Shown: piece by piece, positions 1 through 64,000 of the stretch
Layout of the letters: every line of letters begins with the position of its first letter
Position numbering within the stretch: position 1 is the stretch's first letter
Made by a program: the position numbers and the translations under genes
Assembly (NCBI GenBank): GCA_038087875.1
Contig: CM075993.1
Location: 10,170,001 to 10,234,000, forward strand
Direction: 5' to 3'
DNA from: Malacoraja senta
Lineage: Eukaryota
Length of the DNA stretch: 64,000 bases
Notes under the pieces: model-generated
What the model was told of the DNA's origin: nothing
The model's database searches: none
What the model saw: only the letters and a program-made list of their open reading frames with translations

Positions 1-682
1 GGACATCAGTCATTTCTTTCAAGTCCTTTAATCCATCTTCATTTTGGAATATATAAGCGCTCGCTGTAACTGACCTGTAAGGAACTGTAAGGGGGGGACG
101 GTGTCCACGCTGGCCACACACTCATTTCACCCCAGCCATCATTTATGATATTGTTCACAGTGTACTATGTTTTTTTAAATTATTTTTAATTAATTTTATT
201 AGAAGCAATTGTACAAGAATAAGACGATCGACATAGCAGTTATACAATTATTGTACAGTTTCATTTTTAACCTTATCCCCTAAATCAAAAAAAAAGAAAA
301 AAGAGAAAAAAAGAAAAAAAGTGTACTATACTATAAGTGTAATAACATTATATAATTTGTTACGCTGCAGCAAGTAAGAATTTCATTGTTCCATCTGGGA
401 CATATGACAATAAAACACTCTTGACTCTTATTGCCGTTTGTCCGCTATAACCAAGCGGGGGAGGGTGGGGACAAATGCTAACCAGTTTAACCCAAGGGCC
501 AGGTGGGAAGAAAGGGGGTGTCATGGATGTTAAACAAGGGGGAATTCACAGGCTGGGGAACCACAGAGTCCCGGCCCCACAGACCCGGTAATCACTCTGT
601 GTTCATGCTGGAAGCTCCCGCCTCGTGGTACCAACTCACTGGGTAACCTGGTGGAAGTGGGGACGGGGCAGTGTATAATAGA

Positions 683-1180
683 CAATAGGTGCAGGAGCAG
701 GCCATTTGGCCCTTCGAGCCAGCACTGCCATTCAATGTGATCATGGCTGATCATCCCCAATCAGTACCCCGTTCCTGCCTTCTCCCTGTATCCCCTGACT
801 CCGTTATTTTTAAGAGCCCTATCTAGCTCTTTCTTGAAAGCATCCAGAGAACCTGCCTCCACCGCCCTCTGAGGCAGAGAATTCCACAGACTCACCACTC
901 TCTGTGAGAAAAGGTGTTTCCTCGTCTCCGTTCTAAATGCCTTACTCCTTATTCTTAAACTGTGGCCCCTGGTTCTGGACTCCCCCAACATGTTTCCTGC
1001 CTCTAGCGTGTCCAAGCCCTTAACAATCTTATATGTTTCAATGAGATATCCTCTCATCCTTCTAAACTCCAGAGTATACAAGCCCAGCTGCTCCATTCTC
1101 TCAGCATATGACAGTCCCGCCATCCCAGGAATTAACTCTGTAAACCTACGTTGCACTCCCTCAATAGCAAGAATGTCCTG
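683..1180 (-). mobile_element. CR1 (HER1-like) LINE 3' fragment
   Basis: QRRFTELIPGMAGLSYAERMEQLGLYTLEFRRMRG...SQRVVSLWNSLP, with a (TATTGTC)n tail. Confidence 0.85.
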
Positions 1181-4100
1181 GGAGAATGTAATGGGAGCCT
1201 GGCGCCGTTACCAGGTGACCGCGGCTGGCATTGACAGGGCGGCGCAGGTGTAGTGGCGCACACTGAGTCTACATCCAACCCCCATCCCCGGACCTCACTT
1301 TGTAGCAACCGCTGCACGCCCGTACCCAACGCTACACTTCTTCTCCCCGTCTCTGCCTTCCCACCGCGCTGCCTGCCGCCCGCCAACAGACAGCACCAAA
1401 CGACACCTCAGTCTGCCCTAACCACAATCTATTATATAGAAGATAGACACAAACAGCTGGAGCAACTCATCGGGACAGGCAGCATCTCTGGAGAGAAGGA
1501 ATGGATGACGTTTCGGGTCGAGACTCTTCTCTCAGAGATGCTGCCGGTCCCGCTGAGTTACTCCAGCCTTTTGTGTCTATCTTCAATTTAAAACAGCATC
1601 TGCAGTTCCTTCCTACACAAACATCCTTTGTCAGAAGTAGGGTTTTTCAACCCCTTTGACCTGAAATGTAAATTCTGTTTCTCTCCCCACAGACGCCACC
1701 TGACCTGCTGAGTATTTCCAGCATTTTTGTTTTAACTTATTAATACGATGCAGTTCACGTTGGCTGACAACTTAACTTTTAAAACTCTTAACTACAAAAC
1801 TGGGAATTCAGATAACAGGATAATTCAAAACTCAAGCAATTCCGCTTAAAAATACAGAAAGTACGATATCTCGGAATAAGCAATGTTTAATCCTTAGAGG
1901 GAACTACCAGATTAATGAAAGTGGAAACAAATACAACATAAATCTAATTGAAGAAAGCGCTTTCTAAGCGAGGTTCCTGCTCCAAATCAAAACAGAAAAC
2001 TGGTATTTTCACAATTAATCGTTTGAAGGAAAAATATTAAAACCTAGCACAACTTAACCAGACTTTGTTATCCTCCGTATGAAAAACCTGCCCCTTGTCT
2101 CCTCTTTAAATCTTTGCCCTCCAGTTTCAGACTTTCCCAACTGAGGAGGAAGACTAACATCCACCCCATGATCTCGTAAACCCACATACATGTGCGGGGA
2201 TCGTTGGTCGGCGCGGACTCGGTGGGCCGAAGGGCCTGTGCCCGCGCTGTATCTCTAAACTAAATTAAAAACACCTAAATTCCAGCCATTGGGAATGACA
2301 ATCTTAGACCAAAGGCAACAAGGTCAGAGGTAGGTACGTGCACCCATTTTACAGGGATCAAATCCATGGGTAGCTCCTCCAATAATGAGCAAGGAAGGAA
2401 CTGCAGATGCTGGTTCGCACCGAAGATAGACACAAAATGCTGGAGTAACTCAGCGAGACAGGCAGCATCTCTGGAGAAAAAGAACAGGTGACGTTTCGGG
2501 TCGGAACTCTTCTCCAGTCTAAAGAAGAGGCCGACCCAAAACACCGCCTATGCCTATTCTCCCGAGATGCTGTCTGACCCACTGAGTTACTCCAGCATTT
2601 TGTGTCTATCCTCTGATAATGAAGCAGTTTCTGCTCACATGGAACACATAACATTTTCCCACACAAGTACCAAGCAACAGCCATTGCCAGCAAAATGCCT
2701 CTCATTCACCTTCAGTGTTAGTATTGCTCACTATCCCAGGGGTCAGAGGTTGAGCTGGGCCACCTACACTGACCTTGTGTAAGTCAGATAGCAGATGTTG
2801 TGTGGATGTGGCTTCCCCCATTCCTCAGCCTCCTCGCCCGCCAGGCACTAACACGACGGGATACTTTGACCGATGGCGTGTCTGCAATGAGACTCAGTTT
2901 GGGGCCAGAGTGAACCTTGAACCCTGTATAATCAGCAACGTTTCCTTGTTCTCAGCACAGCTACAATCAACAGACCAGGGTCAAGGAAAGAGCGTTCACG
3001 TCGATCGCGGTCCTGTCTCCACCAATCTTTCCTCCATCACACACAAGAAGCACAAGAAGCACAAGACAGACACCACTGTGCAGATGCCAGGAAGTGTGTT
3101 CAGCTCTGGCTGAACAACTTCTAATCTTGAGTGTGGACTCACTCGACAAGAAGAATCATCAGACCGAGATGTCAGGCGTTATGGGGAGGAAGGCAGGAGA
3201 ATGGGGTTAGGAGGGAGAGATAGATCCCTCATTTTCCCGTCTAAAGAAGAGTCCGACCCAAGACACCACCTATTCCTTTTCTCCCTCAGTGCTGTCTGAC
3301 CCACTTAGTTACTCCAGCATTTTGTGTCTATCGTCTGATAATGAAGCAGTTTCTGCTCGCATGGAACACATAATGTTTTCCCATGCAAGTACCAAGCATG
3401 ATCGAATGGCAGAGTAGACCTGATGGGCCGAATGGCCGAATTCTGTTACTATCACTTATGAACTCAATAAAACTCCTTTGCAAAATGCGTCTCAAATCCA
3501 TGATCCCTACTCCATAAACAGCAAAGGGTCGGAACGCATCATGTTTCTAACAGACCAAAGTGCAGAGTTTGTGGAACTGATAGGTTAGTTAACTTCTGCC
3601 ACTTGTGCGGAGGTACAGTGAAAAGCTTTCTGGCGTGGACCCTTCCTCGGGCATTACGGAGTGGTTAGTGGTGATCTCCTGGCCAGGCTGGTCCAGCACA
3701 GCCTAGTCTGCATGTGAAGCAACACCCATTCCTTCTCTCCAGAGATGCTGCCTGTCCCACTGAGTTACTCCAGCATTTTGTGTCTAATACACAGGATATC
3801 TCCCCTTCACTGGCTGCTTTCTACGTCAATAATGACAAGCATCATTCATTCCTTTACCACAAGTTCTGGCCTGTTTCGTTGGCCTAATAAGCTTCATAAA
3901 ATGAAACATCCATCTAGTGAATTTGGCAACTCTTAAACATTTTCCATTCTCTATTTTAAATTGGAATGACACAGTGTCAGGCCAACACAAAATACTTTCT
4001 TGTCCTCGTTAATCGTGTAACACATCACTTGACTGATATCTTGCTGAATCATGTCTTACGCAAACTCGGAGCTCAGGAGTTACAATAACACACCGGCCAA

Positions 4101-4194
4101 TTTCAAAGGGCAAGGATAACTGTTTGATATTTGAGCATGATTCTTCAAGCACGTGGGAGGAAGTGTGAAGAATGATAAAGAGTTGGTTGTCACA

Positions 4195-5115
4195 TGTGGC
4201 ACAGCGGTAGAGTTGCTGCCTTATTGCACTTACAGCCCCAGAGACCCCTGTTCGATCCCGACCATGGGTGCTGTCAGCACGGAGTTTGTACGTTCTCCCT
4301 GTGACCCGCGTGGGTTTTCTCAGAGATCTTCGGTTTCCTCCCACACCCCAAAGACATACAGGTCTGGAAGTAAATTGGCCCTGGTGTGTGTAGGATAATG
4401 TTAATGTCGGTACAGACTTGGTGGGCCGAAGGGCCTGTTTCCGCACTGTATCTCTAAACAAATCTATCAATGGAACGAGACATTACTCAAAGCCAGAACG
4501 TAGAAACAAGGAACTGCAGATGCTGATTTACAAAAACAAAAAGACACAAAGTGCTGGAGTAACTCAGCGGGTCAGGCAACATCTTGGGAGGTGAATTTTT
4601 AGTTGGGGACCTTTCTTCGAATCCATCCAGTGTACATAAGTGATAGGAGCAGGATTAGGCCATTCAGCCCATCAAGTCTACTCCACCATTGGCTGATCTA
4701 TCTTTCCCTCTTAACCCCATTCCCTGCCTTCTCCCCATAACCCCTGACACCCGTACTGATCAAGAATCTATTTATCTCTGCCTTGAAAACATCCATTGAT
4801 TTGGCCACAGCCTTCATTAGTTTTAGTTTTAGAGATACAGCGAAGAAACAGGCCCTTCGGCCCACGGACCAGCGATCCCCGCATATTAACACTATCCTAC
4901 ACACACTAGGGACAATTTACACTTATACCGAGCCAATTTACCTACAAACCAATACGACTTTGGAGTGTGGGAGGAAATTGAAGATCTCTAGAGAAAACCC
5001 ATGCGGGTCACGAGGAGAACGTATAATCTCCGTGCAGACAGCATCCCTAGTCGGGATCGAACCTGGGTCTCAGGCGCTGCGAGCGCTGTAAGGCAGCAAC
5101 TCGACCCCTGTGCCC
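4195..5115. mobile_element. Two V-SINEs in opposite orientation (4195-4460 +, 4818-5115 -)
   Basis: Same consensus as above. Others at about 13070-13355 (-), 23388-23690 (-), 25010-25285 (+), 38850-39330, 39950-40230 (+), 51810-52090 (-) and 52440-52680 (-). Confidence 0.8.
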
Positions 5116-8100
5116 TGGACTCCACGGATTCACCACCCATCAGACAGCAACATGGTTCTCTCTGAGTGATAAAGTAACAACATCTATCGGAAGTTAGCAC
5201 ATCCTAAAATAATCGATATGCCACGAGCTTCAAACTATTTCAAATTGAGAGCATAAAGTCTTCACAAGTGAACTCCCAGGGATTGTAGAGTTGTGTATTA
5301 ATAAGATTAAGAAGTCATTCACTGCGTTAAGCTGCCCCTGCCTCAAAGGTATTTCAAGCGAAGGAGGTGATGTGAATGTTATTCCGCTTGTTCACATTCA
5401 CACACCGTGGTGCAGTTACAGAGGCAGCATTGACGTATTTGAGGTCAGTCTTAAGTATATTATGTGGAGGTCCAGCCAGCGGTCAATAAAAAAAAAAAAG
5501 CTCATTATTTTTGGACACACGGCCTCAGAATGCCAGAAGAATCAGAGCACTAATCTTTGACCATCTGATTATAAACCAAACTCCAAACCTTCCAAGTCAG
5601 ACCAGAACAAACTCTCCCACATGGCCATATATCTTTCTGTGTTGAGGATTACATTTCTCAACCAGAAGGCTTGGTTTCCTGTCAATGTGTTTTTGGCCAG
5701 TGAATAATTAAATACTGGAACACCCATGTGGTTATGTAGAACGAGCACAAAGCGGATTGTTGTGGGTAGTTTTCAGCATGAAACAGTCCCGACAGGAGAC
5801 GTGCAGAAATCTCCTGGTCTCTGGAATGTTTTGAGGGGAGAAGCCCCTTGGAGCAAAGATCCTGTAGCCTTGGAGTGCCCGGGTCAGACTCGTGAGAGCA
5901 ACGTGACAGAGCTTTAGAGGCTGAGAGGACAAACATACTCATTCGCACACTGTGGGGGAGGAAGGGGGAGAGAGGGGGGGGGGAGAGGGGAGAGTACGCA
6001 CACAAGGCTGGGGGAGGGGTGGGTGGGAGTCATGGTAAATGTCCACTGACGTTTAACTAGCGACATATAAAAGGTCATCGTCCCCGGGTGCTCCGGTTTC
6101 CTCCCACACTCCAAAGAGTACAGCTTTCAAGGTTAATTGGCATCGGTAAAGTTGTCCCCTCATCGAGCAGCATGTGGTCTGAGCGGATAAAGGTTTGCAC
6201 AACGCGGGACTGCAACCCTGCTTCAAGTGGGAGCTGTAATTGACTCGATGATATCTGCCTATCTGTACCTCTGGTTATTGATTCACCTGCCCTGGGTAAA
6301 GGACTCTGTTCATTCACCCTATCTATTCCCCTCGTGGTCTTATACAGCTCTATAAGATCGCCCCTCGTACAATCCTGCACACTAGGGACAATTTACAATT
6401 TTACCAAAGCCAATTAACCTACAAAAATATCTCTTGTTTCCCTTTCCTCGGACTCTCAGTCTGAAGAAGGGTCTCGACACGAAACGTCACCTATTCCTTT
6501 CCTCCAGAGATGCTGTCCGACCCGCCGAGTTACTCCAGCTTTTTGTGTCCTTGGTTTTACCAGCATCTGCAGTTCCTTCCTACATATTTAACTTACAAAC
6601 CTGTACTCATTGGAGTGTGGGAGGAATCCGGAGCAGCTGGAGATGGCGAGCTTTTACAAATCGCTGGTCATGCATCAGGGCCTATTTACCATGATTACCA
6701 GCCACCCCTCCCACCCTCACCTCACCCACCCACCCACCCCACCTCATTCACACACCCAACCCACCCACCCACACCTCACCCACCCACCCACCCCAGCCCA
6801 CCCACCCCTGCTCACTCCATCAATGGCAGAGTAGGCGATGGGCTGAATGGCCTAATTCTGCTCCAATCACTTGTGAACACTGGGTGGATTTGAATAAGGG
6901 TCCTGACCCGAAACATCACCTATCCATATTCTCCAGAGATGCTGCCGGACCTGCTGAGTTACTCCAGCACTTTGTGTCTTTTTGTTTTGTAAACTAGCAC
7001 CTGCAGTTCCTTGTTTCTACATTCTCGAACATAGTCTGCACGCCGTCAGCCTTCAGCACTGACACAAGTGCCTGTGTTATGGAGCACGCGACTTCCAAAC
7101 CATTGAAATGCCTTCACGCCTCTCCTTGACCACCACAAGACTGGTGGGGGAGGGGAATGGAGGAGTTAACCTTACCACTACGACCCCCCCCCCCCCTCCC
7201 CTCCCATCCACAGGCTCCTTGCTGCCACTGGATCTATTCTCCTTACTACATGTAGGAGGCCCTGTGCTGGCACTCGCTGGAGTTTAGATGAATGAGGGGG
7301 GGACCTCATTGAAACATACAGAATAGTGAAGGACTTGGATAGAGTGGATGTGGAGAGGATGTTTCCACTAGTGGGAGAGTCTAGGACTCAAGGTCACAGC
7401 CTCAGAATGAAAGGACGTTCTTTTAGGAAGGAGATAAGGAGGAATTTCTTTAGCCAGAGGGTGGGGAATCTGTGGAATTCTTTACCACAGATGGCTGTGG
7501 AGGCCGTCAGTGGATATATTTAAGGCAGAGAGATAGATTCTTGATTATTATGGGTGTCGGAGGTTGTGGGGAGAAGGCAAGAGAATGGGGTTGGGAGGCA
7601 GAGATAGATCAGCCATGAATGAACGGCGGAGTAGACTTGATGGGCCGAATGGCCTAATTCTGCTTCCATCACATGATCTTAACTTTGCAGATACCCAGCT
7701 GGGGGCGTTGTCATTCCCTCTTCTCCCCTCTCCTGTCGCGCAGAAGATATGAGAGCTGGAATGAATCTACCACCAGATTCGGAAAAGGCTTCTGCCCCGC
7801 TGTTATCGACTTAAATGGTCCTCTCATGAGCTAAGAGTGCTGACCTACTATTTTCCTCATCGGTGACCCTCGGACTCTCCTTGATCGGACTTTGCTGGTT
7901 CTACCTTGCACTAAACGTTGTTCCCTTATCATGTATCTGTACACTGTCAATGGCGTGATTGTAATCATGTATTGTCTTTCTGTTGACAATAAACTAAACA
8001 CTTTATTTTAAAATTGTACTTTCCAATTTTAACGCTGTTACACCATATTCTGCACTCTGGTATTTTTCTCTTGATACTACCTGTTGTCCATGTCCCGGGC

Positions 8101-11100
8101 TTGATTGTACTGGTGTATAGTATGATTTGACTGGCTATCAGGCACACTGGCTAAGACCTTATTCCTTGGAGCACAGAGGGTTGAGGGATAATCTTATAGA
8201 GGTGTACGAGATCATGAGGGGATTAGATAGGGTGAATGCACAGAGTAGGTGAATCAATAACCCGAGGACATAGATTTAAAGTGAGAGATGAAAGATTTAA
8301 TAGAAACCTGGGACCAACATTTTCAGCCAGGATGGAGGGTATAAAGGAACAAGCTGCCGGGCCGGAGGATGTAGTTGAGGCAGAAGCTCCTACAGCAGTT
8401 CAGATATTTGGACAGGTACATGGATAGGAAATGTTTAGAGGGATATGGGCCAAACGTATTCAAATAGAACAAGCCGAGATGGGGCATCTTGAACAGCATG
8501 GACGAGATGGGCCGAATGGCCTGTTTCCATGCTCTATGGGAGATGCCTGGCAGTAAACCTGGGTGAAGCCCCTGGACTAACAGGGGAGGCAGAGTGTTTA
8601 CAGAGCAGGAACGAGGGTTCGATCCTGACTGCGGGTGCTACCAGTTCGGAGTTTGTACGTTCTCTCTGGGACCACGTGGGTTTTCTCTGGGTGCTCTGGT
8701 TTCCTCCCACACTCCAAAGACATGCAGGTTTGTAGGTTAATTGGCTTTGGTAAAATTGTAAGTTGTCCCTAGTGTGAAGGATAGGGCTAGTGTATGGGGA
8801 TCGCTGGTCGGCGCGGACTCGGTGGGCCAAAGGGCGACATCCAAGTGTCACAACGAGAGAGGTGATGGTTTAGTATTCATCAAAAACAAGAATGGACACT
8901 TAAACAGGAAGTTAAAATGAAGCAAAACAATAGAAATATGTTTGCTGTATGCTATTTTTGTAAAGTAAAATATCACTCACAATGCCACGAATTATGGTGG
9001 AAGAAACATTCAAAATAGCTGTCAAAAGGGGAAGTCCGTGAGGGTTTAGTGGCCACAAGCTCCTGCTAAGAACCTGCACAGGGTAGATGAGACAAGTGAG
9101 GACACAAGGTGCTGCAATAACTCAGTGGGTCAGGCAGCATCTCAGGAGAACATGGACAGGTGACATTTCAGGTCAGGACCCATCTTCAGACACAAAACAT
9201 CATCTGTCCATGTTCACCAGAGATGCTGCCTGACCCGTTAAGTTACTCCAGCACTGTGTGTGTGACTTTTGTAAACCAGCATCTGCAGTTCCTTGCATCT
9301 ACGTCTTAAAGAAGATGCAGTTTATTGGTGTTTGGGTTGTCAAAGTTGTACAGCATGGCGACAGGCTTGTGTCCATTTGTGGAAAGCAGCATCTGCAGTT
9401 CCTTGTTCTCACTGGATGAGTCAAGTGGTCTACTTCTGTGCTTTAAAAGCCAGCAATGAGTGCCTTTACAACGGAAGTTACCGAGAAGTGGTCAGAAGCA
9501 AGTCAAGTTTTCAAATAGAATTGCTGGCGTTGATCAGATAAAAGGACACATCCCCCTCCGTTGTGGGCAGCCTGAGAATCAAGAACAAACCATCCCCAGC
9601 ATCTGCACCGAGTGACAGACGTCTGGGTTGACAGAACGTTCTGTAGAGTTGGCAGCTACCTCTGTAGTGGTGCCCAGTGTCACCTGTTCCATGCTCAAAT
9701 TAGCCATTGCAAACTTTGCTTCCCATTCCAGGGCCCTGGCACCGGAGAGTTGTCTGGGATCGAGGGAGGATACCAGCCCACAGCAGCCTCACACACACAC
9801 ACACACACAAATTCCATGACACTCAATGAGTTCCTGCTTGGAGAGGAGTTACACAAAGTGGCTGGCTCTGGTTCCAACACTCTCTCTAAATTCTGAACGC
9901 CTTTTTAGAGTTCTCCTTCAACTTTCCGGCTTCAGTGTTCCTGGTGTCACACATGGAAAGTCCCTCAGTCCAGGGATGGTTCCACAGGCAATAGACAATA
10001 GGTGCAGGAGTAGGCCATTCGGCCCTGCGAGCCAGCACCGCCATTCAATGTGATCATGACTGATCATCCCCAATCAGTACCCCGTTCCTGCCTTCTCACC
10101 ATATTCCCTGACTGCTATTTTTAAGCCCTATCTAGCTCTCTCTTGAAAGCATCCAGAGAACCTGCCTCCACCGCCCTCTGAGGCAGAGAATTCCACATAG
10201 TAGAGATACAGCACAGAAACAGGCCCTTCGGCCCACCGAGACCGCGCCAACCAGCGATCACCGTATACTGACACTATCCTACGCGCACTAGGGACAATTT
10301 ACACAAGCCACAGATTAACTACCCTGTGACTAAAGAAGTTCCTCCTCACCTCCTTTCTAAAAAAGCACCCTATAATTCTGAGGCTGTGATCTCTGGTCCT
10401 GGACTCTCCCACCAGTGGAAACATCCTCTCCACATCCACTAACTATCATTCAGGATGGTCTGTGACGACACAGTGGTGCGACCCAGTGTAGTCCGGGGTC
10501 TGAATGAGTCAGAGTTTGTGAGAGTGTGGGAGGTCAGACGACCATGACCCTGACCAGGTGTGAAAGTGACACAGATATGGAGGTGTATCTCAACAGAAGG
10601 GCAGATGAGTTAGGAACAACGCATTATTGTTTCCATTCAATGACAATACTCTTGCTTTTGGTCAGAACCTGAACGTCCCCCTTAAAGTCAAGCACAACTC
10701 GGCTATGGGAGTCCCCTGACTCTGTCTGAAGAATGGTCTCGACCCTAAACGTCACCCATTCCTTCTCTCCACAGATGCTGCCTGTCCCGCTGAGTTACTC
10801 CAGCATTTTGTGTCTATCTTAGGCAATGGGAATAAATCTATAGTCCACTGAAAACATTCCTCTCTGCCAGTTTCCAGTATACACCTGGGAGAACCAAGCA
10901 CAGTGTATTTTATTAGAAATCAAGGTTGTTGAGAATAATCACATTAACCTGATAGGTATACAAAATGATGAGAGGCATAAATAGGGTAAAGAGTCAGAAA
11001 CTGAAGGAGGGTTTCGGCCCGAAACGTTGCCTATTTCCTTCGCTCCATAGATGCTGCCGCACCCGCTGAGTTTCTCCAGCATTTTTGTGTACCAGTCAGA

Positions 11101-12115
11101 AACTTTTTCTCTGGATGGAAAAATCATATACAAGAGGACATAGTTTTAAGGTGAGAGAGGCAACATTTAGGGATGACCAGGGTGAGTGTCTGGAACAAGC
11201 TGCCAGGGTTGGTGGTTGAGGCAAATATGATTTGGCTTTAAGGATAGATGGATAGGCAGGGAATGGAGTGATATGGATTATGCACGGGTAAATCAGTGAT
11301 GGTAGACATAAAAAGCTGGAGTAACTCAGTGGGACAGGCAGCATCTCATTCCTTCTCTCCAGAAATGCTGTCTGAAATACTCCAGATTTTTGTGTCTATC
11401 CTCGATTTAAACCAGCATCTGCAGTTCCTTCCGACACATATTGAGGTGATGGTCTATGTTTCTATAGTTAGATAGAGCTCTAGGGGCTGGTGGAATCAAG
11501 GGATATGGGGAGAAGGCAGGCACGGGTTATTGATTGGGGACCATCAGCCATGATCACAATGAATGGCGGTGCTGGCTCGAAGGGCCGAATGGCCTCCTCC
11601 TGCACCTATTTTCTATGTTTCTACATGGTGGGCCGAAGGACTTGTTCTTGTTGCTGTACTGTTCTATGTTCTAATATTTCCGCAGATAAATAGGGCTCTT
11701 AAAAATAGCGGAGTCAGGGGATATGGGGAGAAGGCAGGAACGGGGTACTGATTGGGGATGATCAGCCATGATCACATTGAATGGCGGTGCTGGATCAAAG
11801 GGCCAAATGGCCTACTCCTGCACCTATTGTCTATTGTCTAAAGAGTGTTCAACACTTTTCAATGAAATAATGATTTGCCTTCACAATAAAATAGCAAAAA
11901 TCTATAATTCCTGGTCTCATGAACAAGCATTCCAACAATAAAATGGATTGATCGATACTACCCATACCCATTACATGAATGCCCACTCACAACCTGTGCC
12001 AGGACACACCAAGCAGGTGGGGCAGGGTTGGCAGCTGGATGTTTTGTCATCACCTTTGCTGGGTTTGTCCTTATCTACTTTATATTTACAGAACATACTT
12101 TCCACCAGACCTTGT

Positions 12116-12267
12116 GGTTAAGAAGGAACTGCAGATGCTGGAAAATCGAAGGTAGACAAAAGTGCTGGAGAAACTCAGCGGATGCAGCAGCATCTGTGGA
12201 GCGAAGGAAATAGGCAACGTTTCGGGCCGAAACCCTTGGGTTTCGGCCCGAAACGTTGCCTATTTCC
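12116..12267. mobile_element. Young Penelope-derived short element (subfamily B) with fold-back end and 16 bp TSD
   Basis: ttccaccagaccttgt is duplicated at 12100-12115 and 12268-12283. Internal palindrome around cgggccgaaaccc/gggtttcggcccg. Confidence 0.8.
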
Positions 12268-14349
12268 TTCCACCAGACCTTGTTTGGGATGCCTGTCATT
12301 TTGCACCAGATAGGGTTTGGTTCTGCTTCTGTATTTTGTAGTACAGTTCTATAGGGCTGGGCAGGAGGGAAGGTTTACACACAGGTACACACCCCTTCAG
12401 CACCTAGCATTGTGCGGTTAGGCATTCAATTAGCGGGCTGCCCGCGGAGCAAAGTTCCTGGGACACGTTCGTATCCAACCTCCCTGTGGCACAAACAATC
12501 AGGGTTTGCAGTGGGTGGAGTTGTGGCTTGAAAACTGTGCTTGCAATATTTAAGATACACACAAACTGCTGGAGTAGCTCAGCGGGACAGGCGGCATCTC
12601 TGGAGAGAAGGACATGTCGGCTTGAGACCCTTCAGACTCTGAAGAAGAGTCTCGACCAGAAACGTCACCCATTCCTACCATCCAGAGATGCTGCCTGTCC
12701 CGCTGAATTACTCCAGCATTTTGTGTCTATCTTGTAATATCTAATATAGGTAATGAGCTACCTAGATATTCTGAGATTAACCGAGTAGAAAACTGAATGG
12801 CTCACCCCTTCCTCTCCTCCAAGGATAATCTTCGCTAGAACTCACCTTCCCTCGTTGAGATGACACTAATCCCCTTCCTTTCTTCCCTCCAATCTTTACC
12901 CCACCGAGGAACAACAACCCATTAGTCTGAAGAAGGGTCTCAACCCAAAACTTCACCTATTCCTTTTCTCCAAAGATGTTGCCTGACCCGCTGAGTTACT
13001 TCAGCATTTTGTGTCAATCTTTGGTGCAAAACCCTTGTGTAGGTTCCTTCCGACACAACCTACTGGTTTAGTTTAGAGATACAGCATGGAAACAGACCCT
13101 TTCGCCCTCCGACCAACGATACTATTGCACTTTTTCTCATCCACTCCCCACACACGATTGAGCAATTTACAGAGGGCCAATTAAACCTACAAACCCGCAC
13201 GTCTTTGGGACGTGGGAGGAAACGGGAGCACCCGGAGGAAACCTGCGCGGTCACGGGGAGAACATGCAAACGCCACACAGACAGCATCTGAGAGAAGGGT
13301 CGAACCCAGGTGCCCGGCGCTGCGAGGCAGCAGCACTACCCGCTGCGCCACCGGGCCACCCTCAAGACTCCAGGATCTCCAGTCTCTTGTGTCTCAACTT
13401 CTTCCCTCGAGGACTGGCCCCAATTCACCAAGCTCTCCCATAACGTTCTATCTCCATCCATGGCCATGAACTGAGAGACAAGGTCTCGACCCGAAATGTC
13501 ACCAGTTCCTTTTTTCCAGAGTTGCTGCCCAACCCGTTGAGTTACTCCAGCACTTTGTGTCTATCTTCGGTTCAAACCAGCATCTGCAGTTCTTTCCCAC
13601 ACCACACACCCTCCATCACACAGAACAGCAGCCAGCCTTTCACCATCTCCATGTTTTTTGAACTCAGGATCATCCATGTGCGTCCCCTGATTCTCTGACC
13701 AGTTCAACACTCCCTCTGAAATTCTAAAGAGGCTAATCAAAACAATCTATGCCCTCGATCAGGAATTTTCTTCGAGTGGGATGAGTTCTATATCCAACCA
13801 ATCCTATTTTTTGAGCCTAACCTCATAGCACAGCGGATACAAGTCAGGGAAGAACACCTAAGATAAACAGAAATTTGATCCGTCTCTCAACTTCTGACAC
13901 CAGGCTAACATTCATCAGATATCTGCCAACAATATTGCATTTTATAAGCTTACAATATTATGTGCGTCATGGAACAGTATAGTAGAGGAACAGGCCCTTC
14001 GGCCCACAATAACAGTGCCGAACACATTACTAAGCCAGCTCTACCCCACCTGCACATAAATACATGTAAAATAGCAATCGGAAAATATCCATGGATTTGA
14101 ACTCCAGGCGAGTGACTGCCTTGGAATCACTACATCATGTAATTCAAAGTGGAGAGGAAAGTTTAAACGCGACCAAAACACAAATACACATCACAAATTG
14201 GATATATATATATATTCAAAAGAATCCAAAATAGAAACAGACTGAAGGCGCAATGACACAACGAATATCGCTATTGTTTAGCCACACGATCGCATTAACT
14301 CATTTAAACTCACACACGTTGTCCGCGTTCAGTTTGGCAGACAGACGCC

Positions 14350-14549
14350 NNNNNNNNNNNNNNNNNNNNNNNNNNNNNNNNNNNNNNNNNNNNNNNNNNN
14401 NNNNNNNNNNNNNNNNNNNNNNNNNNNNNNNNNNNNNNNNNNNNNNNNNNNNNNNNNNNNNNNNNNNNNNNNNNNNNNNNNNNNNNNNNNNNNNNNNNNN
14501 NNNNNNNNNNNNNNNNNNNNNNNNNNNNNNNNNNNNNNNNNNNNNNNNN
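14350..14549. other. Assembly gap (200 N)
   Basis: Run of N. Confidence 1.
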
Positions 14550-14805
14550 TACTTGAAGTTAGAGAAGTCTATGTTCATACCGCTGGGGTGTAAGTTGCCC
14601 AAGTGAAATATGAGGTGGTGTTCCTCTAATTTGCGCTGGGCCTCACTCTGACAATGGAGGAGACCCAGGACAGAAAGGTCAGTGTGGGAATGGGAGGGGG
14701 AGTTAAAATGTTGAGCAACCGGGAGATCTGGTAGGTTCAGGCGGACTGAGCGGAGGTGTTCAGCGAAACAATCGCCGAGCCTGCACCTGTTCTCGCTGAT
14801 ACAGG
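14550..14805 (-). mobile_element. Penelope-like element, GIY-YIG endonuclease C-terminal remnant
   Basis: RLGDCFAEHLRSV...PVAQHFNSPSHSHTDLSVLGL...RKLEEHHLIFHLGNLHPSGMNIDFSNFK, a typical vertebrate Penelope endonuclease tail. Cut off by the assembly gap. Confidence 0.85.
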
Positions 14806-15374
14806 TCACTAGACTTGCCCCTAATTACCCTTGAATTGCATGACATGTTCAACACAGTGGCACAGTTTGTAGAGCCTCTGCCTCACAGCACCAGTAACCC
14901 GGGTTCGATCCTGACCTCGGGTGCGGTCAGGAAGCATCTCTGGAGAAAACGAATAGGTGACGTTTCGGGTCGAGATCCTTCTTCAGAGGTCCGAACAAAG
15001 TTAGTGGCATTGGTGTTGGTACAAAGAATTTGAGCTTTTATTTAGTTTTTCTCGAATATTTAAAAAAAAAATGTATTTAATTTCTATTGTTTTATCTATT
15101 ATCTATTGATGACTGTGTTTACAGGCCTGTTATGCTGCAGCAAGTGGCGGTCATTGTTCCGTTTCAGTATATATGACTAGTAAACACTCTGGAGTCACAG
15201 ATAGCTAGAGTGGATAAGGAAGAATGATCTATTCCTGAAGCGTTGAGTGAGCCTGATGGGATTTTATGCCAATCCTGTCATCTATATCACTGGTACTTGC
15301 TGTAAATTCTCGGTTTATTTAATTAATGAGGATGTAAACTCCCCAGAGCATGTTGAACCTGGATTTCTGGATAA

Positions 15375-15694
15375 TAGCCCTGTCCCACGGTACGAGTTCA
15401 TTCCAAGAGCTCTCCCGAGTTTAAAAAAAATCAAACTCGTGGTAAGCACGGAGAATGAACGTAGCGGGTACGTCGGAGCTCGGGGACGTCTCTTAGCGCT
15501 AACGGCAGGTACTCGGGAAGACTCGCTAACGGCAGGTAAGCACGGGAAGACTCGTGAAGATTTTTCAACATGATGAAAAATGTCCACGAGAGCCCCGAGT
15601 ACCGACGAGTGGCCATTACCGTAAATCTCCGAGTTCGAATCAGGGCAAACTCTGGAGAGCTCTTGGAATGAACTCGTACAGTGGGACAGGGGTT
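15375..15694. mobile_element. PIF/Harbinger-like MITE, family 1
   Basis: TIRs tagccctgtcccac...gtgggacaggggtt with TAA on both flanks. Related copies at about 41933-42238, 46012-46295, 56703-57032 and a truncated one at 28630-28695. Confidence 0.78.
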
Positions 15695-16309
15695 TAAGTA
15701 GTCCTGGTGTCTGTAACCTGAAGATAGAAACAAAATACTGGAGTAACTCAGCGGGTCATAGAGTGATACAGTGTGGAAACAGGCCCTTCGGCCCAACTTG
15801 CCCATACCGGCCAACATGTCCCAGCTACACTAGTCCCAACTGCCTGCAATTGGTCCATATCCCTCCAAACCTGTCATATCCATGTACCTGACTAACTCTT
15901 TCTTAAACGTTGGGTTAATCCCAGCCTCAACTACCTCCTCCGGCAGCTTGTTCCATACACCCACCACCCTTTGTGTGGTGGGTGTATTGAATCTTTTCCC
16001 CTTCACCTTGAACCTTTGTCCACTGGTCCTCGATTCACCTACTCTGGGGAAGAGACTCTGTGCATCTACCCGGGTCAGGCAGCCCCTCTGGAGCAAAGGA
16101 ATAGATGACTGAGACTGAGAGTCAGGGGAGAGGGAAACTAGAGGCATGAAAAGGTTGAGAACGAATCCGAGCCGGCACCAATGACCAAGGGATGGTGGAG
16201 CCCACAATGGCCCATTGTTGGCTGTGGAAGATGTGATAACGAAGGGATGTATGGATGCAAACAGTGGAACTGGCAGGACGACTCGGGTGGGGGAGGGGCA
16301 GAGCACTTT

Positions 16310-16780
16310 AACCCCCCCCCCCACCCATTCCCACACTGACCTTTCTGTCCTGGGCCTCCTCCATTGTCAGAGTGTCGCCCAGTGCAAATTGGAAGAACAG
16401 CACCTCATATTTCGCTTGGGCAGCTTACACCCCAGCGGTATGAACATTGACTTCTCTAACTTCAAGTAACTCTTGATTTCCTTCTCTCTCTCCATCCCTC
16501 CCCTTCCATAGTTCTCCAACCAGTCTGACTGTCCCTCTGATTACATTTCATCTTTGTATGCCTCGTTGTCACCGTCTCCTCGCTAACAATTATCTATTCT
16601 ACATTTTCCTTGAGCTGCATCTCCCTTGATGTCTTGTTTTCACACCTTGCCCTTCCTTATCTCTGTGCGTCCCTCTCATCTGACTCTCGGTCGGAAGAAG
16701 GGTCTCGACCCGAAACGTCACCCATTCCTTATCTCCAGAGATGCTGCCTGTCCTGCTGAGTTACTCCAGCATTTTGTGTC
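16310..16780 (+). mobile_element. Penelope-like element 3' end: endonuclease C-terminus, 3' UTR and the hammerhead-bearing module
   Basis: HSHTDLSVLGLLHCQS...GMNIDFSNFK* ends at 16469 and runs through the UTR into gaagaagggtctcgacccgaaacgtcacccattcc...gagttactccagcattttgtgtc. This links the ubiquitous short repeat to Penelope. A similar 3' end lies at 32425-32990. Confidence 0.85.
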
Positions 16781-18041
16781 CATCCCCATAGGTTTGTGTG
16801 AGTTCCGTGGGAGCCTGGAGTGGGGTTATTGTCGTAGTTATTGTGTCATTGGTGGACCAGTTCTAAATTGGGAAGCACCAAACGCAAGGAGCAATTGGAG
16901 ATGTGTGAATGACTGCGCGCATTGCTTGGAGTTCAGTGTCCTGAGTCACCATGGTGTGTACATCAGCAGGGGATGAGGACTGAAGGCTTCGGATCCAAAC
17001 ACCCCTGAGTAAACCAGCTCGTATCAGTGGATTAAACTAACGACTAACTACAGTGTGGAAACAGGCCCTTCGGCCCAAATTCAGCCATGATCACATTGCA
17101 GGCCTACTCCTGCACCTATTGTCTATTGTCTATTGTCTAAATTGCCCACACTGGCCAATGTGACCCAGCTACACGCGTCTCACCTGCCCGCATTTGGCTC
17201 ATTTCCCTACAAACCTGGGCTATCCATGTACCTGTCTAACTATTTCTTAAATGTTGGGATAGTCCGTGCCTGAACTACCTCCTCTGGCAGCTCATTCCAT
17301 ACACCCACAACCCTTTGTGTGAAAACGTTACGCCTCAGATTCCTATTAAATCTTTTCCCCTTCGCCGTTAAACCTATGTCCTCTGGTCCTCGATTCCCCT
17401 ACTCTGGGCAAGAGACTCTGTTCATCTACCCGATCTATTCCTCTCATGATTTTCTACACCTCGATAAGATCACCCCTCATCCTCCTACGCTCCAAGGAAT
17501 GGAGTCCCAGCCTACTCCACCTTCCCCTACAGTTCTAGCCCTGGCAACATCCCTGTAAATCTTCTCTGTACCCTTTCCAACATCTTTTCTGAAGATAGAC
17601 ACAAAAAGCTGGAGTAACTCAGAGGGACAGGCTGCGTCTCTGGAGAGAAGGAATGGGTGACGTTTCAGGTCGAGACCCCCATCTTCAAATATCTTTTCTC
17701 AGTTAGATGAATTTTCAGAGTGCAGTCTAGCGTGTCTACATTTCTGCACCTTCCACTCCTACAAGGCAACACATGCAGGTCATGTTCAGCTTGTGGTCTG
17801 TTTGCATTCTTATGCCTGGTTACGAGGGTTATGATATAATTTGTTAATTTGTTGATTATTTATTGTGTGGTTGTAAGGCTGCAACAAGTAATAATTTTAT
17901 TGTTCCATTCTTGGTGAATATGACAGACAAACGATCTTGACTCTTGAATGACGTGTAACTGGCAGGTGTATCGCTATTAATGATACTTTTACAAGTCAAA
18001 TTTTCCGAGATTTACTGCAAAGTAAATCAATGAGATTCCTT

Positions 18042-18470
18042 CTAGTTGATCAGCTTGATCAGCTACAAGGAAGCTAGATCAGTCGATCTAGTTTTAACGA
18101 AGGAACTGCAGATGCTGGAAAATTGAAGGTACACAAAAATGCTGGAGAAACTCAGCGGGTGCAGCAGCATCTATGGAGCGAAGGAAATAGGCCAGGTTTC
18201 GGGCTGAAACGTTGCCTATTTCCTTCGCTCCATAGATGCTGCTGCACCCGCTGAGTTTCTCCAGCATTTTTGTGTACAGTCGATCTAGTTGATCAGCTAC
18301 AAGGAAGCTAGATCAGTCGATCTAGTCGATCTAGTTGGTCAGTCACAAGGAAGCTAGATCAGTCGATCTAGTTGATCAGCTGCAAGGAAGCTAGATCAGT
18401 CGATCTAGTCGATCTAGTTGGTCAGCTACAAGGAAGCTAGATCAGTCGATCTAGTTGATCAGCTGCAAGG
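18042..18470. repeat. 37-bp tandem repeat (gatctagttgatcagctacaaggaagctagatcagtc), about 5-6 units, interrupted by a Penelope-derived fold-back
   Basis: Direct reading. Some units carry an extra 9-mer, gatctagtc. Confidence 0.88.
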
Positions 18471-18680
18471 AATCTCATTGATTTTCTTTGCAGTAAATCT
18501 CGGAAGATAATTGGGTGGTGAACGTATTCTCGCTCCTCTCCCTCTCCATTCAAAGTATTCAGAAATTTATCATGTAAATGGAATTCTGTACTTTGAGAAC
18601 TTCATCACAAAAATATTTTTGCTGAGATTGATTTCTTTGGCCATGGCAGCTGCAGGAGAGGTTGGTCAGTCAGCTGGTGT

Positions 18681-18708
18681 CTGAAGAAGGGTCTCGACCC
18701 GAAACGTC
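18681..18708 (+). ncRNA. Minimal type I hammerhead ribozyme core (Penelope-associated), CUCG-loop variant
   Basis: CTGAAGA-A-GGGT(CTCG)ACCC-GAAA-CG-TC. Confidence 0.6.
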
Positions 18709-19147
18709 ACCTATTCCTTTTCTCCAGAAATGCTGCCTGAGCCGCTGAGTTAATCCAGCGCATAGTGTTGCCTGACTGGGTTGCAAGCGATTTCTTTGTT
18801 TGAGGTTAATAATGTGTGACGACTGCAAGATTCTGTGTAATGTGGGTAATGAGCCATCGTCAGCTTTCGATGACTAATCGCTTCAAGAAACTTCTTAATT
18901 AAAAAATGCAGGGGCTCATTTTTCTTCATGACCCAGTTAGTGAAGAAACCTTCCCTGTGAACTGTTTGGGAAGATCGATCGATTCATGGTTATACATGGC
19001 TTCTACGATCTACAGGAGACATCCCTTCAAAAGCAAACTAAATTGGTATTAGTCCAAGCGTTGTGGGGGAAAATTGTAAATTAGCGGCGTTTATCGCTAC
19101 CAGTGCATGTATGTATGAAAAAATAATTTAATGGTGAGAGCGAGTGG

Positions 19148-19613
19148 AGGTGCACTGGCTCCCTGTGCCGTTCCAAATAAATGTCAAGATCCTTCTTTAT
19201 GTCTACAAAGCCCTTAACGGGCTTGCCCCCACCTACATCAAAAGTCTGCTTACCCACCACACCACCTCCAGGTCCCTCAGATCGGCCGACTTGGGGTTAC
19301 TGAACATCCGGCATAAGCTCAGGGACGACCGCGCCTTTGCGGTTGCAGCTCCTAGACTGTGGAACAGCATCCCTCTTCCCATCAGAACCGCCCCCTCCAT
19401 CGACTCTTTTAAGTCGAGACTTAAAACTCATCTTTACTCTCAAGCCTTTCTTGACGTCCTCTGAGGGAGGGCTATATGTTTGTATTTATGTATGTACTTA
19501 ATCTATGAACCAATGTTGTATAACGTTAGTACCTCCACCAATGTAAAGCACTTTGGCCAACGAGAGTTGTTTTTTAAATGTGCTATAGAAATAAAAGTGA
19601 CTTGACTTGACTT
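19148..19613 (+). mobile_element. L2 LINE 3' end
   Basis: HWLPVPFQINVKILLYVYKALNGLAPTYI...RAFAVAAPRLWNSIP...FKSRLKTHL, then a UTR ending aataaaagtgacttgacttgactt. Confidence 0.88.
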
Positions 19614-21419
19614 CTCCATTGACTGTATGATATGCATCGTCTCTTCAAAGCCAGGGCTTGCTGGTTTCCACATACGTTTCTGTGGAAGGATGCGTGCTAT
19701 CCGCAACAGCAGGTGAAATGTGTTAGAAGGAACTGCAGATGCTGGTTTACACCGAAGATAGACACAAAATGCTGGGGTAACTCAGCGGGACAGGCAGCAT
19801 CTCTGGAGAGAAGGAATGGATGACGTTTTGGGTAATCTGAAGAAAGGTTAAGAACTGCAGATGCCGGTTTAAATTGAAGGTAGACACAAAATGCTGGGGT
19901 AACTCAGCGGGACAGGCAGCACCTCTGGAGAGAAGGAATGATCACATCACATTGTTACACAGGCTTTATGCCTCAGTTTTCTGCCTCTGTCTCTGGCGAG
20001 AAGGAATGGGTGACGTTTCGGGTCGAGCCCCTTACGGGTCTCGACCAGAAACGTCACCCATTCCTTATCTCCAGAGATGCTGCCTGTCCCGTTGAGTTAC
20101 TCCAGCATTTTGTGTATCTTCGGTGTAAACCAGCATCTGCAGTTCCTTCCTACACAAAAGATTTTAACATTGACCTTTTCCTCACTTAAAGAGATGTTAA
20201 CCATTTGAGTCTGAAATGACGCTGGATCTCGACGTTTGGCAGAAGCAGAGAGTCTGGCTGATGGTATCTCTGGAGCTTTGGCCAGGGGTGGCATGTTTGC
20301 TGATACGAGTCTGGCAAACTCAGAGGGCTGTGTTGCTCTGCGAACTGCACTCCACTCTCCCACCACTGAGGCAGAGAGGCAGAAAGCGGAGGCGTAAAGC
20401 CTGCGTAACAATGTGATGTGATCATTTTCTGCTGGACATTTTGAACCCTCACTTACATAGTTCCTTTCACCAAGATGAGGGTAGTTCTAACAGTACATTT
20501 GACGAACAATCATCATAGTAGTTTATTTAAGGGAGGATTGCACCTAAAAGGCCTGTCTCACGAGTCTGCGGTCATTGGCAGCGAAACGGGAAGAATCTGC
20601 TTCCATAGACCGCGCACTCGTGAGAACGCACAATTCCGGGGCTGTGCGGCGGTGTGCCCAACACCGCACGGTGCTAAAATAAAACCTACACTGTTGAAAA
20701 CTATATTCTTACCGCACAACCTCCACCGGTGATGCACGAGTGCGGCACGGCCGCCCGCACGGGCCGCCGCCAGTGTGGCTCGAGCGCCGTGCGTCAAACT
20801 TCCACTGCCACAGCCTCCGCCGGTGAGGCACGTGTGCGGCACGGCCGCAGGCACAGCCACCGCTACAGCGCCGCGATCAGGACGGCCGCCGCCACAGCCG
20901 CCGCTCGTGAGTCACGTGCGGCGGGCCGACGTCATCGCAGTCGGCCCGCCCTTTTTTTTACTTACCGCAAGCACGTGGGACCAGCCGTATTTGAATTACT
21001 CGGCCCCCGCGCAGCATCCGTGCGGCGCTCCCGTGGATAGGCTCGGCGCTCTCGCCGTTGCCGTGCGGTCCCCTCGACCGGCGACGCCGCGCTTCACCGC
21101 CGATGACCGCAAACAGGTAAGTCAGGCGCAAAGATATCTCTGGTCGTGCGTATAGTCAGGTTCTGCGGTACATCAAAGTCTAAGCATATGGTCAGATTCT
21201 AGTTTATTGTCCTGTCTAACCAGGTATTGTCGTGTGCTATCCAGTCAGCAGTAAGACGGTACATGATTACAATTGTGCCGCCCACAGTGTACAGATATAC
21301 GTTAAAGGGAATAACGTTTACTGTGAGATAAGGTCCAGTAAAGGGCGCGACTGGTCATTGATTAAGCTGCTGGCCTTGCCAAGGCAGCGTGAAGTGTAAA
21401 TGAAGTCGAGGGAAAGAAG

Positions 21420-21609
21420 GTTGAAGAAGGAACTGCAGATGCTGGAGTATCAAAGGTAGAGAAAATTGCTGGAGAAACTCAGCGGGTGCGGCAGCATCTA
21501 TGGAGCGAAGGAAATAGGAGACGTTTCGGGACGAAACGTTGCCTATTTCCTTCGCTCCATAGATGCTGCCGCACCCGCTGAGTTTCTCCAGCAATTTTCT
21601 CTACCTTCA
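21420..21609. mobile_element. Penelope-derived fold-back element (subfamily B) with 11 bp TSD
   Basis: Two inverted halves. agggaaagaag at 21409-21419 and 21610-21620. Confidence 0.8.
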
Positions 21610-22454
21610 AGGGAAAGAAGATTGGTTTGAGCGATCTTGCGGGGTGACGCCTGTATGGTCGTGAGTAGTCGCCCAAAGAGTTACCTTTTTCTGGTCGCTG
21701 CTGGATTTTCAACATGTTGAACATTTTCGGCGACCCGCTGTGACTATGACGGGTGCCGGCAGTCGCTGAACAAAATCACGTAAGTGGGACAGGCCCTTAA
21801 GACTTTCCATGCTTGTTTGCATTTTTACCCAAGACTGGGATAGAATATTGCCACTGAACCAACATCGTAAGACATAGGAGCATGATCTATCTTTTACTTT
21901 TAGCCCCATTCACCTGACTGCTCCTCATAACATGTTCATACGTTCTAGGTGAGGAATTGGGCCATTCGGCCCATCAAGTCTATTCCGCCATTCAATCATG
22001 GCTGATCTATCTCTCCCTCTCAATCCCATTCTCCTGCCTTCTCCTAATAACCCCTGATGCCTGTACTAATCGAGAACTTGTCGATCTCCGCTTTAAAAAT
22101 ACCCACTGACTTAGCCTCAACATCCGCTGCGGCGCTGAATTCCATGTACTCGCCACCCTCTGGCTAAAGAAATTCCTCCTCATCTCCATTCTAAAGGTAC
22201 GTCCTTTTATTCCGTGCCCTCTGGCCTTAGACTCTCCCACTAGTGGAAACATCCTCTCCACATCAACTCTCTCCAGGCCTTCACCTGATTCAATGTAGGG
22301 AAAACCAGTGCTTATTTTGTGACTATGACTCCTAAAAAGTTAAAAAATTAGGTCTCTTTAATACTTCACAGAAGTTTTAATTATATAATCTATTTATTAA
22401 ATTAGGCAACCAGGCCCTTAAACAGTCTAAGCAGTTTATAGGATGACAATCTGT

Positions 22455-22955
22455 TATTGAAGGAGTGCAGCGTAGGTTCACCAGGTTCATTCCCGGGTTG
22501 GCGGGACTGTTATATGATGAAAGAATGGGTCAACTGGGCTTGCATTCACTGGAATTTAGAAGGATGAGAGGGAATCTTATAGATACATGTACAATTCTTA
22601 AGGGATTGGGATTGGACTGCGAAATGCAGGAAAAATGATCCCCATGTTGGGGGAGTCCAGAACCAGGGGTCACAGTTTAAGAATAAGGGGTCGGCCATTT
22701 AGGACTGAGAAGAGGAAAAACGTTTTGACCCAAAGTTGTGAATCTGTGGAATTCTCTGCCACAGAAGGCAGTGGAGGCCAATTCACTGGATTTTTCAAGA
22801 GAGAGTTAGATTTAGCTCTTAGGGCTAAGGAATCAAGGGATATGGGGAGAAAGCAGGAACGGGGTACTGATTTTGGATGTTCAGCCATGATCATATTGAA
22901 TGGTGGCGCTGGCTCGAAGGGCCGAATGGCCTACTCCACCTATTTTCTATGTTTC
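22455..22955 (+). mobile_element. CR1 LINE 3' fragment
   Basis: Homologous to the 683-1180 copy (GESRTRGHSLRIRG). Confidence 0.82.
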
Positions 22956-23889
22956 TTTCTGGATAACGACAAAGAACGCTATTATTAAAAATGCAGTGGG
23001 GAAACCTGCGATCTTGAAACTTAACAAGGCTGTGCTTGCTAGATTGCATTAATGTACTTGTGATGTGAAAACCAATGTTTATAAAGCAAGCCATGCTTGC
23101 CAAGTACTTCCCATTACGCTCGGGTTAATACTGGTCTACCGTAGCTAACATGCAGTTAACTTGGCAAAGGTACAAGTTCTGTTTTTATTCTTGGCAGCCA
23201 CACAAAGAAACGATGTTGGATTTAGAAACGTTTCAGGAAACCTGTTTAAACAACATTACGGCAGGGGTCTGGCGTGTGACTGATCTGCTGCCTCCAGCTT
23301 GTAAAAACATCAGCTGCGACTAAAATGTCCAACTGCTAAACAATGCTTTTTCTCGGTTAAAATGCAGAACTAAATTTGACAGCGTCAGTTTAGTTTAGTT
23401 TAGAGATACAGCGGGAAACAGGCCCTTCGGCCCACCGAGTCCGGGCGCCGACCAGCGATCCCCGCACACCAACACTATGCTACACACACACTAGGGAACA
23501 ATTTACATTTTTTACACCAAGCCAATTAACCTACAAACCTGTGGGTCTTTGGAGTGTGGGAGGAAACTGAAGATCTTGGAGAAAACCCACGCAGGTCACG
23601 GGGAGAACGTACAGACAGTATCCATAGTAAGGATTGAACGCCCGGGCCTCTGGCGCTGTGAGGCAGCAACTCTACCGCTGCGCCAACGTACCGTCCAAAT
23701 TTGGGGGATTTTTCATTCTATAAATGACTGATAATTTTATCCACAAGGCGGTCTGCTTGTGAGGTTACATTTTCTCTCTGTAGCGGCCTGCTTCATCCCC
23801 CAATAAGTCTTCACAGACCAGAGACCACATCCAATAGGCTGGCACAGTTTGCTAAAGCCTGTAATAGAACCTTTTGGGAGATTAGGCAA

Positions 23890-24160
23890 GCGCACACACG
23901 CACACGCACACAGTGAGGTACACACACACACACAGCCAGGTACACGCACACATTGAGGTACACGCACACAGTGAGGTACACACACACACACACACACACA
24001 CAGCCAGGTACACACACGCATTGAGGTACACGCACACAGTGAGGTACACACACACACACACACACACAGCCAGGTACACACACGCATTGAGGTACACGCA
24101 CACAGTGAGGTACACACACACATTGAGGTACACGCACACAGACTTACACACAAGCACGCG
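23890..24160. repeat. CA-rich minisatellite (gaggtacacgcacaca / gccaggtacac units)
   Basis: Direct reading. Confidence 0.92.
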
Positions 24161-26240
24161 CATACTCAGTATTCTGATTTTATTTCAGATTTCTGGAATC
24201 TGTAGTATTATTATTTTGTTTTTTCGCTCATTGTTGTCCTAGTTGTTTATGAAGCCATTGAATATTTTTCTAGGTATTGTCTACGTCAGGGGAACAGGAG
24301 TTATAGGGCAAAGTTGGAAATGCTGGGGCTTTTTTTTTGGAGCGTAGGAGGCTGAGGGGCGACTTATTGAGGTGTACAAGATCATGAGGAGCGCGGATAA
24401 AGTGAACGCTCACAGTCCTTTTCCCCAGGGTAGAGGATTCTAAAATAGAGAGCATTGTTGGATATAGGTGAGAGGGGAGAGATTCAAGGGGCCCCTCAGG
24501 AGCACCTTTTTCAATCGGAGGGAAGTCCGCACCTGGAACGAGCTGCCAGAAGCTGTAGAAGCGGATACAACTATTAATTTTCAAAGACATGTGGACAGAT
24601 GTATGAATAAGAAGAGGGATACAAGCCAAATACAGGGAAATGGGACCAGCCCAATATCTCAACTTGTTCGGCATGGACAAGGTGGGCTGAAGGGCCTGTT
24701 TCCATGCTGTACAATAGACAATAGGTGCAGGAGCAGGCCATTTGGCCCTTCGAGCCAGCACCGCCATTCAATGTGATCATGGCTGATCATCCCCAATCAG
24801 TACCCCGTTCCTGCCTTCTCCCCATATCCCTTGACTCTGCTATCTTTAAGAGCCTTTGCTCACCCACAAATAATGTGAAGTATCTTCATGCTCCTGTCCT
24901 TTGGTGCAGAGCCTCATAACATCCCTACATCTCTCTGTTTGGACCTGAACCCACACAGCAACCATATAGACCGGCTCATCTTCTCACTGCTCAATACTGT
25001 TGTGCAGGGGGCGGCACGGTGACACAGCGGTAGAGTTGCTGCCTTACGGCGCTAGAGCCCCGGGTTCGATCCTGACCATGGGTGCTGTCTGCACGGAGTT
25101 TGCACGTTCTACCTGTGACCGCGTGGGTTTTCTCTGGGTGCTCTGGTTTCCTCCCACACTCCAAAGACATGCAGGATTGTAGGTAGATTGACTCCTGTAA
25201 ATGCGGGATAGAATTTGTTTACGGGTGATCATTGGTTGGTGCGGACTGGGTGGGCCAAACAGCCTGTTTCCACGCTGTATCTCTGGAACGATAACTAAAA
25301 AGCCATATATTTCAAACTGGCGCACATTTGTGCTGCATGCTCTGATCCATGCATCTCCCCTGACCCACTGTTACTTCTCACAGGCCGTTTACCAGCATTT
25401 TCCTACAATGTGCCATCACTGCCTCACGCTTCACCTTTAAATGGAAAGTCAGCACTTGCTCTCAGTGGAGTTCCATTCAACTGCTGTGCGCCCCCCCCCC
25501 TCCACCTACCTTCCTGGACCCCCCCCCTCCCTCCCACCCCCCCTTGCTGCCCCCTAACCTCCCTCGCCTTTGTTGCCCCTCCCACCCACCTTCCTAGACC
25601 CCCCCCCCTCCCTTCCACCCACTTTTCTCCCCTGGGGACAGCAGCCAACATTATGAAGGATTATTGTCACCCTGGTCATTCCCTCTTCTCCCCTGTCCCG
25701 TCAGGCTGAAGGTACAAAGGTACAAGCAGAGATCAGCAGGCTCAGGAACAGATCTCTCTCTCCACTGTTACTGAGCGTCCACCCCCCCCCCCCCCCCCCG
25801 TAAGCTTGGTGTGGTCCTGATCTTCCAACTACATCTTTGCAGACTTTGCGCTTCTTTAGCCTGCACCCTCTCTGTGAGTGTGATACCATAACGTTGTAAC
25901 AACTATATTCTTCATTCTGTTTTTTTTTGTTGGAAAATAAGACACAAAATGCTGGAGTAACTCAAGTGGGTCAGGCAGCATCTCTGGAGAAAAGGATTGG
26001 GTGACGTTTCAAGTCGAGACCCTTCTTCAGACTGGAGTGTTGTCATCGGTTTATAACAAGATGACTGCACTGTCATCACCATCACCATGCAGTAATCATA
26101 CAGCAGACATGTGGCCTGTGACAGTTTCCTGGGTGAATTGTTTAAGAAAGAACTGCAGATGCTGGAAAAATCGAAGGCGGACAAAAATGTTGGAGAAACT
26201 CAGCGTTGCTGAGGCAGCATCTATGGAGCGCAGGAAAGGT

Positions 26241-26268
26241 GACGTTTCGGGTCGAGACCCTTCTTCAG
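26241..26268 (-). ncRNA. Minimal hammerhead ribozyme core, CUCG-loop variant
   Basis: Reverse complement reads ctgaagaagggtctcgacccgaaacgtc. Confidence 0.6.
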
Positions 26269-27688
26269 ACTGAGGTGAATTGGTCAGTTAAATAGTAACA
26301 GTAACATCTCACTGTTTGGGCAACAATAGTCTTTTTCAACAGACAATGGGATTAGGAGGCAGAGATCAGCCATGATTGAATGGCGGAGTAGACTCGATGG
26401 GCCGAATGGCCTATTTCTACTCCTATAACTTGTGAACTGCAGATACTGGTTTACACAGAAGATAGGCACTTTTTAAACAGACACAATGTACTGGAGTAAC
26501 TCTGCGGGTCAGGCAGCATCTCTGGAGGAAAGGAATAGGTGACGTTTTGGGTCAAAACCCTTCTTCAAAGACGTCACCTATTCCTTTTCTCCAGAGATGC
26601 TGCCTGGTCCACTGAGTCACTCCAGCACTTTGTGTCTGTATAAAAAATGTCTATCTTAAAAGGTGTCTGAGTGTCTATCTTCTGTGTAAATCAGTATCTG
26701 CAGTTCACAAGTGATAGGAGTAGAATTAGGCCATTCGGCCCATTGAATCTACTCCGCCAGTCAACCATGGCTGATCTCTGCCTCCTAATCCCATTTTCCT
26801 GCCTTCTCCCCATAACCCTTGACACCTGTTCTAATCAAGAATTTGTCTATCTTTGCCTTACAAATATCCACTGACTTGGCCTCCACAGCCCTCTGTGGCA
26901 ATGAGTTCCACGGATTAACTACCCTTCCGGAAACATTCTTTTTAAGCTGATCGGAGTGTGAAGGTAAAACCTCACCCAGTGAGAGAGAGAAGTCTGCTGC
27001 GGGCAACAGCATTCTTGTTGCGCTAATCAACGTGTTCAGCAACGGACAGCATAAAGCATGCGTCTCAAAGAGCTCCACACAGCTGCCTCCTCCTCACTCT
27101 TGCTGCATAAAGTTTAAATAGCTGAATGCAAGGCATTGCCAAATGCTCCTTGACCGACCCTACCCCCTATATCCTCATTCCATGAATGATTCACATACAT
27201 ACAAACAAACAGGGCGAAGGCCGTGGACTATCAAACCGATCAATTTCCCTCCTGGGATAAATAAAGTTCTATCGTATCGTATTAACCCGCAGACCTGTGG
27301 GGTTTGGAGTGTGGGAGGGAACCAGAGCACCTGGAGGAAAACCCACGAGGTCACAAGGAGAACGTACAAACTCCGTACAGCCAGCACCTGTAGTCAGGAT
27401 CGAACCTGTGTCTCCGGCTTTGTAAGGCATCAACACTATCATTTCACCACCGTGCTGCCCCAATAAATAAATTGTAGTAAATATATGTGTGTGTAGACAA
27501 AAATGCTGGAGAAACTCAGCGGGTGAGTTTCTCCAGCATTTTTGTCTACTTTCGATTTTCCAGCATCTGCAGTTCCTTCTTACACAATGTTCAAGAAGGA
27601 ACTGCAGATGGTGGAAAATCAAAGGTAGACAAAATTGCTGGAGAAACTCAGCAGGTACGGCAGCATCTATGGAGCGAAGGAAATAGGC

Positions 27689-27716
27689 AACGTTTCGGGC
27701 CGAAACCCTTCTTCAG
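27689..27716 (-). ncRNA. Minimal hammerhead ribozyme core, UUCG-loop variant
   Basis: Reverse complement reads ctgaagaagggtttcggcccgaaacgtt. Confidence 0.6.
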
Positions 27717-29374
27717 CCCAAAACGTTGCCTATTTCCTTCGCTCCATAGATGCTGCCGTACCCGCTGAGTTTCTCCAGCAATTTTATCTTCCTTCTCAAA
27801 CAAAGTGTGTGTGTGTGTGTTTGTGTTGGTCGGAGGACTAATGGCTCAGACTGTCCTCTCTGCGTCTAGCCTCTCTCTGCACCTTCCTGACGGGCAAACG
27901 TGACGAGGAGACAGACTGATGCTTTGAACAGAGGATTAACTGAGGCAGAAGTCGATCGGTTCTTGATTAGTACGTAGTTGATTAGCAAATGGAAGGAACA
28001 GCACCTCATATTTCACTTGGGCAGCTTCCACCCCAGTGGTAGGAATATTGATTTCCCTAACTTCAAGTAACCCCTTCATCCCCTCTCTCTCTCTCCGCCC
28101 CTCCCCCACATTAGTTGTCGTACTAGTTTCATTGTCAGACCTCGACCAGAAACGTCACCCATTCCTTCTCTCCAGAGACGCTGCCTGTCCCGCTGACTTA
28201 CTCCAGATTTTTATGTCTATTTCCGGTTTAAACCAGCATCTGCAGTTCCTTCCTCCACTTGTTCCAAAGCCTTTGCTTTTTAACCTGATACCACTGTAAC
28301 CCGCCAGTTTCCTGCATGTCCCAACCTCTGGGCTGAAAGATAATATGAGCAGAAGCTACACCTCAGACTGTTGAAGGATCCCGACTCAAACTGTCACCTC
28401 TCCACGTTCTCCAGAGATGCTGCCTCACCCATGGAGTTACTGCAATACTTTGTGTCTTTTTTTGTAAACCAGCATCTGTAGTTCCTAGTTTCTACACTCA
28501 GACCGTTGAAACCAGTTTCATTGTGAACAAACAGGTGTGGGAATTATTTCTGCTTACAGCAAAGATATAGTTTGAAAAAAATCTGTATCTGTTGACCAAG
28601 CACCTGTCACAACCCATATAGAACCAGTAAAGGGCCTGTCCCACTGTACGAGGTAATTCACGAATTCTCCCAAGTTTTCCCCTGATTCGAACTCGCATCA
28701 AGAAGCGTCAGGTCCGGAAGCAGCGAGCAGTGTTTGTGGATGTAGAAATAGCCAGAGCACCTGGGGAAGGACATATGGTCACAGGGAGAACGTGTAGACT
28801 AGTCAGGGCAAGGTGATCAGGATTGATCTGGGGTCAATGGAGCTGTGAAGAAGCAACTCTGCCCACGGATCCTGTCATAGGTTATCATTTCTGGAGTTTT
28901 CAAACATAATACAGATAGGTGAGGCAGCATCTATGGAGAGAAGGAATGAGTGACGTTTCGGGACGAGACCCATCGTCAGTCTGAAGAAGGGTCTTGACCC
29001 GAAACATCACCCATTCCTTCTCCCCATAGATGCTGCGTCAACCGCTGAGTTACTCCAGTATTTTGTGTGTCTACCTTCGATTTTATCCAGCATCTGCAGT
29101 TCTTTCTCGCACATAATACAGATGGGGTTTGATTGAGTAACTGAGCCAGTTGGTCAGTGTAGAGAGTAGACATGAGGAAACAGCTACTTGCTCAGCTTCT
29201 ATTGACCGCGGGGAATTGTCACTTTCTGGAGAAGGAAGAGGAAGGGTTTGTAATTTGTGAAGGAAGCAGGAAGTGTTTTGAGTGATTGTGGACCTGCTCA
29301 TTGTTACAAAGAACTTACTGTGCTCTTCCTTCCTATTTGTTATCATCTACAAAGTGTTTAATTTGATAATTAGT

Positions 29375-30176
<802 letters not shown>

Positions 30177-30664
30177 TGAGTGAAAAGATTTCCTCTCCTC
30201 CAATACAACACAATACGATACGACAGAACTTTCTTTGCTGAAATTGGTCTGCCGACAGTCATAATACACAAAATACATGAACCATGAAATTAAAGTGACG
30301 AGTGGAAAGGATTGGGGATGTGCAAAGATTGAGGGGGAGGGGGGGTCAGTCGACCCCACGACAGAAGGGGGAGGAGTTGTGCAGTTTGACAGCCACAGGG
30401 AAGAAGGATCTCCTGTGGCGTTCTGTGGAACCAGTCTGTTGCTGAAGGTGCTCCTCAGGTTGACCAGTGCGTCATGGAAGGGGTGAGCTGTATTGTCCAG
30501 GATGCTCCACAGTTTGAGGAGCATCCTCCCCTCCAAGACCAACCTCCCGTGAATCCAACTCCAACTCCACCCCCAGGATGGAGCCGGCCTTCCTGATGAG
30601 TTTGTTGGTCCTGTCAACATGTCAGAGGGATAATGAAAATCAGGCTTATTATCACTAACATTAT

Positions 30665-31045
30665 AGCTGGGGCCGTTACTCTTCACGTTGTATATTAATG
30701 CTTTGGATGAGGGAATTGAAGGCTTTGTTTCCAAGTTTGCAGATGATACGAAGATATGTGGAGGGGCAGGTAGTGTAGAGAAAGCAGGGACTCTGCAGAA
30801 GGACTTGGACAGGTTGGGAGAGTGGGCAGAGAAGTGCCAGATGGAACACAGCATAGCCAAGTGTGGAGTCATGGATTTTGGTCGTAGGAATAAAGGCGTG
30901 GACTGTTTTCTAAATGGGGAGAGAATTCAGAAATCGGAGGTGCAAAGAGACTTGATGTGCTGGTGCAGGATGCCTTTGCAAGTTGAATCGGTAGTAAGGA
31001 AGGCAAATGCATCACTAGCATTTATTTTGAGAGGGCTACGATACA
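30665..31045 (+). mobile_element. CR1 LINE reverse transcriptase fragment
   Basis: YINALDEGIEGFVSKFADDTKI...LQKDLDRLGEWAEK. Confidence 0.85.
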
Positions 31046-31609
31046 GAAACAGTCTGTCTTTGGAGTGGGAGGAAACCAGAGCGCCCGGAGAAAACCCACG
31101 TGGTCACAGTGAGAACATACAACCTCCATACAGACAGCACCCTTAGTCAGGTTCGAGCCCGGGTCTCTGGAGCTGCAACTTTACCGCTGCACCAGCGTGC
31201 CGTCCTTAACTCTGAAAATACTTTCGTAATACATTTATAATAATGCATGTGATAACTTTAAAATCACCTCGTACAAGATGGTGCCCAGCCCAGGTGACTA
31301 TTTGCACGCTAGACACAGAAGCAGATCTACACTCGCATATTACAATCATTCCGCACTCTTAAATCTCTATTCCTACAGCAACACTTCTCACTTTAACTCT
31401 TAAACTCCTCTCAGATCTGTCCACACTTTGCCCTTATCATATATACACACACAGTAAATGGGTCAATTTGTAATCATGTATTGTCTTTCTGCTGACTGGA
31501 TAGCACGCAACAAAAGCTTTTCACTGAACCTCGGTACACGTGACAATAAACTAAACTGAAACCTTAAATTAAAGTGTAAGGATCCAAGTTTGCTAACGAT
31601 ATTGTATTG

Positions 31610-32050
31610 TATTGTATTGTATATCTTTATTGTCATTTCCTGAGTATTCGCATACCCAGAGGAAACAAAAAAACGTTCCTCAACCAGTGTCCATTTCAGT
31701 GTGTGCAGTAAAAAATAAATAGAAGTAAAAATACATATATCATGAACAAATTAACACTCTACTCTACTAAACATCAACAGGCGTTCCGATCGGCAGCGGC
31801 ACGACAGTGGCTCTGCTGCAGTGTGTCCAGGTTGGTGGTTGGTGCACAATACTTTGGCAGGGGACAAAGTCCGTTTATCAGTCTTATAACCTGCGGGAAG
31901 AAGCTGAGGAGCATCCTGCTGGTTTTGCACCTAATGCTCCGGTACCTCTTCCCAGATGGCAGGATGGAGAATATGTGGTGCGATGGGTGGTAGGGGTCTT
32001 TGATGATGGAGATGGCTCTGCTGATACATCTCTTCCATACATGGAAGAGA
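31610..32050 (-). mobile_element. Rex1/Babar LINE 3' fragment with (TATTG)n tail
   Basis: Minus-strand RCISRAISIIKDPYHPSHHIFSILPSGKRYRSI...SFFPQVIRLIN. Confidence 0.8.
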
Positions 32051-32560
32051 GGCATGAACATACATGTAAGAGAGTCATGTAACAGTGATTCTGTAGCAGG
32101 ATATAATGGAGCCGTTGTCCATGTACACCACAATCCCTTACACGGTGGGCAGGCTTGGGGTGACTACTGGAGTCACTTCTCTAACGAATGCCGTTGCAAT
32201 GGAGGTCCATCACACGGATAATGATTTTGACATTTGCGGCTGTATTCTCACGCAACACGTCTGTGTACGCTTCTAGTAAATTGGCGGTACAGGGTTTCAT
32301 AATGTGTTGTTCCCCATTCATGAGATGCTGATCTTTACAGTTATTGCTCATTCCTGTAGTCAGCTGGCGGCCACTGCCTTGAACTGCTGCAGTCCGTATG
32401 GTGAAGGTACTCCCACGCAAGCTCCCACCTCACCTGGGCAGCTCACACCCCAGCGGTATGATTAGTGACTTCTCCACCTACAAGTAACCCTTGCTTTCCA
32501 TCCCTCCCCCATCCCAGTTCTCCCACCAGCCTGACTGTCTACCTGATTACATTTTATCTC

Positions 32561-32725
32561 CGCGGGTGCAGCAGCATCTATGGAGCGAAGGAAATAGGCA
32601 ACGTTTCGTCCCGAAACGTTGCCTATTTCCTTCGCTCCATAGATGCTGCTGCACCCGCTGAGTTTCTCCAGCACTTTTGTCTACCTTCGATTTTCCAGCA
32701 TCTGCAGTTCCTTCTTAAACTCTTA
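32561..32725. mobile_element. Penelope-derived fold-back element (subfamily B) nested in an older Penelope 3' end, 13 bp TSD
   Basis: tacattttatctc flanks both sides. Inverted halves are centred on aacgtttcgtcccgaaacgtt. Confidence 0.75.
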
Positions 32726-33334
32726 TACATTTTATCTCTGTATGCTTCGTTGTCACCTTCTCCTAGCTAGCAAAGATCTATTCTACATTATCCGAGATCT
32801 CCTTTGATGTCTCGTTCTCACACCTTTCCCTTCCTTATCTCTGTGTCTCCCTCTCCCCTGACTCTCAGGCTGAAGAAGAGTCTCGACCCAAAACGTCACC
32901 CATTCCTTCTCTCCAGAGATGCTGCCTGACCTGAGTTACTCCAGCTTTTTGTGTCTACAGTTTAAACCAGCATCTGCAGTTCCTTTCTACACAATGGTTT
33001 TGAGGCAACTGGACAACACTCTCAAGCACTTTGCAGGACATTCTATTGACAATCTCTATTGGGGAGCAATGGATTGACTGGAATATGTGAAAATGTCGGA
33101 CAGTTTTCAATTAATAATAGATATTGAGAAATATGATTTTGAGGTGATAAGTTTGGAAATATCCTTTGTTATATTATCATCCCCATGATCATGAAAATTC
33201 ATGTTCATGAGTTATAGGAGCAGAATTAGGCCATTTGGCCCATCAGGTCTACTGCGCCATTCAATCATTTCCTTCTCAACCCCATTCTCCTGCCTTCTCC
33301 CCATAACCCTGACACCCGTACTAATCTAGAATCT

Positions 33335-33655
33335 CCCCGCTACCTTCAGGTAGAAGGTACAGGAGCCTGAAGACTGCAACGACCAGGTTCAGGAATAGCT
33401 ACTTCCCCACAGCCATCAGGCTATTAAACGTGGCTCGGACAAAACTCTGAACATTAATAGCCCATTATCTGTTATTTGCACTTTATCAGTTTATTTATTC
33501 ATGTGTGTATATATTTATATAATGGTATATGGACACACTGATCTGTTCTGTATTCATGCCTACCATGTTCTGTTGTGCTGAAGCAAAGCAAGAATTTCAT
33601 TGTCCTATTAGGGACACATGACAATAAACTCTTTTGAATCTTAAATCTTGAATCT
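33335..33655 (+). mobile_element. Rex1/Babar LINE 3' end
   Basis: LPSGRRYRSLKTATTRFRNSYFPTAIRLLN, followed by a 3' UTR ending atgacaataaactcttttgaatc. Confidence 0.8.
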
Positions 33656-34072
33656 CACATCTCCGTCTTAAAAATATCCATTGACTTGGCCTCCACGGCC
33701 TTCTGTGGCAATGAATTCCACAGATTCACCACCCACTGACCAGAGAAACTCCTCGCCTCCTACCTAAAGGAATGCAATTGTAGGAACAACTTTCCTTCTT
33801 GCTATTCTGTGCCTTTTGTTTGTAGCTTTAGCACGTGAATGCATTGAAAAGCTCTGCACTACAGAACCAGGACACTACAGAACCAGGACACTACTCATTG
33901 TTACCTTTCCCTGCCATCACAACAGCTAAATCCCCAAACGACTAAAATGGCTAAAAGTCTGAAGAAGAGTCTCGACCCGAAACATCACCTATCCATGTTC
34001 TCTAGAGATGCTGCACAAAATGCTGGAGTAACTCAGTGGGTCAGGCAGCATCTCTGGAGAGAAGGAATGGGT

Positions 34073-34100
34073 GACGTTTCGGGTCGAGACCCTTCATCAG
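34073..34100 (-). ncRNA. Minimal hammerhead ribozyme core with canonical CUGAUGA
   Basis: Reverse complement reads ctgatgaagggtctcgacccgaaacgtc. Confidence 0.62.
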
Positions 34101-34134
34101 ACTGAAGAAGGGTCTCAACCTAAGATGTCACCTA

Positions 34135-35718
34135 CAGTGGCTTGCAAAAGTATTCATACCCCTTGAACGTTTCCACATTTTGTCACGTTACAACTACAAA
34201 CGTAAATGTATTTTATTGGGATTTTATGTGATAGACCAACACAAAGTGGCACATAATTGTGAAGTGGAAGGAAAATGATACATGGTTTTCAAATTTTTTT
34301 ACAAATAAAAAACTGAAAAGTGTCGCGTGCAAAAGTATTCAGCCCCCTTTACTCTGATACCCCTAAATAAAATCCAGTGCGACCAATTGCCTTCAGAAGT
34401 CACCTAATTAGTAAATAGAGTCCACTTGTGTGTAATCTAATCTCAGTATAAATACAGCTGTTCTGTGAAGGCCTCAGAGGTTTGTTAGAGAACATTAGTG
34501 AACAAACAGCATCATGAAGCCCAAGGAACACACCAGACAGGTCAGGGATAAAGTTGTGGAGAAGTTTAAAGCAGGGTTAGGTTATAAAAAAATATCCCAA
34601 GCTTTGAACATCTCACGGAGCACTGTTCAATCCATCATCCGAAAATGGAAAGAGTATGGCACAACTGCAAACCTACCAAGACATGGCCGTCCACCTAAAC
34701 TGACAGGCCGGGCAAGGAGAGCATTGATCAGAGAAGCAGCCAAGAGGCCCATGGTAACTCTGGAGGAGCTGCAGAGATCCACAGCTCAGGTGGGAGAATC
34801 TGTACACAGGACAACTATTAGTCGTGCACTCCACAAATCGGGCCTTTATGGAACAGTGGCAAGAAGAAAGCCATTGTTGAAAAAAAGCCATGTGGGGGAC
34901 ACATCAAACATGTGGAGGAAGGTGCTCTGGTCAGATGAGACCAAAATTGAAGTTTTTGGCCTAAATGCAAAACGCTATGTGTGGCGGAAACCTAACACTG
35001 CACATCACCCTGAACACACCATCCCCACTGTGAAACATGGTGGTGGCAGCATCATGCTGTGGGGATGGTTTTCTTCAGCAGGGACAGGGAAGCTGGTCAG
35101 AGTTGATGGGAAGATGGATGGAGGCAAATACAGGGCAATCTTGGAAGAAAACCTGTTAGAGTCTGCAAAAGACTTGAGACTGGGGCGGAGGTTCACCTTC
35201 CAGCAGGACAACGACCCTAAACATACAGCCAGAGCTACAATGGAATGGTTTAGATCAAAGCATATTCATGTGTTAGAATGGCCCAGTCAAAATCCAGACC
35301 TAAATCCAATTGAGAATCTCTGGCAAGACTTGAAAATTGCTGTTCACAGATGCTCTCCATCCAATCTGATTGAGCTTGAGCTATTTTGCAAAGACGAATG
35401 GGCATAAATTTCAGTCTCTAGATGTGCAAAGCTGGTAGAGACATACCCCAAAAGACTTGCAGCTGTAATTGCAGCGAAAGGTGGTTCTACAAAGTATTGA
35501 CTCAGGGGGGCTGAATACTTTTGCAGGCGACACTTTTCAATTTTTTATTTGTAAAAAAATTTGAAAACCATGTATCATTTGCCTTCCACTTCACAATTAT
35601 GCGCCACTTTGTGTTGGTCTATCACATAAAATCCCAATAAAATACATTTACGTTTGTGGTTGTAACGTGACAAAATGTGGAAAAGTTCAAGGGGTATGAA
35701 TACTTTTGCAAGCCACTG
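34135..35718 (+). mobile_element. Tc1/mariner DNA transposon (IR/DR type, Passport-like), 1584 bp, TA target-site duplication
   Basis: TA|cagtggcttgcaaaagtattcatacccc ... ggggtatgaatacttttgcaagccactg|TA. Inverted repeats of ~210 bp with an inner direct repeat (gcaaaagtattcagcccc). Internal transposase ORF. Confidence 0.97.
34514..35500 (+). pseudogene. Tc1 DD34E transposase, mildly degraded
   Basis: N-terminal HTH region with GRPPK, then WSDETK, FQQDNDPKH and NPDLNPIEN, with 34 residues between the second D and E. A premature TAA at 35405-35407 is followed in frame by ISVSRCAKLVETYPKRLAAVIAAKGGSTKY* ending at 35500. Apparent short in-frame deletion after KPLLKKSH. Confidence 0.92.
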
Positions 35719-38700
35719 TATTCCTTCTCCCCAGAGATGCTGCCTGTCCCGCTGAGTTACTCCAGCATTTTCTGTCTATCTTCGGGTGTAAAATGGCATC
35801 TGCAGTTCCTTCCTATACACTTCGGAAGTGGCGGCGCTGCCCCTGCAGCTGCGGCTCGCCTGCACTCCGTCTGCCTTTTCCATTTTTTTGTTTTCTTTTG
35901 TCCTGTTGAACGTATGTTTTAGTTTATTTTTAGTTGTGTGTGTTGGGGGGGGGGGGAGAGAAACTTGTTTTTAGTCTCTTCCTTCGGGGGGGGATGCGAA
36001 CTTTTCTTGTCGTATCCCCCGTCTCCGTCTCCATCTGCGCTGAAGCCTAATGGCGGAGCTGGCGGCCTCCAACTTGGACCGACCTCGAGGCTCTGGAGGC
36101 AGAGCCAGGACTTACCAACGCGAGGCTGGCCGACTTCGGGGCTGTGGTGGCGTTGCGGCGGCGGCGGCCCGACTTCGTAGCCTCGGAGGCCCAGTGGACG
36201 ACAACGTCGGGAGCTCGCAGGTCCCAGATTCTCTGGAGCTCCCTCAACAACAGTTTCGTCCGCTGGACTGGAGGGTGGAAGCTTCGTCAGCCCCGGGCCG
36301 CGAAGTTTGAACCGGCCCGTTCGCGGAGCTCGGATTCAGCCGCGGGACTTACCATCACCCGGCGAGGGGGGGGCCCCAACATCGAAAGCCTGGATCGCCT
36401 CAACGCAGAGGGAGAAAAAGGAAGGAAGAGACAAGGACTTTAAGACTTTTGCCTTCCATCACAGTGAGGAGGTGCCTGGTAGACTCACTGTGGTGGATGT
36501 TAAACTGTTTCATTGTGTGTTCTGTTATTTTATTCTCTGTCATGACTGCAAGGTATGCAATTTTGTTCAGACTGAAAAGTCTGAATGACAATAAAGGATC
36601 CTTATACTTTCTCTGGAGATGCTGCCTTTCCCGCTGAGTAGCTCCAGCACTTTGTGTCCTTTTGTAGCCAGATGTGTCCAGGCCACCACACGTTGATCTT
36701 TTATTCAAGGTTCACATTTACATTTCCCTCTTGGTGCTTTGCTGGACTGTAGGTTTGAGAAAATCTGTCTGCGAACCCACTGCTGTGACAGTGGTTGAAT
36801 CTTTTATTGGGACACCAAGAATTATTACGGTCCATAGTTTAACGTTTTCAGGAAATGTTAGTTAATCTTTAGTTAAGGACCACACCGCATTTTCCTGAAC
36901 AGCCCACGGTGGCTAATGACTTTGGAATTTCCTGTGCCGTTTAAAAGACATTTGGACAGATTAGGAAGTAATATCTTCTGAAGAATAATATTGGATGGAT
37001 GCAGGAAGAGAAGATTTATTGAACAAACTTTCTCATCAATATTAAACCCTTGGATATTGTACTTGCTCTGTTTTTAATAATCTATAGCTGAGTTTGTATT
37101 AACACATCTCCATTTGTCTATTTTTTCCTAAATATTTATTTGATTTGGAACATTAGCATTAATTCAGACTAGGCGCAAGGAACTGCAGAAGCCGGTTTGC
37201 AAAAATACACACAAAGTGCTGGAGTAACTCAACGGGCCATAAGAGTCCTAGAGTTCTGAGGCAGCAGCTCTACCAGATGGGCCACTGTGCCTCCAGGAGA
37301 TGGACAAAATGAGCATGTGTCTGGAATGGAGCTCAGTACCACATTACAGGGCACATTTACAAACACGGTGTTAATAGAGTGATACAGTGTGGAATCAGGC
37401 CCTTCGGCCCAACATGCCCACGCCGGCCAACATGTCCCAGCTACACTAATCCCACCTGCCCATGCTTGGTCCATATCCCTCCAAACCTGTCCTATCCATG
37501 AACCTGTCGAACTGTTTCTTAAATGTTGGGATAGTCCCAGCCTCAACTACCTCCTCTGGCAGCTTGTTCCATACACCCACCACCCGTTGTGTGAAAAACG
37601 TTACCCCTCAGACACTTATTAAATCTTTCCCCTTCACCTTAAACCGATGTCCTCTGGTCGATTCACTTGCTCTGGGCCAGAGACTCTGTGCATCGACCCG
37701 ATCTATTCCGATCTACACACGATCTAGTGGGTCAGGCAGCATCTGTGGACGATATGGACGCTAATTCAGACTCTTGATTCCCTTTTGCCATTTAATTGCA
37801 TCTGGTCTCTCTCTTAGCTGAATTGTACATATTGTGGCCTGCAAACCTTGACTAGCAAAACCTGATCAATCTTCGTTAGCTGCGAACAATTTGGTTGATT
37901 CGATTTCACTCTCATAATGTCTCGCAAAAACAATGCCTTGTTTTGTAAACCGTTTCAGATCCGAACTCAAATAAAGCCATTGCAGTTTGGTTCTGAAACT
38001 GAACGCAATGTTAATTGCTCTGTTTAAACATGGTGCAGGGAATGTACATTTGCATCACAGCGTGATTAGATATGGCTGAGTTGGCTGCCAGTATTTGGTG
38101 AAAATGCAACTCAAACCAATTAGTTTAAATGAGATAAGATATTCAGAGTGAAAGTTGGCTTGAGACCTGCCAACAAATGGGGCATTAAAAAGAAAAGACT
38201 TCTTGTGGGGAGCTGAAGATTGTCTGGCAAGTATTATATCATTTATACTGTTAGATGATTGATCTGGTGAAAGTGGATTTCACAACAAAATGCACTTCCA
38301 GTCTCAGATTTAAGATTGAAAATTGACCTAATGTCACTTTCTTTTGCCCAAGGGAGTTTGAAATTGTTCCCTTCTTTCCATTTACAAGTGGTTCCATACA
38401 TGACCCCCGACCTTCAGTCTCAGACTCTGAAAGAGTGGCAGTAGTTTATCTACTCGGGTTCCCTCAACATCTTGAAGGCATTTCAAGTCAACTCATAACC
38501 ATCTATGTTGTGTCAACTTTCCTTAGTTCAATCTACGGAGTCCAGACATCAATCATTCCTGTGACCTGAACTGTTCTCCCTCTAAGATTGTTTTCAGTTT
38601 TTCATCAAAAGGAAAAGAATGTGGAATTCGTTGCCGCAGACGGCAGTGGAGGCCACGTCTTTGGGTATTTTTAATTTAATTTGGGATTGACAGATACGTG

Positions 38701-39356
38701 ATCGGTAAAGGTGTCGAGGGTCACGGGGAGAAGGCAGGAGAAAGGAGTTGAGAGGGAAAGATAGGTCAACTATGATTGAATGGCAAAGACTTGATGGGCC
38801 GAATGGCCTGCTTCTGCCCCGATGGCTTATCAAAGGAGCATTAAAGCGTGGAAACGGGCCCTTCGGCCTATCGAGTCCGCACCGGCCAGCGATCCCCGCA
38901 CTGTTAACACCAGGGCCAATTAACCAAGCCAATTAACCTACAACCCTGTACGTCTTTGGAGTGTGGGAGGAAACCGTTGGTCTTGGAGAAAACCCACGCG
39001 GTCACGAGTTGAATGTATAAACTCCATACAGACAGCACCCGTAGTCGGGATCGAACCCGGGTCTCCGGCGCTGTGAAGCAGCAACTCTACCGCTGCACCA
39101 TCGTGCTGGCCTATAGTATCCACTTCCTCCACCATCTCAGCAGAATTGTACCCAGACATTTGGCATGGTGGTGCAGAGGTAGAATTGCTAACTTGCAACG
39201 CCACAAAACCGGGTTCGATCCTCACCATGGGTGCTGTCTGTGTACGTTCTCCCTGTGACCGCGTGGGTTTTCTCTGAGTGCTCCGGTTTTCTCCCACATT
39301 CCAAAGCCGCACCTGTTTCCACACTGTATGCCTTTAATAATGCCCCATTCCTCTGT

Positions 39357-39478
39357 TTAAGAAGGAACTGCAGATGCTGGAAAATCAAAGGTAGACAAAA
39401 GTGCTGGAGAAACTCAGGTTTCCTTCGCTCCATAGATGCTGCCGCACCCGCTGAGTTTCTCCAGCACTTTTGTCTACC
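39357..39478. mobile_element. Penelope-derived fold-back element (subfamily B) with 14 bp TSD
   Basis: ccccattcctctgt at 39343-39356 and 39479-39492. Confidence 0.8.
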
Positions 39479-41932
39479 CCCCATTCCTCTGTGTTGTGTC
39501 TAATTTTATAAAACATATCTTGAACAATTTAGACCTCCAACCTTAGTGTACAATTTCTCAGAAGGGCATAAACTCATTTGTATTAGCTTGTGTTATATTC
39601 ATCCCTCTTATTCTGAATACCTTGACCATTCAATGGAAAAGCCTTTAATTTTAACTTTTTCATGATTTGATACTATTCCCTGGTGCGTTATTACTGTGCA
39701 AACTCCTTGTCCTTCTCACCTTCTACCGAGCATTATTTAAACTGCAGCACCTGATGTTTTGCTTCAGAGTCGGAGATTGTGGGTATTCAGCATGGCTTTG
39801 TTTGTGGGAAATTATCTCACAAATCTGAGAGTTTTTGAGTGAGATGTCCCAGAGGATTAACAAGTGCTGGGTGCTAGACATTGTCCACATGGACTTTACC
39901 AAGAGTTTTGACAGGTTCCCACATGGTAGACTGATTCAGAAGAATTTGGGACGGCACGATGGAGCAGCAGGTAGAGCTTTCGCCTTATAGCGCCGGAGAC
40001 CAGGGTTCGATCCCGACTGCGGGTGCTGTCAGTACGGAGTTTGTACGTCCTCCCCGTGATCTGCGTGGGTTTTCTCTGAGATCTTCGGTTTCCTCCCACA
40101 CTGCAAACATATACAGGTTTGTAGGTTAATTGGCTTGTTATATATGTAAATTGTCCCTAGTGTGTAGGATGGTGTTGATGTGCAGGGATCGCTGGTCGGT
40201 GCGGACTCAATAAGCCGAAGGGCCCGTTTTCGTGCAGTATCTCCGAAACTGATTCATGGGATCCAGAGTGGTTAACCAATTTGATGCAACATCAACATGA
40301 TGGTTGGAAGCTGAAGATGGTCTTTTTCATATTGGATGCCCATGACCAATGGTTTAGCTCAAGGATTGCTGCTGGTCCCCCTGTTGTTTGTCATGTGTAT
40401 TGATCATTTGGATGAGATGATCAATGATTAGTACGGCCTTTAAAGTTGGTGGGCCGTGGAGCGTGAAGAAGGACTTTGGAAATGGCACCAAAACATGGCG
40501 GTGCATCCACGTATACATATGTAAATATGCACATGTGACAAATAAAACCCTGTTGAAGGTTGTCTAAAGACACAACTGGATGTTGATCAACTGGATAAAA
40601 TGGCCAAAGGAATGGTGGGTGTTTTATTCGACATTCATCTCCCTAGTGGTGTTCTTCCGTTCCGGCGCCGGAGTTCCGATCATCCCGGCGAGAGGGCCTG
40701 AACATCGGGCCACCCGCAGCGGTGACTGCGGAGGGCTTAAAGGCCCCGACCACGGGTGAACAAGAGGAGGACGACTGAACTTTATTGCCTTCCCTCACAG
40801 TGGGAAACGTTGATCCCGCTGTGGGGGATGTTCGTGTTAAATTCGATCGTGTTGTGTTCATTTAATTTTATTTGTGTGGTAACTCAAATTTCACTGCACC
40901 ACTTGGTGTATGTGACAATAAATGTAACTTGTAACTTGAACTTACTTTGAAGTAGTGTTGCATTGTGTTGCTACGTTAACATGTGAAACAACTTCTTGAG
41001 GTAATAGTGCTGCTATTAATAGTAACAACTGCACATAATCACTGGTGTGCTGGAGCCAGAAGCTAACGTCCATACCTCACCTGATGACATGGTTTATAAT
41101 CTCTTAATGAAAGCCTAGGAGAGAATGCTTATTAAAACATGAGGAACATAACAGGTACAGGTTAATAAGTAGTGTGTAAGAAGGAACTGCAGATGCTGGT
41201 TTAAACCGAAGATAGACACAAAAAGTTGGAGTAACTCAGCGGGACAGGCAGCATGCAGAGATCCGAAGATGTCTTGACCCAAAATGTCACCCTTTCCTTC
41301 TCTCCAGAGATGCTGCCTGTCCCACTGAGTTACTCCAGCTTTTTGAATGAATGAATAAGTTTATTGTCCTAGTATTCACATACAAGGAATTTGCCTTGGT
41401 GCTCTGCCCGCATGTGACAACATGACATACAGTGACAGTTAGGAATGACGCATAAAATATTAAACATTAATAATAAAACATTATTGATTAAACATGTGAA
41501 TTAAATAAAATACCAGAGCAAAAGGAGGCTACAGATTTTTGGTTATTTACAGCTACTACTCGTGGAAAAAAATAATCTTTGTGTCATATACATGTTAATA
41601 AGCACGGGAGATTGAAATCTTTCATGCACTGGACACATAGAGTTTGTAAAAAAGGAGGATGAATTCAGAACAGTAAAAGATCGAAGTCATTGGTGAAAAA
41701 CTGCTGGAGTAACTCAGCAGGTCCGGCAGCATTCTGGAGAACATGGATAGGTGACGTTTCAGGTCGAGACCCTTCAGCTGTTTTGCATTTTGAATAGCAT
41801 CTTTGGATTCATTCTATAATTAACGTTAAGGAGAAGCACATTAAAAAATATATTAACTCCGCACTATTTTGATATTGAAGTTGAGTAAAAACAAAATATA
41901 AATGGATTTGTAGCTAAGGCCAAACAAGTATA

Positions 41933-42238
41933 AGCCCTGTCCCACTGCACGAGTTCATTCAAGAGCTCTCCCGAGTTTGCCCTGATTCAAACTCGGAGAT
42001 TTATGGTAATAGCCGCTCGTAGGTACTCGGGGCTCTCGTGGACATGTTGAAAAATCTTCATGAGTCTTCACGAGCTTACCGCGTTTCCCGAGTACCTACC
42101 GTTATCGTTACGAGCCGCTAAGAGACGTCCCCGACCTCCGACGTACCCGCTAAGTACATTCTACGTGCTTACCACGAGTTTCTTTTTTTTTATAACTCGG
42201 GAGAGCTCTTGAATGAACTCGTACAGTGGGACAGGGTT
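41933..42238. mobile_element. PIF/Harbinger-like MITE, family 1
   Basis: agccctgtcccactgcacgagttcattc...gaatgaactcgtacagtgggacaggg. Confidence 0.75.
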
Positions 42239-42459
42239 TTGAGAATAATGTTCCACCTAACATAGGGTGGGCGATGGATGGATTGAATGTGACTTTGTTG
42301 ATTGAATGGACCTTCCAGATTGCAAAGATATGCTGAATAGTATAGACCAGTGGTGAACTGCTTGCATGTGTTGGATACAGACTTGAAATTTAAATAAGAC
42401 TTTAAACTTTCATTCTTTGTTTAGTGAATTTTTAAATGATCATTACACATAGATCATTA

Positions 42460-42858
42460 AGAGCCTGTCCCACTTGGCGATTATTTTCGGCGACTGCCGG
42501 CATCATTGATTGACGTATCAGGTCACCGAAAACGTCACGGCGTGATGACGTATTGACGAGCGGTGTTTCTTAGTTTAAAGTCTTATTTAAATTTCAAGTC
42601 TGTATCCAACACATTACGTATTGACGAAGGTACACAAAAATGCTGGAGAAACTCAGCGGGTGCAGCAGCATCTATGGAGCGAAGGAAATAGGCAACGTTT
42701 TGGGCCAAAACCCTTCTTCAGACGAGCGGTGTTTCCTCAAGTGTCGCAACATTTTTTTGTCGCTGGATTTTGAAATGTTCAAAATCTTTTGGCGACCCTG
42801 ATACGTCATTCAATGACGCCGGCAGTCGCCGAAAAAATCGGCAAGTGGGACAGGCCCT
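42460..42858. mobile_element. PIF/Harbinger-like MITE, family 2, interrupted by a Penelope-derived insert
   Basis: gcctgtcccacttggcgattattttcggcgactgccggc...gccggcagtcgccgaaaaaatcggcaagtgggacaggc. Partial copies at about 21640-21797 and 59045-59097. Confidence 0.72.
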
Positions 42859-43583
42859 TGGTACAGTTAGTGAAAAACATGTCCTCTCACTGTGGGTCAA
42901 CTAGGGCAGCACGGTGGCGCTTAAAAAAACGTTTCATCCGAGACAACATTAACCCCACTTACCATCAGAACGTGGACCGAAACATTGCAACCTACACCCC
43001 ACATTCACTGTTAAACAAGTCATGCAGGAAACTGGCAGCCTCGTGCCTGCGAATAACATGTTTCTCTTTCATCCTCAATTACTGCATCACCTTGATCTTA
43101 ATCTCTGACCTCTCACAGACAGGCAGTGCTAATAGTGGCTGCGATGTCAGACACTGGGCAGAGTGACCCAGGCCTTTGATCATTACTGTGGATTGACCTG
43201 GTTGCAGAACGAGATACAATCTCAGGCCATTCATACCAAGGGAGTCCTGTTGACTTGTGCCATTTAACATCTTTGTGCCCCTTTCTCAGTTCCCTCACCT
43301 CCCTCTGCCCCCCATCTCCCTCCCTGCCTGTCCACTCATGCTTCCTCACGGTGCCTGGTCCATCACGGAATCTGACCTCCCCACCATTGAAGGGATCTAC
43401 AGGAGTCACTGCCTCAAAAAGCAGCCGGCATCATCAGACACTCACACATCCCTGGCCACACTCTCATTTCTCTCCTGCCATCAGTAAGAAAGTACAGGCA
43501 CAGCAGCCTGAAAACTGCAACATCCAAGTTCAGGAGCAGCTTCTTCCCGACTACAATCTCCAAATAAGCTAAGAATTATATAG

Positions 43584-43973
43584 AGCAAAGATCCTATAGA
43601 TAGACCACTCCTGCTAAATGCAATGAGCTGACGTGTAGTACGCAACGGAACGGAACGCGGGCCTTTTTTTTCATCCATTTCAGTAACCCGACCCGACCCG
43701 ACTCGCAGTGTAATCAACGTTGCGGGGGAACAGTTTGTGTTAATAAATTAAAATTCTGAAAATGAGGAGAGGATTTTTCCCAAATAACTTTTATCTTTAC
43801 GAGGATGTTTCCGTAACCGGCTTCCGTCTCCGCACTAGTATCTATGGGATCTTTGGTGCGTAGACGGAAGCCGGTTACGGAAATGGGGTCGAAAATTACC
43901 CATGAATCTGCCCATGACCATACTACGTCTTTTTTGTCGAGTGGACTATCTTGCTCGCTATAGGATCTTTGCT
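43584..43973. mobile_element. Non-autonomous DNA element (MITE), superfamily unassigned
   Basis: TIRs agcaaagatcctatag / ctataggatctttgct. Strong internal hairpin ttccgtaaccggcttccgtct...agacggaagccggttacggaa. Confidence 0.7.
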
Positions 43974-46011
43974 ACAGACTTGAGGACATTATTTTTCACT
44001 TTGCATAACTATATTATCTATTTATTTGTCTTTTTTTAATATCTACTGCACTTTTATTTGTTTATTGTGGGATTTACAGAGTATTATGTCCACATATCTG
44101 TCATGCTGCTGCAAATAAGAATTTCATTGTTCTGATTCGGGACCTACGACAAAAAAAACACTTCACTCATAGCAGCGATTTCTCAGAACAGTTTAGTGGT
44201 TTAAAGAAAACATTTTCACACCCACTTTTGCGTCACTGCTCAACATACCAAAATAGGTAAAAAATCCCATCTCTTTGTTCTTTTTCGGAGATTTAAAACA
44301 TGTGTGAGTCACTGTGTTTCTACTGAGGACATCTCTGTCATTTCCTGTACCTTTTGAGGTTTGCAGTGCAATGGAAATGTTTCCACTACGTTTCCACTAG
44401 TGGGAGTGTCGAGGACTAGAGGTCACAGCCTCAGAATTAAAGGAGGAAAGTTCGTTAAGAAGGAGATGAGGAGGAAGTTCTTTAGTCAGAGGCCGGTGAA
44501 TCTGTGGAATACAGTGGATATTTTTTAATGTCTCTCTTTTCGTGTCCATCTTGTTACAAATGTTGGCCTCGCTGTCATCGTCCGTCCTGAAAAGGACGCA
44601 AGCTTCCGGCGACAATCAGTGGAAGCCATCACTTGTCGCAATAGATGATGGTGGCAGCAGAATTAGCTCAGGATACTTCCAGTTTCCAGCCCCGCGATGT
44701 GGACGCTTCTGCTATGGGGCCATTTTTAATGTAGTGATAGCTAGATTCTTGATTAGTCCGGGGTGTCAGGGGTTACGGCGAGAAGGCAGGAGAATGGGGT
44801 TAGGAGAGAGACATAGATCAGCCATGATTGTACGGCAGAGTAGACTTGATGGGCCGAATGGCGTAATTCTGCTCCTATCACTTATGATCTTATGAAATAG
44901 TTTAGAATTGTCGTTATTCTTGCTGTGCTGGATAAAGGAGGAGGTAAATATTTTCTGATCTCTGCCAACACCTCTGGCAACGAGTTAAATGACGGCAGTA
45001 ATAGGAACAGTATGTTGTTTTGCAATGGACTTTACGCAGGCAACACTGTGCAGTTTGACCCAGCACTACAGCAAAATAATAAAATAACGAGACCAGCAAC
45101 ATGTTACAGGAATTCATAGGTCAAAATGTAGAAGAAATGAAGTGCAGATGCAGGCTTACACCTCGATCCTGACTACGGGTGCTGTCTGTATGGAGTTTGT
45201 ACGTTCTCCTCGTGGTCACATGGGTTTTCTCCGGGTCCTCCTACACTCCAAAGAGCTACAGCTTTGTAGGTTAATTGGCTTGGGGTGGGTGTAAATTGTC
45301 CCTAGTGTGTGTAGGATAGTGCTAGTGTGCGGGGATCGCTGGTCGGCACGACTTGGTGGGCCGAGTTTCTGTGCTGTATCTCTAAACTAAGCTCAGCGGG
45401 CAAGGCAGCGTCTCTGGAGAACGTGGTTAGGTGACGTTTCGGATCAGGACCATTCTTCAGACTGATCGTAGGGGGGAGGTGGAGGGGAAGAAAGGTGGCA
45501 AAGGGGAGAGGCAGGACCTGCGTGGCAGGTAATCGGTGGAGGCAGGTAATCATTTAAGACTGAGGTGAGAAAAAACGTTTTCACCCAGAGAGTTGTGAAT
45601 TTATGGAATTCCCTGCCACAGAGGGCAGTGGAGGCCAAGTCACTGGATGGATTTAAGAGAGAGTTAGATAGAGCTCTAGGGGCTAGTGGAGTCAAGGGAT
45701 ATGGGGAGAAGGCAGGCACGGGTTATTGATTGGGGACGATCAGCCATGATCACAATGAATGGCGGTGCTGGCTCGAAGGGCCGAATGGCCTCCTCCTGCT
45801 CCTATTTTCTATGTTTCTATGACACGGCCCAGGGAGGCTTTTGATGGGCGGATGGTTGGAGCAAAGGCCAGAGGTAAGAGCAGAGGGGAAGAGACAGGTT
45901 TGAAGAGTTGTGGGCAACGATGGACATAAAGCACGGGAGTAACTCAGCAGGTCCGGCAGCATCTCTGGAGAACATGGATAGGTGACGTTTCAGGTCAGGA
46001 CTCCACAATAA

Positions 46012-46295
46012 TAGGCCTGTCCCACGAAGCGAGTTCACCCAAGAGCTCTCCCGAGTTTAAAAAAAAATCTAACTCGTGGTAAGTACGTAGCGGGTACGTC
46101 GGAGCTCGTGGATGTCTCGTAGCGGCTCGTAATGCTAACGGCAGGTACTCGGGAAACGCGGAAACTCGTGAAGTTTTTTCAACAGAGTGAAAATTTTCCT
46201 AGAGTAAAAAAATACCCGTGATGAGGTTCCACGAGTTTGATTTTTTTAAAACTCGGGAGAGCTCTTGGGTGAACTCGCATCGTGGGGCAGGTCCT
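46012..46295. mobile_element. PIF/Harbinger-like MITE, family 1 variant
   Basis: ggcctgtcccacgaagcgagttcacccaagagctctccc...gggagagctcttgggtgaactcgcatcgtggggcagg. Confidence 0.72.
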
Positions 46296-47502
46296 TTAAG
46301 TCTCAACCCGAAACATCACCTATCCATGTTGTCCAGCGTTGCTGCCTGACCCACTGAGTCACTTGTGTCCTTTTAGCACAGGGATCAGTGTGGCTTTTGA
46401 TTGGGAAGGCTTGTCATTTGTTAACCTGGCCCTTGTCCACCCATTACCTGCCACGCAGGTCCCGTCTCTCCCCTTTCCAGCTTTCTTGAGTGGCGTTAAA
46501 GATTCGTATCTCTGCAGATGTACTTTGACTGTAACTAATCACAGCATTATTTACCTTGCTGTTGCCATTGTGAATCACGTCAGCCTACAGTGACAGGCCC
46601 GTGATACCACTGACACGGGACGCCCGTACATACTAATACACAGTGGGTATCGATCAATAACAGGAGGGAGTGGTTATAAAATATTACAATCCGTCAATAA
46701 ACTGCTGAAGAATGTTGAATTCCTAGATAACAATATTATACCAGTGCTGAAAGAAATACCGAGGTACTGTACAAAAATGTCTAGGAATGAAGTGCAGATG
46801 CTGGTTTAAACCGAAGATAGACACAAAAAGCTGGAGTAACTCAGCGGGACAGGCAGCATCTCGGGAGAGAAGGAATGGGTGACGTTTCGGGTCATTTGGG
46901 TCTTCTTCTTTTGTGTGGCGTGCACAGCCTAAAGTTGTAGGACAACTTGTTCTATTTGATCTTCTGTTTGTGCACGTCGAGTCAGCAGTGGTGTGGAGCT
47001 GCATAGAGCGATGGCCAATTGGACAGTGAGGATTGGGGATGATCAGCCATGATCACTTTAAATGGCGGTGCTGGCTCGAAGGGCCAAATGGCCTACTCCT
47101 GCACCTATTGTCTATTGTCTATTGATTATGGAGGCTGAAGGTTGGGAGCCCAACAGGGGGAGCCCCCACAAACACACGGCAGGAGAGAGGCTGAAACTTT
47201 TGTGGTTAAAAAAGGAAATGATGAATGAAGTTTAACTTAATACAGTAAACAGGATGTGGTGCTTCCTTCCAATTTTGTTCAACAACTGATGGGGTGTGGG
47301 GAGGGGGGCGTGACCAGAGGGAAGCTGACGAGCTGTCCCTCGAGCTTACTGCAGTGAGATCATAGGACGTAGGAACAGAATCAGGCTATTCGGCCCATCG
47401 AGTCTGCTCTTACATTCGATGATGGCTGATCTATTTCCTCCTCTCAATTCTTCTGCCATTTCCCTGTAACTTTTTTGACCCTTATTAATCAAGAACCTGT
47501 CC

Positions 47503-48045
47503 TTTGGAATATTGTGAGCAGTTTTGGGCACCATATCTGTGGAAGGATACACTGACTCTGGAGAGGGTCCAGAGGAGGTTTGCAAGAATGATCCCAGGAA
47601 TGAGTGGATTAACCTATGATGAATGTTTGTCAGCACTGGGTCTGTACTCGCTGGAGTTTGGAAGAATGAGGGGGGGCCTCATTGAAACGGACAGAATCGT
47701 GAAAGGCTTGGATAGAGTGGATGTGGAGAGGATGTTTCCACTAGTGGGAGAGTCTAGGACTGGAGGTCATAGCCTCAGAATTAAAGGATGTTCTTTTTAA
47801 GGAGATGAGGAGGAATTTATGTAGTGAGGGTAGTGAATCTGTGGAATTAATTGCCACAGAAGGCTGTGGAGGCCGTCAATGGGTATTTTCAAGGCAGAGA
47901 TAGATACATTCTTGATTAGTACGGGTGTCAGAGGTTATGGGGAGAAGGGGGTTAGGAGGGAAAGATGGATCAGCCATGATTGAATGACGGAGTGGACATG
48001 ATGGGCCGAATGGCCTAATTCTGCTTCTATCACTTATGATCTTAT
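47503..48045 (+). mobile_element. CR1 LINE 3' fragment
   Basis: EYCEQFWAPYLWKDTLTLERVQRRFARMIPGM. Further CR1 pieces at about 7275-7680, 21940-22285 (-), 37380-37710 (-), 45545-45820, 51350-51700 and 60675-61020. Confidence 0.82.
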
Positions 48046-49102
48046 GAACCAAGCAATCTCAGCTTTAACAGAGTGCTTCACATTAACGGGTGAAATCAAG
48101 TTCAAGTTCAAGTTCACGTTTATTGCCACATGCACCAATAAGGTGCAGTGGAACTTGACATACCAAGCAGCCTCACAATCAAAAGAGCACAATGCACAAT
48201 AGAATACAACATGAACATCCACCACAGTGGAATCAACATTCTTCACTGTGGTGGAAGGCAACAACTTTGTCAGTCCTCCTCCTTTGTTCACCGTGGTCGG
48301 GGCCATGAACCCTCCGTAGTTGCCGCTACAGATGGCCCGATGTACAGGCCCTCTAGTCGGGATGCTCAAAACTCCGACGTCAGGATGGACCGACAGACAC
48401 TTGGCAGTCCCGAATCGGCCGCTTCCTACCGGAGACCGCGGTATCAGGATGTTATAGGCCGCAGGCCGGCGGTAGGAGCTCTTCTCCAGCGACCCCCGGC
48501 AAGGGATCGCCCGGCTCTGCTGCTGAAGCTCTGGGCCCGCCAATCCAAGCTGTTAGGCCGCGAGGGAGGGCGAAATGCAACTAGGAGAAAAGTTGCATTC
48601 CCCCGAGGTAATTGAAAAACAGTTTCCCCCAATTCCTGCCCCACCCCCCCCCCCCCCCCACACTTAAACACACTTTTAGACATACTAAAAAAAAAAAAAA
48701 AGTGTAAGGACGAGCAGCTGCTGGCGAGGCTGCCGGCTCACGGCACCACCCGTCTGGTGGTGGATATAGGAAGTGTTACCACATCAACTGTGTATGGGGG
48801 GGAACGGGGTGATGCGGGTCTGCTTGGTATTACCGTGCAAGCAATGAGAAATAGCACGGTGGCGCAGCGATAGAGTTGCTGCCATACAGCGCCGGAGACC
48901 CGGGTTTGATCCTGACTATGGGTGCTGTCTGTGTGGAGTTTGTACATTCTCCCCGTGACCGCGTGGGTTTTCTCAGGGTGCTCCAGTTTCCTGTCCTGCT
49001 GCGTAACCACATCATTCTTCTAAACCCCATCGAGCACAGGCCCAGTGCCGTCAAACGCTCATCATATGTTAACCCACTCAAGCCTTGGATCATTCTCGTA
49101 AA

Positions 49103-49240
49103 GAAGAATGTCTCGTCTGAAGAAGGGTTTCGGCCCGAAACGTTGCCTATTTTCTTCGCTCCATAGATGCTGCCGCACCCGCTGAGTTCCTCCAGCAATT
49201 TTGTCTACCTTCGATTCTCCAGCATCTGCAGTTCCTTCTT
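49103..49240 (+). mobile_element. Penelope-derived short element (subfamily B) inserted in a CR1, 15 bp TSD
   Basis: gatcattctcgtaaa at 49088-49102 and 49241-49255. Confidence 0.8.
49117..49144 (+). ncRNA. Minimal hammerhead ribozyme core, UUCG-loop variant, sense to the DAPK2 pre-mRNA
   Basis: CTGAAGA-A-GGGT(TTCG)GCCC-GAAA-CG-TT. Confidence 0.6.
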
Positions 49241-52200
49241 GATCATTCTCGTAAACCTCCAACACCAGCACATCCTTCCTCAGATATTGTGCTCAAAGCT
49301 GCTCACCGCAATGCTCCAAATGCAGTCTGACCAGTGCCTTATAAAGCCTCAACATTACTTCTCTTTTTAAAAATATATTCTAGCCCTCTCGAAATAAATG
49401 CTGGCATTGCATTTGCCTTCTTTACTACCGATTCGACCTGCAAATGTGCTTTTTGGGAAACCTGCAGCAGAATTCGCAAAGCCCTTTGCACCTGGGATTT
49501 GTGAACGGTGGGATGCATTGCTGCACCACTGTTGTCTAGCGAGCTGTGACAGTGGCGGGCGGTTGCTGCTGTACGTGGGGTTGTGAGACAGAGAAGGCAT
49601 TGTGGACTGTGGAGGTGAGTATAGACAGAGCCATTCACAATCTGACCATTCTCCTCAGAATCCCAACAATAATCACAGCCTCCGAACACCATGCCTGCTG
49701 TGTTGATGCAGATCTCATTTGATATGCATGTTAATGTCTTGCCTGTAACTGGGGTCTGATTGGATTATCACTGCCTTCTCATCCGGAAGATAAATGAGAC
49801 TAAAAGACGTGCCGGACATTTAAAACCAACTCTCGGTTTTGCCCTAATTATTTTCAAATGGGGATGAACAGTGATGTATTGTAGAGCAAAGGCCTTTCAC
49901 TATTCGGTAAGTCTTAATAAGTTTCCCCCCTCAACCCTTTAAACTCCAGCGAGTACAGTGTCAAAGGCCCTCGGGGTGGGAATCACAGTCATAGAATGAT
50001 ACAGCGCAGAAACAGGCTCTTCGGCCCAACTAGTCCATGCTGACCATCATGTCCACCCCAGCTAGTCTCATTTGCCCTTGTTTGGTCCATATTCCTCCTG
50101 AACCTTTCCATTCCACTCAGCTGTCAACAAAGAGCCAACAATGGACCATTTGTGGGCTCCACCTTTCCTTGGCCATCGGTGCCGGCTCCGACGTGTTCAT
50201 ACCTCTAGTTTCCCTCTCCCCTGACCCTCAATCTCAAGAGGGGTCTCGACCCGAATCATCATCTATTCTGTTTCTCCGGAGATGTTGCCTGACCCACTGA
50301 GTTACTCCAGCATTTGTGTCTACCTTAGCTGTCTTTCAAATATCGTTGCGGTACCTTCCCCTGGCAGCGTGTTCCACATACCCACCATCCTCTGTGTGAA
50401 TAGGCTTCCATCAGGTCTCTGTTAAATCTTTCCACGTTCAACATAGACCTCTAGTTTTAGACCCTTCCCCATACTGGGGAAAAAACTTCACCTCAAAGAG
50501 GAAGAAGATTGGTCTTTTGTTGCCTTCCATCACAGTGAGGAGTGTGGGGAATCCACCGTGGTGGATGGTTAACTTTTCAGTGTCTTGTTGCTTTTTTTCG
50601 TATGGCTGTATGGTAATTCGTATATTACTGTACCTAAAGGTACATGTGACAATAAAAGACCTTTGAAACCATTGAAGGTAGACAAAAGTGCTGGAGAAAC
50701 TCAGCGGGTGCGGCAGCATCTATTGAGCGAAGGAAATAGGCAACGTTTCGGGCCGAAACCCTTCTTTGAAACCTTTGATCTTTGTCCCTCGTGATTTAAT
50801 AAACCTCCATAAGGTCACTTGTCAGCCTCCTTCGCTCCATGCGGCAACAGACTGGTGGGATCTCAGAGACATGACAAGATCCAGAGAGCACGAGATGTAC
50901 TGGGATCAGACGGTGAGATATTAAAGGTGGGTAGAGTGAAGGGTGAATGGTCAGATTGTAACTAAACTAAGGAAGCCTCGACCAGGGGAAGTGAGGATTC
51001 AGTGTGTTGGAGAGGGTTTAAAACATTCTTGGAGAACATTCCCGTTATCTGCTGTGAGCCCCTTTAGAGTAAGGATTGAGGCTAAAGGCCGATTGTAGAA
51101 TGACCACACAAGGACCTGACCCACAAGGAAGCAGTGTGGGATAGAACTCCAGATGCTGATTTAAATCGAAGGAAGACACAAAATGCTGGAGTAATTCAGC
51201 GGAACAGGCAGCACCTCTGGAGAGAAGGAATGGGTGATGACATGGGAAACTCCTCCAGTGATGTGGCCTGTCCCGCTGAATTACTCCAGCAGAGTGCCTA
51301 TCCACAAGGAACCAGTCCTGGTCCGGCGCTGATGGACTGCAAGGCAAGATGCTAGATGCAGGAAAAATGTTCCCAATGTTGGGCGAGTCCAGAACCAGGG
51401 GCCACAGTCTTAGAATAAAGGGGAGGTCATTTAAGACTGAGGTGAGAAAAACCTTTTTCACCCAGAGAGTTGTGAATTTGTGGAATTCCCTGCCACAAGG
51501 GCAGAGGGCAGTGGAGGCCAAGTCACTGGATGGATTTAAGAGAGAGTTAGATAGAGCTCTAGGGGCTAGTGGAGTCGAGGGATATGGGGAGAAGGCAGGC
51601 ACGGGTTAGATAGGGGACGATCAGCCATGATCACAATGAATGGCGGTGCTGGCTCGAAGGGCCGAATGGCCTCCTCCTGCACCTATTTTCTATGTTTCTA
51701 TGTGCAATGCAGGAGCTGGGGGGGAGGTTGAGGTTGAATAAGAGGAGGCCAACCTCTCGGCCCTGGCCTCCTGCCAACTATGAGTGTACCTCCCTATATC
51801 CCATCACCCATAGTTTAGAGATACAGCATGGAAACAGGCCCTTCGGCCCACTGAGTCCGCACCGAGCACACAAACACCAGTCCTGCATACTACGGACAAT
51901 GTACATTTATACCAAGCCAATTAACCTACAAACTTGCAGGTCTTTGGAGTGGGGAAGGAAACCGGAGCACCCGGAGAAAACCCACGCGGTCACAAGGAGA
52001 ACATACAAACTCCATGCAGACTGCACCCGTAGTCAGGATCGAACCCGGTTCTCCGGCGCTGGAAGGCAGCAACTCTACTGTTGCCCCACCGTGCACTCCA
52101 TCCGATACCCTGCACTCTGGACCTACACTAGCGATAAATATCCCTGAGTGTCTATTTACCTATTGTGCAAATATCAATCTCCTGAAACTGAAACTAGCTC

Positions 52201-52739
52201 TACAAGATTGTGACCAAGTTATTTGAGCATTTTGAGTGTGTTTTATTTCCTAAAAGAATCTTTGGTATTTCTGATTGATTCCTTTTAATAACCCTAGACT
52301 AGAGAATTGTAAATTCAAAACACACCACCCAAAGTGGTAATATTTACCTTACTAAATTCAATCACGTTTGGGAAGTCAATCAAGTGTAATTGAAACCACC
52401 TTTTATGGGGCCATAGGCATTTATATATCTGATTGCTGCGCGGAAACAGGCCCTTCGGCCTACCGAGCCCGCACCAGCCTGCGATCCCCGCACACTCACA
52501 CTATCCTACACAATTTTGACATTTATACCATGCCAATTATCCTACAAACTTTGGAGGGAACTGAAGTTCTCGGAAAAAATGTCACGAGGAGAACGTACAA
52601 ACTCCGTACAGACAGCACCTGTAGTCGGGATCGAACCCGGGTCTCTGGCGCTGTGAGGCAGCAACTCTACCGCTGCCCTGTGGATCTCAGATGATCACAA
52701 CGAGACGAGGAGATTCGGGACGTTTATAACTGATTTCAT

Positions 52740-55000
52740 TTTACAAGGCATTTACCACCGTAGCCGGGGACTTCGACAAAGCCAACCTGAAGAAATCGCT
52801 CCCTAACTTCCACCAACATGTCTCCTGCAGCACCAGAGGATCAAACACCCTTGACCACTGCTACACGACCATCAAAGACGCCTATCGCTCTATCCCTCAC
52901 CTTCACTTCGGTAAATCCGACCATTCAGCCGTGCTGCTTCTTCCTGCCTACAGGCAGCAACTGAAGAAAGCACCCCCAGAGGTGAGGACTGTACAGAGCT
53001 GGTCGGCGGGGGGGGGGGGGGGGGGGGGCAGCAGAGGAAGAACTCCAGGACTGTTTGGAGTCTGTAGACTGTGCAATGTTCAGGGAGGACTGTGTTCCTA
53101 CAAAAACCTTCCAAGTGTTTCCTAACCAGAAGCCTTGGATGAACCATGAGATCCGCATTCTTCTGAAGGCAAGATCCCAGGCATTCAGGTCTGGCGATGC
53201 AGAGGTCTATAAGAAGTCCAGATACGACTTTGGTAAGGCCATCACAAAGGCCGAAAAGGGACTTCTGCTCTAAGCTGGAGGATGTTCAGCAACTGTGGCA
53301 GGGCGTGAATGCCATCACCCCCTACAAGGCAAAATCAGGAGGCGTCTCAAACGACAGCGAAGCATCACTCCCGGTCGAGCTCAATGCGTTCTACGCAAGG
53401 TTCAATAGGGAGAACACTGATGTGCCTTCCTGAGCCCCTATTCGCCCTGATGGTGTTACAGTCATAGTCACAGAGGCCGACGTCAGAAGATCCTTCAGGG
53501 GGGTGAACCCTCGGAAAGCGCCTGGACCTGATGGTATACCCGGTCGTGTTCTAAAAACCTGTGCGGACCAAATGGCTGGAGTTTTTACGGACATTTTCAA
53601 TCTCTCACTTCTGAGGTTCCCACCTGCTTTAAGGGGGCATCCATAATACCGCAAGATAAGTAAGGTGACGTGCCTCAACGACTATCGACCAGTGGCACTA
53701 ACGTCTGTGGTGATGAAGTGCTTTGAGAGGTTGGTTATGGTGCACATCAACTCCTACCTCGACAAGAACCTCGACCTACTACAGTTCGCTTACCGCCACA
53801 ACAGGTCAACGGTAGATGCAATTTCACTGGCTCTCCACTCCGCACTGGACCACATGGACAATACAAAACCTACGTCAGGCTCGGCATTTAATACCATCAT
53901 CCCTTCCAAGCTGGTTACCAAGCTCACGGAACTGGGTCTCTGCGCATCCCTCTGCAATTGGATCCTCGACTTCCTCATCCACAGACCACAGTCTGTTCGA
54001 ATTGGAGGAACCACTTCATCCTCAGTAACAATTAGTACGGGAGCACCTCAAGGCTGCGTGCTCAGCCCCCTGCTGTACTCACTCTATACCCATGACTGCG
54101 TAGCCGGTCACAGTGCGAACTCCATCATCAAGTTCGCCGACGACACCACTGTGGTTGGACGAATCACAGATGGGGACGAGTCAGAGTATAGAAGTGAGAT
54201 CGACCGACTGACCAAATGGTGCCAGCACAACAACCTGGCTCTCAACATCAGTAAGACCAAGGAACCGATTGTGGACTTTAGTAGGGGAAGGATGAGGACC
54301 CACAATCCTGTTTATATCAACGGGACGATGGTGGAGAGGGTCAATAACTTCAAATTCCTGGGTGTGCATATATCAGAAGACCTTTCCTGGACCCATGCAA
54401 TTGTAAAGAAGGCACATCAGCGACTCTACTTCCTGAGAAGATTACGGAGATTCGGCATGTCGAAGAGGATACTCCTAAACTTCTGCAGGTGCACGTAGAG
54501 AACATTCTGACCAGTTGCATCGTGGCCTGGTTGGGCAACTTGAACGTCCAGGAGCGAAAGAGACTACAAAAAGTTGTGACCACTGCCCAGTCCATCACCG
54601 GCTTTGACCTCCCCACCGTCGAAGGGATCTATCGTAGTGGCTGCCTCAAAAAGGCAGCCAAAATCATCAAGGACCCACACCATCCTGGCCACACACTTAT
54701 CTCACCATTGCCATCAGGAAGAAGGTACAGGAGCCTGAAGACTGTAACGTCCAGGTTCAGGAACAGCTCCTTCCCCACAGCCATCAGGCTATTAAACACA
54801 ATGAATAAGCTCTGAGCTCTGAACTGCAAAAGACTATATTATTATTATTTGTTATTTGCACTACATTTGGTATTTATTGAACTTTTTCTTTCCCCCCCGT
54901 TATATACAATGTTTACATATTCACATATTCTGTTGTGCTGCAGCAAGTAACAATTTCATTGTCCCGTCCGGGACATATGCCAATAAAACACTTGACTCTT
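52740..55000 (+). mobile_element. Rex1/Babar-type LINE, 5'-truncated and degraded (end of endonuclease, reverse transcriptase, 3' UTR)
   Basis: Motifs [56 protein letters not shown] and HPGHTLISPLPSGRRYRS. Several frameshifts. 3' tail aataaaacacttgactctt. Confidence 0.92.
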
Positions 55001-55149
55001 GATTACAATCAAGCCATTTACAGTGCAGTGATACATGATAAGGGAATAACGTTTAGTCCAAGGTAAAGCAAAGTCTGATCAAAAATAGTCTAATGGTCCC
55101 CAACGAGGTAGATAGTAGTTCAGGACCGCTCTCTGGATGCGGAAGGCTG

Positions 55150-55610
55150 GTTCAGTTGCCTGATAACAGTTGGGAAGAAACTGTCCCTGAATTTGAACAT
55201 GTGTGTTTTCTCACTTCTGTACCTCTTGCCTGATGGGAGAGGGGAGAAGAGGGAAGTGGCCTGGGTGTGATTCGTCCTTGATTATGGTGCTGGCCTTGCC
55301 GAGGCAGCGTGAGGTGTAGATGGAGTCGATGGAAGGGTGGTTGGTTTGTGTGATGGTCTGGGCTACGTCCACAATATGCACTGCAATTTCTTGCGGTCTT
55401 GGATGTAGCTGTTCCCAAACCAATCTGTGATGTATCCTAATAAAATACTTTCTACAGCGCACCTGTAGAAGTTGGTGGGAGTTGTAGGGGACATGCCGAA
55501 CTTCATGAACCTAAGGAAGTCGAGGCGTTGGTATGCTTTCTTGGTCGTTGCTTCAATATGGGTTGTCCAGGAGATGTTGTTGGTGAGATTGACTCCAAGG
55601 AATTTGAAGT
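55150..55610 (-). mobile_element. Rex1/Babar LINE 3' fragment
   Basis: Minus-strand ORF pieces NFKFLGVNLTNNISWTTH...KKAYQRL and SIYTSRCLGKASTIIKD, homologous to the 52.7-55 kb element. Confidence 0.85.
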
Positions 55611-56702
55611 TTACAATCGAGCCATTTACAATGTAGAGACACATGATATGGGAATAACTTTAGTCCAAGGTAAAGGCAGCAAAGTCCGATCACAGATAGT
55701 CTGAGGATCACCAATGAGGTAGATAGTAGTTCAGCACTGCTCTCTGGTTGTGGTAGTTGAAGAGAATCATAGTTAAAATATGAAATGTTGCCAGAGGAAT
55801 ATGAATTTGTGAGTGTGGAACGATTGTAATATGTGATTGTAGATAGATTGTGATTGAAAGGGGCAGCGTGTAGGGGTGGCCTGTAGTCTGGTGGCTCAGT
55901 GATGGGTTGCAGACCTGGGGCCTGTTTATGGGGCGATTGGGTTTACCTCCTTATCGCCCTTGGCTTTTGGCCATATTCATAATCAAATGTATATTCTGCT
56001 TTAGAAAAGCGGTAAGAGAATGAGAAAGTTGAGAGAAAAATGAATCACTTGTTTCTTTTCCTGCCAAGTGTGTTAGTACAAGCCTTGTGTTCCCATAGTC
56101 TCAGAGTGCTAGTTGCTTTGACATTAAACACAGCTGACAAAGGAGGAATGACAATACACAATGCAGCCTTGTGCTTGCGTTACAGCCCAGTAAACACTGG
56201 TCGTCATCTTGAGAAAGATCTCTTGTCTAAAACCTCTTTGGCATTGAGTCGTTAGTCGTGTTGATTGTTGCAACCCCCTTCTGCGCTGTCATTAAATCTG
56301 TTATTCTTGCACGACAAAGCGAGCTAGTGGCTCACTATTGTCACCATCTCCTGCTCCAGGGTAACACGCTAACAAAACAGAGCTGGGTGTTTCTACACAG
56401 GCAATCCTCTCCCTTTGTGAGGAAAGGTCACTCCATCTGCCGGCAAATAATGAAGCCATCTTACTGAAGCTCTTTCCAACTAGTTTCGCAACAAACTATC
56501 TATGACCAACGTCAGTAAAACTATAATTAAGACATTTTTCATTGCTATAGTTTTTTTGTTTAGTTCTTGCTAAAATATGTCATGATGTTGCATTTTCCAA
56601 AAGGTTTCATCAATATAAGAACACAGAGCATTGACTGTAAAATTCTAATGCAGGACATCAACCTGAAGCATTAACTTTCTTCAACACAGAATGCTGGTGT
56701 TA

Positions 56703-57032
56703 AAGCCCTGTCCCACAGTACGAGTTCCTTCCAAGAGTTCTCCCGAGTTTGCCCTGATTCCTACTCGGAGATTTACGGTAATGGCCACTCGTCGGTACTC
56801 GGGGCTCTCGTGGACATTTTTCATCATGTTGAAAAATCTTCGCGAGTCTTCCCGTGCTTACCTGCCGTTAGCGAGTCTTCCCGAGTACCTGCCATTAGCG
56901 TTACGAGCCGCTAAGAGACGTCCCCGAGCTCCGACGTACCCGCTACGTTCATTCTCCGTGCTTACCACGAGTTTGATTTATTTAAAACTCGGGAGAGCTC
57001 TTGGAATGAACTCGCACCGTGGGACAGGGCTA
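56703..57032. mobile_element. PIF/Harbinger-like MITE, family 1 (opposite orientation to the 15.4 kb copy)
   Basis: aagccctgtcccac...gtgggacagggcta. Near-identical to the reverse complement of 15375-15694. Confidence 0.78.
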
Positions 57033-58364
57033 TAACTCAGCGGGACAGGCAACATTTGTGGATAGAAGGAATGGGTGACGTTTCGGGTCGAGACCCCTCT
57101 TCAGACTAAGGATCTTGACCCGAAACATCATCCATTCCTTCTATCCAGAGATGCTGCCTGTCCCGCAGAGTTACTCCAGCATTTTGTGTCTATCTTCGGT
57201 ATAAACCAGCTTCTGCAGTTCCTTCCTACGCATTAACTTTCTTTCTCTATTCACAGTTATTAACTGACCTGCTGACGTTCCCCGCACTTCTTTCTAGTTC
57301 TTCAGTATTTGCGCATCATTTGGTCTTTTAAGCGGCACGTTTGGCTGAGGAATCCCGTTTGCACCATTGCCAATTCTTCCTTGGTCTTCACTCCTGCAAG
57401 ATCCATGGCTCCATTCCCCCTTCCTCCCAACACCCTTTGTTGATCATCCGGTTTATAACGAAGATAGACACAAAAAGCTGGAGTCTGAAGAAGAGTCTCG
57501 ACCAGAAACATCACCCATTCCCTCTCTCCAGAGATGCCGCCTGTCCCGCTGAGTTACTCCAGCAATTTGTGTCTATTTTTGGAGTAACTCAGCGGGTCAG
57601 GTGGCATCTCTGGAGAACAAGAATAGGTGACGTTTGGGGTCGGAACCCTTCTACAGAAAGTAGAGGTGGGGGGAGGAATAAACTGGATTTGTCCTGGCCT
57701 TCTCTCACTTCCACTACATCCGCCCCCAGACCCCCCCCACCCCAACCCCAACCCCAACCTCTACTTTCACTCTGAAGAAGGGTTCCGACCCAAAGCGTTC
57801 TCAGTTTATCACCTCATTTACAGTGTACTATGTTTACATATTCTGTTGTGCTGCTGCAAGTAAGAATTTAATTGGCGTTTGGGACATGACAATAAAAAAC
57901 TCTTGAAGCATGAAACACATTAAATGCCAGAAGATTGTCGATGTTGGAGAAGTGGGCTGATGTGGGGATTTTGAGGCCCTGTGGCGGGGCGATGAGCCTG
58001 AAGGCCGTTCAGTCCCACTGCAAGTCGACTGAAAGTGGCCTGGAGTTCATAAGATCATGTGATAGGAGTAGAATTAGGCCATTCGGCCCATCACGTCTAC
58101 TCCGCCATTCAATCATGGCTGATCTATCTCTTCCTCCTAACCCCATTCTCCTGCCCTCTCCCCGCAGCCTCTGACAGTTGCGTCCAGTCTGTGGGAGCTC
58201 TGCGTTGTGCAGATGTTGATTTGAATGCCGTGTAACATTGAGGAACTGGAATATTTACTCTGTTTCCCTCTCAAGAGAAACTTCCTGACCTGCCGAACAT
58301 TTCCACTTTCTGCTTCGATGTTAGATTTGAAGCATCTGGCAATATTATTCAGCAAATAACCAGG

Positions 58365-58998
58365 ATAGTGGCGCAGCGGTAGAGTTGCTGCCTCACAGCG
58401 CCAGAGACCCGGGTTCAATCCTGACTACGGGTGCTGTCCGTACGGAGTTTGTACGTTCTCCCCGTGACCACGTGGGTTTTCTCCGGGAGCTCTGGTTTCC
58501 TCCCACACTCCATAGATGTTAGGGCGGTCATGGTGGTGCAGTGGTAGAGTCGCTGCCTTACAGCGCTTGCAGCACCGGAGACCCGGGTTCGATCCCGACT
58601 ACGTCTGCTGTCTGTATGGAGTTTGTACGTTCTCCCCGTGACCACGTGAGTTTTCTCAGAGATCTTCGGTTTCCCTCCCACATTCCAAAGACGTAGAGGT
58701 TTGTAGGTTAAGTTGCTTGGTGTATGTGTAAATTGTCCCTAATGTGTGTCGGATAGTGTTAATGTGCGGGGATCGCTGGTTGGAGTGGACTCGTTGGGCC
58801 AAAGGGCCTGTTTCGACGCTGTATCTGTAAAATAAAAAAATTAAAATAATATACAGATTTGTAGATTAATTGCCTTTGGTAAAATTGTAAATTGTTCCTA
58901 GGTGTATCGGATTGTATTAGTCTGCAGGGGTTGTTGATCGGCATGGACTTGGTGGGCTGAAGGGCCTGTTTTCATGCTGTATCTCTAAACTAAACTAA
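58365..58998 (+). mobile_element. Tandem or nested cluster of V-SINEs
   Basis: Two tRNA-like heads (about 58367 and 58530) and two 3' tails. Confidence 0.8.
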
Positions 58999-59344
58999 AA
59001 AAATCTGGAAACATTGTCGGTGATAACCTGCATGGTAGGACAGTATTGATGGGTGCCGGCAAGTCGCCGAAAAAATCGCGTAAGTGGGACAGGCCCTTAA
59101 GGGTGTCAGGGGATATAGGGAGAAGCCAGGAAAATGGGGTTGAGAGGGAGAGATAGATCAGGCAAGATTGAATGGCAGAGTAGACTTGATGGGCCGAATG
59201 GCCTAATTCTGCTCCGTGAACTTGTACCTAGTTGACATGTATTATCCATTTAAAATCATTGGATTTTCTATCATTATTGTGTGGGAACATTCTGTCATCC
59301 TCCTTGCAAATAATAAAATGGTCATTGACCTGAAGAATTTACTG

Positions 59345-59937
59345 TATGTATGTGTGTGTGTGTGTGTATTTGTACACGCTTGCATGCGCGCGCCTGAGTC
59401 TGTGTCTGTGCCTCCATTTCTGAGTGTGTGTCTGTGTCAGTGTGTGTATCTCCATGCCTGTGCCTCTGTGTGTGTGTGTTATGTCAGTGTGTTTGTGTGT
59501 CTGTGTGTGCGCGTGTATGTGTCTCTGTATGCGTGTGTGTATGCGTGTGTCTGTGCACGTGTGTGTATATGTGAGCGTATGTGTGTGCGCATATGTGTGT
59601 TTATGTCTGTTTGTATATGCGTGTGTATATGTGTGCATGTGTGTGTATATGTGTGTGTGCGTGTGTATATGTGTGCGTGTGTATATGTGTGCGTGTGTGT
59701 GCGTGTGTATATGTGTGTGCGTGTGTGTATATATATATGTGTGCGTGTATATGTATGCGTGTGTGTATATGTGTGTGTGTAAATGTATGCGTGTGTGTAT
59801 ATGTGTGCGTGTATATGTGCGTGTATATGTATGCGTGTGTGTGTATATGTGTGTGTGTATATGTATGCGTGTGTGTGTATATGTGTGTGTGTATATGTGT
59901 GCGTGTATATGTATGCGTGTGTGTGTATATGTGTGTC
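59345..59937. repeat. Degenerate (TG)n/(TATG)n microsatellite
   Basis: Direct reading. Explains the Cys/Val-rich and His/Thr-rich spurious ORFs. Confidence 0.95.
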
Positions 59938-61444
59938 TTGCAGATGATGCTAGACCTATTGAGTGTTTCCAGTATTTTCTGATTCGATTTAAGATTTCAG
60001 CCGCTGTCTGACTTGAGTGAAGGAGGGGTGTGTCGGGCATGTCACGTGGTGTCTGACAGACGTCAGTGGAAGAGTTGAAAGAGCTCGCATTTAACAAGCA
60101 GCGACGCAGACCTCAGTTCATGTGCAATTGTCCCTGCCTGAGCAACAATGTTAAATGACAAGACTTTTGCATTCTCATCGTGGTTACATTGAATGTTCCA
60201 GCGTTTCCTGTACAATTAGAAGTAATAAAGGAAATTGAGTCTTAAGAAGGGACTCGACCCGAAACGTCACCCATTCCTTTTCTCCAGAGATGCTGCCTGT
60301 CCCGCTGAGTTACTCCAGCTTTTTGTGTCGATCTTCGGTTTAAACTGGCATCTGCAGTTCCTTCCTACATAAAGGAAATACAGTTTCCATTTTCATCAAA
60401 GCTAATTACGTGAGCAGCAAAAAAAGACACAAAGTGCTGGAGTAACTCAGCCAGTCAGACAGCATCTCTGTGATACATGGATAGGTGACGTTTTGGGTCG
60501 GGACCTTCTTCAGACTGGACTAAAACATATCACCTATCCATGTTCTCCAGAGATGTTGTCAGACTGGCTGAGTTACTCCAGCATTTTGTGCCGTTTTATT
60601 TTAAAGCAGCATCTGCAGTTCCTTGATGGACACAAAGTGCTGGAGTAACTCAGTGGGTCAGGCAGGAATAGGTGGGTTTGGACACACTAGAGGCAGGAAA
60701 CATGTTCCCGATGTTGGGGGAGTCCAGAACCAGGGGCCACAGTTTAAGAATAAGGGGTAAGCCATTTAGAATGGAGACGAGGAAACACTTTTTCACACAG
60801 AGAGTGGTGAGTCTGTGGAATTCTCTGCCTCAGAGGGCGGTGGAGGAAGGTTCTCTGGATACTTTCAAGAGAGAGCTAGATAGGGCTCTTAAAGATAGCG
60901 GAGTCAGGGGAGAAGGCAGGGACGGGGTACTGATTGGGGTTGATCAGCCATGATCACAGTGAATGGTGGTGCTGGCTCGAAGGGCCGAATGGCCTCCTCC
61001 TGCACCTATTGTCTATTGTGGGTTCCTTGTGTCTCCATAAGCAGTAATGTGGTAATGACCAGGCAAGCTGATTCTTTGGGATATTGACAGAGGAATAATG
61101 GTCGGAGAGGGAGTTCAACTTTACCCCTTTGGCAATAATGTCTCGCAGATATCTGACATCTGGCATTGAGAGAAGAAAGGACCTTGACTTAATGCCTCAG
61201 CCAAAATAGACAATAGACAATAGGTGCAGGAGTAGGCCATTCGGCCCTTCGAGCCAGCACCGCCATTCAATATGATCATGGCTGATCATCTGTGAGAAAA
61301 AGTGTTTCCTCGTCTCCGTTCTAAAAAAAGACGCCATCTCCGACTTTGCTGCAATAAACAACTGTTGCTGGAGAGGTGGAGACGGTCTCCATTGTCAGGT
61401 GTTGGCCACACTGGACATGCTATGTTTTAATGTTAATACATGGG

Positions 61445-61750
61445 GTGGCACGGTGGCGCAGCGGTAGAGTTGCTGCCTTACAGCGCCAGATACCCGGGTT
61501 CGATCTTGACTACGGGTGCTGTCTGTACGGAGTCTGTACGTTCTCCCCGCAACCTGCGTGGGTTTCCTCCGGGTTCTCCGGTTTCCTCCCACACTCCAAA
61601 GATGTGCAGGTTTGTAGGTTAATTGGCTTTGGTATAATTGTAAATTGTCCCTCGTGTGTGCAGGATAGCGTTAATGTGCGGGGATTGTTGTTGGGCGGAC
61701 TCGGTGGGCCGAAGGGCCTGTTACTGCCTCGTATCTCTAAACTAAACTAA
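61445..61750 (+). mobile_element. Full-length tRNA-derived V-SINE (HE1-like)
   Basis: A box ggtggcgcagcgg, B box gggttcgatc, central ggtttcctcccacactccaaag, and a CR1-like tail gggccgaagggcctg...tctctaaactaaactaa. Confidence 0.85.
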
Positions 61751-61907
61751 TTGGTGCTTCTTTGTATGAAGAACACATCATCTTCACAATTGTAGGTTAA
61801 TTGGCTTGATAAATGTAAATATTGTCCAGTATAAAGGGTCCAACTTCCAGTCTAGTCCCTGGTGGACTCTTCGGAAGTGATGACCACAAGGTTCAAGGTA
61901 CAAGTAG

Positions 61908-62237
<330 letters not shown>

Positions 62238-62538
62238 TAGTTTAGTGTAGAGATACAGCGCGGAAACATGCCCTTTGACCCACCGAGTCTGTGCCGACCA
62301 GCGATCCCCACACACTAACACTATCCTACACACACTAGGGACCATTTACATTTACACCAAGCCAATTAACTGACAGACCTGTATGTCTGGAGTGTGGGAG
62401 TGTGGGAGTAATGTTTTACCCGGATAAAAACCCACGTAGGTCACGTGCAAACTCCATAGACAGCACCCGTAATCAGGATCGAACCCGGGTCTCTGGTGCT
62501 GTAAGGCAGCAACTCTACCGCTGCGCCACTGTGCCACC
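62238..62538 (-). mobile_element. Full-length V-SINE (HE1-like), inverted
   Basis: Reverse complement of the 61445 copy. Confidence 0.85.
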
Positions 62539-63551
62539 CACCAAGGTGCTATTGTAAATATAAGCTATGTTTACTCTCTAAGCCGCTGTAAGTTTACTCC
62601 CTAAGCCACTCCAAATATCATATATTTACTTTCTTACCACACAGAAGGAGGCCATTCAACCCATCGGGTCTATGCTAGCTCGCAGGGCACACTCATTAGT
62701 CCCATTCCCAGCTGAATGTTGTTCGAAGCTCAGGGCAAAACAAGTACGTATTCTGGATAGTGCTGCACTAGGGGAGGTGGCCCAGGGATAAAGTGTTAGA
62801 TTGAGACTTCATCTGACTGTATATAAAGAACACGCACGTCTGAAGAAGGGTCTCGACCCAAAACGTCACCCATTCCTTCTCTCCGGAGATGCTGCCTGTC
62901 CCGCTGAGTTACTCCAGCATTTTATGCTTCCCCAGACACTCAGCTTCCCCTCCACATCCCACAGATACACTGGGTGGTTGTTTCACTGGCCACTGTTATT
63001 ACTTCCCGTGGCAGTGGCCAGAGGGAGATTGGGTGCTCTTTTTCTGGTCACAGGGAAATGTGGGGGAATAGCAGAGATGGGAGTGCTCTGAGAGCTAGCA
63101 TAGACCAAGTGGGCTGAATGGCCTACTACATCGTAAGGAAATATGAAATAATACCATTGGAACATAGAACAGTAGAGCAGAGGGGACAGGCTCTCCGGTC
63201 TACAATGTCCATGCCTAACATGATGCTAAGACCAACCTTTGATGGCCTGCACATAATCCATCATCTTCCATTCATTACAAATCCATGTGCTTACCCAAAA
63301 GTCTCCTTAATGCCAGTGTAGTATCAGTTTCCACCACGACCTCCGGCAGCACAATCCAGACACTCTGTAAAAAATTAAACTTACCCCGTACATCACCTTT
63401 CAACTTTGCCCCTTTAGTGTTTGATATTTCAATCCTTGAAGGTTCTGTCTACCGTATCTATGCTTCTCATAATTTACTGTCTCGGGTCTCCGCTCATCCA
63501 TTCTAGAGAAAACAATCCAAGTCTATCTAATAGTCACGGTGGCGCAGCGGT

Positions 63552-63891
63552 AATAATAATAATAATGGATGGGATTTCTATAGCGCCTTTCTAATACTCA
63601 AGGCGCTTTACATCGCATTATTCATTCACTCCTCAGTCACACTCGGTGGTGGTGAGCTACTTCTGTAGCCACAGCTGCCCTGGGGCAGACTGACGGAAGC
63701 GTGGCTGCTAATCTGCGCCTACGGCCCCTCCGACCACCACCAATCACTCACACACATTCACACACATTCACACGCAGGCAAAGGTGGGTGAAGTGTCTTG
63801 CCCAAGGACACAACGACAGTATGCACTCCAAGCGGGATTCGAACCGGCTACCTTCCGGTTGCCAGCCGAACACTTAGCCCATTGCGCCATC
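63552..63891 (-). mobile_element. tRNA-derived SINE with L2-type tail, inserted into a V-SINE head
   Basis: Minus strand: gatggcgcaatggg (A box), ggttcgaatccc (B box), gtgtccttgggcaagacacttc, and tail gtaaagcgccttgag...gcgctatagaaat...(att)n. The flanks cacggtggcgcagcggt | ctgccttacagcg are a split V-SINE. Confidence 0.75.
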
Positions 63892-64000
63892 TGCCTTACA
63901 GCGAGTGCAGCGCCGGAGACCCGGGTTCGGTCCTGACTCTGGGTGCTGTCTGTATGGAGTTTGTACGTTCTCCCCGTGACCTGTGTGGGTTTTTATCCGA

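Follow-up and report, generated by a model that had tools for sequence, protein, structure and literature searches.

Abundant short modules with a minimal hammerhead motif in Malacoraja senta as likely 5'-truncated products of a Penelope-like retrotransposon

In this study, a short repeat carrying a minimal hammerhead motif was analyzed in a stretch of 64,000 nt of Malacoraja senta DNA (the window) and in genome-wide searches. We consider it likely, from comparison of the sequences, that the modules arose by insertion of the terminal repeat (pLTR plus tail) of an EN+ Penelope-like element (PLE) with loss of 5' sequence, that the minimal hammerhead is a weak, protein-assisted dimer in the RNA of the element, and that the dispersed copies are inert.

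Modules and hammerhead cores in the window and the genome

An nhmmer profile built from 20 native copies, 3 of them from the window, detected 84 module fragments in the window. These were about 40–190 nt each, lay on both strands between positions 1432 and 62926, and made up 12.9% of the bases; 40 were in head-to-head pairs, 37 covered the core, and 17 had every core letter. Searching the window for the pattern CTGANGA...GAAAC yielded 15 sites. With the minimal-hammerhead descriptor, 11 matches at 9 distinct sites were obtained (mean 0.02 and maximum 1 in 100 dinucleotide shuffles), and 9 of the 84 fragments passed the full descriptor. A preliminary description of this DNA had called the module the commonest short repeat of the window, which was borne out by blastn (74 matches versus 21–26, the top among five repeats compared). 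It had also placed dozens of modules within 6461..62870; the number held, but the start did not, since copies extend upstream to position 1432.

As a genome sample, 60 segments of 10 kb each were taken from contigs C1–C22 at round coordinates (598.8 kb in total); the profile search found 330 fragments there, corresponding to 0.55 per kb and 5.7% of the bases. Extrapolating this density to 1.94 Gb gives a genome total of about 1 million fragments. All core letters were intact in 92 of the 221 sampled copies that cover the core. Exact 32-nt cores numbered 11,330 for subfamily 1 (CUCG/GUC) and 10,127 for subfamily 2 (UUCG/GUU) genome-wide, and the reversed controls gave 0.

The five intact cores named in the preliminary description were all present as written, with 18681 (+) and 49117 (+) exact; the minus-strand positions 26241, 27689, and 34073 are the low coordinates of cores in which CUGA begins at 26268, 27716, and 34100. 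Features of the window were as follows.

18681..18708, plus strand: minimal hammerhead core, subfamily 1, GUC site; solo module 18679-18768 with its 5' end at -2, upstream of the putative DAPK promoter
49117..49144, plus strand: minimal hammerhead core of subfamily 2 with a GUU site, in a solo module (49115-49249) that includes the tail
26241..26268, minus strand: intact core, subfamily 1; module 26134-26301, tail present
27689..27716, minus strand: intact core, subfamily 2, in the long arm of head-to-head pair 27574-27794; stem I of 0 bp, long hairpin predicted for the RNA
34073..34100, minus strand: intact core, CUGAUGA version, in an arm of head-to-head pair 34014-34134; partner arm interrupted by a Tc1-like transposon and continuing at 35720-35830
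57077..57104, minus strand: additional core passing the descriptor, within head-to-head pair 57033-57237
26003..26030, minus strand: additional core passing the descriptor, with G-U pairs in stem II; module 25940-26036
28918..29122, unstranded: head-to-head pair with its junction at a TCAG-T-CTGA palindrome; of its two cores, that on the minus strand (28979) passes the descriptor and that on the plus strand (28981) shows decay of ACGU
9101..9296, unstranded: head-to-head pair with a descriptor-passing minus core at 9189
18090..18287, unstranded: young head-to-head insertion (type example) with an 11-bp target duplication; long arm with tail plus short arm, stem II holding the junction, without a complete core
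21418..21614, unstranded: head-to-head insertion with an 11-bp target duplication
16320..16469, plus strand: C-terminus of a PLE endonuclease domain, 47-48 codons and stop
16470..16784, plus strand: pyrimidine-rich 3' UTR continuing into a module whose core, at 16692, is mutated to CGGAAGA
14555..14905, minus strand: second PLE coding fragment (linker and endonuclease), 51% identity to the intact ORF, interrupted by a 200-N gap
29954..30175, plus strand: host exon of the death-associated protein kinase (DAPK) family, best PDB match DAPK2
61964..62102, plus strand: next host DAPK exon, delimiting with the preceding one a 31.8-kb intron

Parent element and structure of the motif

The 47 codons at 16326-16466 were used as a genome query and returned 77,467 first-look candidates, 150 of which were scored; a longer query led to young copies with open frames of up to 1,224 aa. 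Copy L112 (G000:C6) is a partial tandem, consisting of a truncated unit, a pLTR with hammerhead and tail, a 5' UTR, an ATG about 165 nt past C3, an ORF of 1,212 aa, and a second pLTR that stops near +100. The motif was located in the pLTR of L112 and of other long-ORF copies, the window example being 16326-16784, and in intact elements it is found between two units, past the stop codon of the first and with about 165 nt separating it from the ATG of the second. Pfam searches with the 1,212-aa ORF matched RVT_1 (E = 6.8e-6) and, C-terminally, GIY-YIG (E = 0.0014), both below the curated cut-offs, and 746 homologues were found at E up to 1e-30 among 5,450 candidates. Between the RT and the endonuclease lies a CX4CxxC linker (C-NRKR-C-NT-C), and judged by the linker descriptions in PMC8557442 the element would fit the Neptune or Nematis type. 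The copies displayed the architecture of EN+ PLEs, namely pLTR partial tandems, an inverted 5' copy, an optional tail, and target duplication, and the subfamily letters of the short modules agree with those of the full-length elements. No relative was detected in the viral contigs searched.

At 16310-16780, the module had been described as continuous with a Penelope GIY-YIG C-terminus. The last 47 aa of the endonuclease domain (16326-16469) are indeed followed by UTR and module; the coding part, however, lies downstream of the GIY-YIG motif itself, and the core there is mutated (CGGAAGA). The UTR ends with a pyrimidine tract plus CAG, as is also the case in D. virilis.

The motif fits the PLE minimal type I core, with CUGANGA, GAAA-N-N'-U-H, a palindromic 15.2/16.2, and no loop III. 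The extra nucleotide between A9 and 10.1 is present, and the 10.1-11.1 pair is G-C in 10/10 aligned sequences. The published consensus for the minimal hammerhead (min-HHR) is CUGANGAH-helix II-GAAAN-NUH with a helix I of about 3 bp, ranging from 2; rows with 2 bp in the supplementary table include D. virilis, Culex, and Oikopleura (PMC4209133). Helix I of the present family is natively 2 bp (47/62 descriptor matches), the third position being A.C in 113 of the 125 rows having letters at both positions, and relatives have 3 bp. Stem II is GGGU-CUCG-ACCC with a GUC site in subfamily 1 and GGGU-UUCG-GCCC with a GUU site in subfamily 2; the two are different PLE subfamilies with 70% identity across 46 C-terminal residues. 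Several points of the preliminary description were thus upheld: the Penelope origin and minimal type I hammerhead with palindromic ACGU (it agrees with the published consensus and lies in a PLE pLTR), the two subfamilies that keep stem II pairing (both types confirmed genome-wide), and the caveat that only about 2 bp of stem I are visible, which is the native state of the family.

No Rfam hammerhead family matched in the window at the gathering score, the surroundings of the L112 copy gave no match at E up to 10, and the motif does not have the make-up of the canonical Rfam-type type I hammerhead (stem-loop helix III, helix I of about 6 bp, loop-loop contact). Other sources of stem I were considered. 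A longer or bulged stem I from native upstream sequence was absent on inspection (pairing probability ≤0.02 in family copies). A spliced exon or common leader was unsupported; among the 100 non-native, non-inverted flanks listed, no upstream sequence recurred except in four copies that derive from a single duplicated locus.

In distant PLEs from metagenome contigs (approximately 40–50% protein identity; 80 loci kept of 152), the core is retained at the equivalent position, past the stop codon, with stems that are paired but differ. The preliminary description had proposed a covariation analysis, for which 10 sequences were hand-picked and aligned. Across families, 5 of 8 pairs were altered on both sides, which was matched in 0/500 shuffles, and paired cells made up 92.5% of the alignment versus ≤45% in slid controls; since the 10 sequences are mutually related, the result counts as support and not as a probability. 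Helix II was supported across PLE families (3 of 4 pairs altered on both sides), and relatives have C-G in place of G-C as the second pair of helix I. In stem II, the family itself showed only a one-sided change (U-A to U-G), which is not compensatory.

Of the 414 rows, 128 extend from -3 to +88 and were used to assess conservation. Among five subfamily consensuses of at least 8 members each, 0 of 11 core positions vary versus 14 of 56 in the tail (p = 0.10). In the copies, non-CpG mismatches amounted to 55/1,199 (4.6%) in the core versus 309/4,847 (6.4%) in the tail (p = 0.021); this slightly better keeping may be due to unresolved subfamilies or base composition, and weak selection would look alike. 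G12, which is in a CpG, was mutated in 27/119 copies (23%) versus 13% at tail CpGs. The lack of excess conservation of CUGANGA/GAAA over flanking positions that the preliminary description had named as refuting was thus not observed. The pattern would nonetheless fit selection on master elements plus decay of inserted copies.

Upon folding, stem I had a pairing probability of ≤0.02, and stem II was context-dependent in subfamily 1 and had a probability of ≤0.01 in the UUCG subfamily 2, whose preferred predicted folds bury GAAAC. For the youngest subfamily, a competing hairpin was predicted at 0.69-0.95 in the -3 to +140 context. The predicted active dimer was 15-28 kcal/mol above the best alternative in models that leave out the tertiary core, and as the dimer of the distant relative, included in this range, is equally disfavoured, the folding model cannot rank activity. 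Head-to-head copies were predicted to form long hairpins hiding the core.

Ends, junctions, and target duplications of the copies

The 5' ends of the copies cluster just ahead of the core. At -4 to -1, 76 ends occurred over 725 positions at risk (10.5% per base), compared with 6/1,701 (0.35%) at +26 to +30 and 60/14,948 (0.4%) at +30 to +70. Exact mapping of 238 copies gave the same clustering, and an identical 5' boundary was seen in sequencing-run contigs of other organisms. Matches of subfamily 2 genome-wide were lost in 3,066/16,371 at -3, 1,980/13,305 at -4, and 1,060/11,325 at -5, point mutations included. The 3' ends form two groups, at +90 to +102 and +130 to +140 from C3. Peaks of 5' ends at +34, +39, and +41 were found to be subfamily indel artefacts. 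A was preceded by G in 810 of the 1,980 copies starting at -3 (41% versus 28% expected); a cap-derived G was not established, the contexts including microhomology, re-copied GAAGAAGG pieces, and a few untemplated G.

Adjacent pairs were head-to-head in 85 of 113 cases and on the same strand in 16, and 52 of the 85 had one short and one long arm. The junctions differ between copies and often use the motif's own palindromes. The pairs were often enclosed by a target duplication; words of at least 8 nt common to both flanks were found in 31/67, versus 2% when shuffled.

The pile-up of 5' ends ahead of the core suggests run-off on an uncut, possibly capped template, although it could instead reflect an RT pause and not the transcript end. 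We infer that uncut RNA would be the main template, with its 5' end, or a strong RT stop, at -3/-2. In the proposed mechanism, the endonuclease of the element would nick both strands of the target and reverse transcription would prime internally at two sites, two such start sites having been shown in vitro for an Anolis element (PMC11167929). Reverse transcription would usually run just 100-140 nt to the 5' end of the uncut template, two such cDNAs would join via the hammerhead's own palindromes, and the inserted copies would then decay, with the core not protected. Head-to-head junctions are also explained by a model of self-priming or antisense templates that Arkhipova et al. put forward in 2013 (PMC3846280).

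At the cut site, unbiased samples showed no clear excess of 5' ends. A spike there was not counted; after correction it was approximately 1.5%, at most 2-3 times the background and about tenfold below -2/-3. A search built for cut-site starts gave 586 purine-preceded matches versus 38,956 to the largely templated pattern, and 14 of the 26 distinct non-array loci inspected had true 5' ends, some with clean target duplications. The same search, which by design selects starts at the cut site and no other junctions, also turned up a perfect tandem array (11.1 units of 138 nt; G000:C1 near 27.82 Mb), the unit of which starts exactly at the cut site and extends to the ATG of the ORF. The array stops at the tail end, and its unit is without the core. 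Microhomology may have contributed to array formation, given that the flank of the cut site and the start of the ORF are similar. Among the 12 joints listed of 324 from sequencing-run contigs, a joint from +88 to the cut site occurred in runs of three organisms and joints into -3 with one intervening G in two runs; the array junction was absent from those listed. Array and joints would be compatible with copying by a rolling circle or with jumps between templates that begin at a cleaved 5' end, and an array starting exactly at the cut site may hint at occasional cleavage. Taken with the 5' ends, the data favour uncut RNA as the probable main template, the cleaved fraction being small at most.

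By contrast, an HDV-like ribozyme family, present at 44721 on the minus strand, starts at its predicted cut site; most of 40 scored matches begin at query position 7-10, and their flanks differ.

Tentatively, the approximately 1 million stubs could be a fossil record of the Penelope cycle, with the start 2-3 nt before the core, RT priming 90-135 nt inside a capped RNA, run-off, and a minority of the RNA cut in vivo; this is possible, although we hold it to be rather doubtful as a whole. The strong-stop-like cDNA would either integrate, giving stubs and head-to-head pairs, or jump to another template, and the cleaved 3' product could form a circle or be copied several times in series, for which the 11 x 138-nt array from cut site to AUG would be an example. 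Helix I would then be so short because transcription starts 2-3 nt before the core.

Alternative explanations, the host gene, and known systems

It is also conceivable that the motif is a catalytically dead relic, the same 30 nt being kept because they act as promoter or transcript start, or because the protein of the element binds there. The helix I of 2 bp as opposed to 3 bp in relatives, the stem II predicted not to form in the youngest subfamily (≤0.01), and the cut site without clear 5'-end excess in unbiased samples would agree with a relic, as would the initiator-like TCAGT at -5 to -1, where copies begin and which we take to resemble the initiator consensus. We regard this as improbable, because subfamilies and distant families alike preserve the 11 core positions and the pairing of the stems, with one-sided changes staying paired, and because the 11-unit array and several copies flanked by target duplications start exactly at the cut site. 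A hammerhead that is weak and works in the RNA of the element is the reading we prefer.

The preliminary description had further proposed that the locus, including a DAPK2 intron, is seeded with self-cleaving RNAs. The exons at 29954-30175 and 61964-62102 belong to the DAPK family, DAPK2 being best by a small margin (113.6 bits versus 110 for DAPK1). The first exon is likely represented by a CpG-rich region near 21.1 kb, where a splice donor is present, and no coding exon upstream of 29954 was found by motif search. Within the confirmed intron (30176-61963), 49117 is the sole descriptor-intact sense copy, and it is solo; the nearest sense copies with core letters, at 33959 and 57485, have a broken ACGU and are 15 and 8 kb off. 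Relative to the gene, three of the five named cores have the antisense orientation; two of these, at 27716 and 34100, are in head-to-head pairs. Downstream of the putative first exon, 26 modules are sense and 24 antisense, and sense copies are not depleted. Published minimal hammerhead monomers showed no cleavage and dimers low cleavage (PMC4209133), and the Anolis PLE hammerhead cleaved only with protein and was dispensable for insertion, uncut RNA being the dominant template (PMC11167929).

The seeding claim was not supported: 9 of the 84 fragments pass the descriptor, one of them sense in the intron, G12 decays as other CpGs do, and folding predictions disfavour the catalytic structure. That dispersed copies cleave host transcripts, DAPK2 pre-mRNA included, and affect the gene might be argued from the 92 of 221 sampled core-covering copies with all core letters, the more than 21,000 exact cores in the genome, and the possibility in principle of trans-dimers. 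We consider it very unlikely in view of the single solo sense copy in the confirmed intron, the absence of strand bias, the loss of G12 and ACGU to CpG decay, the published behaviour of monomers and dimers (PMC4209133), and the long hairpins predicted to hide the core in head-to-head copies; an effect on DAPK2 thus appears unlikely. Equally hard to credit is a self-propagating non-autonomous family (retrozyme-, SINE- or MITE-like) in place of truncation products, for despite the very high number (0.55 per kb in 599 kb), the common start point, the hairpin shape, and one tandem array, the arm junctions vary from copy to copy, just 16/113 adjacent pairs are on the same strand, the array unit is without the core, and the subfamily letters are those of full-length elements.

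Compared with known systems, the motif resembles the min-HHR of metazoan PLE pLTRs, as given in the consensus and tables of PMC4209133, in CUGANGAH, the extra base before helix II, G10.1-C11.1, and the GAAAC-GUH palindrome, as well as in its pLTR position and in occurring mostly as single truncated copies with dual copies on opposite strands. It differs from the norm there in having a helix II of 4 bp and a helix I of 2 bp, the low end of the table. More than 21,000 exact cores in two subfamilies were found here, and PMC4209133 gives about 4,000 motifs for coelacanth and 9,000 for Xenopus; the searched part of its supplement text contains no cartilaginous fish. Our literature search, which covered few subscription papers, found chondrichthyan PLE hammerheads only via one species in a preprint on retrozymes and nothing on strong-stop-like run-off in PLEs.

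According to the sections of PMC11167929 on Poseidon PAc of Anolis, two internal RT start sites define the tail and both strands are extended, and the hammerhead is near the ORF start, all of which is like the element described here; at the cut site of PAc, too, no RNA ends were seen. Unlike in PAc, where the ORF starts at stem II and the RT start sites are within the ORF, the ATG is here about 165 nt past C3, both start sites are in the 5' UTR, and the element carries a Zn-finger-like linker as known from the Neptune and Nematis clades. As in the EN+ PLE units described in the relevant parts of PMC3846280 and PMC8557442, there are partial tandems, an inverted 5'-truncated copy, a tail on one arm, palindromes at the inverted junction, and target duplications of approximately 10 bp; unlike those units, the present insertions mostly consist of two arms alone, with 5' ends sharply at the 5' edge of the hammerhead. 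Non-LTR retrozymes, as outlined in bioRxiv 10.64898/2026.07.22.740005, also carry a PLE-derived type I hammerhead and are known from one chondrichthyan. Theirs are tandem units with a full hammerhead in each, whereas the modules here are dispersed, solo or inverted, and do not belong to that class.

The motif class, the host element, and the low activity were already published in 2014, and as a ribozyme finding this one is ordinary. What it adds is scale and a means of testing: the genome has young intact elements, and its nearly identical copies number in the tens of thousands, so that template ends can be read from it, which bears on the role of PLE hammerheads and on regeneration of the pLTR and tail.

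An HDV-like ribozyme within the DAPK intron

A search with Rfam models placed a second type of predicted ribozyme in the DAPK intron, in antisense orientation:

44644-44721, minus strand: HDV-like ribozyme (CPEB3 model, 36.9 bits; gathering threshold, 35)

A young repeat family, with 2,059 candidates in the genome, carries this ribozyme at its 5′ end; the copies scored (40 of the 2,059) were 95-100% identical and begin at the first G of the ribozyme. The family is presumably of LINE origin, and no RT ORF was found downstream of the ribozyme in three other copies. Genuine self-cleavage is more plausible for the predicted HDV-like ribozyme than for the hammerhead stubs, the Penelope-like element (PLE) fragments carrying the minimal hammerhead motif.

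Probable host promoter and other repeats of the window

The following features were also located:

20500-21150: GC-rich island terminating in a strong plus-strand splice donor
53647-54815, 761-1207 and 30667-31146: partial copies of further non-LTR retrotransposons, each with RT sequence
34133-35720: Tc1/mariner-like transposon with a 301-aa open frame (34502-35407) and 222-nt inverted repeats

The GC-rich island probably holds the DAPK promoter together with a first, non-coding exon. A motif search upstream of 29954 did not recover the N-terminal coding exon that would be expected there. SINE-like and LINE 3′-end repeats were numerous, with 21-26 hits each. The Tc1/mariner-like transposon sits inside one arm of a head-to-head module formed by two inverted PLE stubs, and is therefore younger than this module.

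Window 16326-16900, flanks included, has a near-identical inverted copy on its own contig at a distance of about 67 kb (L001, G000:C17:10117720-10120860), reflecting either a segmental duplication or an assembly artefact. Similar paired hits are present on contigs C2, C7 and C21; therefore, the genome counts may be somewhat inflated.

Structure of the PLE

Further PLE features lie in an intact copy elsewhere in the genome (L112), a tandem array (L284) and the window:

L112:3801-7436: intact ORF, 1,212 aa
L112:3520-3637 and window 16470-16690: long pyrimidine tract of the 3′ UTR
Window 14350-14549: 200-N assembly gap, located at the stop codon of a PLE fragment that it interrupts
L284:1170-2707 (G000:C1 near 27,817,300-27,818,850): 11.1 identical tandem units of 138 nt

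Each array unit starts at the cut site predicted for the hammerhead and reaches the ATG of the PLE ORF, and the array is possibly a product of rolling-circle replication or serial template jumping. The L112 ORF is long compared with about 800-950 aa for many homologues, and its N-terminal half is unusually long, repetitive and Pro/Thr/Ser-rich. No spliced copies were recognised among the PLE copies examined. In both L112 and the window, the pyrimidine tract is closed by CAG directly abutting the hammerhead, giving the 3′ UTR end the look of a 3′ splice site, as in Penelope of D. virilis.

What the first reader, a model, noticed from the sequence alone, without database searches (positions are those of the whole stretch)
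10992..50770. Young, non-coding Penelope-derived mini-element that moves as fold-back hairpins with 11-16 bp TSDs
Seen: subfamily B (gaaggaactgcagatgctggaaaatcgaaggtagacaaaa...aaggaaataggcaacgtttcgggccgaaaccc) occurs as near-identical 90-300 bp inserts at about 11001, 12116, 18098, 21420, 27490, 32561, 39357, 42626, 49103 and 50671. Several have exact flanking duplications (agtcagaaact, ttccaccagaccttgt, agggaaagaag, tacattttatctc, ccccattcctctgt, gatcattctcgtaaa). Many consist of two inverted halves that turn at or near the hammerhead stem. They sit inside older CR1, MITE and Penelope copies, so they are recent. Inference: a non-autonomous, retrozyme-like family mobilised by a Penelope RT/GIY-YIG protein, with the inverted halves arising from template switching during integration.
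Basis: partly seen in the sequence, partly recalled or inferred. Interest (0 to 1): 0.75.

Follow-up and report, generated by a model that had tools for sequence, protein, structure and literature searches.

The report
Skate Penelope terminal-repeat stub insertions
These short repeats are the ribozyme-bearing ends of a known type of jumping gene (a Penelope-like retrotransposon) in a skate, inserted in a mirror-image pattern already described for this class, and their shape suggests that both cut DNA strands start copying the same RNA.

Summary
The ten named loci contain 11 young insertions (18 arms). Nine have exact 10-16 bp target duplications and seven are two-armed. They are the ~125-nt hammerhead-bearing pseudo-LTR (pLTR) of a skate Penelope-like element (PLE); older relatives in the window still carry the 3' UTR and GIY-YIG end. 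Truncation is not random: 20 of 26 unpaired arms that reach the hammerhead core stop within a few bases of it, and 3' ends fall at two sites ~30 nt apart. But hairpins are not the mobile unit. Junctions differ, 18 of 20 head-to-head pairs carry the tail on exactly one arm (none on both), and in 7 the tail-less arm reaches further 5', which snap-back copying alone cannot make. Best model: both nicked target strands prime reverse transcription, one at each internal start site, and the two cDNAs anneal at self-complementary words. Inverted pLTR plus optional tail, palindromic junctions and two start sites are published for PLEs, and this scan noted the pattern in two shark genomes. Retrozyme tests fail (no tandem B copies). 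Non-autonomy is open: stubs may be by-products of an autonomous mRNA's 5' end.

The parts
11003..11093 (+). B solo arm, tail-less (ends at start site 2); 11-bp duplication 10992-11002 / 11094-11104
   Evidence: strand = RNA sense
12116..12267 (.). B two-armed insertion: tailed arm 12116-12237 (-), short arm 12240-12267 (+); junction at helix II base; 16-bp duplication 12100-12115 / 12268-12283
18094..18276 (.). B two-armed insertion: tailed arm (-), tail-less arm (+); junction on the 7-bp hairpin; 14-bp duplication inside a tandem repeat
21420..21609 (.). B two-armed insertion: tailed arm (-), tail-less arm (+); junction on the 7-bp hairpin; 11-bp duplication 21409-21419 / 21610-21620
27493..27587 (.). 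B two-armed unit: tail-less arm (-) reaches 7 nt further 5' than the tailed arm (+); no clear duplication
27591..27795 (.). B two-armed unit, tail to tail with the previous one: tailed arm (-) reaches the hammerhead core start, tail-less arm (+)
32561..32725 (.). B two-armed insertion inside the 3' UTR of an older Penelope copy; 13-bp duplication 32548-32560 / 32726-32738
39357..39478 (.). B two-armed insertion in which neither arm contains the other (tailed arm covers +65 to the tail, tail-less arm +33 to site 2); 14-bp duplication 39343-39356 / 39479-39492
42570..42720 (-). B solo tail-less arm (42625-42720) plus 43 nt (42572-42614) that are an exact inverted copy of local DNA 42366-42408; 15-bp duplication 42555-42569 / 42721-42735
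49103..49240 (+). B solo full unit with tail: minimal hammerhead 49115-49146 (core from 49117, predicted cut after 49144), start site 2 near 49209-49215, site 1 near 49240; 15-bp duplication 49088-49102 / 49241-49255
50671..50763 (-). B solo tail-less arm; 10-bp duplication 50661-50670 / 50764-50773
26141..26273 (-). Intermediate (A-to-B) solo unit with tail and 9-bp duplication
28917..29110 (.). Intermediate two-armed insertion with 13-bp duplication; both arms reach the 5' boundary
16318..16785 (+). Older (A) PLE 3' end: GIY-YIG C-terminus, stop, 3' UTR, hammerhead pLTR ending at site 2; links the repeat to an autonomous PLE
32430..32990 (+). Older (A) PLE 3' end with UTR and tailed pLTR, interrupted by the B insertion at 32561
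14552..14821 (-). PLE GIY-YIG endonuclease C-terminal 90 codons, ending at the assembly gap
1433..1617 (.). Older two-armed unit: tail-less arm runs to the 5' boundary and joins the tailed arm at about +36 through microhomology; clearest case against simple snap-back

Best explanation
The inserts are solo pseudo-LTRs of a skate EN+ Penelope-like retrotransposon (Neptune/Nematis type), made by target-primed reverse transcription. Shown: a ~125-nt unit that starts a few bases before a minimal type I hammerhead, ends at one of two sites ~30 nt apart, is flanked by 10-16 bp duplications, and descends from PLE 3' ends with a GIY-YIG ORF. Inferred: (1) the GIY-YIG nicks both strands 10-16 bp apart; (2) RT starts inside the RNA at site 1 (with tail) or site 2 (without); (3) if one end primes, a solo arm results; (4) if both ends prime, one at each site and on RNA of the same haplotype (probably one molecule), the two antisense cDNAs anneal at their 3' ends through self-complementary words, mostly in the hammerhead, and fill-in gives a head-to-head palindrome with the tail on one arm; (5) the fixed 5' end is the RNA's own 5' end, most likely a transcription start at an initiator-like TCAGT, so most copies are short run-off products from the front of a PLE transcript. 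The hairpin is rebuilt at each insertion and is not the mobile unit. My odds: PLE pLTR identity 0.95; dual priming 0.6; 5' end is a transcription start 0.45; template is an autonomous mRNA rather than a non-coding master 0.5.
For: Link to PLE: arms contiguous with 3' UTR and GIY-YIG codons at 16318-16785 and 32430-32990; endonuclease piece 73-76% identical to skate proteins, one with the CX4CXXC linker. Tail on exactly one arm in 18 of 20 pairs, on both in 0 (p 1.7e-4). Tail-less arm ends at +88 to +100 in 11 of 18 pairs (p about 1e-6 for an 11-nt window; ends), where 18 of 26 tail-less unpaired arms also end (+86 to +99). Tail-less arm reaches at least 7 nt further 5' in 7 pairs, tailed arm in 4, level in 7; in 5 of the 7 it stops at the natural 5' boundary. 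Partner arms match at a three-state haplotype site in 5 of 5 pairs (about 0.005 by chance from the 4/4/3 counts) and share 2 private variants. 20 of 26 unpaired arms that reach the core stop there (p 2e-18 against the in-unit truncation rate). In 4 of 4 laid runs loose ends pile up at the same base with mixed flanks, and strand-switch joints map to the hammerhead region. An anole PLE protein cuts and extends both strands, starts at two internal sites that define the tail, and uses uncleaved RNA (PMC11167929).
Against: Later asymmetric deletion at a palindrome centre (recalled phenomenon) could also leave the tail-less arm longer. Shared arm variants fit snap-back or gene conversion equally well. 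Aligned end to end, partner arms differ at 10 of 336 sites (3.0%), near the 3.4% between insertions at non-CpG, non-haplotype sites, so they are not unusually alike; the 4 of 337 came from local alignments that clip mismatched ends. At one CpG site near site 2 the arms disagree in 2 of 2 pairs. Seven of 18 short arms end outside site 2, and 2 of 20 pairs have no tail. No promoter or RNA end was measured, and the same bases read as a 3' splice site. No B-type end joined to a UTR or ORF was found. All pair counts come from one 64-kb window and mix subfamilies.
Confidence: 0.6

Rival explanations
1. Snap-back plus resolution: one cDNA starts at the tail, folds back on its own hammerhead palindrome and copies itself; the endonuclease then cuts the new arm at site 2 and joins it to the second nick. 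Cases with a longer tail-less arm arise by later central deletion.
For: Three of 7 B junctions sit on a perfect 7-bp hairpin. Arms share haplotype and 2 private variants. Self-priming and EN-mediated resolution of the tail are the published proposals (PMC3846280; PMC8557442). The 42626 insertion shows that a primer end can copy nearby DNA.
Against: Needs separate deletions in 7 of 11 asymmetric pairs, 5 of which keep the natural 5' end on the tail-less arm, and 2 of which are young B copies. Tail-less solo copies with clean duplications (11001, 50671) end at site 2 too. The tail was traced to two RT start sites in vitro.
Confidence: 0.3
2. B is a true non-autonomous family: a short non-coding master, or many copies with an internal promoter, is transcribed and copied in trans by a PLE protein, like a SINE. 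This is compatible with either junction mechanism.
For: Fixed 5' and 3' ends; at least four source haplotypes among 11 insertions; no B arm with UTR in the window; lineage-specific variant at 49210 (22-26% of depth in two runs of organism C, 0.15-0.2% in two others); head-to-tail monomer joints in run X3.
Against: The older subfamily has the same fixed ends yet clearly belongs to an ORF-bearing element; 0 of 4 against 6 of 22 is no difference. In the anole PLE the RNA needs bases downstream of the start sites, which inserted stubs lack. Exact duplications are only weakly more conserved than B copies (p 0.02-0.04), so diverged copies acting as sources is not shown.
Confidence: 0.4
3. Retrozyme: tandem monomers self-cleave to circles, which are reverse transcribed.
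For: Minimal type I hammerhead present; tandem joints exist in run X3 at summed depth 715 and 244 (table 5c); retrozymes are proposed to derive from pLTRs.
Against: 0 of 11 B insertions are tandem, and 2 tandem neighbours among 82 arms. Copies run through the predicted cut and stop about 30 nt upstream of it. Bases upstream of the boundary are not the tail. Helix I is 2 bp and B has GUU at the cut.
Confidence: 0.1
4. Ordinary random 5' truncation of full-length PLE copies with no breakpoint bias.
For: 16 of 42 unpaired arms are truncated inside the unit and 4-6 run into the UTR.
Against: 20 of 26 arms that reach the core stop within about 13 nt (p 2e-18); the same boundary dominates loose ends in 4 of 4 runs.
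Confidence: 0.03

Closest known systems
Inverted pLTR with optional 30-40 bp tail in EN+ PLEs (Adineta Penelope, PMC3846280; overview PMC8557442)
   Same: Head-to-head inverted pLTR, shorter than the direct one; palindrome at the junction; tail on one end only; duplications of 8-10 bp; solo pLTRs noted.
   Different: There the inverted pLTR mostly flanks ORF-bearing copies of rare families; here pLTR-only units make up 11.7% of the window, with a sharp 5' boundary and 10-16 bp duplications. Those papers propose self-priming or EN resolution; the counts here favour dual priming.
PAc, Poseidon element of Anolis (PMC11167929)
   Same: Two internal RT start sites that define the tail; both strands cut and extended; hammerhead at the front of the region copied; uncleaved RNA used.
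   Different: Poseidon clade with the ORF starting in the hammerhead; the skate relative has the linker zinc finger of Neptune/Nematis and no ATG in the core. The parts read do not address inverted arms.
Minimal hammerheads of metazoan PLEs (PMC4209133)
   Same: Core, extra base before helix II, palindromic ACGU in place of helix III; mostly single motifs from truncated PLEs; pairs on opposite strands noted; a 2-bp helix I in Drosophila virilis.
   Different: Helix II is 4 bp here; chondrichthyans are not named in the parts read; B has GUU and a U-G first pair in helix I.
Non-LTR retrozymes (PMC7229834; bioRxiv 10.64898/2026.07.22.740005)
   Same: Non-coding, type I hammerhead, PLE-related.
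   Different: Defined by tandem repeats with a hammerhead in each unit and by circular RNA; these copies are solo or inverted.
L1 twin priming (recalled, not read)
   Same: Both target strands prime on the RNA and an inversion results.
   Different: L1 inversions join two non-overlapping RNA segments; here both arms copy the same segment from two fixed start sites.

Membership tests
EN+ Penelope-like element (terminal repeat of) | RT plus C-terminal GIY-YIG ORF linked to the repeat | tested here: met
   Met for the older subfamily (GIY-YIG C-terminus, UTR and pLTR contiguous at 16318-16785). Relatives carry GIY-YIG and RT Pfam hits below curated cut-offs. B is about 78-80% identical to it.
EN+ Penelope-like element (terminal repeat of) | ORF-bearing copy with B-type pLTR | tested here: inconclusive
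   None in the window; no genome held; pattern scans found nothing.
EN+ Penelope-like element (terminal repeat of) | Minimal type I hammerhead in the pLTR | tested here: met
   Core conserved in 25 arms; helices II, III and I paired in 89, 90 and 84% of cells, against 8-47% when slid; no two-sided covariation, and shuffles reach the same value. Activity not tested.
EN+ Penelope-like element (terminal repeat of) | Inverted 5' copy, and 30-40 bp tail on one end only | tested here: met
   20 head-to-head pairs; tail on one arm in 18, both in 0.
EN+ Penelope-like element (terminal repeat of) | Variable-length target-site duplication | tested here: met
   9 of 11 B insertions, 10-16 bp.
Neptune/Nematis clades | CX2-5CXXC linker between RT and EN | tested here: met
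   Present in skate relative P0002 (73% identical to the window piece) and in P0006 (definition). The window piece starts after the linker. The regex count 72 of 79 also catches the CCHH cysteines and is not used.
Neptune/Nematis clades | RT phylogeny placing it in Neptune | not tested
   No PLE RT in the window and no labelled references on hand.
Non-LTR retrozyme | Tandem repeats with a hammerhead in each unit | tested here: not met
   0 of 11 B insertions; 2 tandem neighbours among 82 arms. Tandem joints seen in 1 of 4 runs' listed rows.
Non-LTR retrozyme | Unit boundaries at the cleavage site | tested here: not met
   5' ends cluster about 30 nt upstream of the predicted cut; only about 5 of 87 arms start at +28 to +33.
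Non-LTR retrozyme | Self-cleavage and circular RNA | not testable with these tools
   Only contigs were on offer; no RNA holder on record.
MITE / hairpin mobile unit | Identical palindromic unit with two equal termini copied whole | tested here: not met
   The two ends differ by the tail; at least 5 different junctions among 7 B units.
Dfam/Repbase skate family | Match to a catalogued consensus | not testable with these tools
   Libraries not available.

The most novel reading that the evidence does not exclude
Subfamily B is a ~125-nt self-contained Penelope parasite, a Pol II 'SINE' with its own start site and no ORF, present in the order of 10^5 copies in skates and still diversifying by lineage. 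A PLE dimer integrates it by priming both target strands on one RNA at two fixed sites, which would explain in one step the inverted pLTR, the junction palindrome and the one-sided tail of all PLEs.
Probability: 0.25. Interest if true: 0.6.

Novelty: new member of a known kind. Interest (0 to 1): 0.33.

Why it matters
The architecture is known, so the family itself is an annotation item. Its value is as a test bed. How PLEs make inverted ends and one-sided tails is still called unresolved in the papers read. Very many young, short copies with clean duplications allow a genome-wide count that separates dual priming from snap-back, and that shows whether solo pLTRs come from the front of the mRNA. 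pLTR stubs fill 11.7% of this window, inside what appears to be a kinase gene intron, so they are also a large source of short palindromes in skate genomes.

Tried and rejected
Whole-genome consensus and partner search: no genome held. Pattern scans for B or A ends in metagenome, viral and prokaryotic collections: 0 hits in 4 scans. Rfam gathering scan: no hammerhead family matched. Single-strand folds of 5 units: z-scores -1.3 to +0.7, no stable fold, as expected for a dimer-type minimal hammerhead. First pair count had helices I and III off register, redone. 'Arms are far more alike than separate copies, so B has many diverged sources': suggested (4 of 337), dropped after end-to-end alignment (10 of 336). 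Nearest-neighbour test of partner arms: partner closest in only 7 of 38 comparisons, confounded by junction bases; not used as support. The 5' peak is partly an artefact of a model that starts at the core; rechecked on raw upstream bases. Presence/absence: no listed contig of 4 runs spans the 49103 site; the joints that skip it come from, or cannot be told from, paralogous LINE copies: no verdict. Expression: no RNA holder listed; run X16 is marked probably DNA. Duplications of old A copies were mostly at chance level. Protein search for a full-length chondrichthyan ORF: 71 hits, none a complete skate element. Coding role of the ATG in the unit: frame open in B, closed in A; not pursued. In one search rows aligned to reference A2 are offset by +30; I subtracted it. 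Literature searches that found no paper on this skate family or on dual priming in PLEs; the library lacks most subscription papers, and supplements of the 2026 preprint (its one chondrichthyan) and Fig. S2 of PMC11167929 were not seen and may bear on novelty.


Full report
Setting. The window is skate DNA by its best protein hits: a GIY-YIG C-terminal piece at 14552-14821 is 73-76% identical to Leucoraja proteins and 63-73% to Rhinoraja proteins. A kinase exon near 62000 suggests an intron; the DAPK label is recalled. No genome was held, so counts come from the window, with one lay of contigs from four public runs.

Observation. All ten loci and six duplications are real. A search with one copy finds 79 matches in 64 kb, in two identity classes: about 90-97% (B) and mostly 71-88% (older, here A). 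The ten loci hold 11 B insertions and 18 arms. Nine have exact duplications of 10-16 bp; under one rule 7 of 10 loci reach 10 bp against 2 of 296 random intervals. Seven are two-armed. Paralogous repeats span 5 of 9 rebuilt empty sites, among them an older Penelope UTR and a LINE RT tail (the CR1 name is recalled). B copies carry 11 private changes in 634 non-CpG sites (1.7%), while non-B arms differ from one another by 21.6%. B is young but not private to this species: matching contigs are about as deep in runs of two other organisms, and one variant (49210) makes up 22-26% of depth in organism C and 0.15-0.2% in the others. Summed depth over the unit is 1.5-4.8 x 10^5 times the unique flank in run X1; the tool warns that this is no copy number, so I take it as an order of magnitude only.

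What it is. It fits the PLE minimal hammerhead of PMC4209133 (parts 1-2 of 4 read). At 16318-16785 and 32430-32990 an A arm is contiguous with a 3' UTR and GIY-YIG codons, so the repeat is a PLE pseudo-LTR. A close skate relative has the linker zinc finger that marks Neptune and Nematis (PMC8557442 passages). Copies at 26141 and 28917 are intermediate between A and B.

Ends. Numbering from the first core base, 3' ends fall at about +125 to +131 (with tail; 34 of 82 arms) or near +90 to +99. This matches the two internal RT start sites that define the tail in the anole PLE (PMC11167929, parts 1-2 of 4). At the 5' side, 26 unpaired arms reach the core; 4 clearly and 2 marginally go on into a UTR, and 20 stop. 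In the 22 without clear UTR, agreement falls from T at -1 (20 of 22) and G at -2 (14) to A at -3 (9), and is near chance from -8. With the truncation rate inside the unit (16 events in 2790 nt) this has p 2e-18. A UTR unlike my three references would be missed, but in all 4 runs loose ends pile at the -2 base (287, 437, 456 and 70 contigs) with only 0.34-0.41 agreement upstream (these include A-type contigs). Random truncation is thus rejected. The boundary is about 30 nt upstream of the predicted cut, so the template was uncleaved, as in the anole work. The conserved TCAGT there resembles an initiator (recalled), and pLTRs hold the start site in Drosophila virilis and Chlamydomonas (PMC2377424 passages). 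It also reads as a 3' splice site after a pyrimidine tract, and in D. virilis an intron ends at helix I. I put transcription start at 0.45, an RT roadblock or processed end at 0.35, and splicing at 0.2.

Inverted halves. Among 82 arms there are 20 head-to-head pairs, 4 tail-to-tail and 2 tandem neighbours. The tail is on exactly one arm in 18 pairs, on neither in 2, on both in none. In 11 of the 18 the tail-less arm ends at +88 to +100, where 18 of 26 tail-less unpaired arms also end. It reaches at least 7 nt further 5' than its tailed partner in 7 pairs (1433, 9068, 27493, 39357, 41175, 57033, 60413), the reverse holds in 4, and 7 are level. In those 7 neither arm contains the other, so one cDNA copying itself cannot build the unit unless the centre was later deleted; 5 of them stop at the natural 5' boundary on the tail-less arm. 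Junctions favour self-complementary words: 3 of 7 B units turn on the family's only stem of 5 bp or more, and the listed strand-switch joints in the runs link +34 to +41 with -2 to +10. Partner arms share haplotype (5 of 5 at a three-state site, 5 of 5 and 4 of 4 at two others, 0 of 2 at a CpG beside site 2) and 2 private variants, but differ at 10 of 336 sites overall. I infer that both nicked strands prime, one at each site, on RNA of one haplotype, and that the cDNA ends anneal (0.6). Snap-back with endonuclease resolution stays possible (0.3). At 42626 the insert begins with an exact 43-nt inverted copy of DNA 150-190 bp away, so primer ends can also copy local DNA before reaching the RNA.

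Autonomy. No B arm continues into a UTR, but 0 of 4 against 6 of 22 means nothing (p 0.54). A has the same fixed ends and does belong to an ORF-bearing element. If transcription starts at the pLTR, the front of an autonomous mRNA holds both start sites plus the downstream bases that the anole protein needs, and would yield exactly these stubs, which would then be dead on arrival. A non-coding master would look the same. At least four haplotypes show several sources. Retrozymes are defined by tandem units and circles (bioRxiv 10.64898/2026.07.22.740005, parts 1-3 of 5; PMC7229834 passages); B fails the tandem and boundary tests, though run X3 shows head-to-tail joints.

Comparison and novelty. 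Inverted pLTR, junction palindrome, one-sided tail, duplications and solo pLTRs are described (PMC3846280, 12 passages; PMC8557442 passages; PMC8969392 passages; PMC12910113 passages gave nothing relevant). Two earlier reports of this scan describe the same pattern in shark genomes; they are AI notes, not support, and my reading was recorded before I saw them. Searches for this family or for dual priming in PLEs found no paper, but Dfam, Repbase, most subscription papers and the supplements were not available. Verdict: a real, young, very abundant new member of a known kind. What it adds is a count that favours dual priming, and a sharp 5' boundary. Interest 0.33.

Noticed in passing
window 44656-44733 (-): HDV-like ribozyme matching Rfam CPEB3_ribozyme (36.9 bits, cut-off 35, E 3e-6), outside a CPEB3 context as far as seen; may belong to a LINE 5' end.
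   Followed up: no
window 42572-42614: Exact 43-nt inverted copy of 42366-42408 inside the B insertion, between the left duplication and the cDNA; a templated insertion from local DNA.
   Followed up: partly
window 34135-35718: Tc1/mariner transposon with a 301-codon open frame (34502-35407; transposase HTH and DDE domains), apparently inserted inside an older pLTR arm (halves at 34097-34134 and 35719-35815).
   Followed up: partly
window 53647-54815: LINE reverse transcriptase remnant in two frames (RVT_1 E 2e-24).
   Followed up: no
window 61980-62130: Protein kinase exon (Pkinase E 8e-12); resembles a death-associated protein kinase (recalled).
   Followed up: no
window 32819-32869 and 16641-16693: The PLE 3' UTR ends in a pyrimidine tract, a branch-point-like word and AG right before the hammerhead, as a 3' splice site would; D. 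virilis Penelope has an intron end at the same place.
   Followed up: partly
window 21523-21537 and 32603-32617: Two separate insertions share the same base change in the 3-nt centre of the junction hairpin; source variant or junction hot spot, unexplained.
   Followed up: no
run X3 laid on window 49115-49240: Head-to-tail joints from the tail end back to the 5' boundary (summed depth 715 and 244), possibly tandem monomer arrays in organism C.
   Followed up: no
window 42459-42859, 21700-21800, 59054-59100: MITE-like family with about 70-100 bp inverted arms; hosts or adjoins two B insertions.
   Followed up: no
window 45455-45560 and 46436-46487: A second PLE subfamily end has a different upstream UTR, 53 nt of which recur at 46436-46487 (91%).
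   Followed up: no
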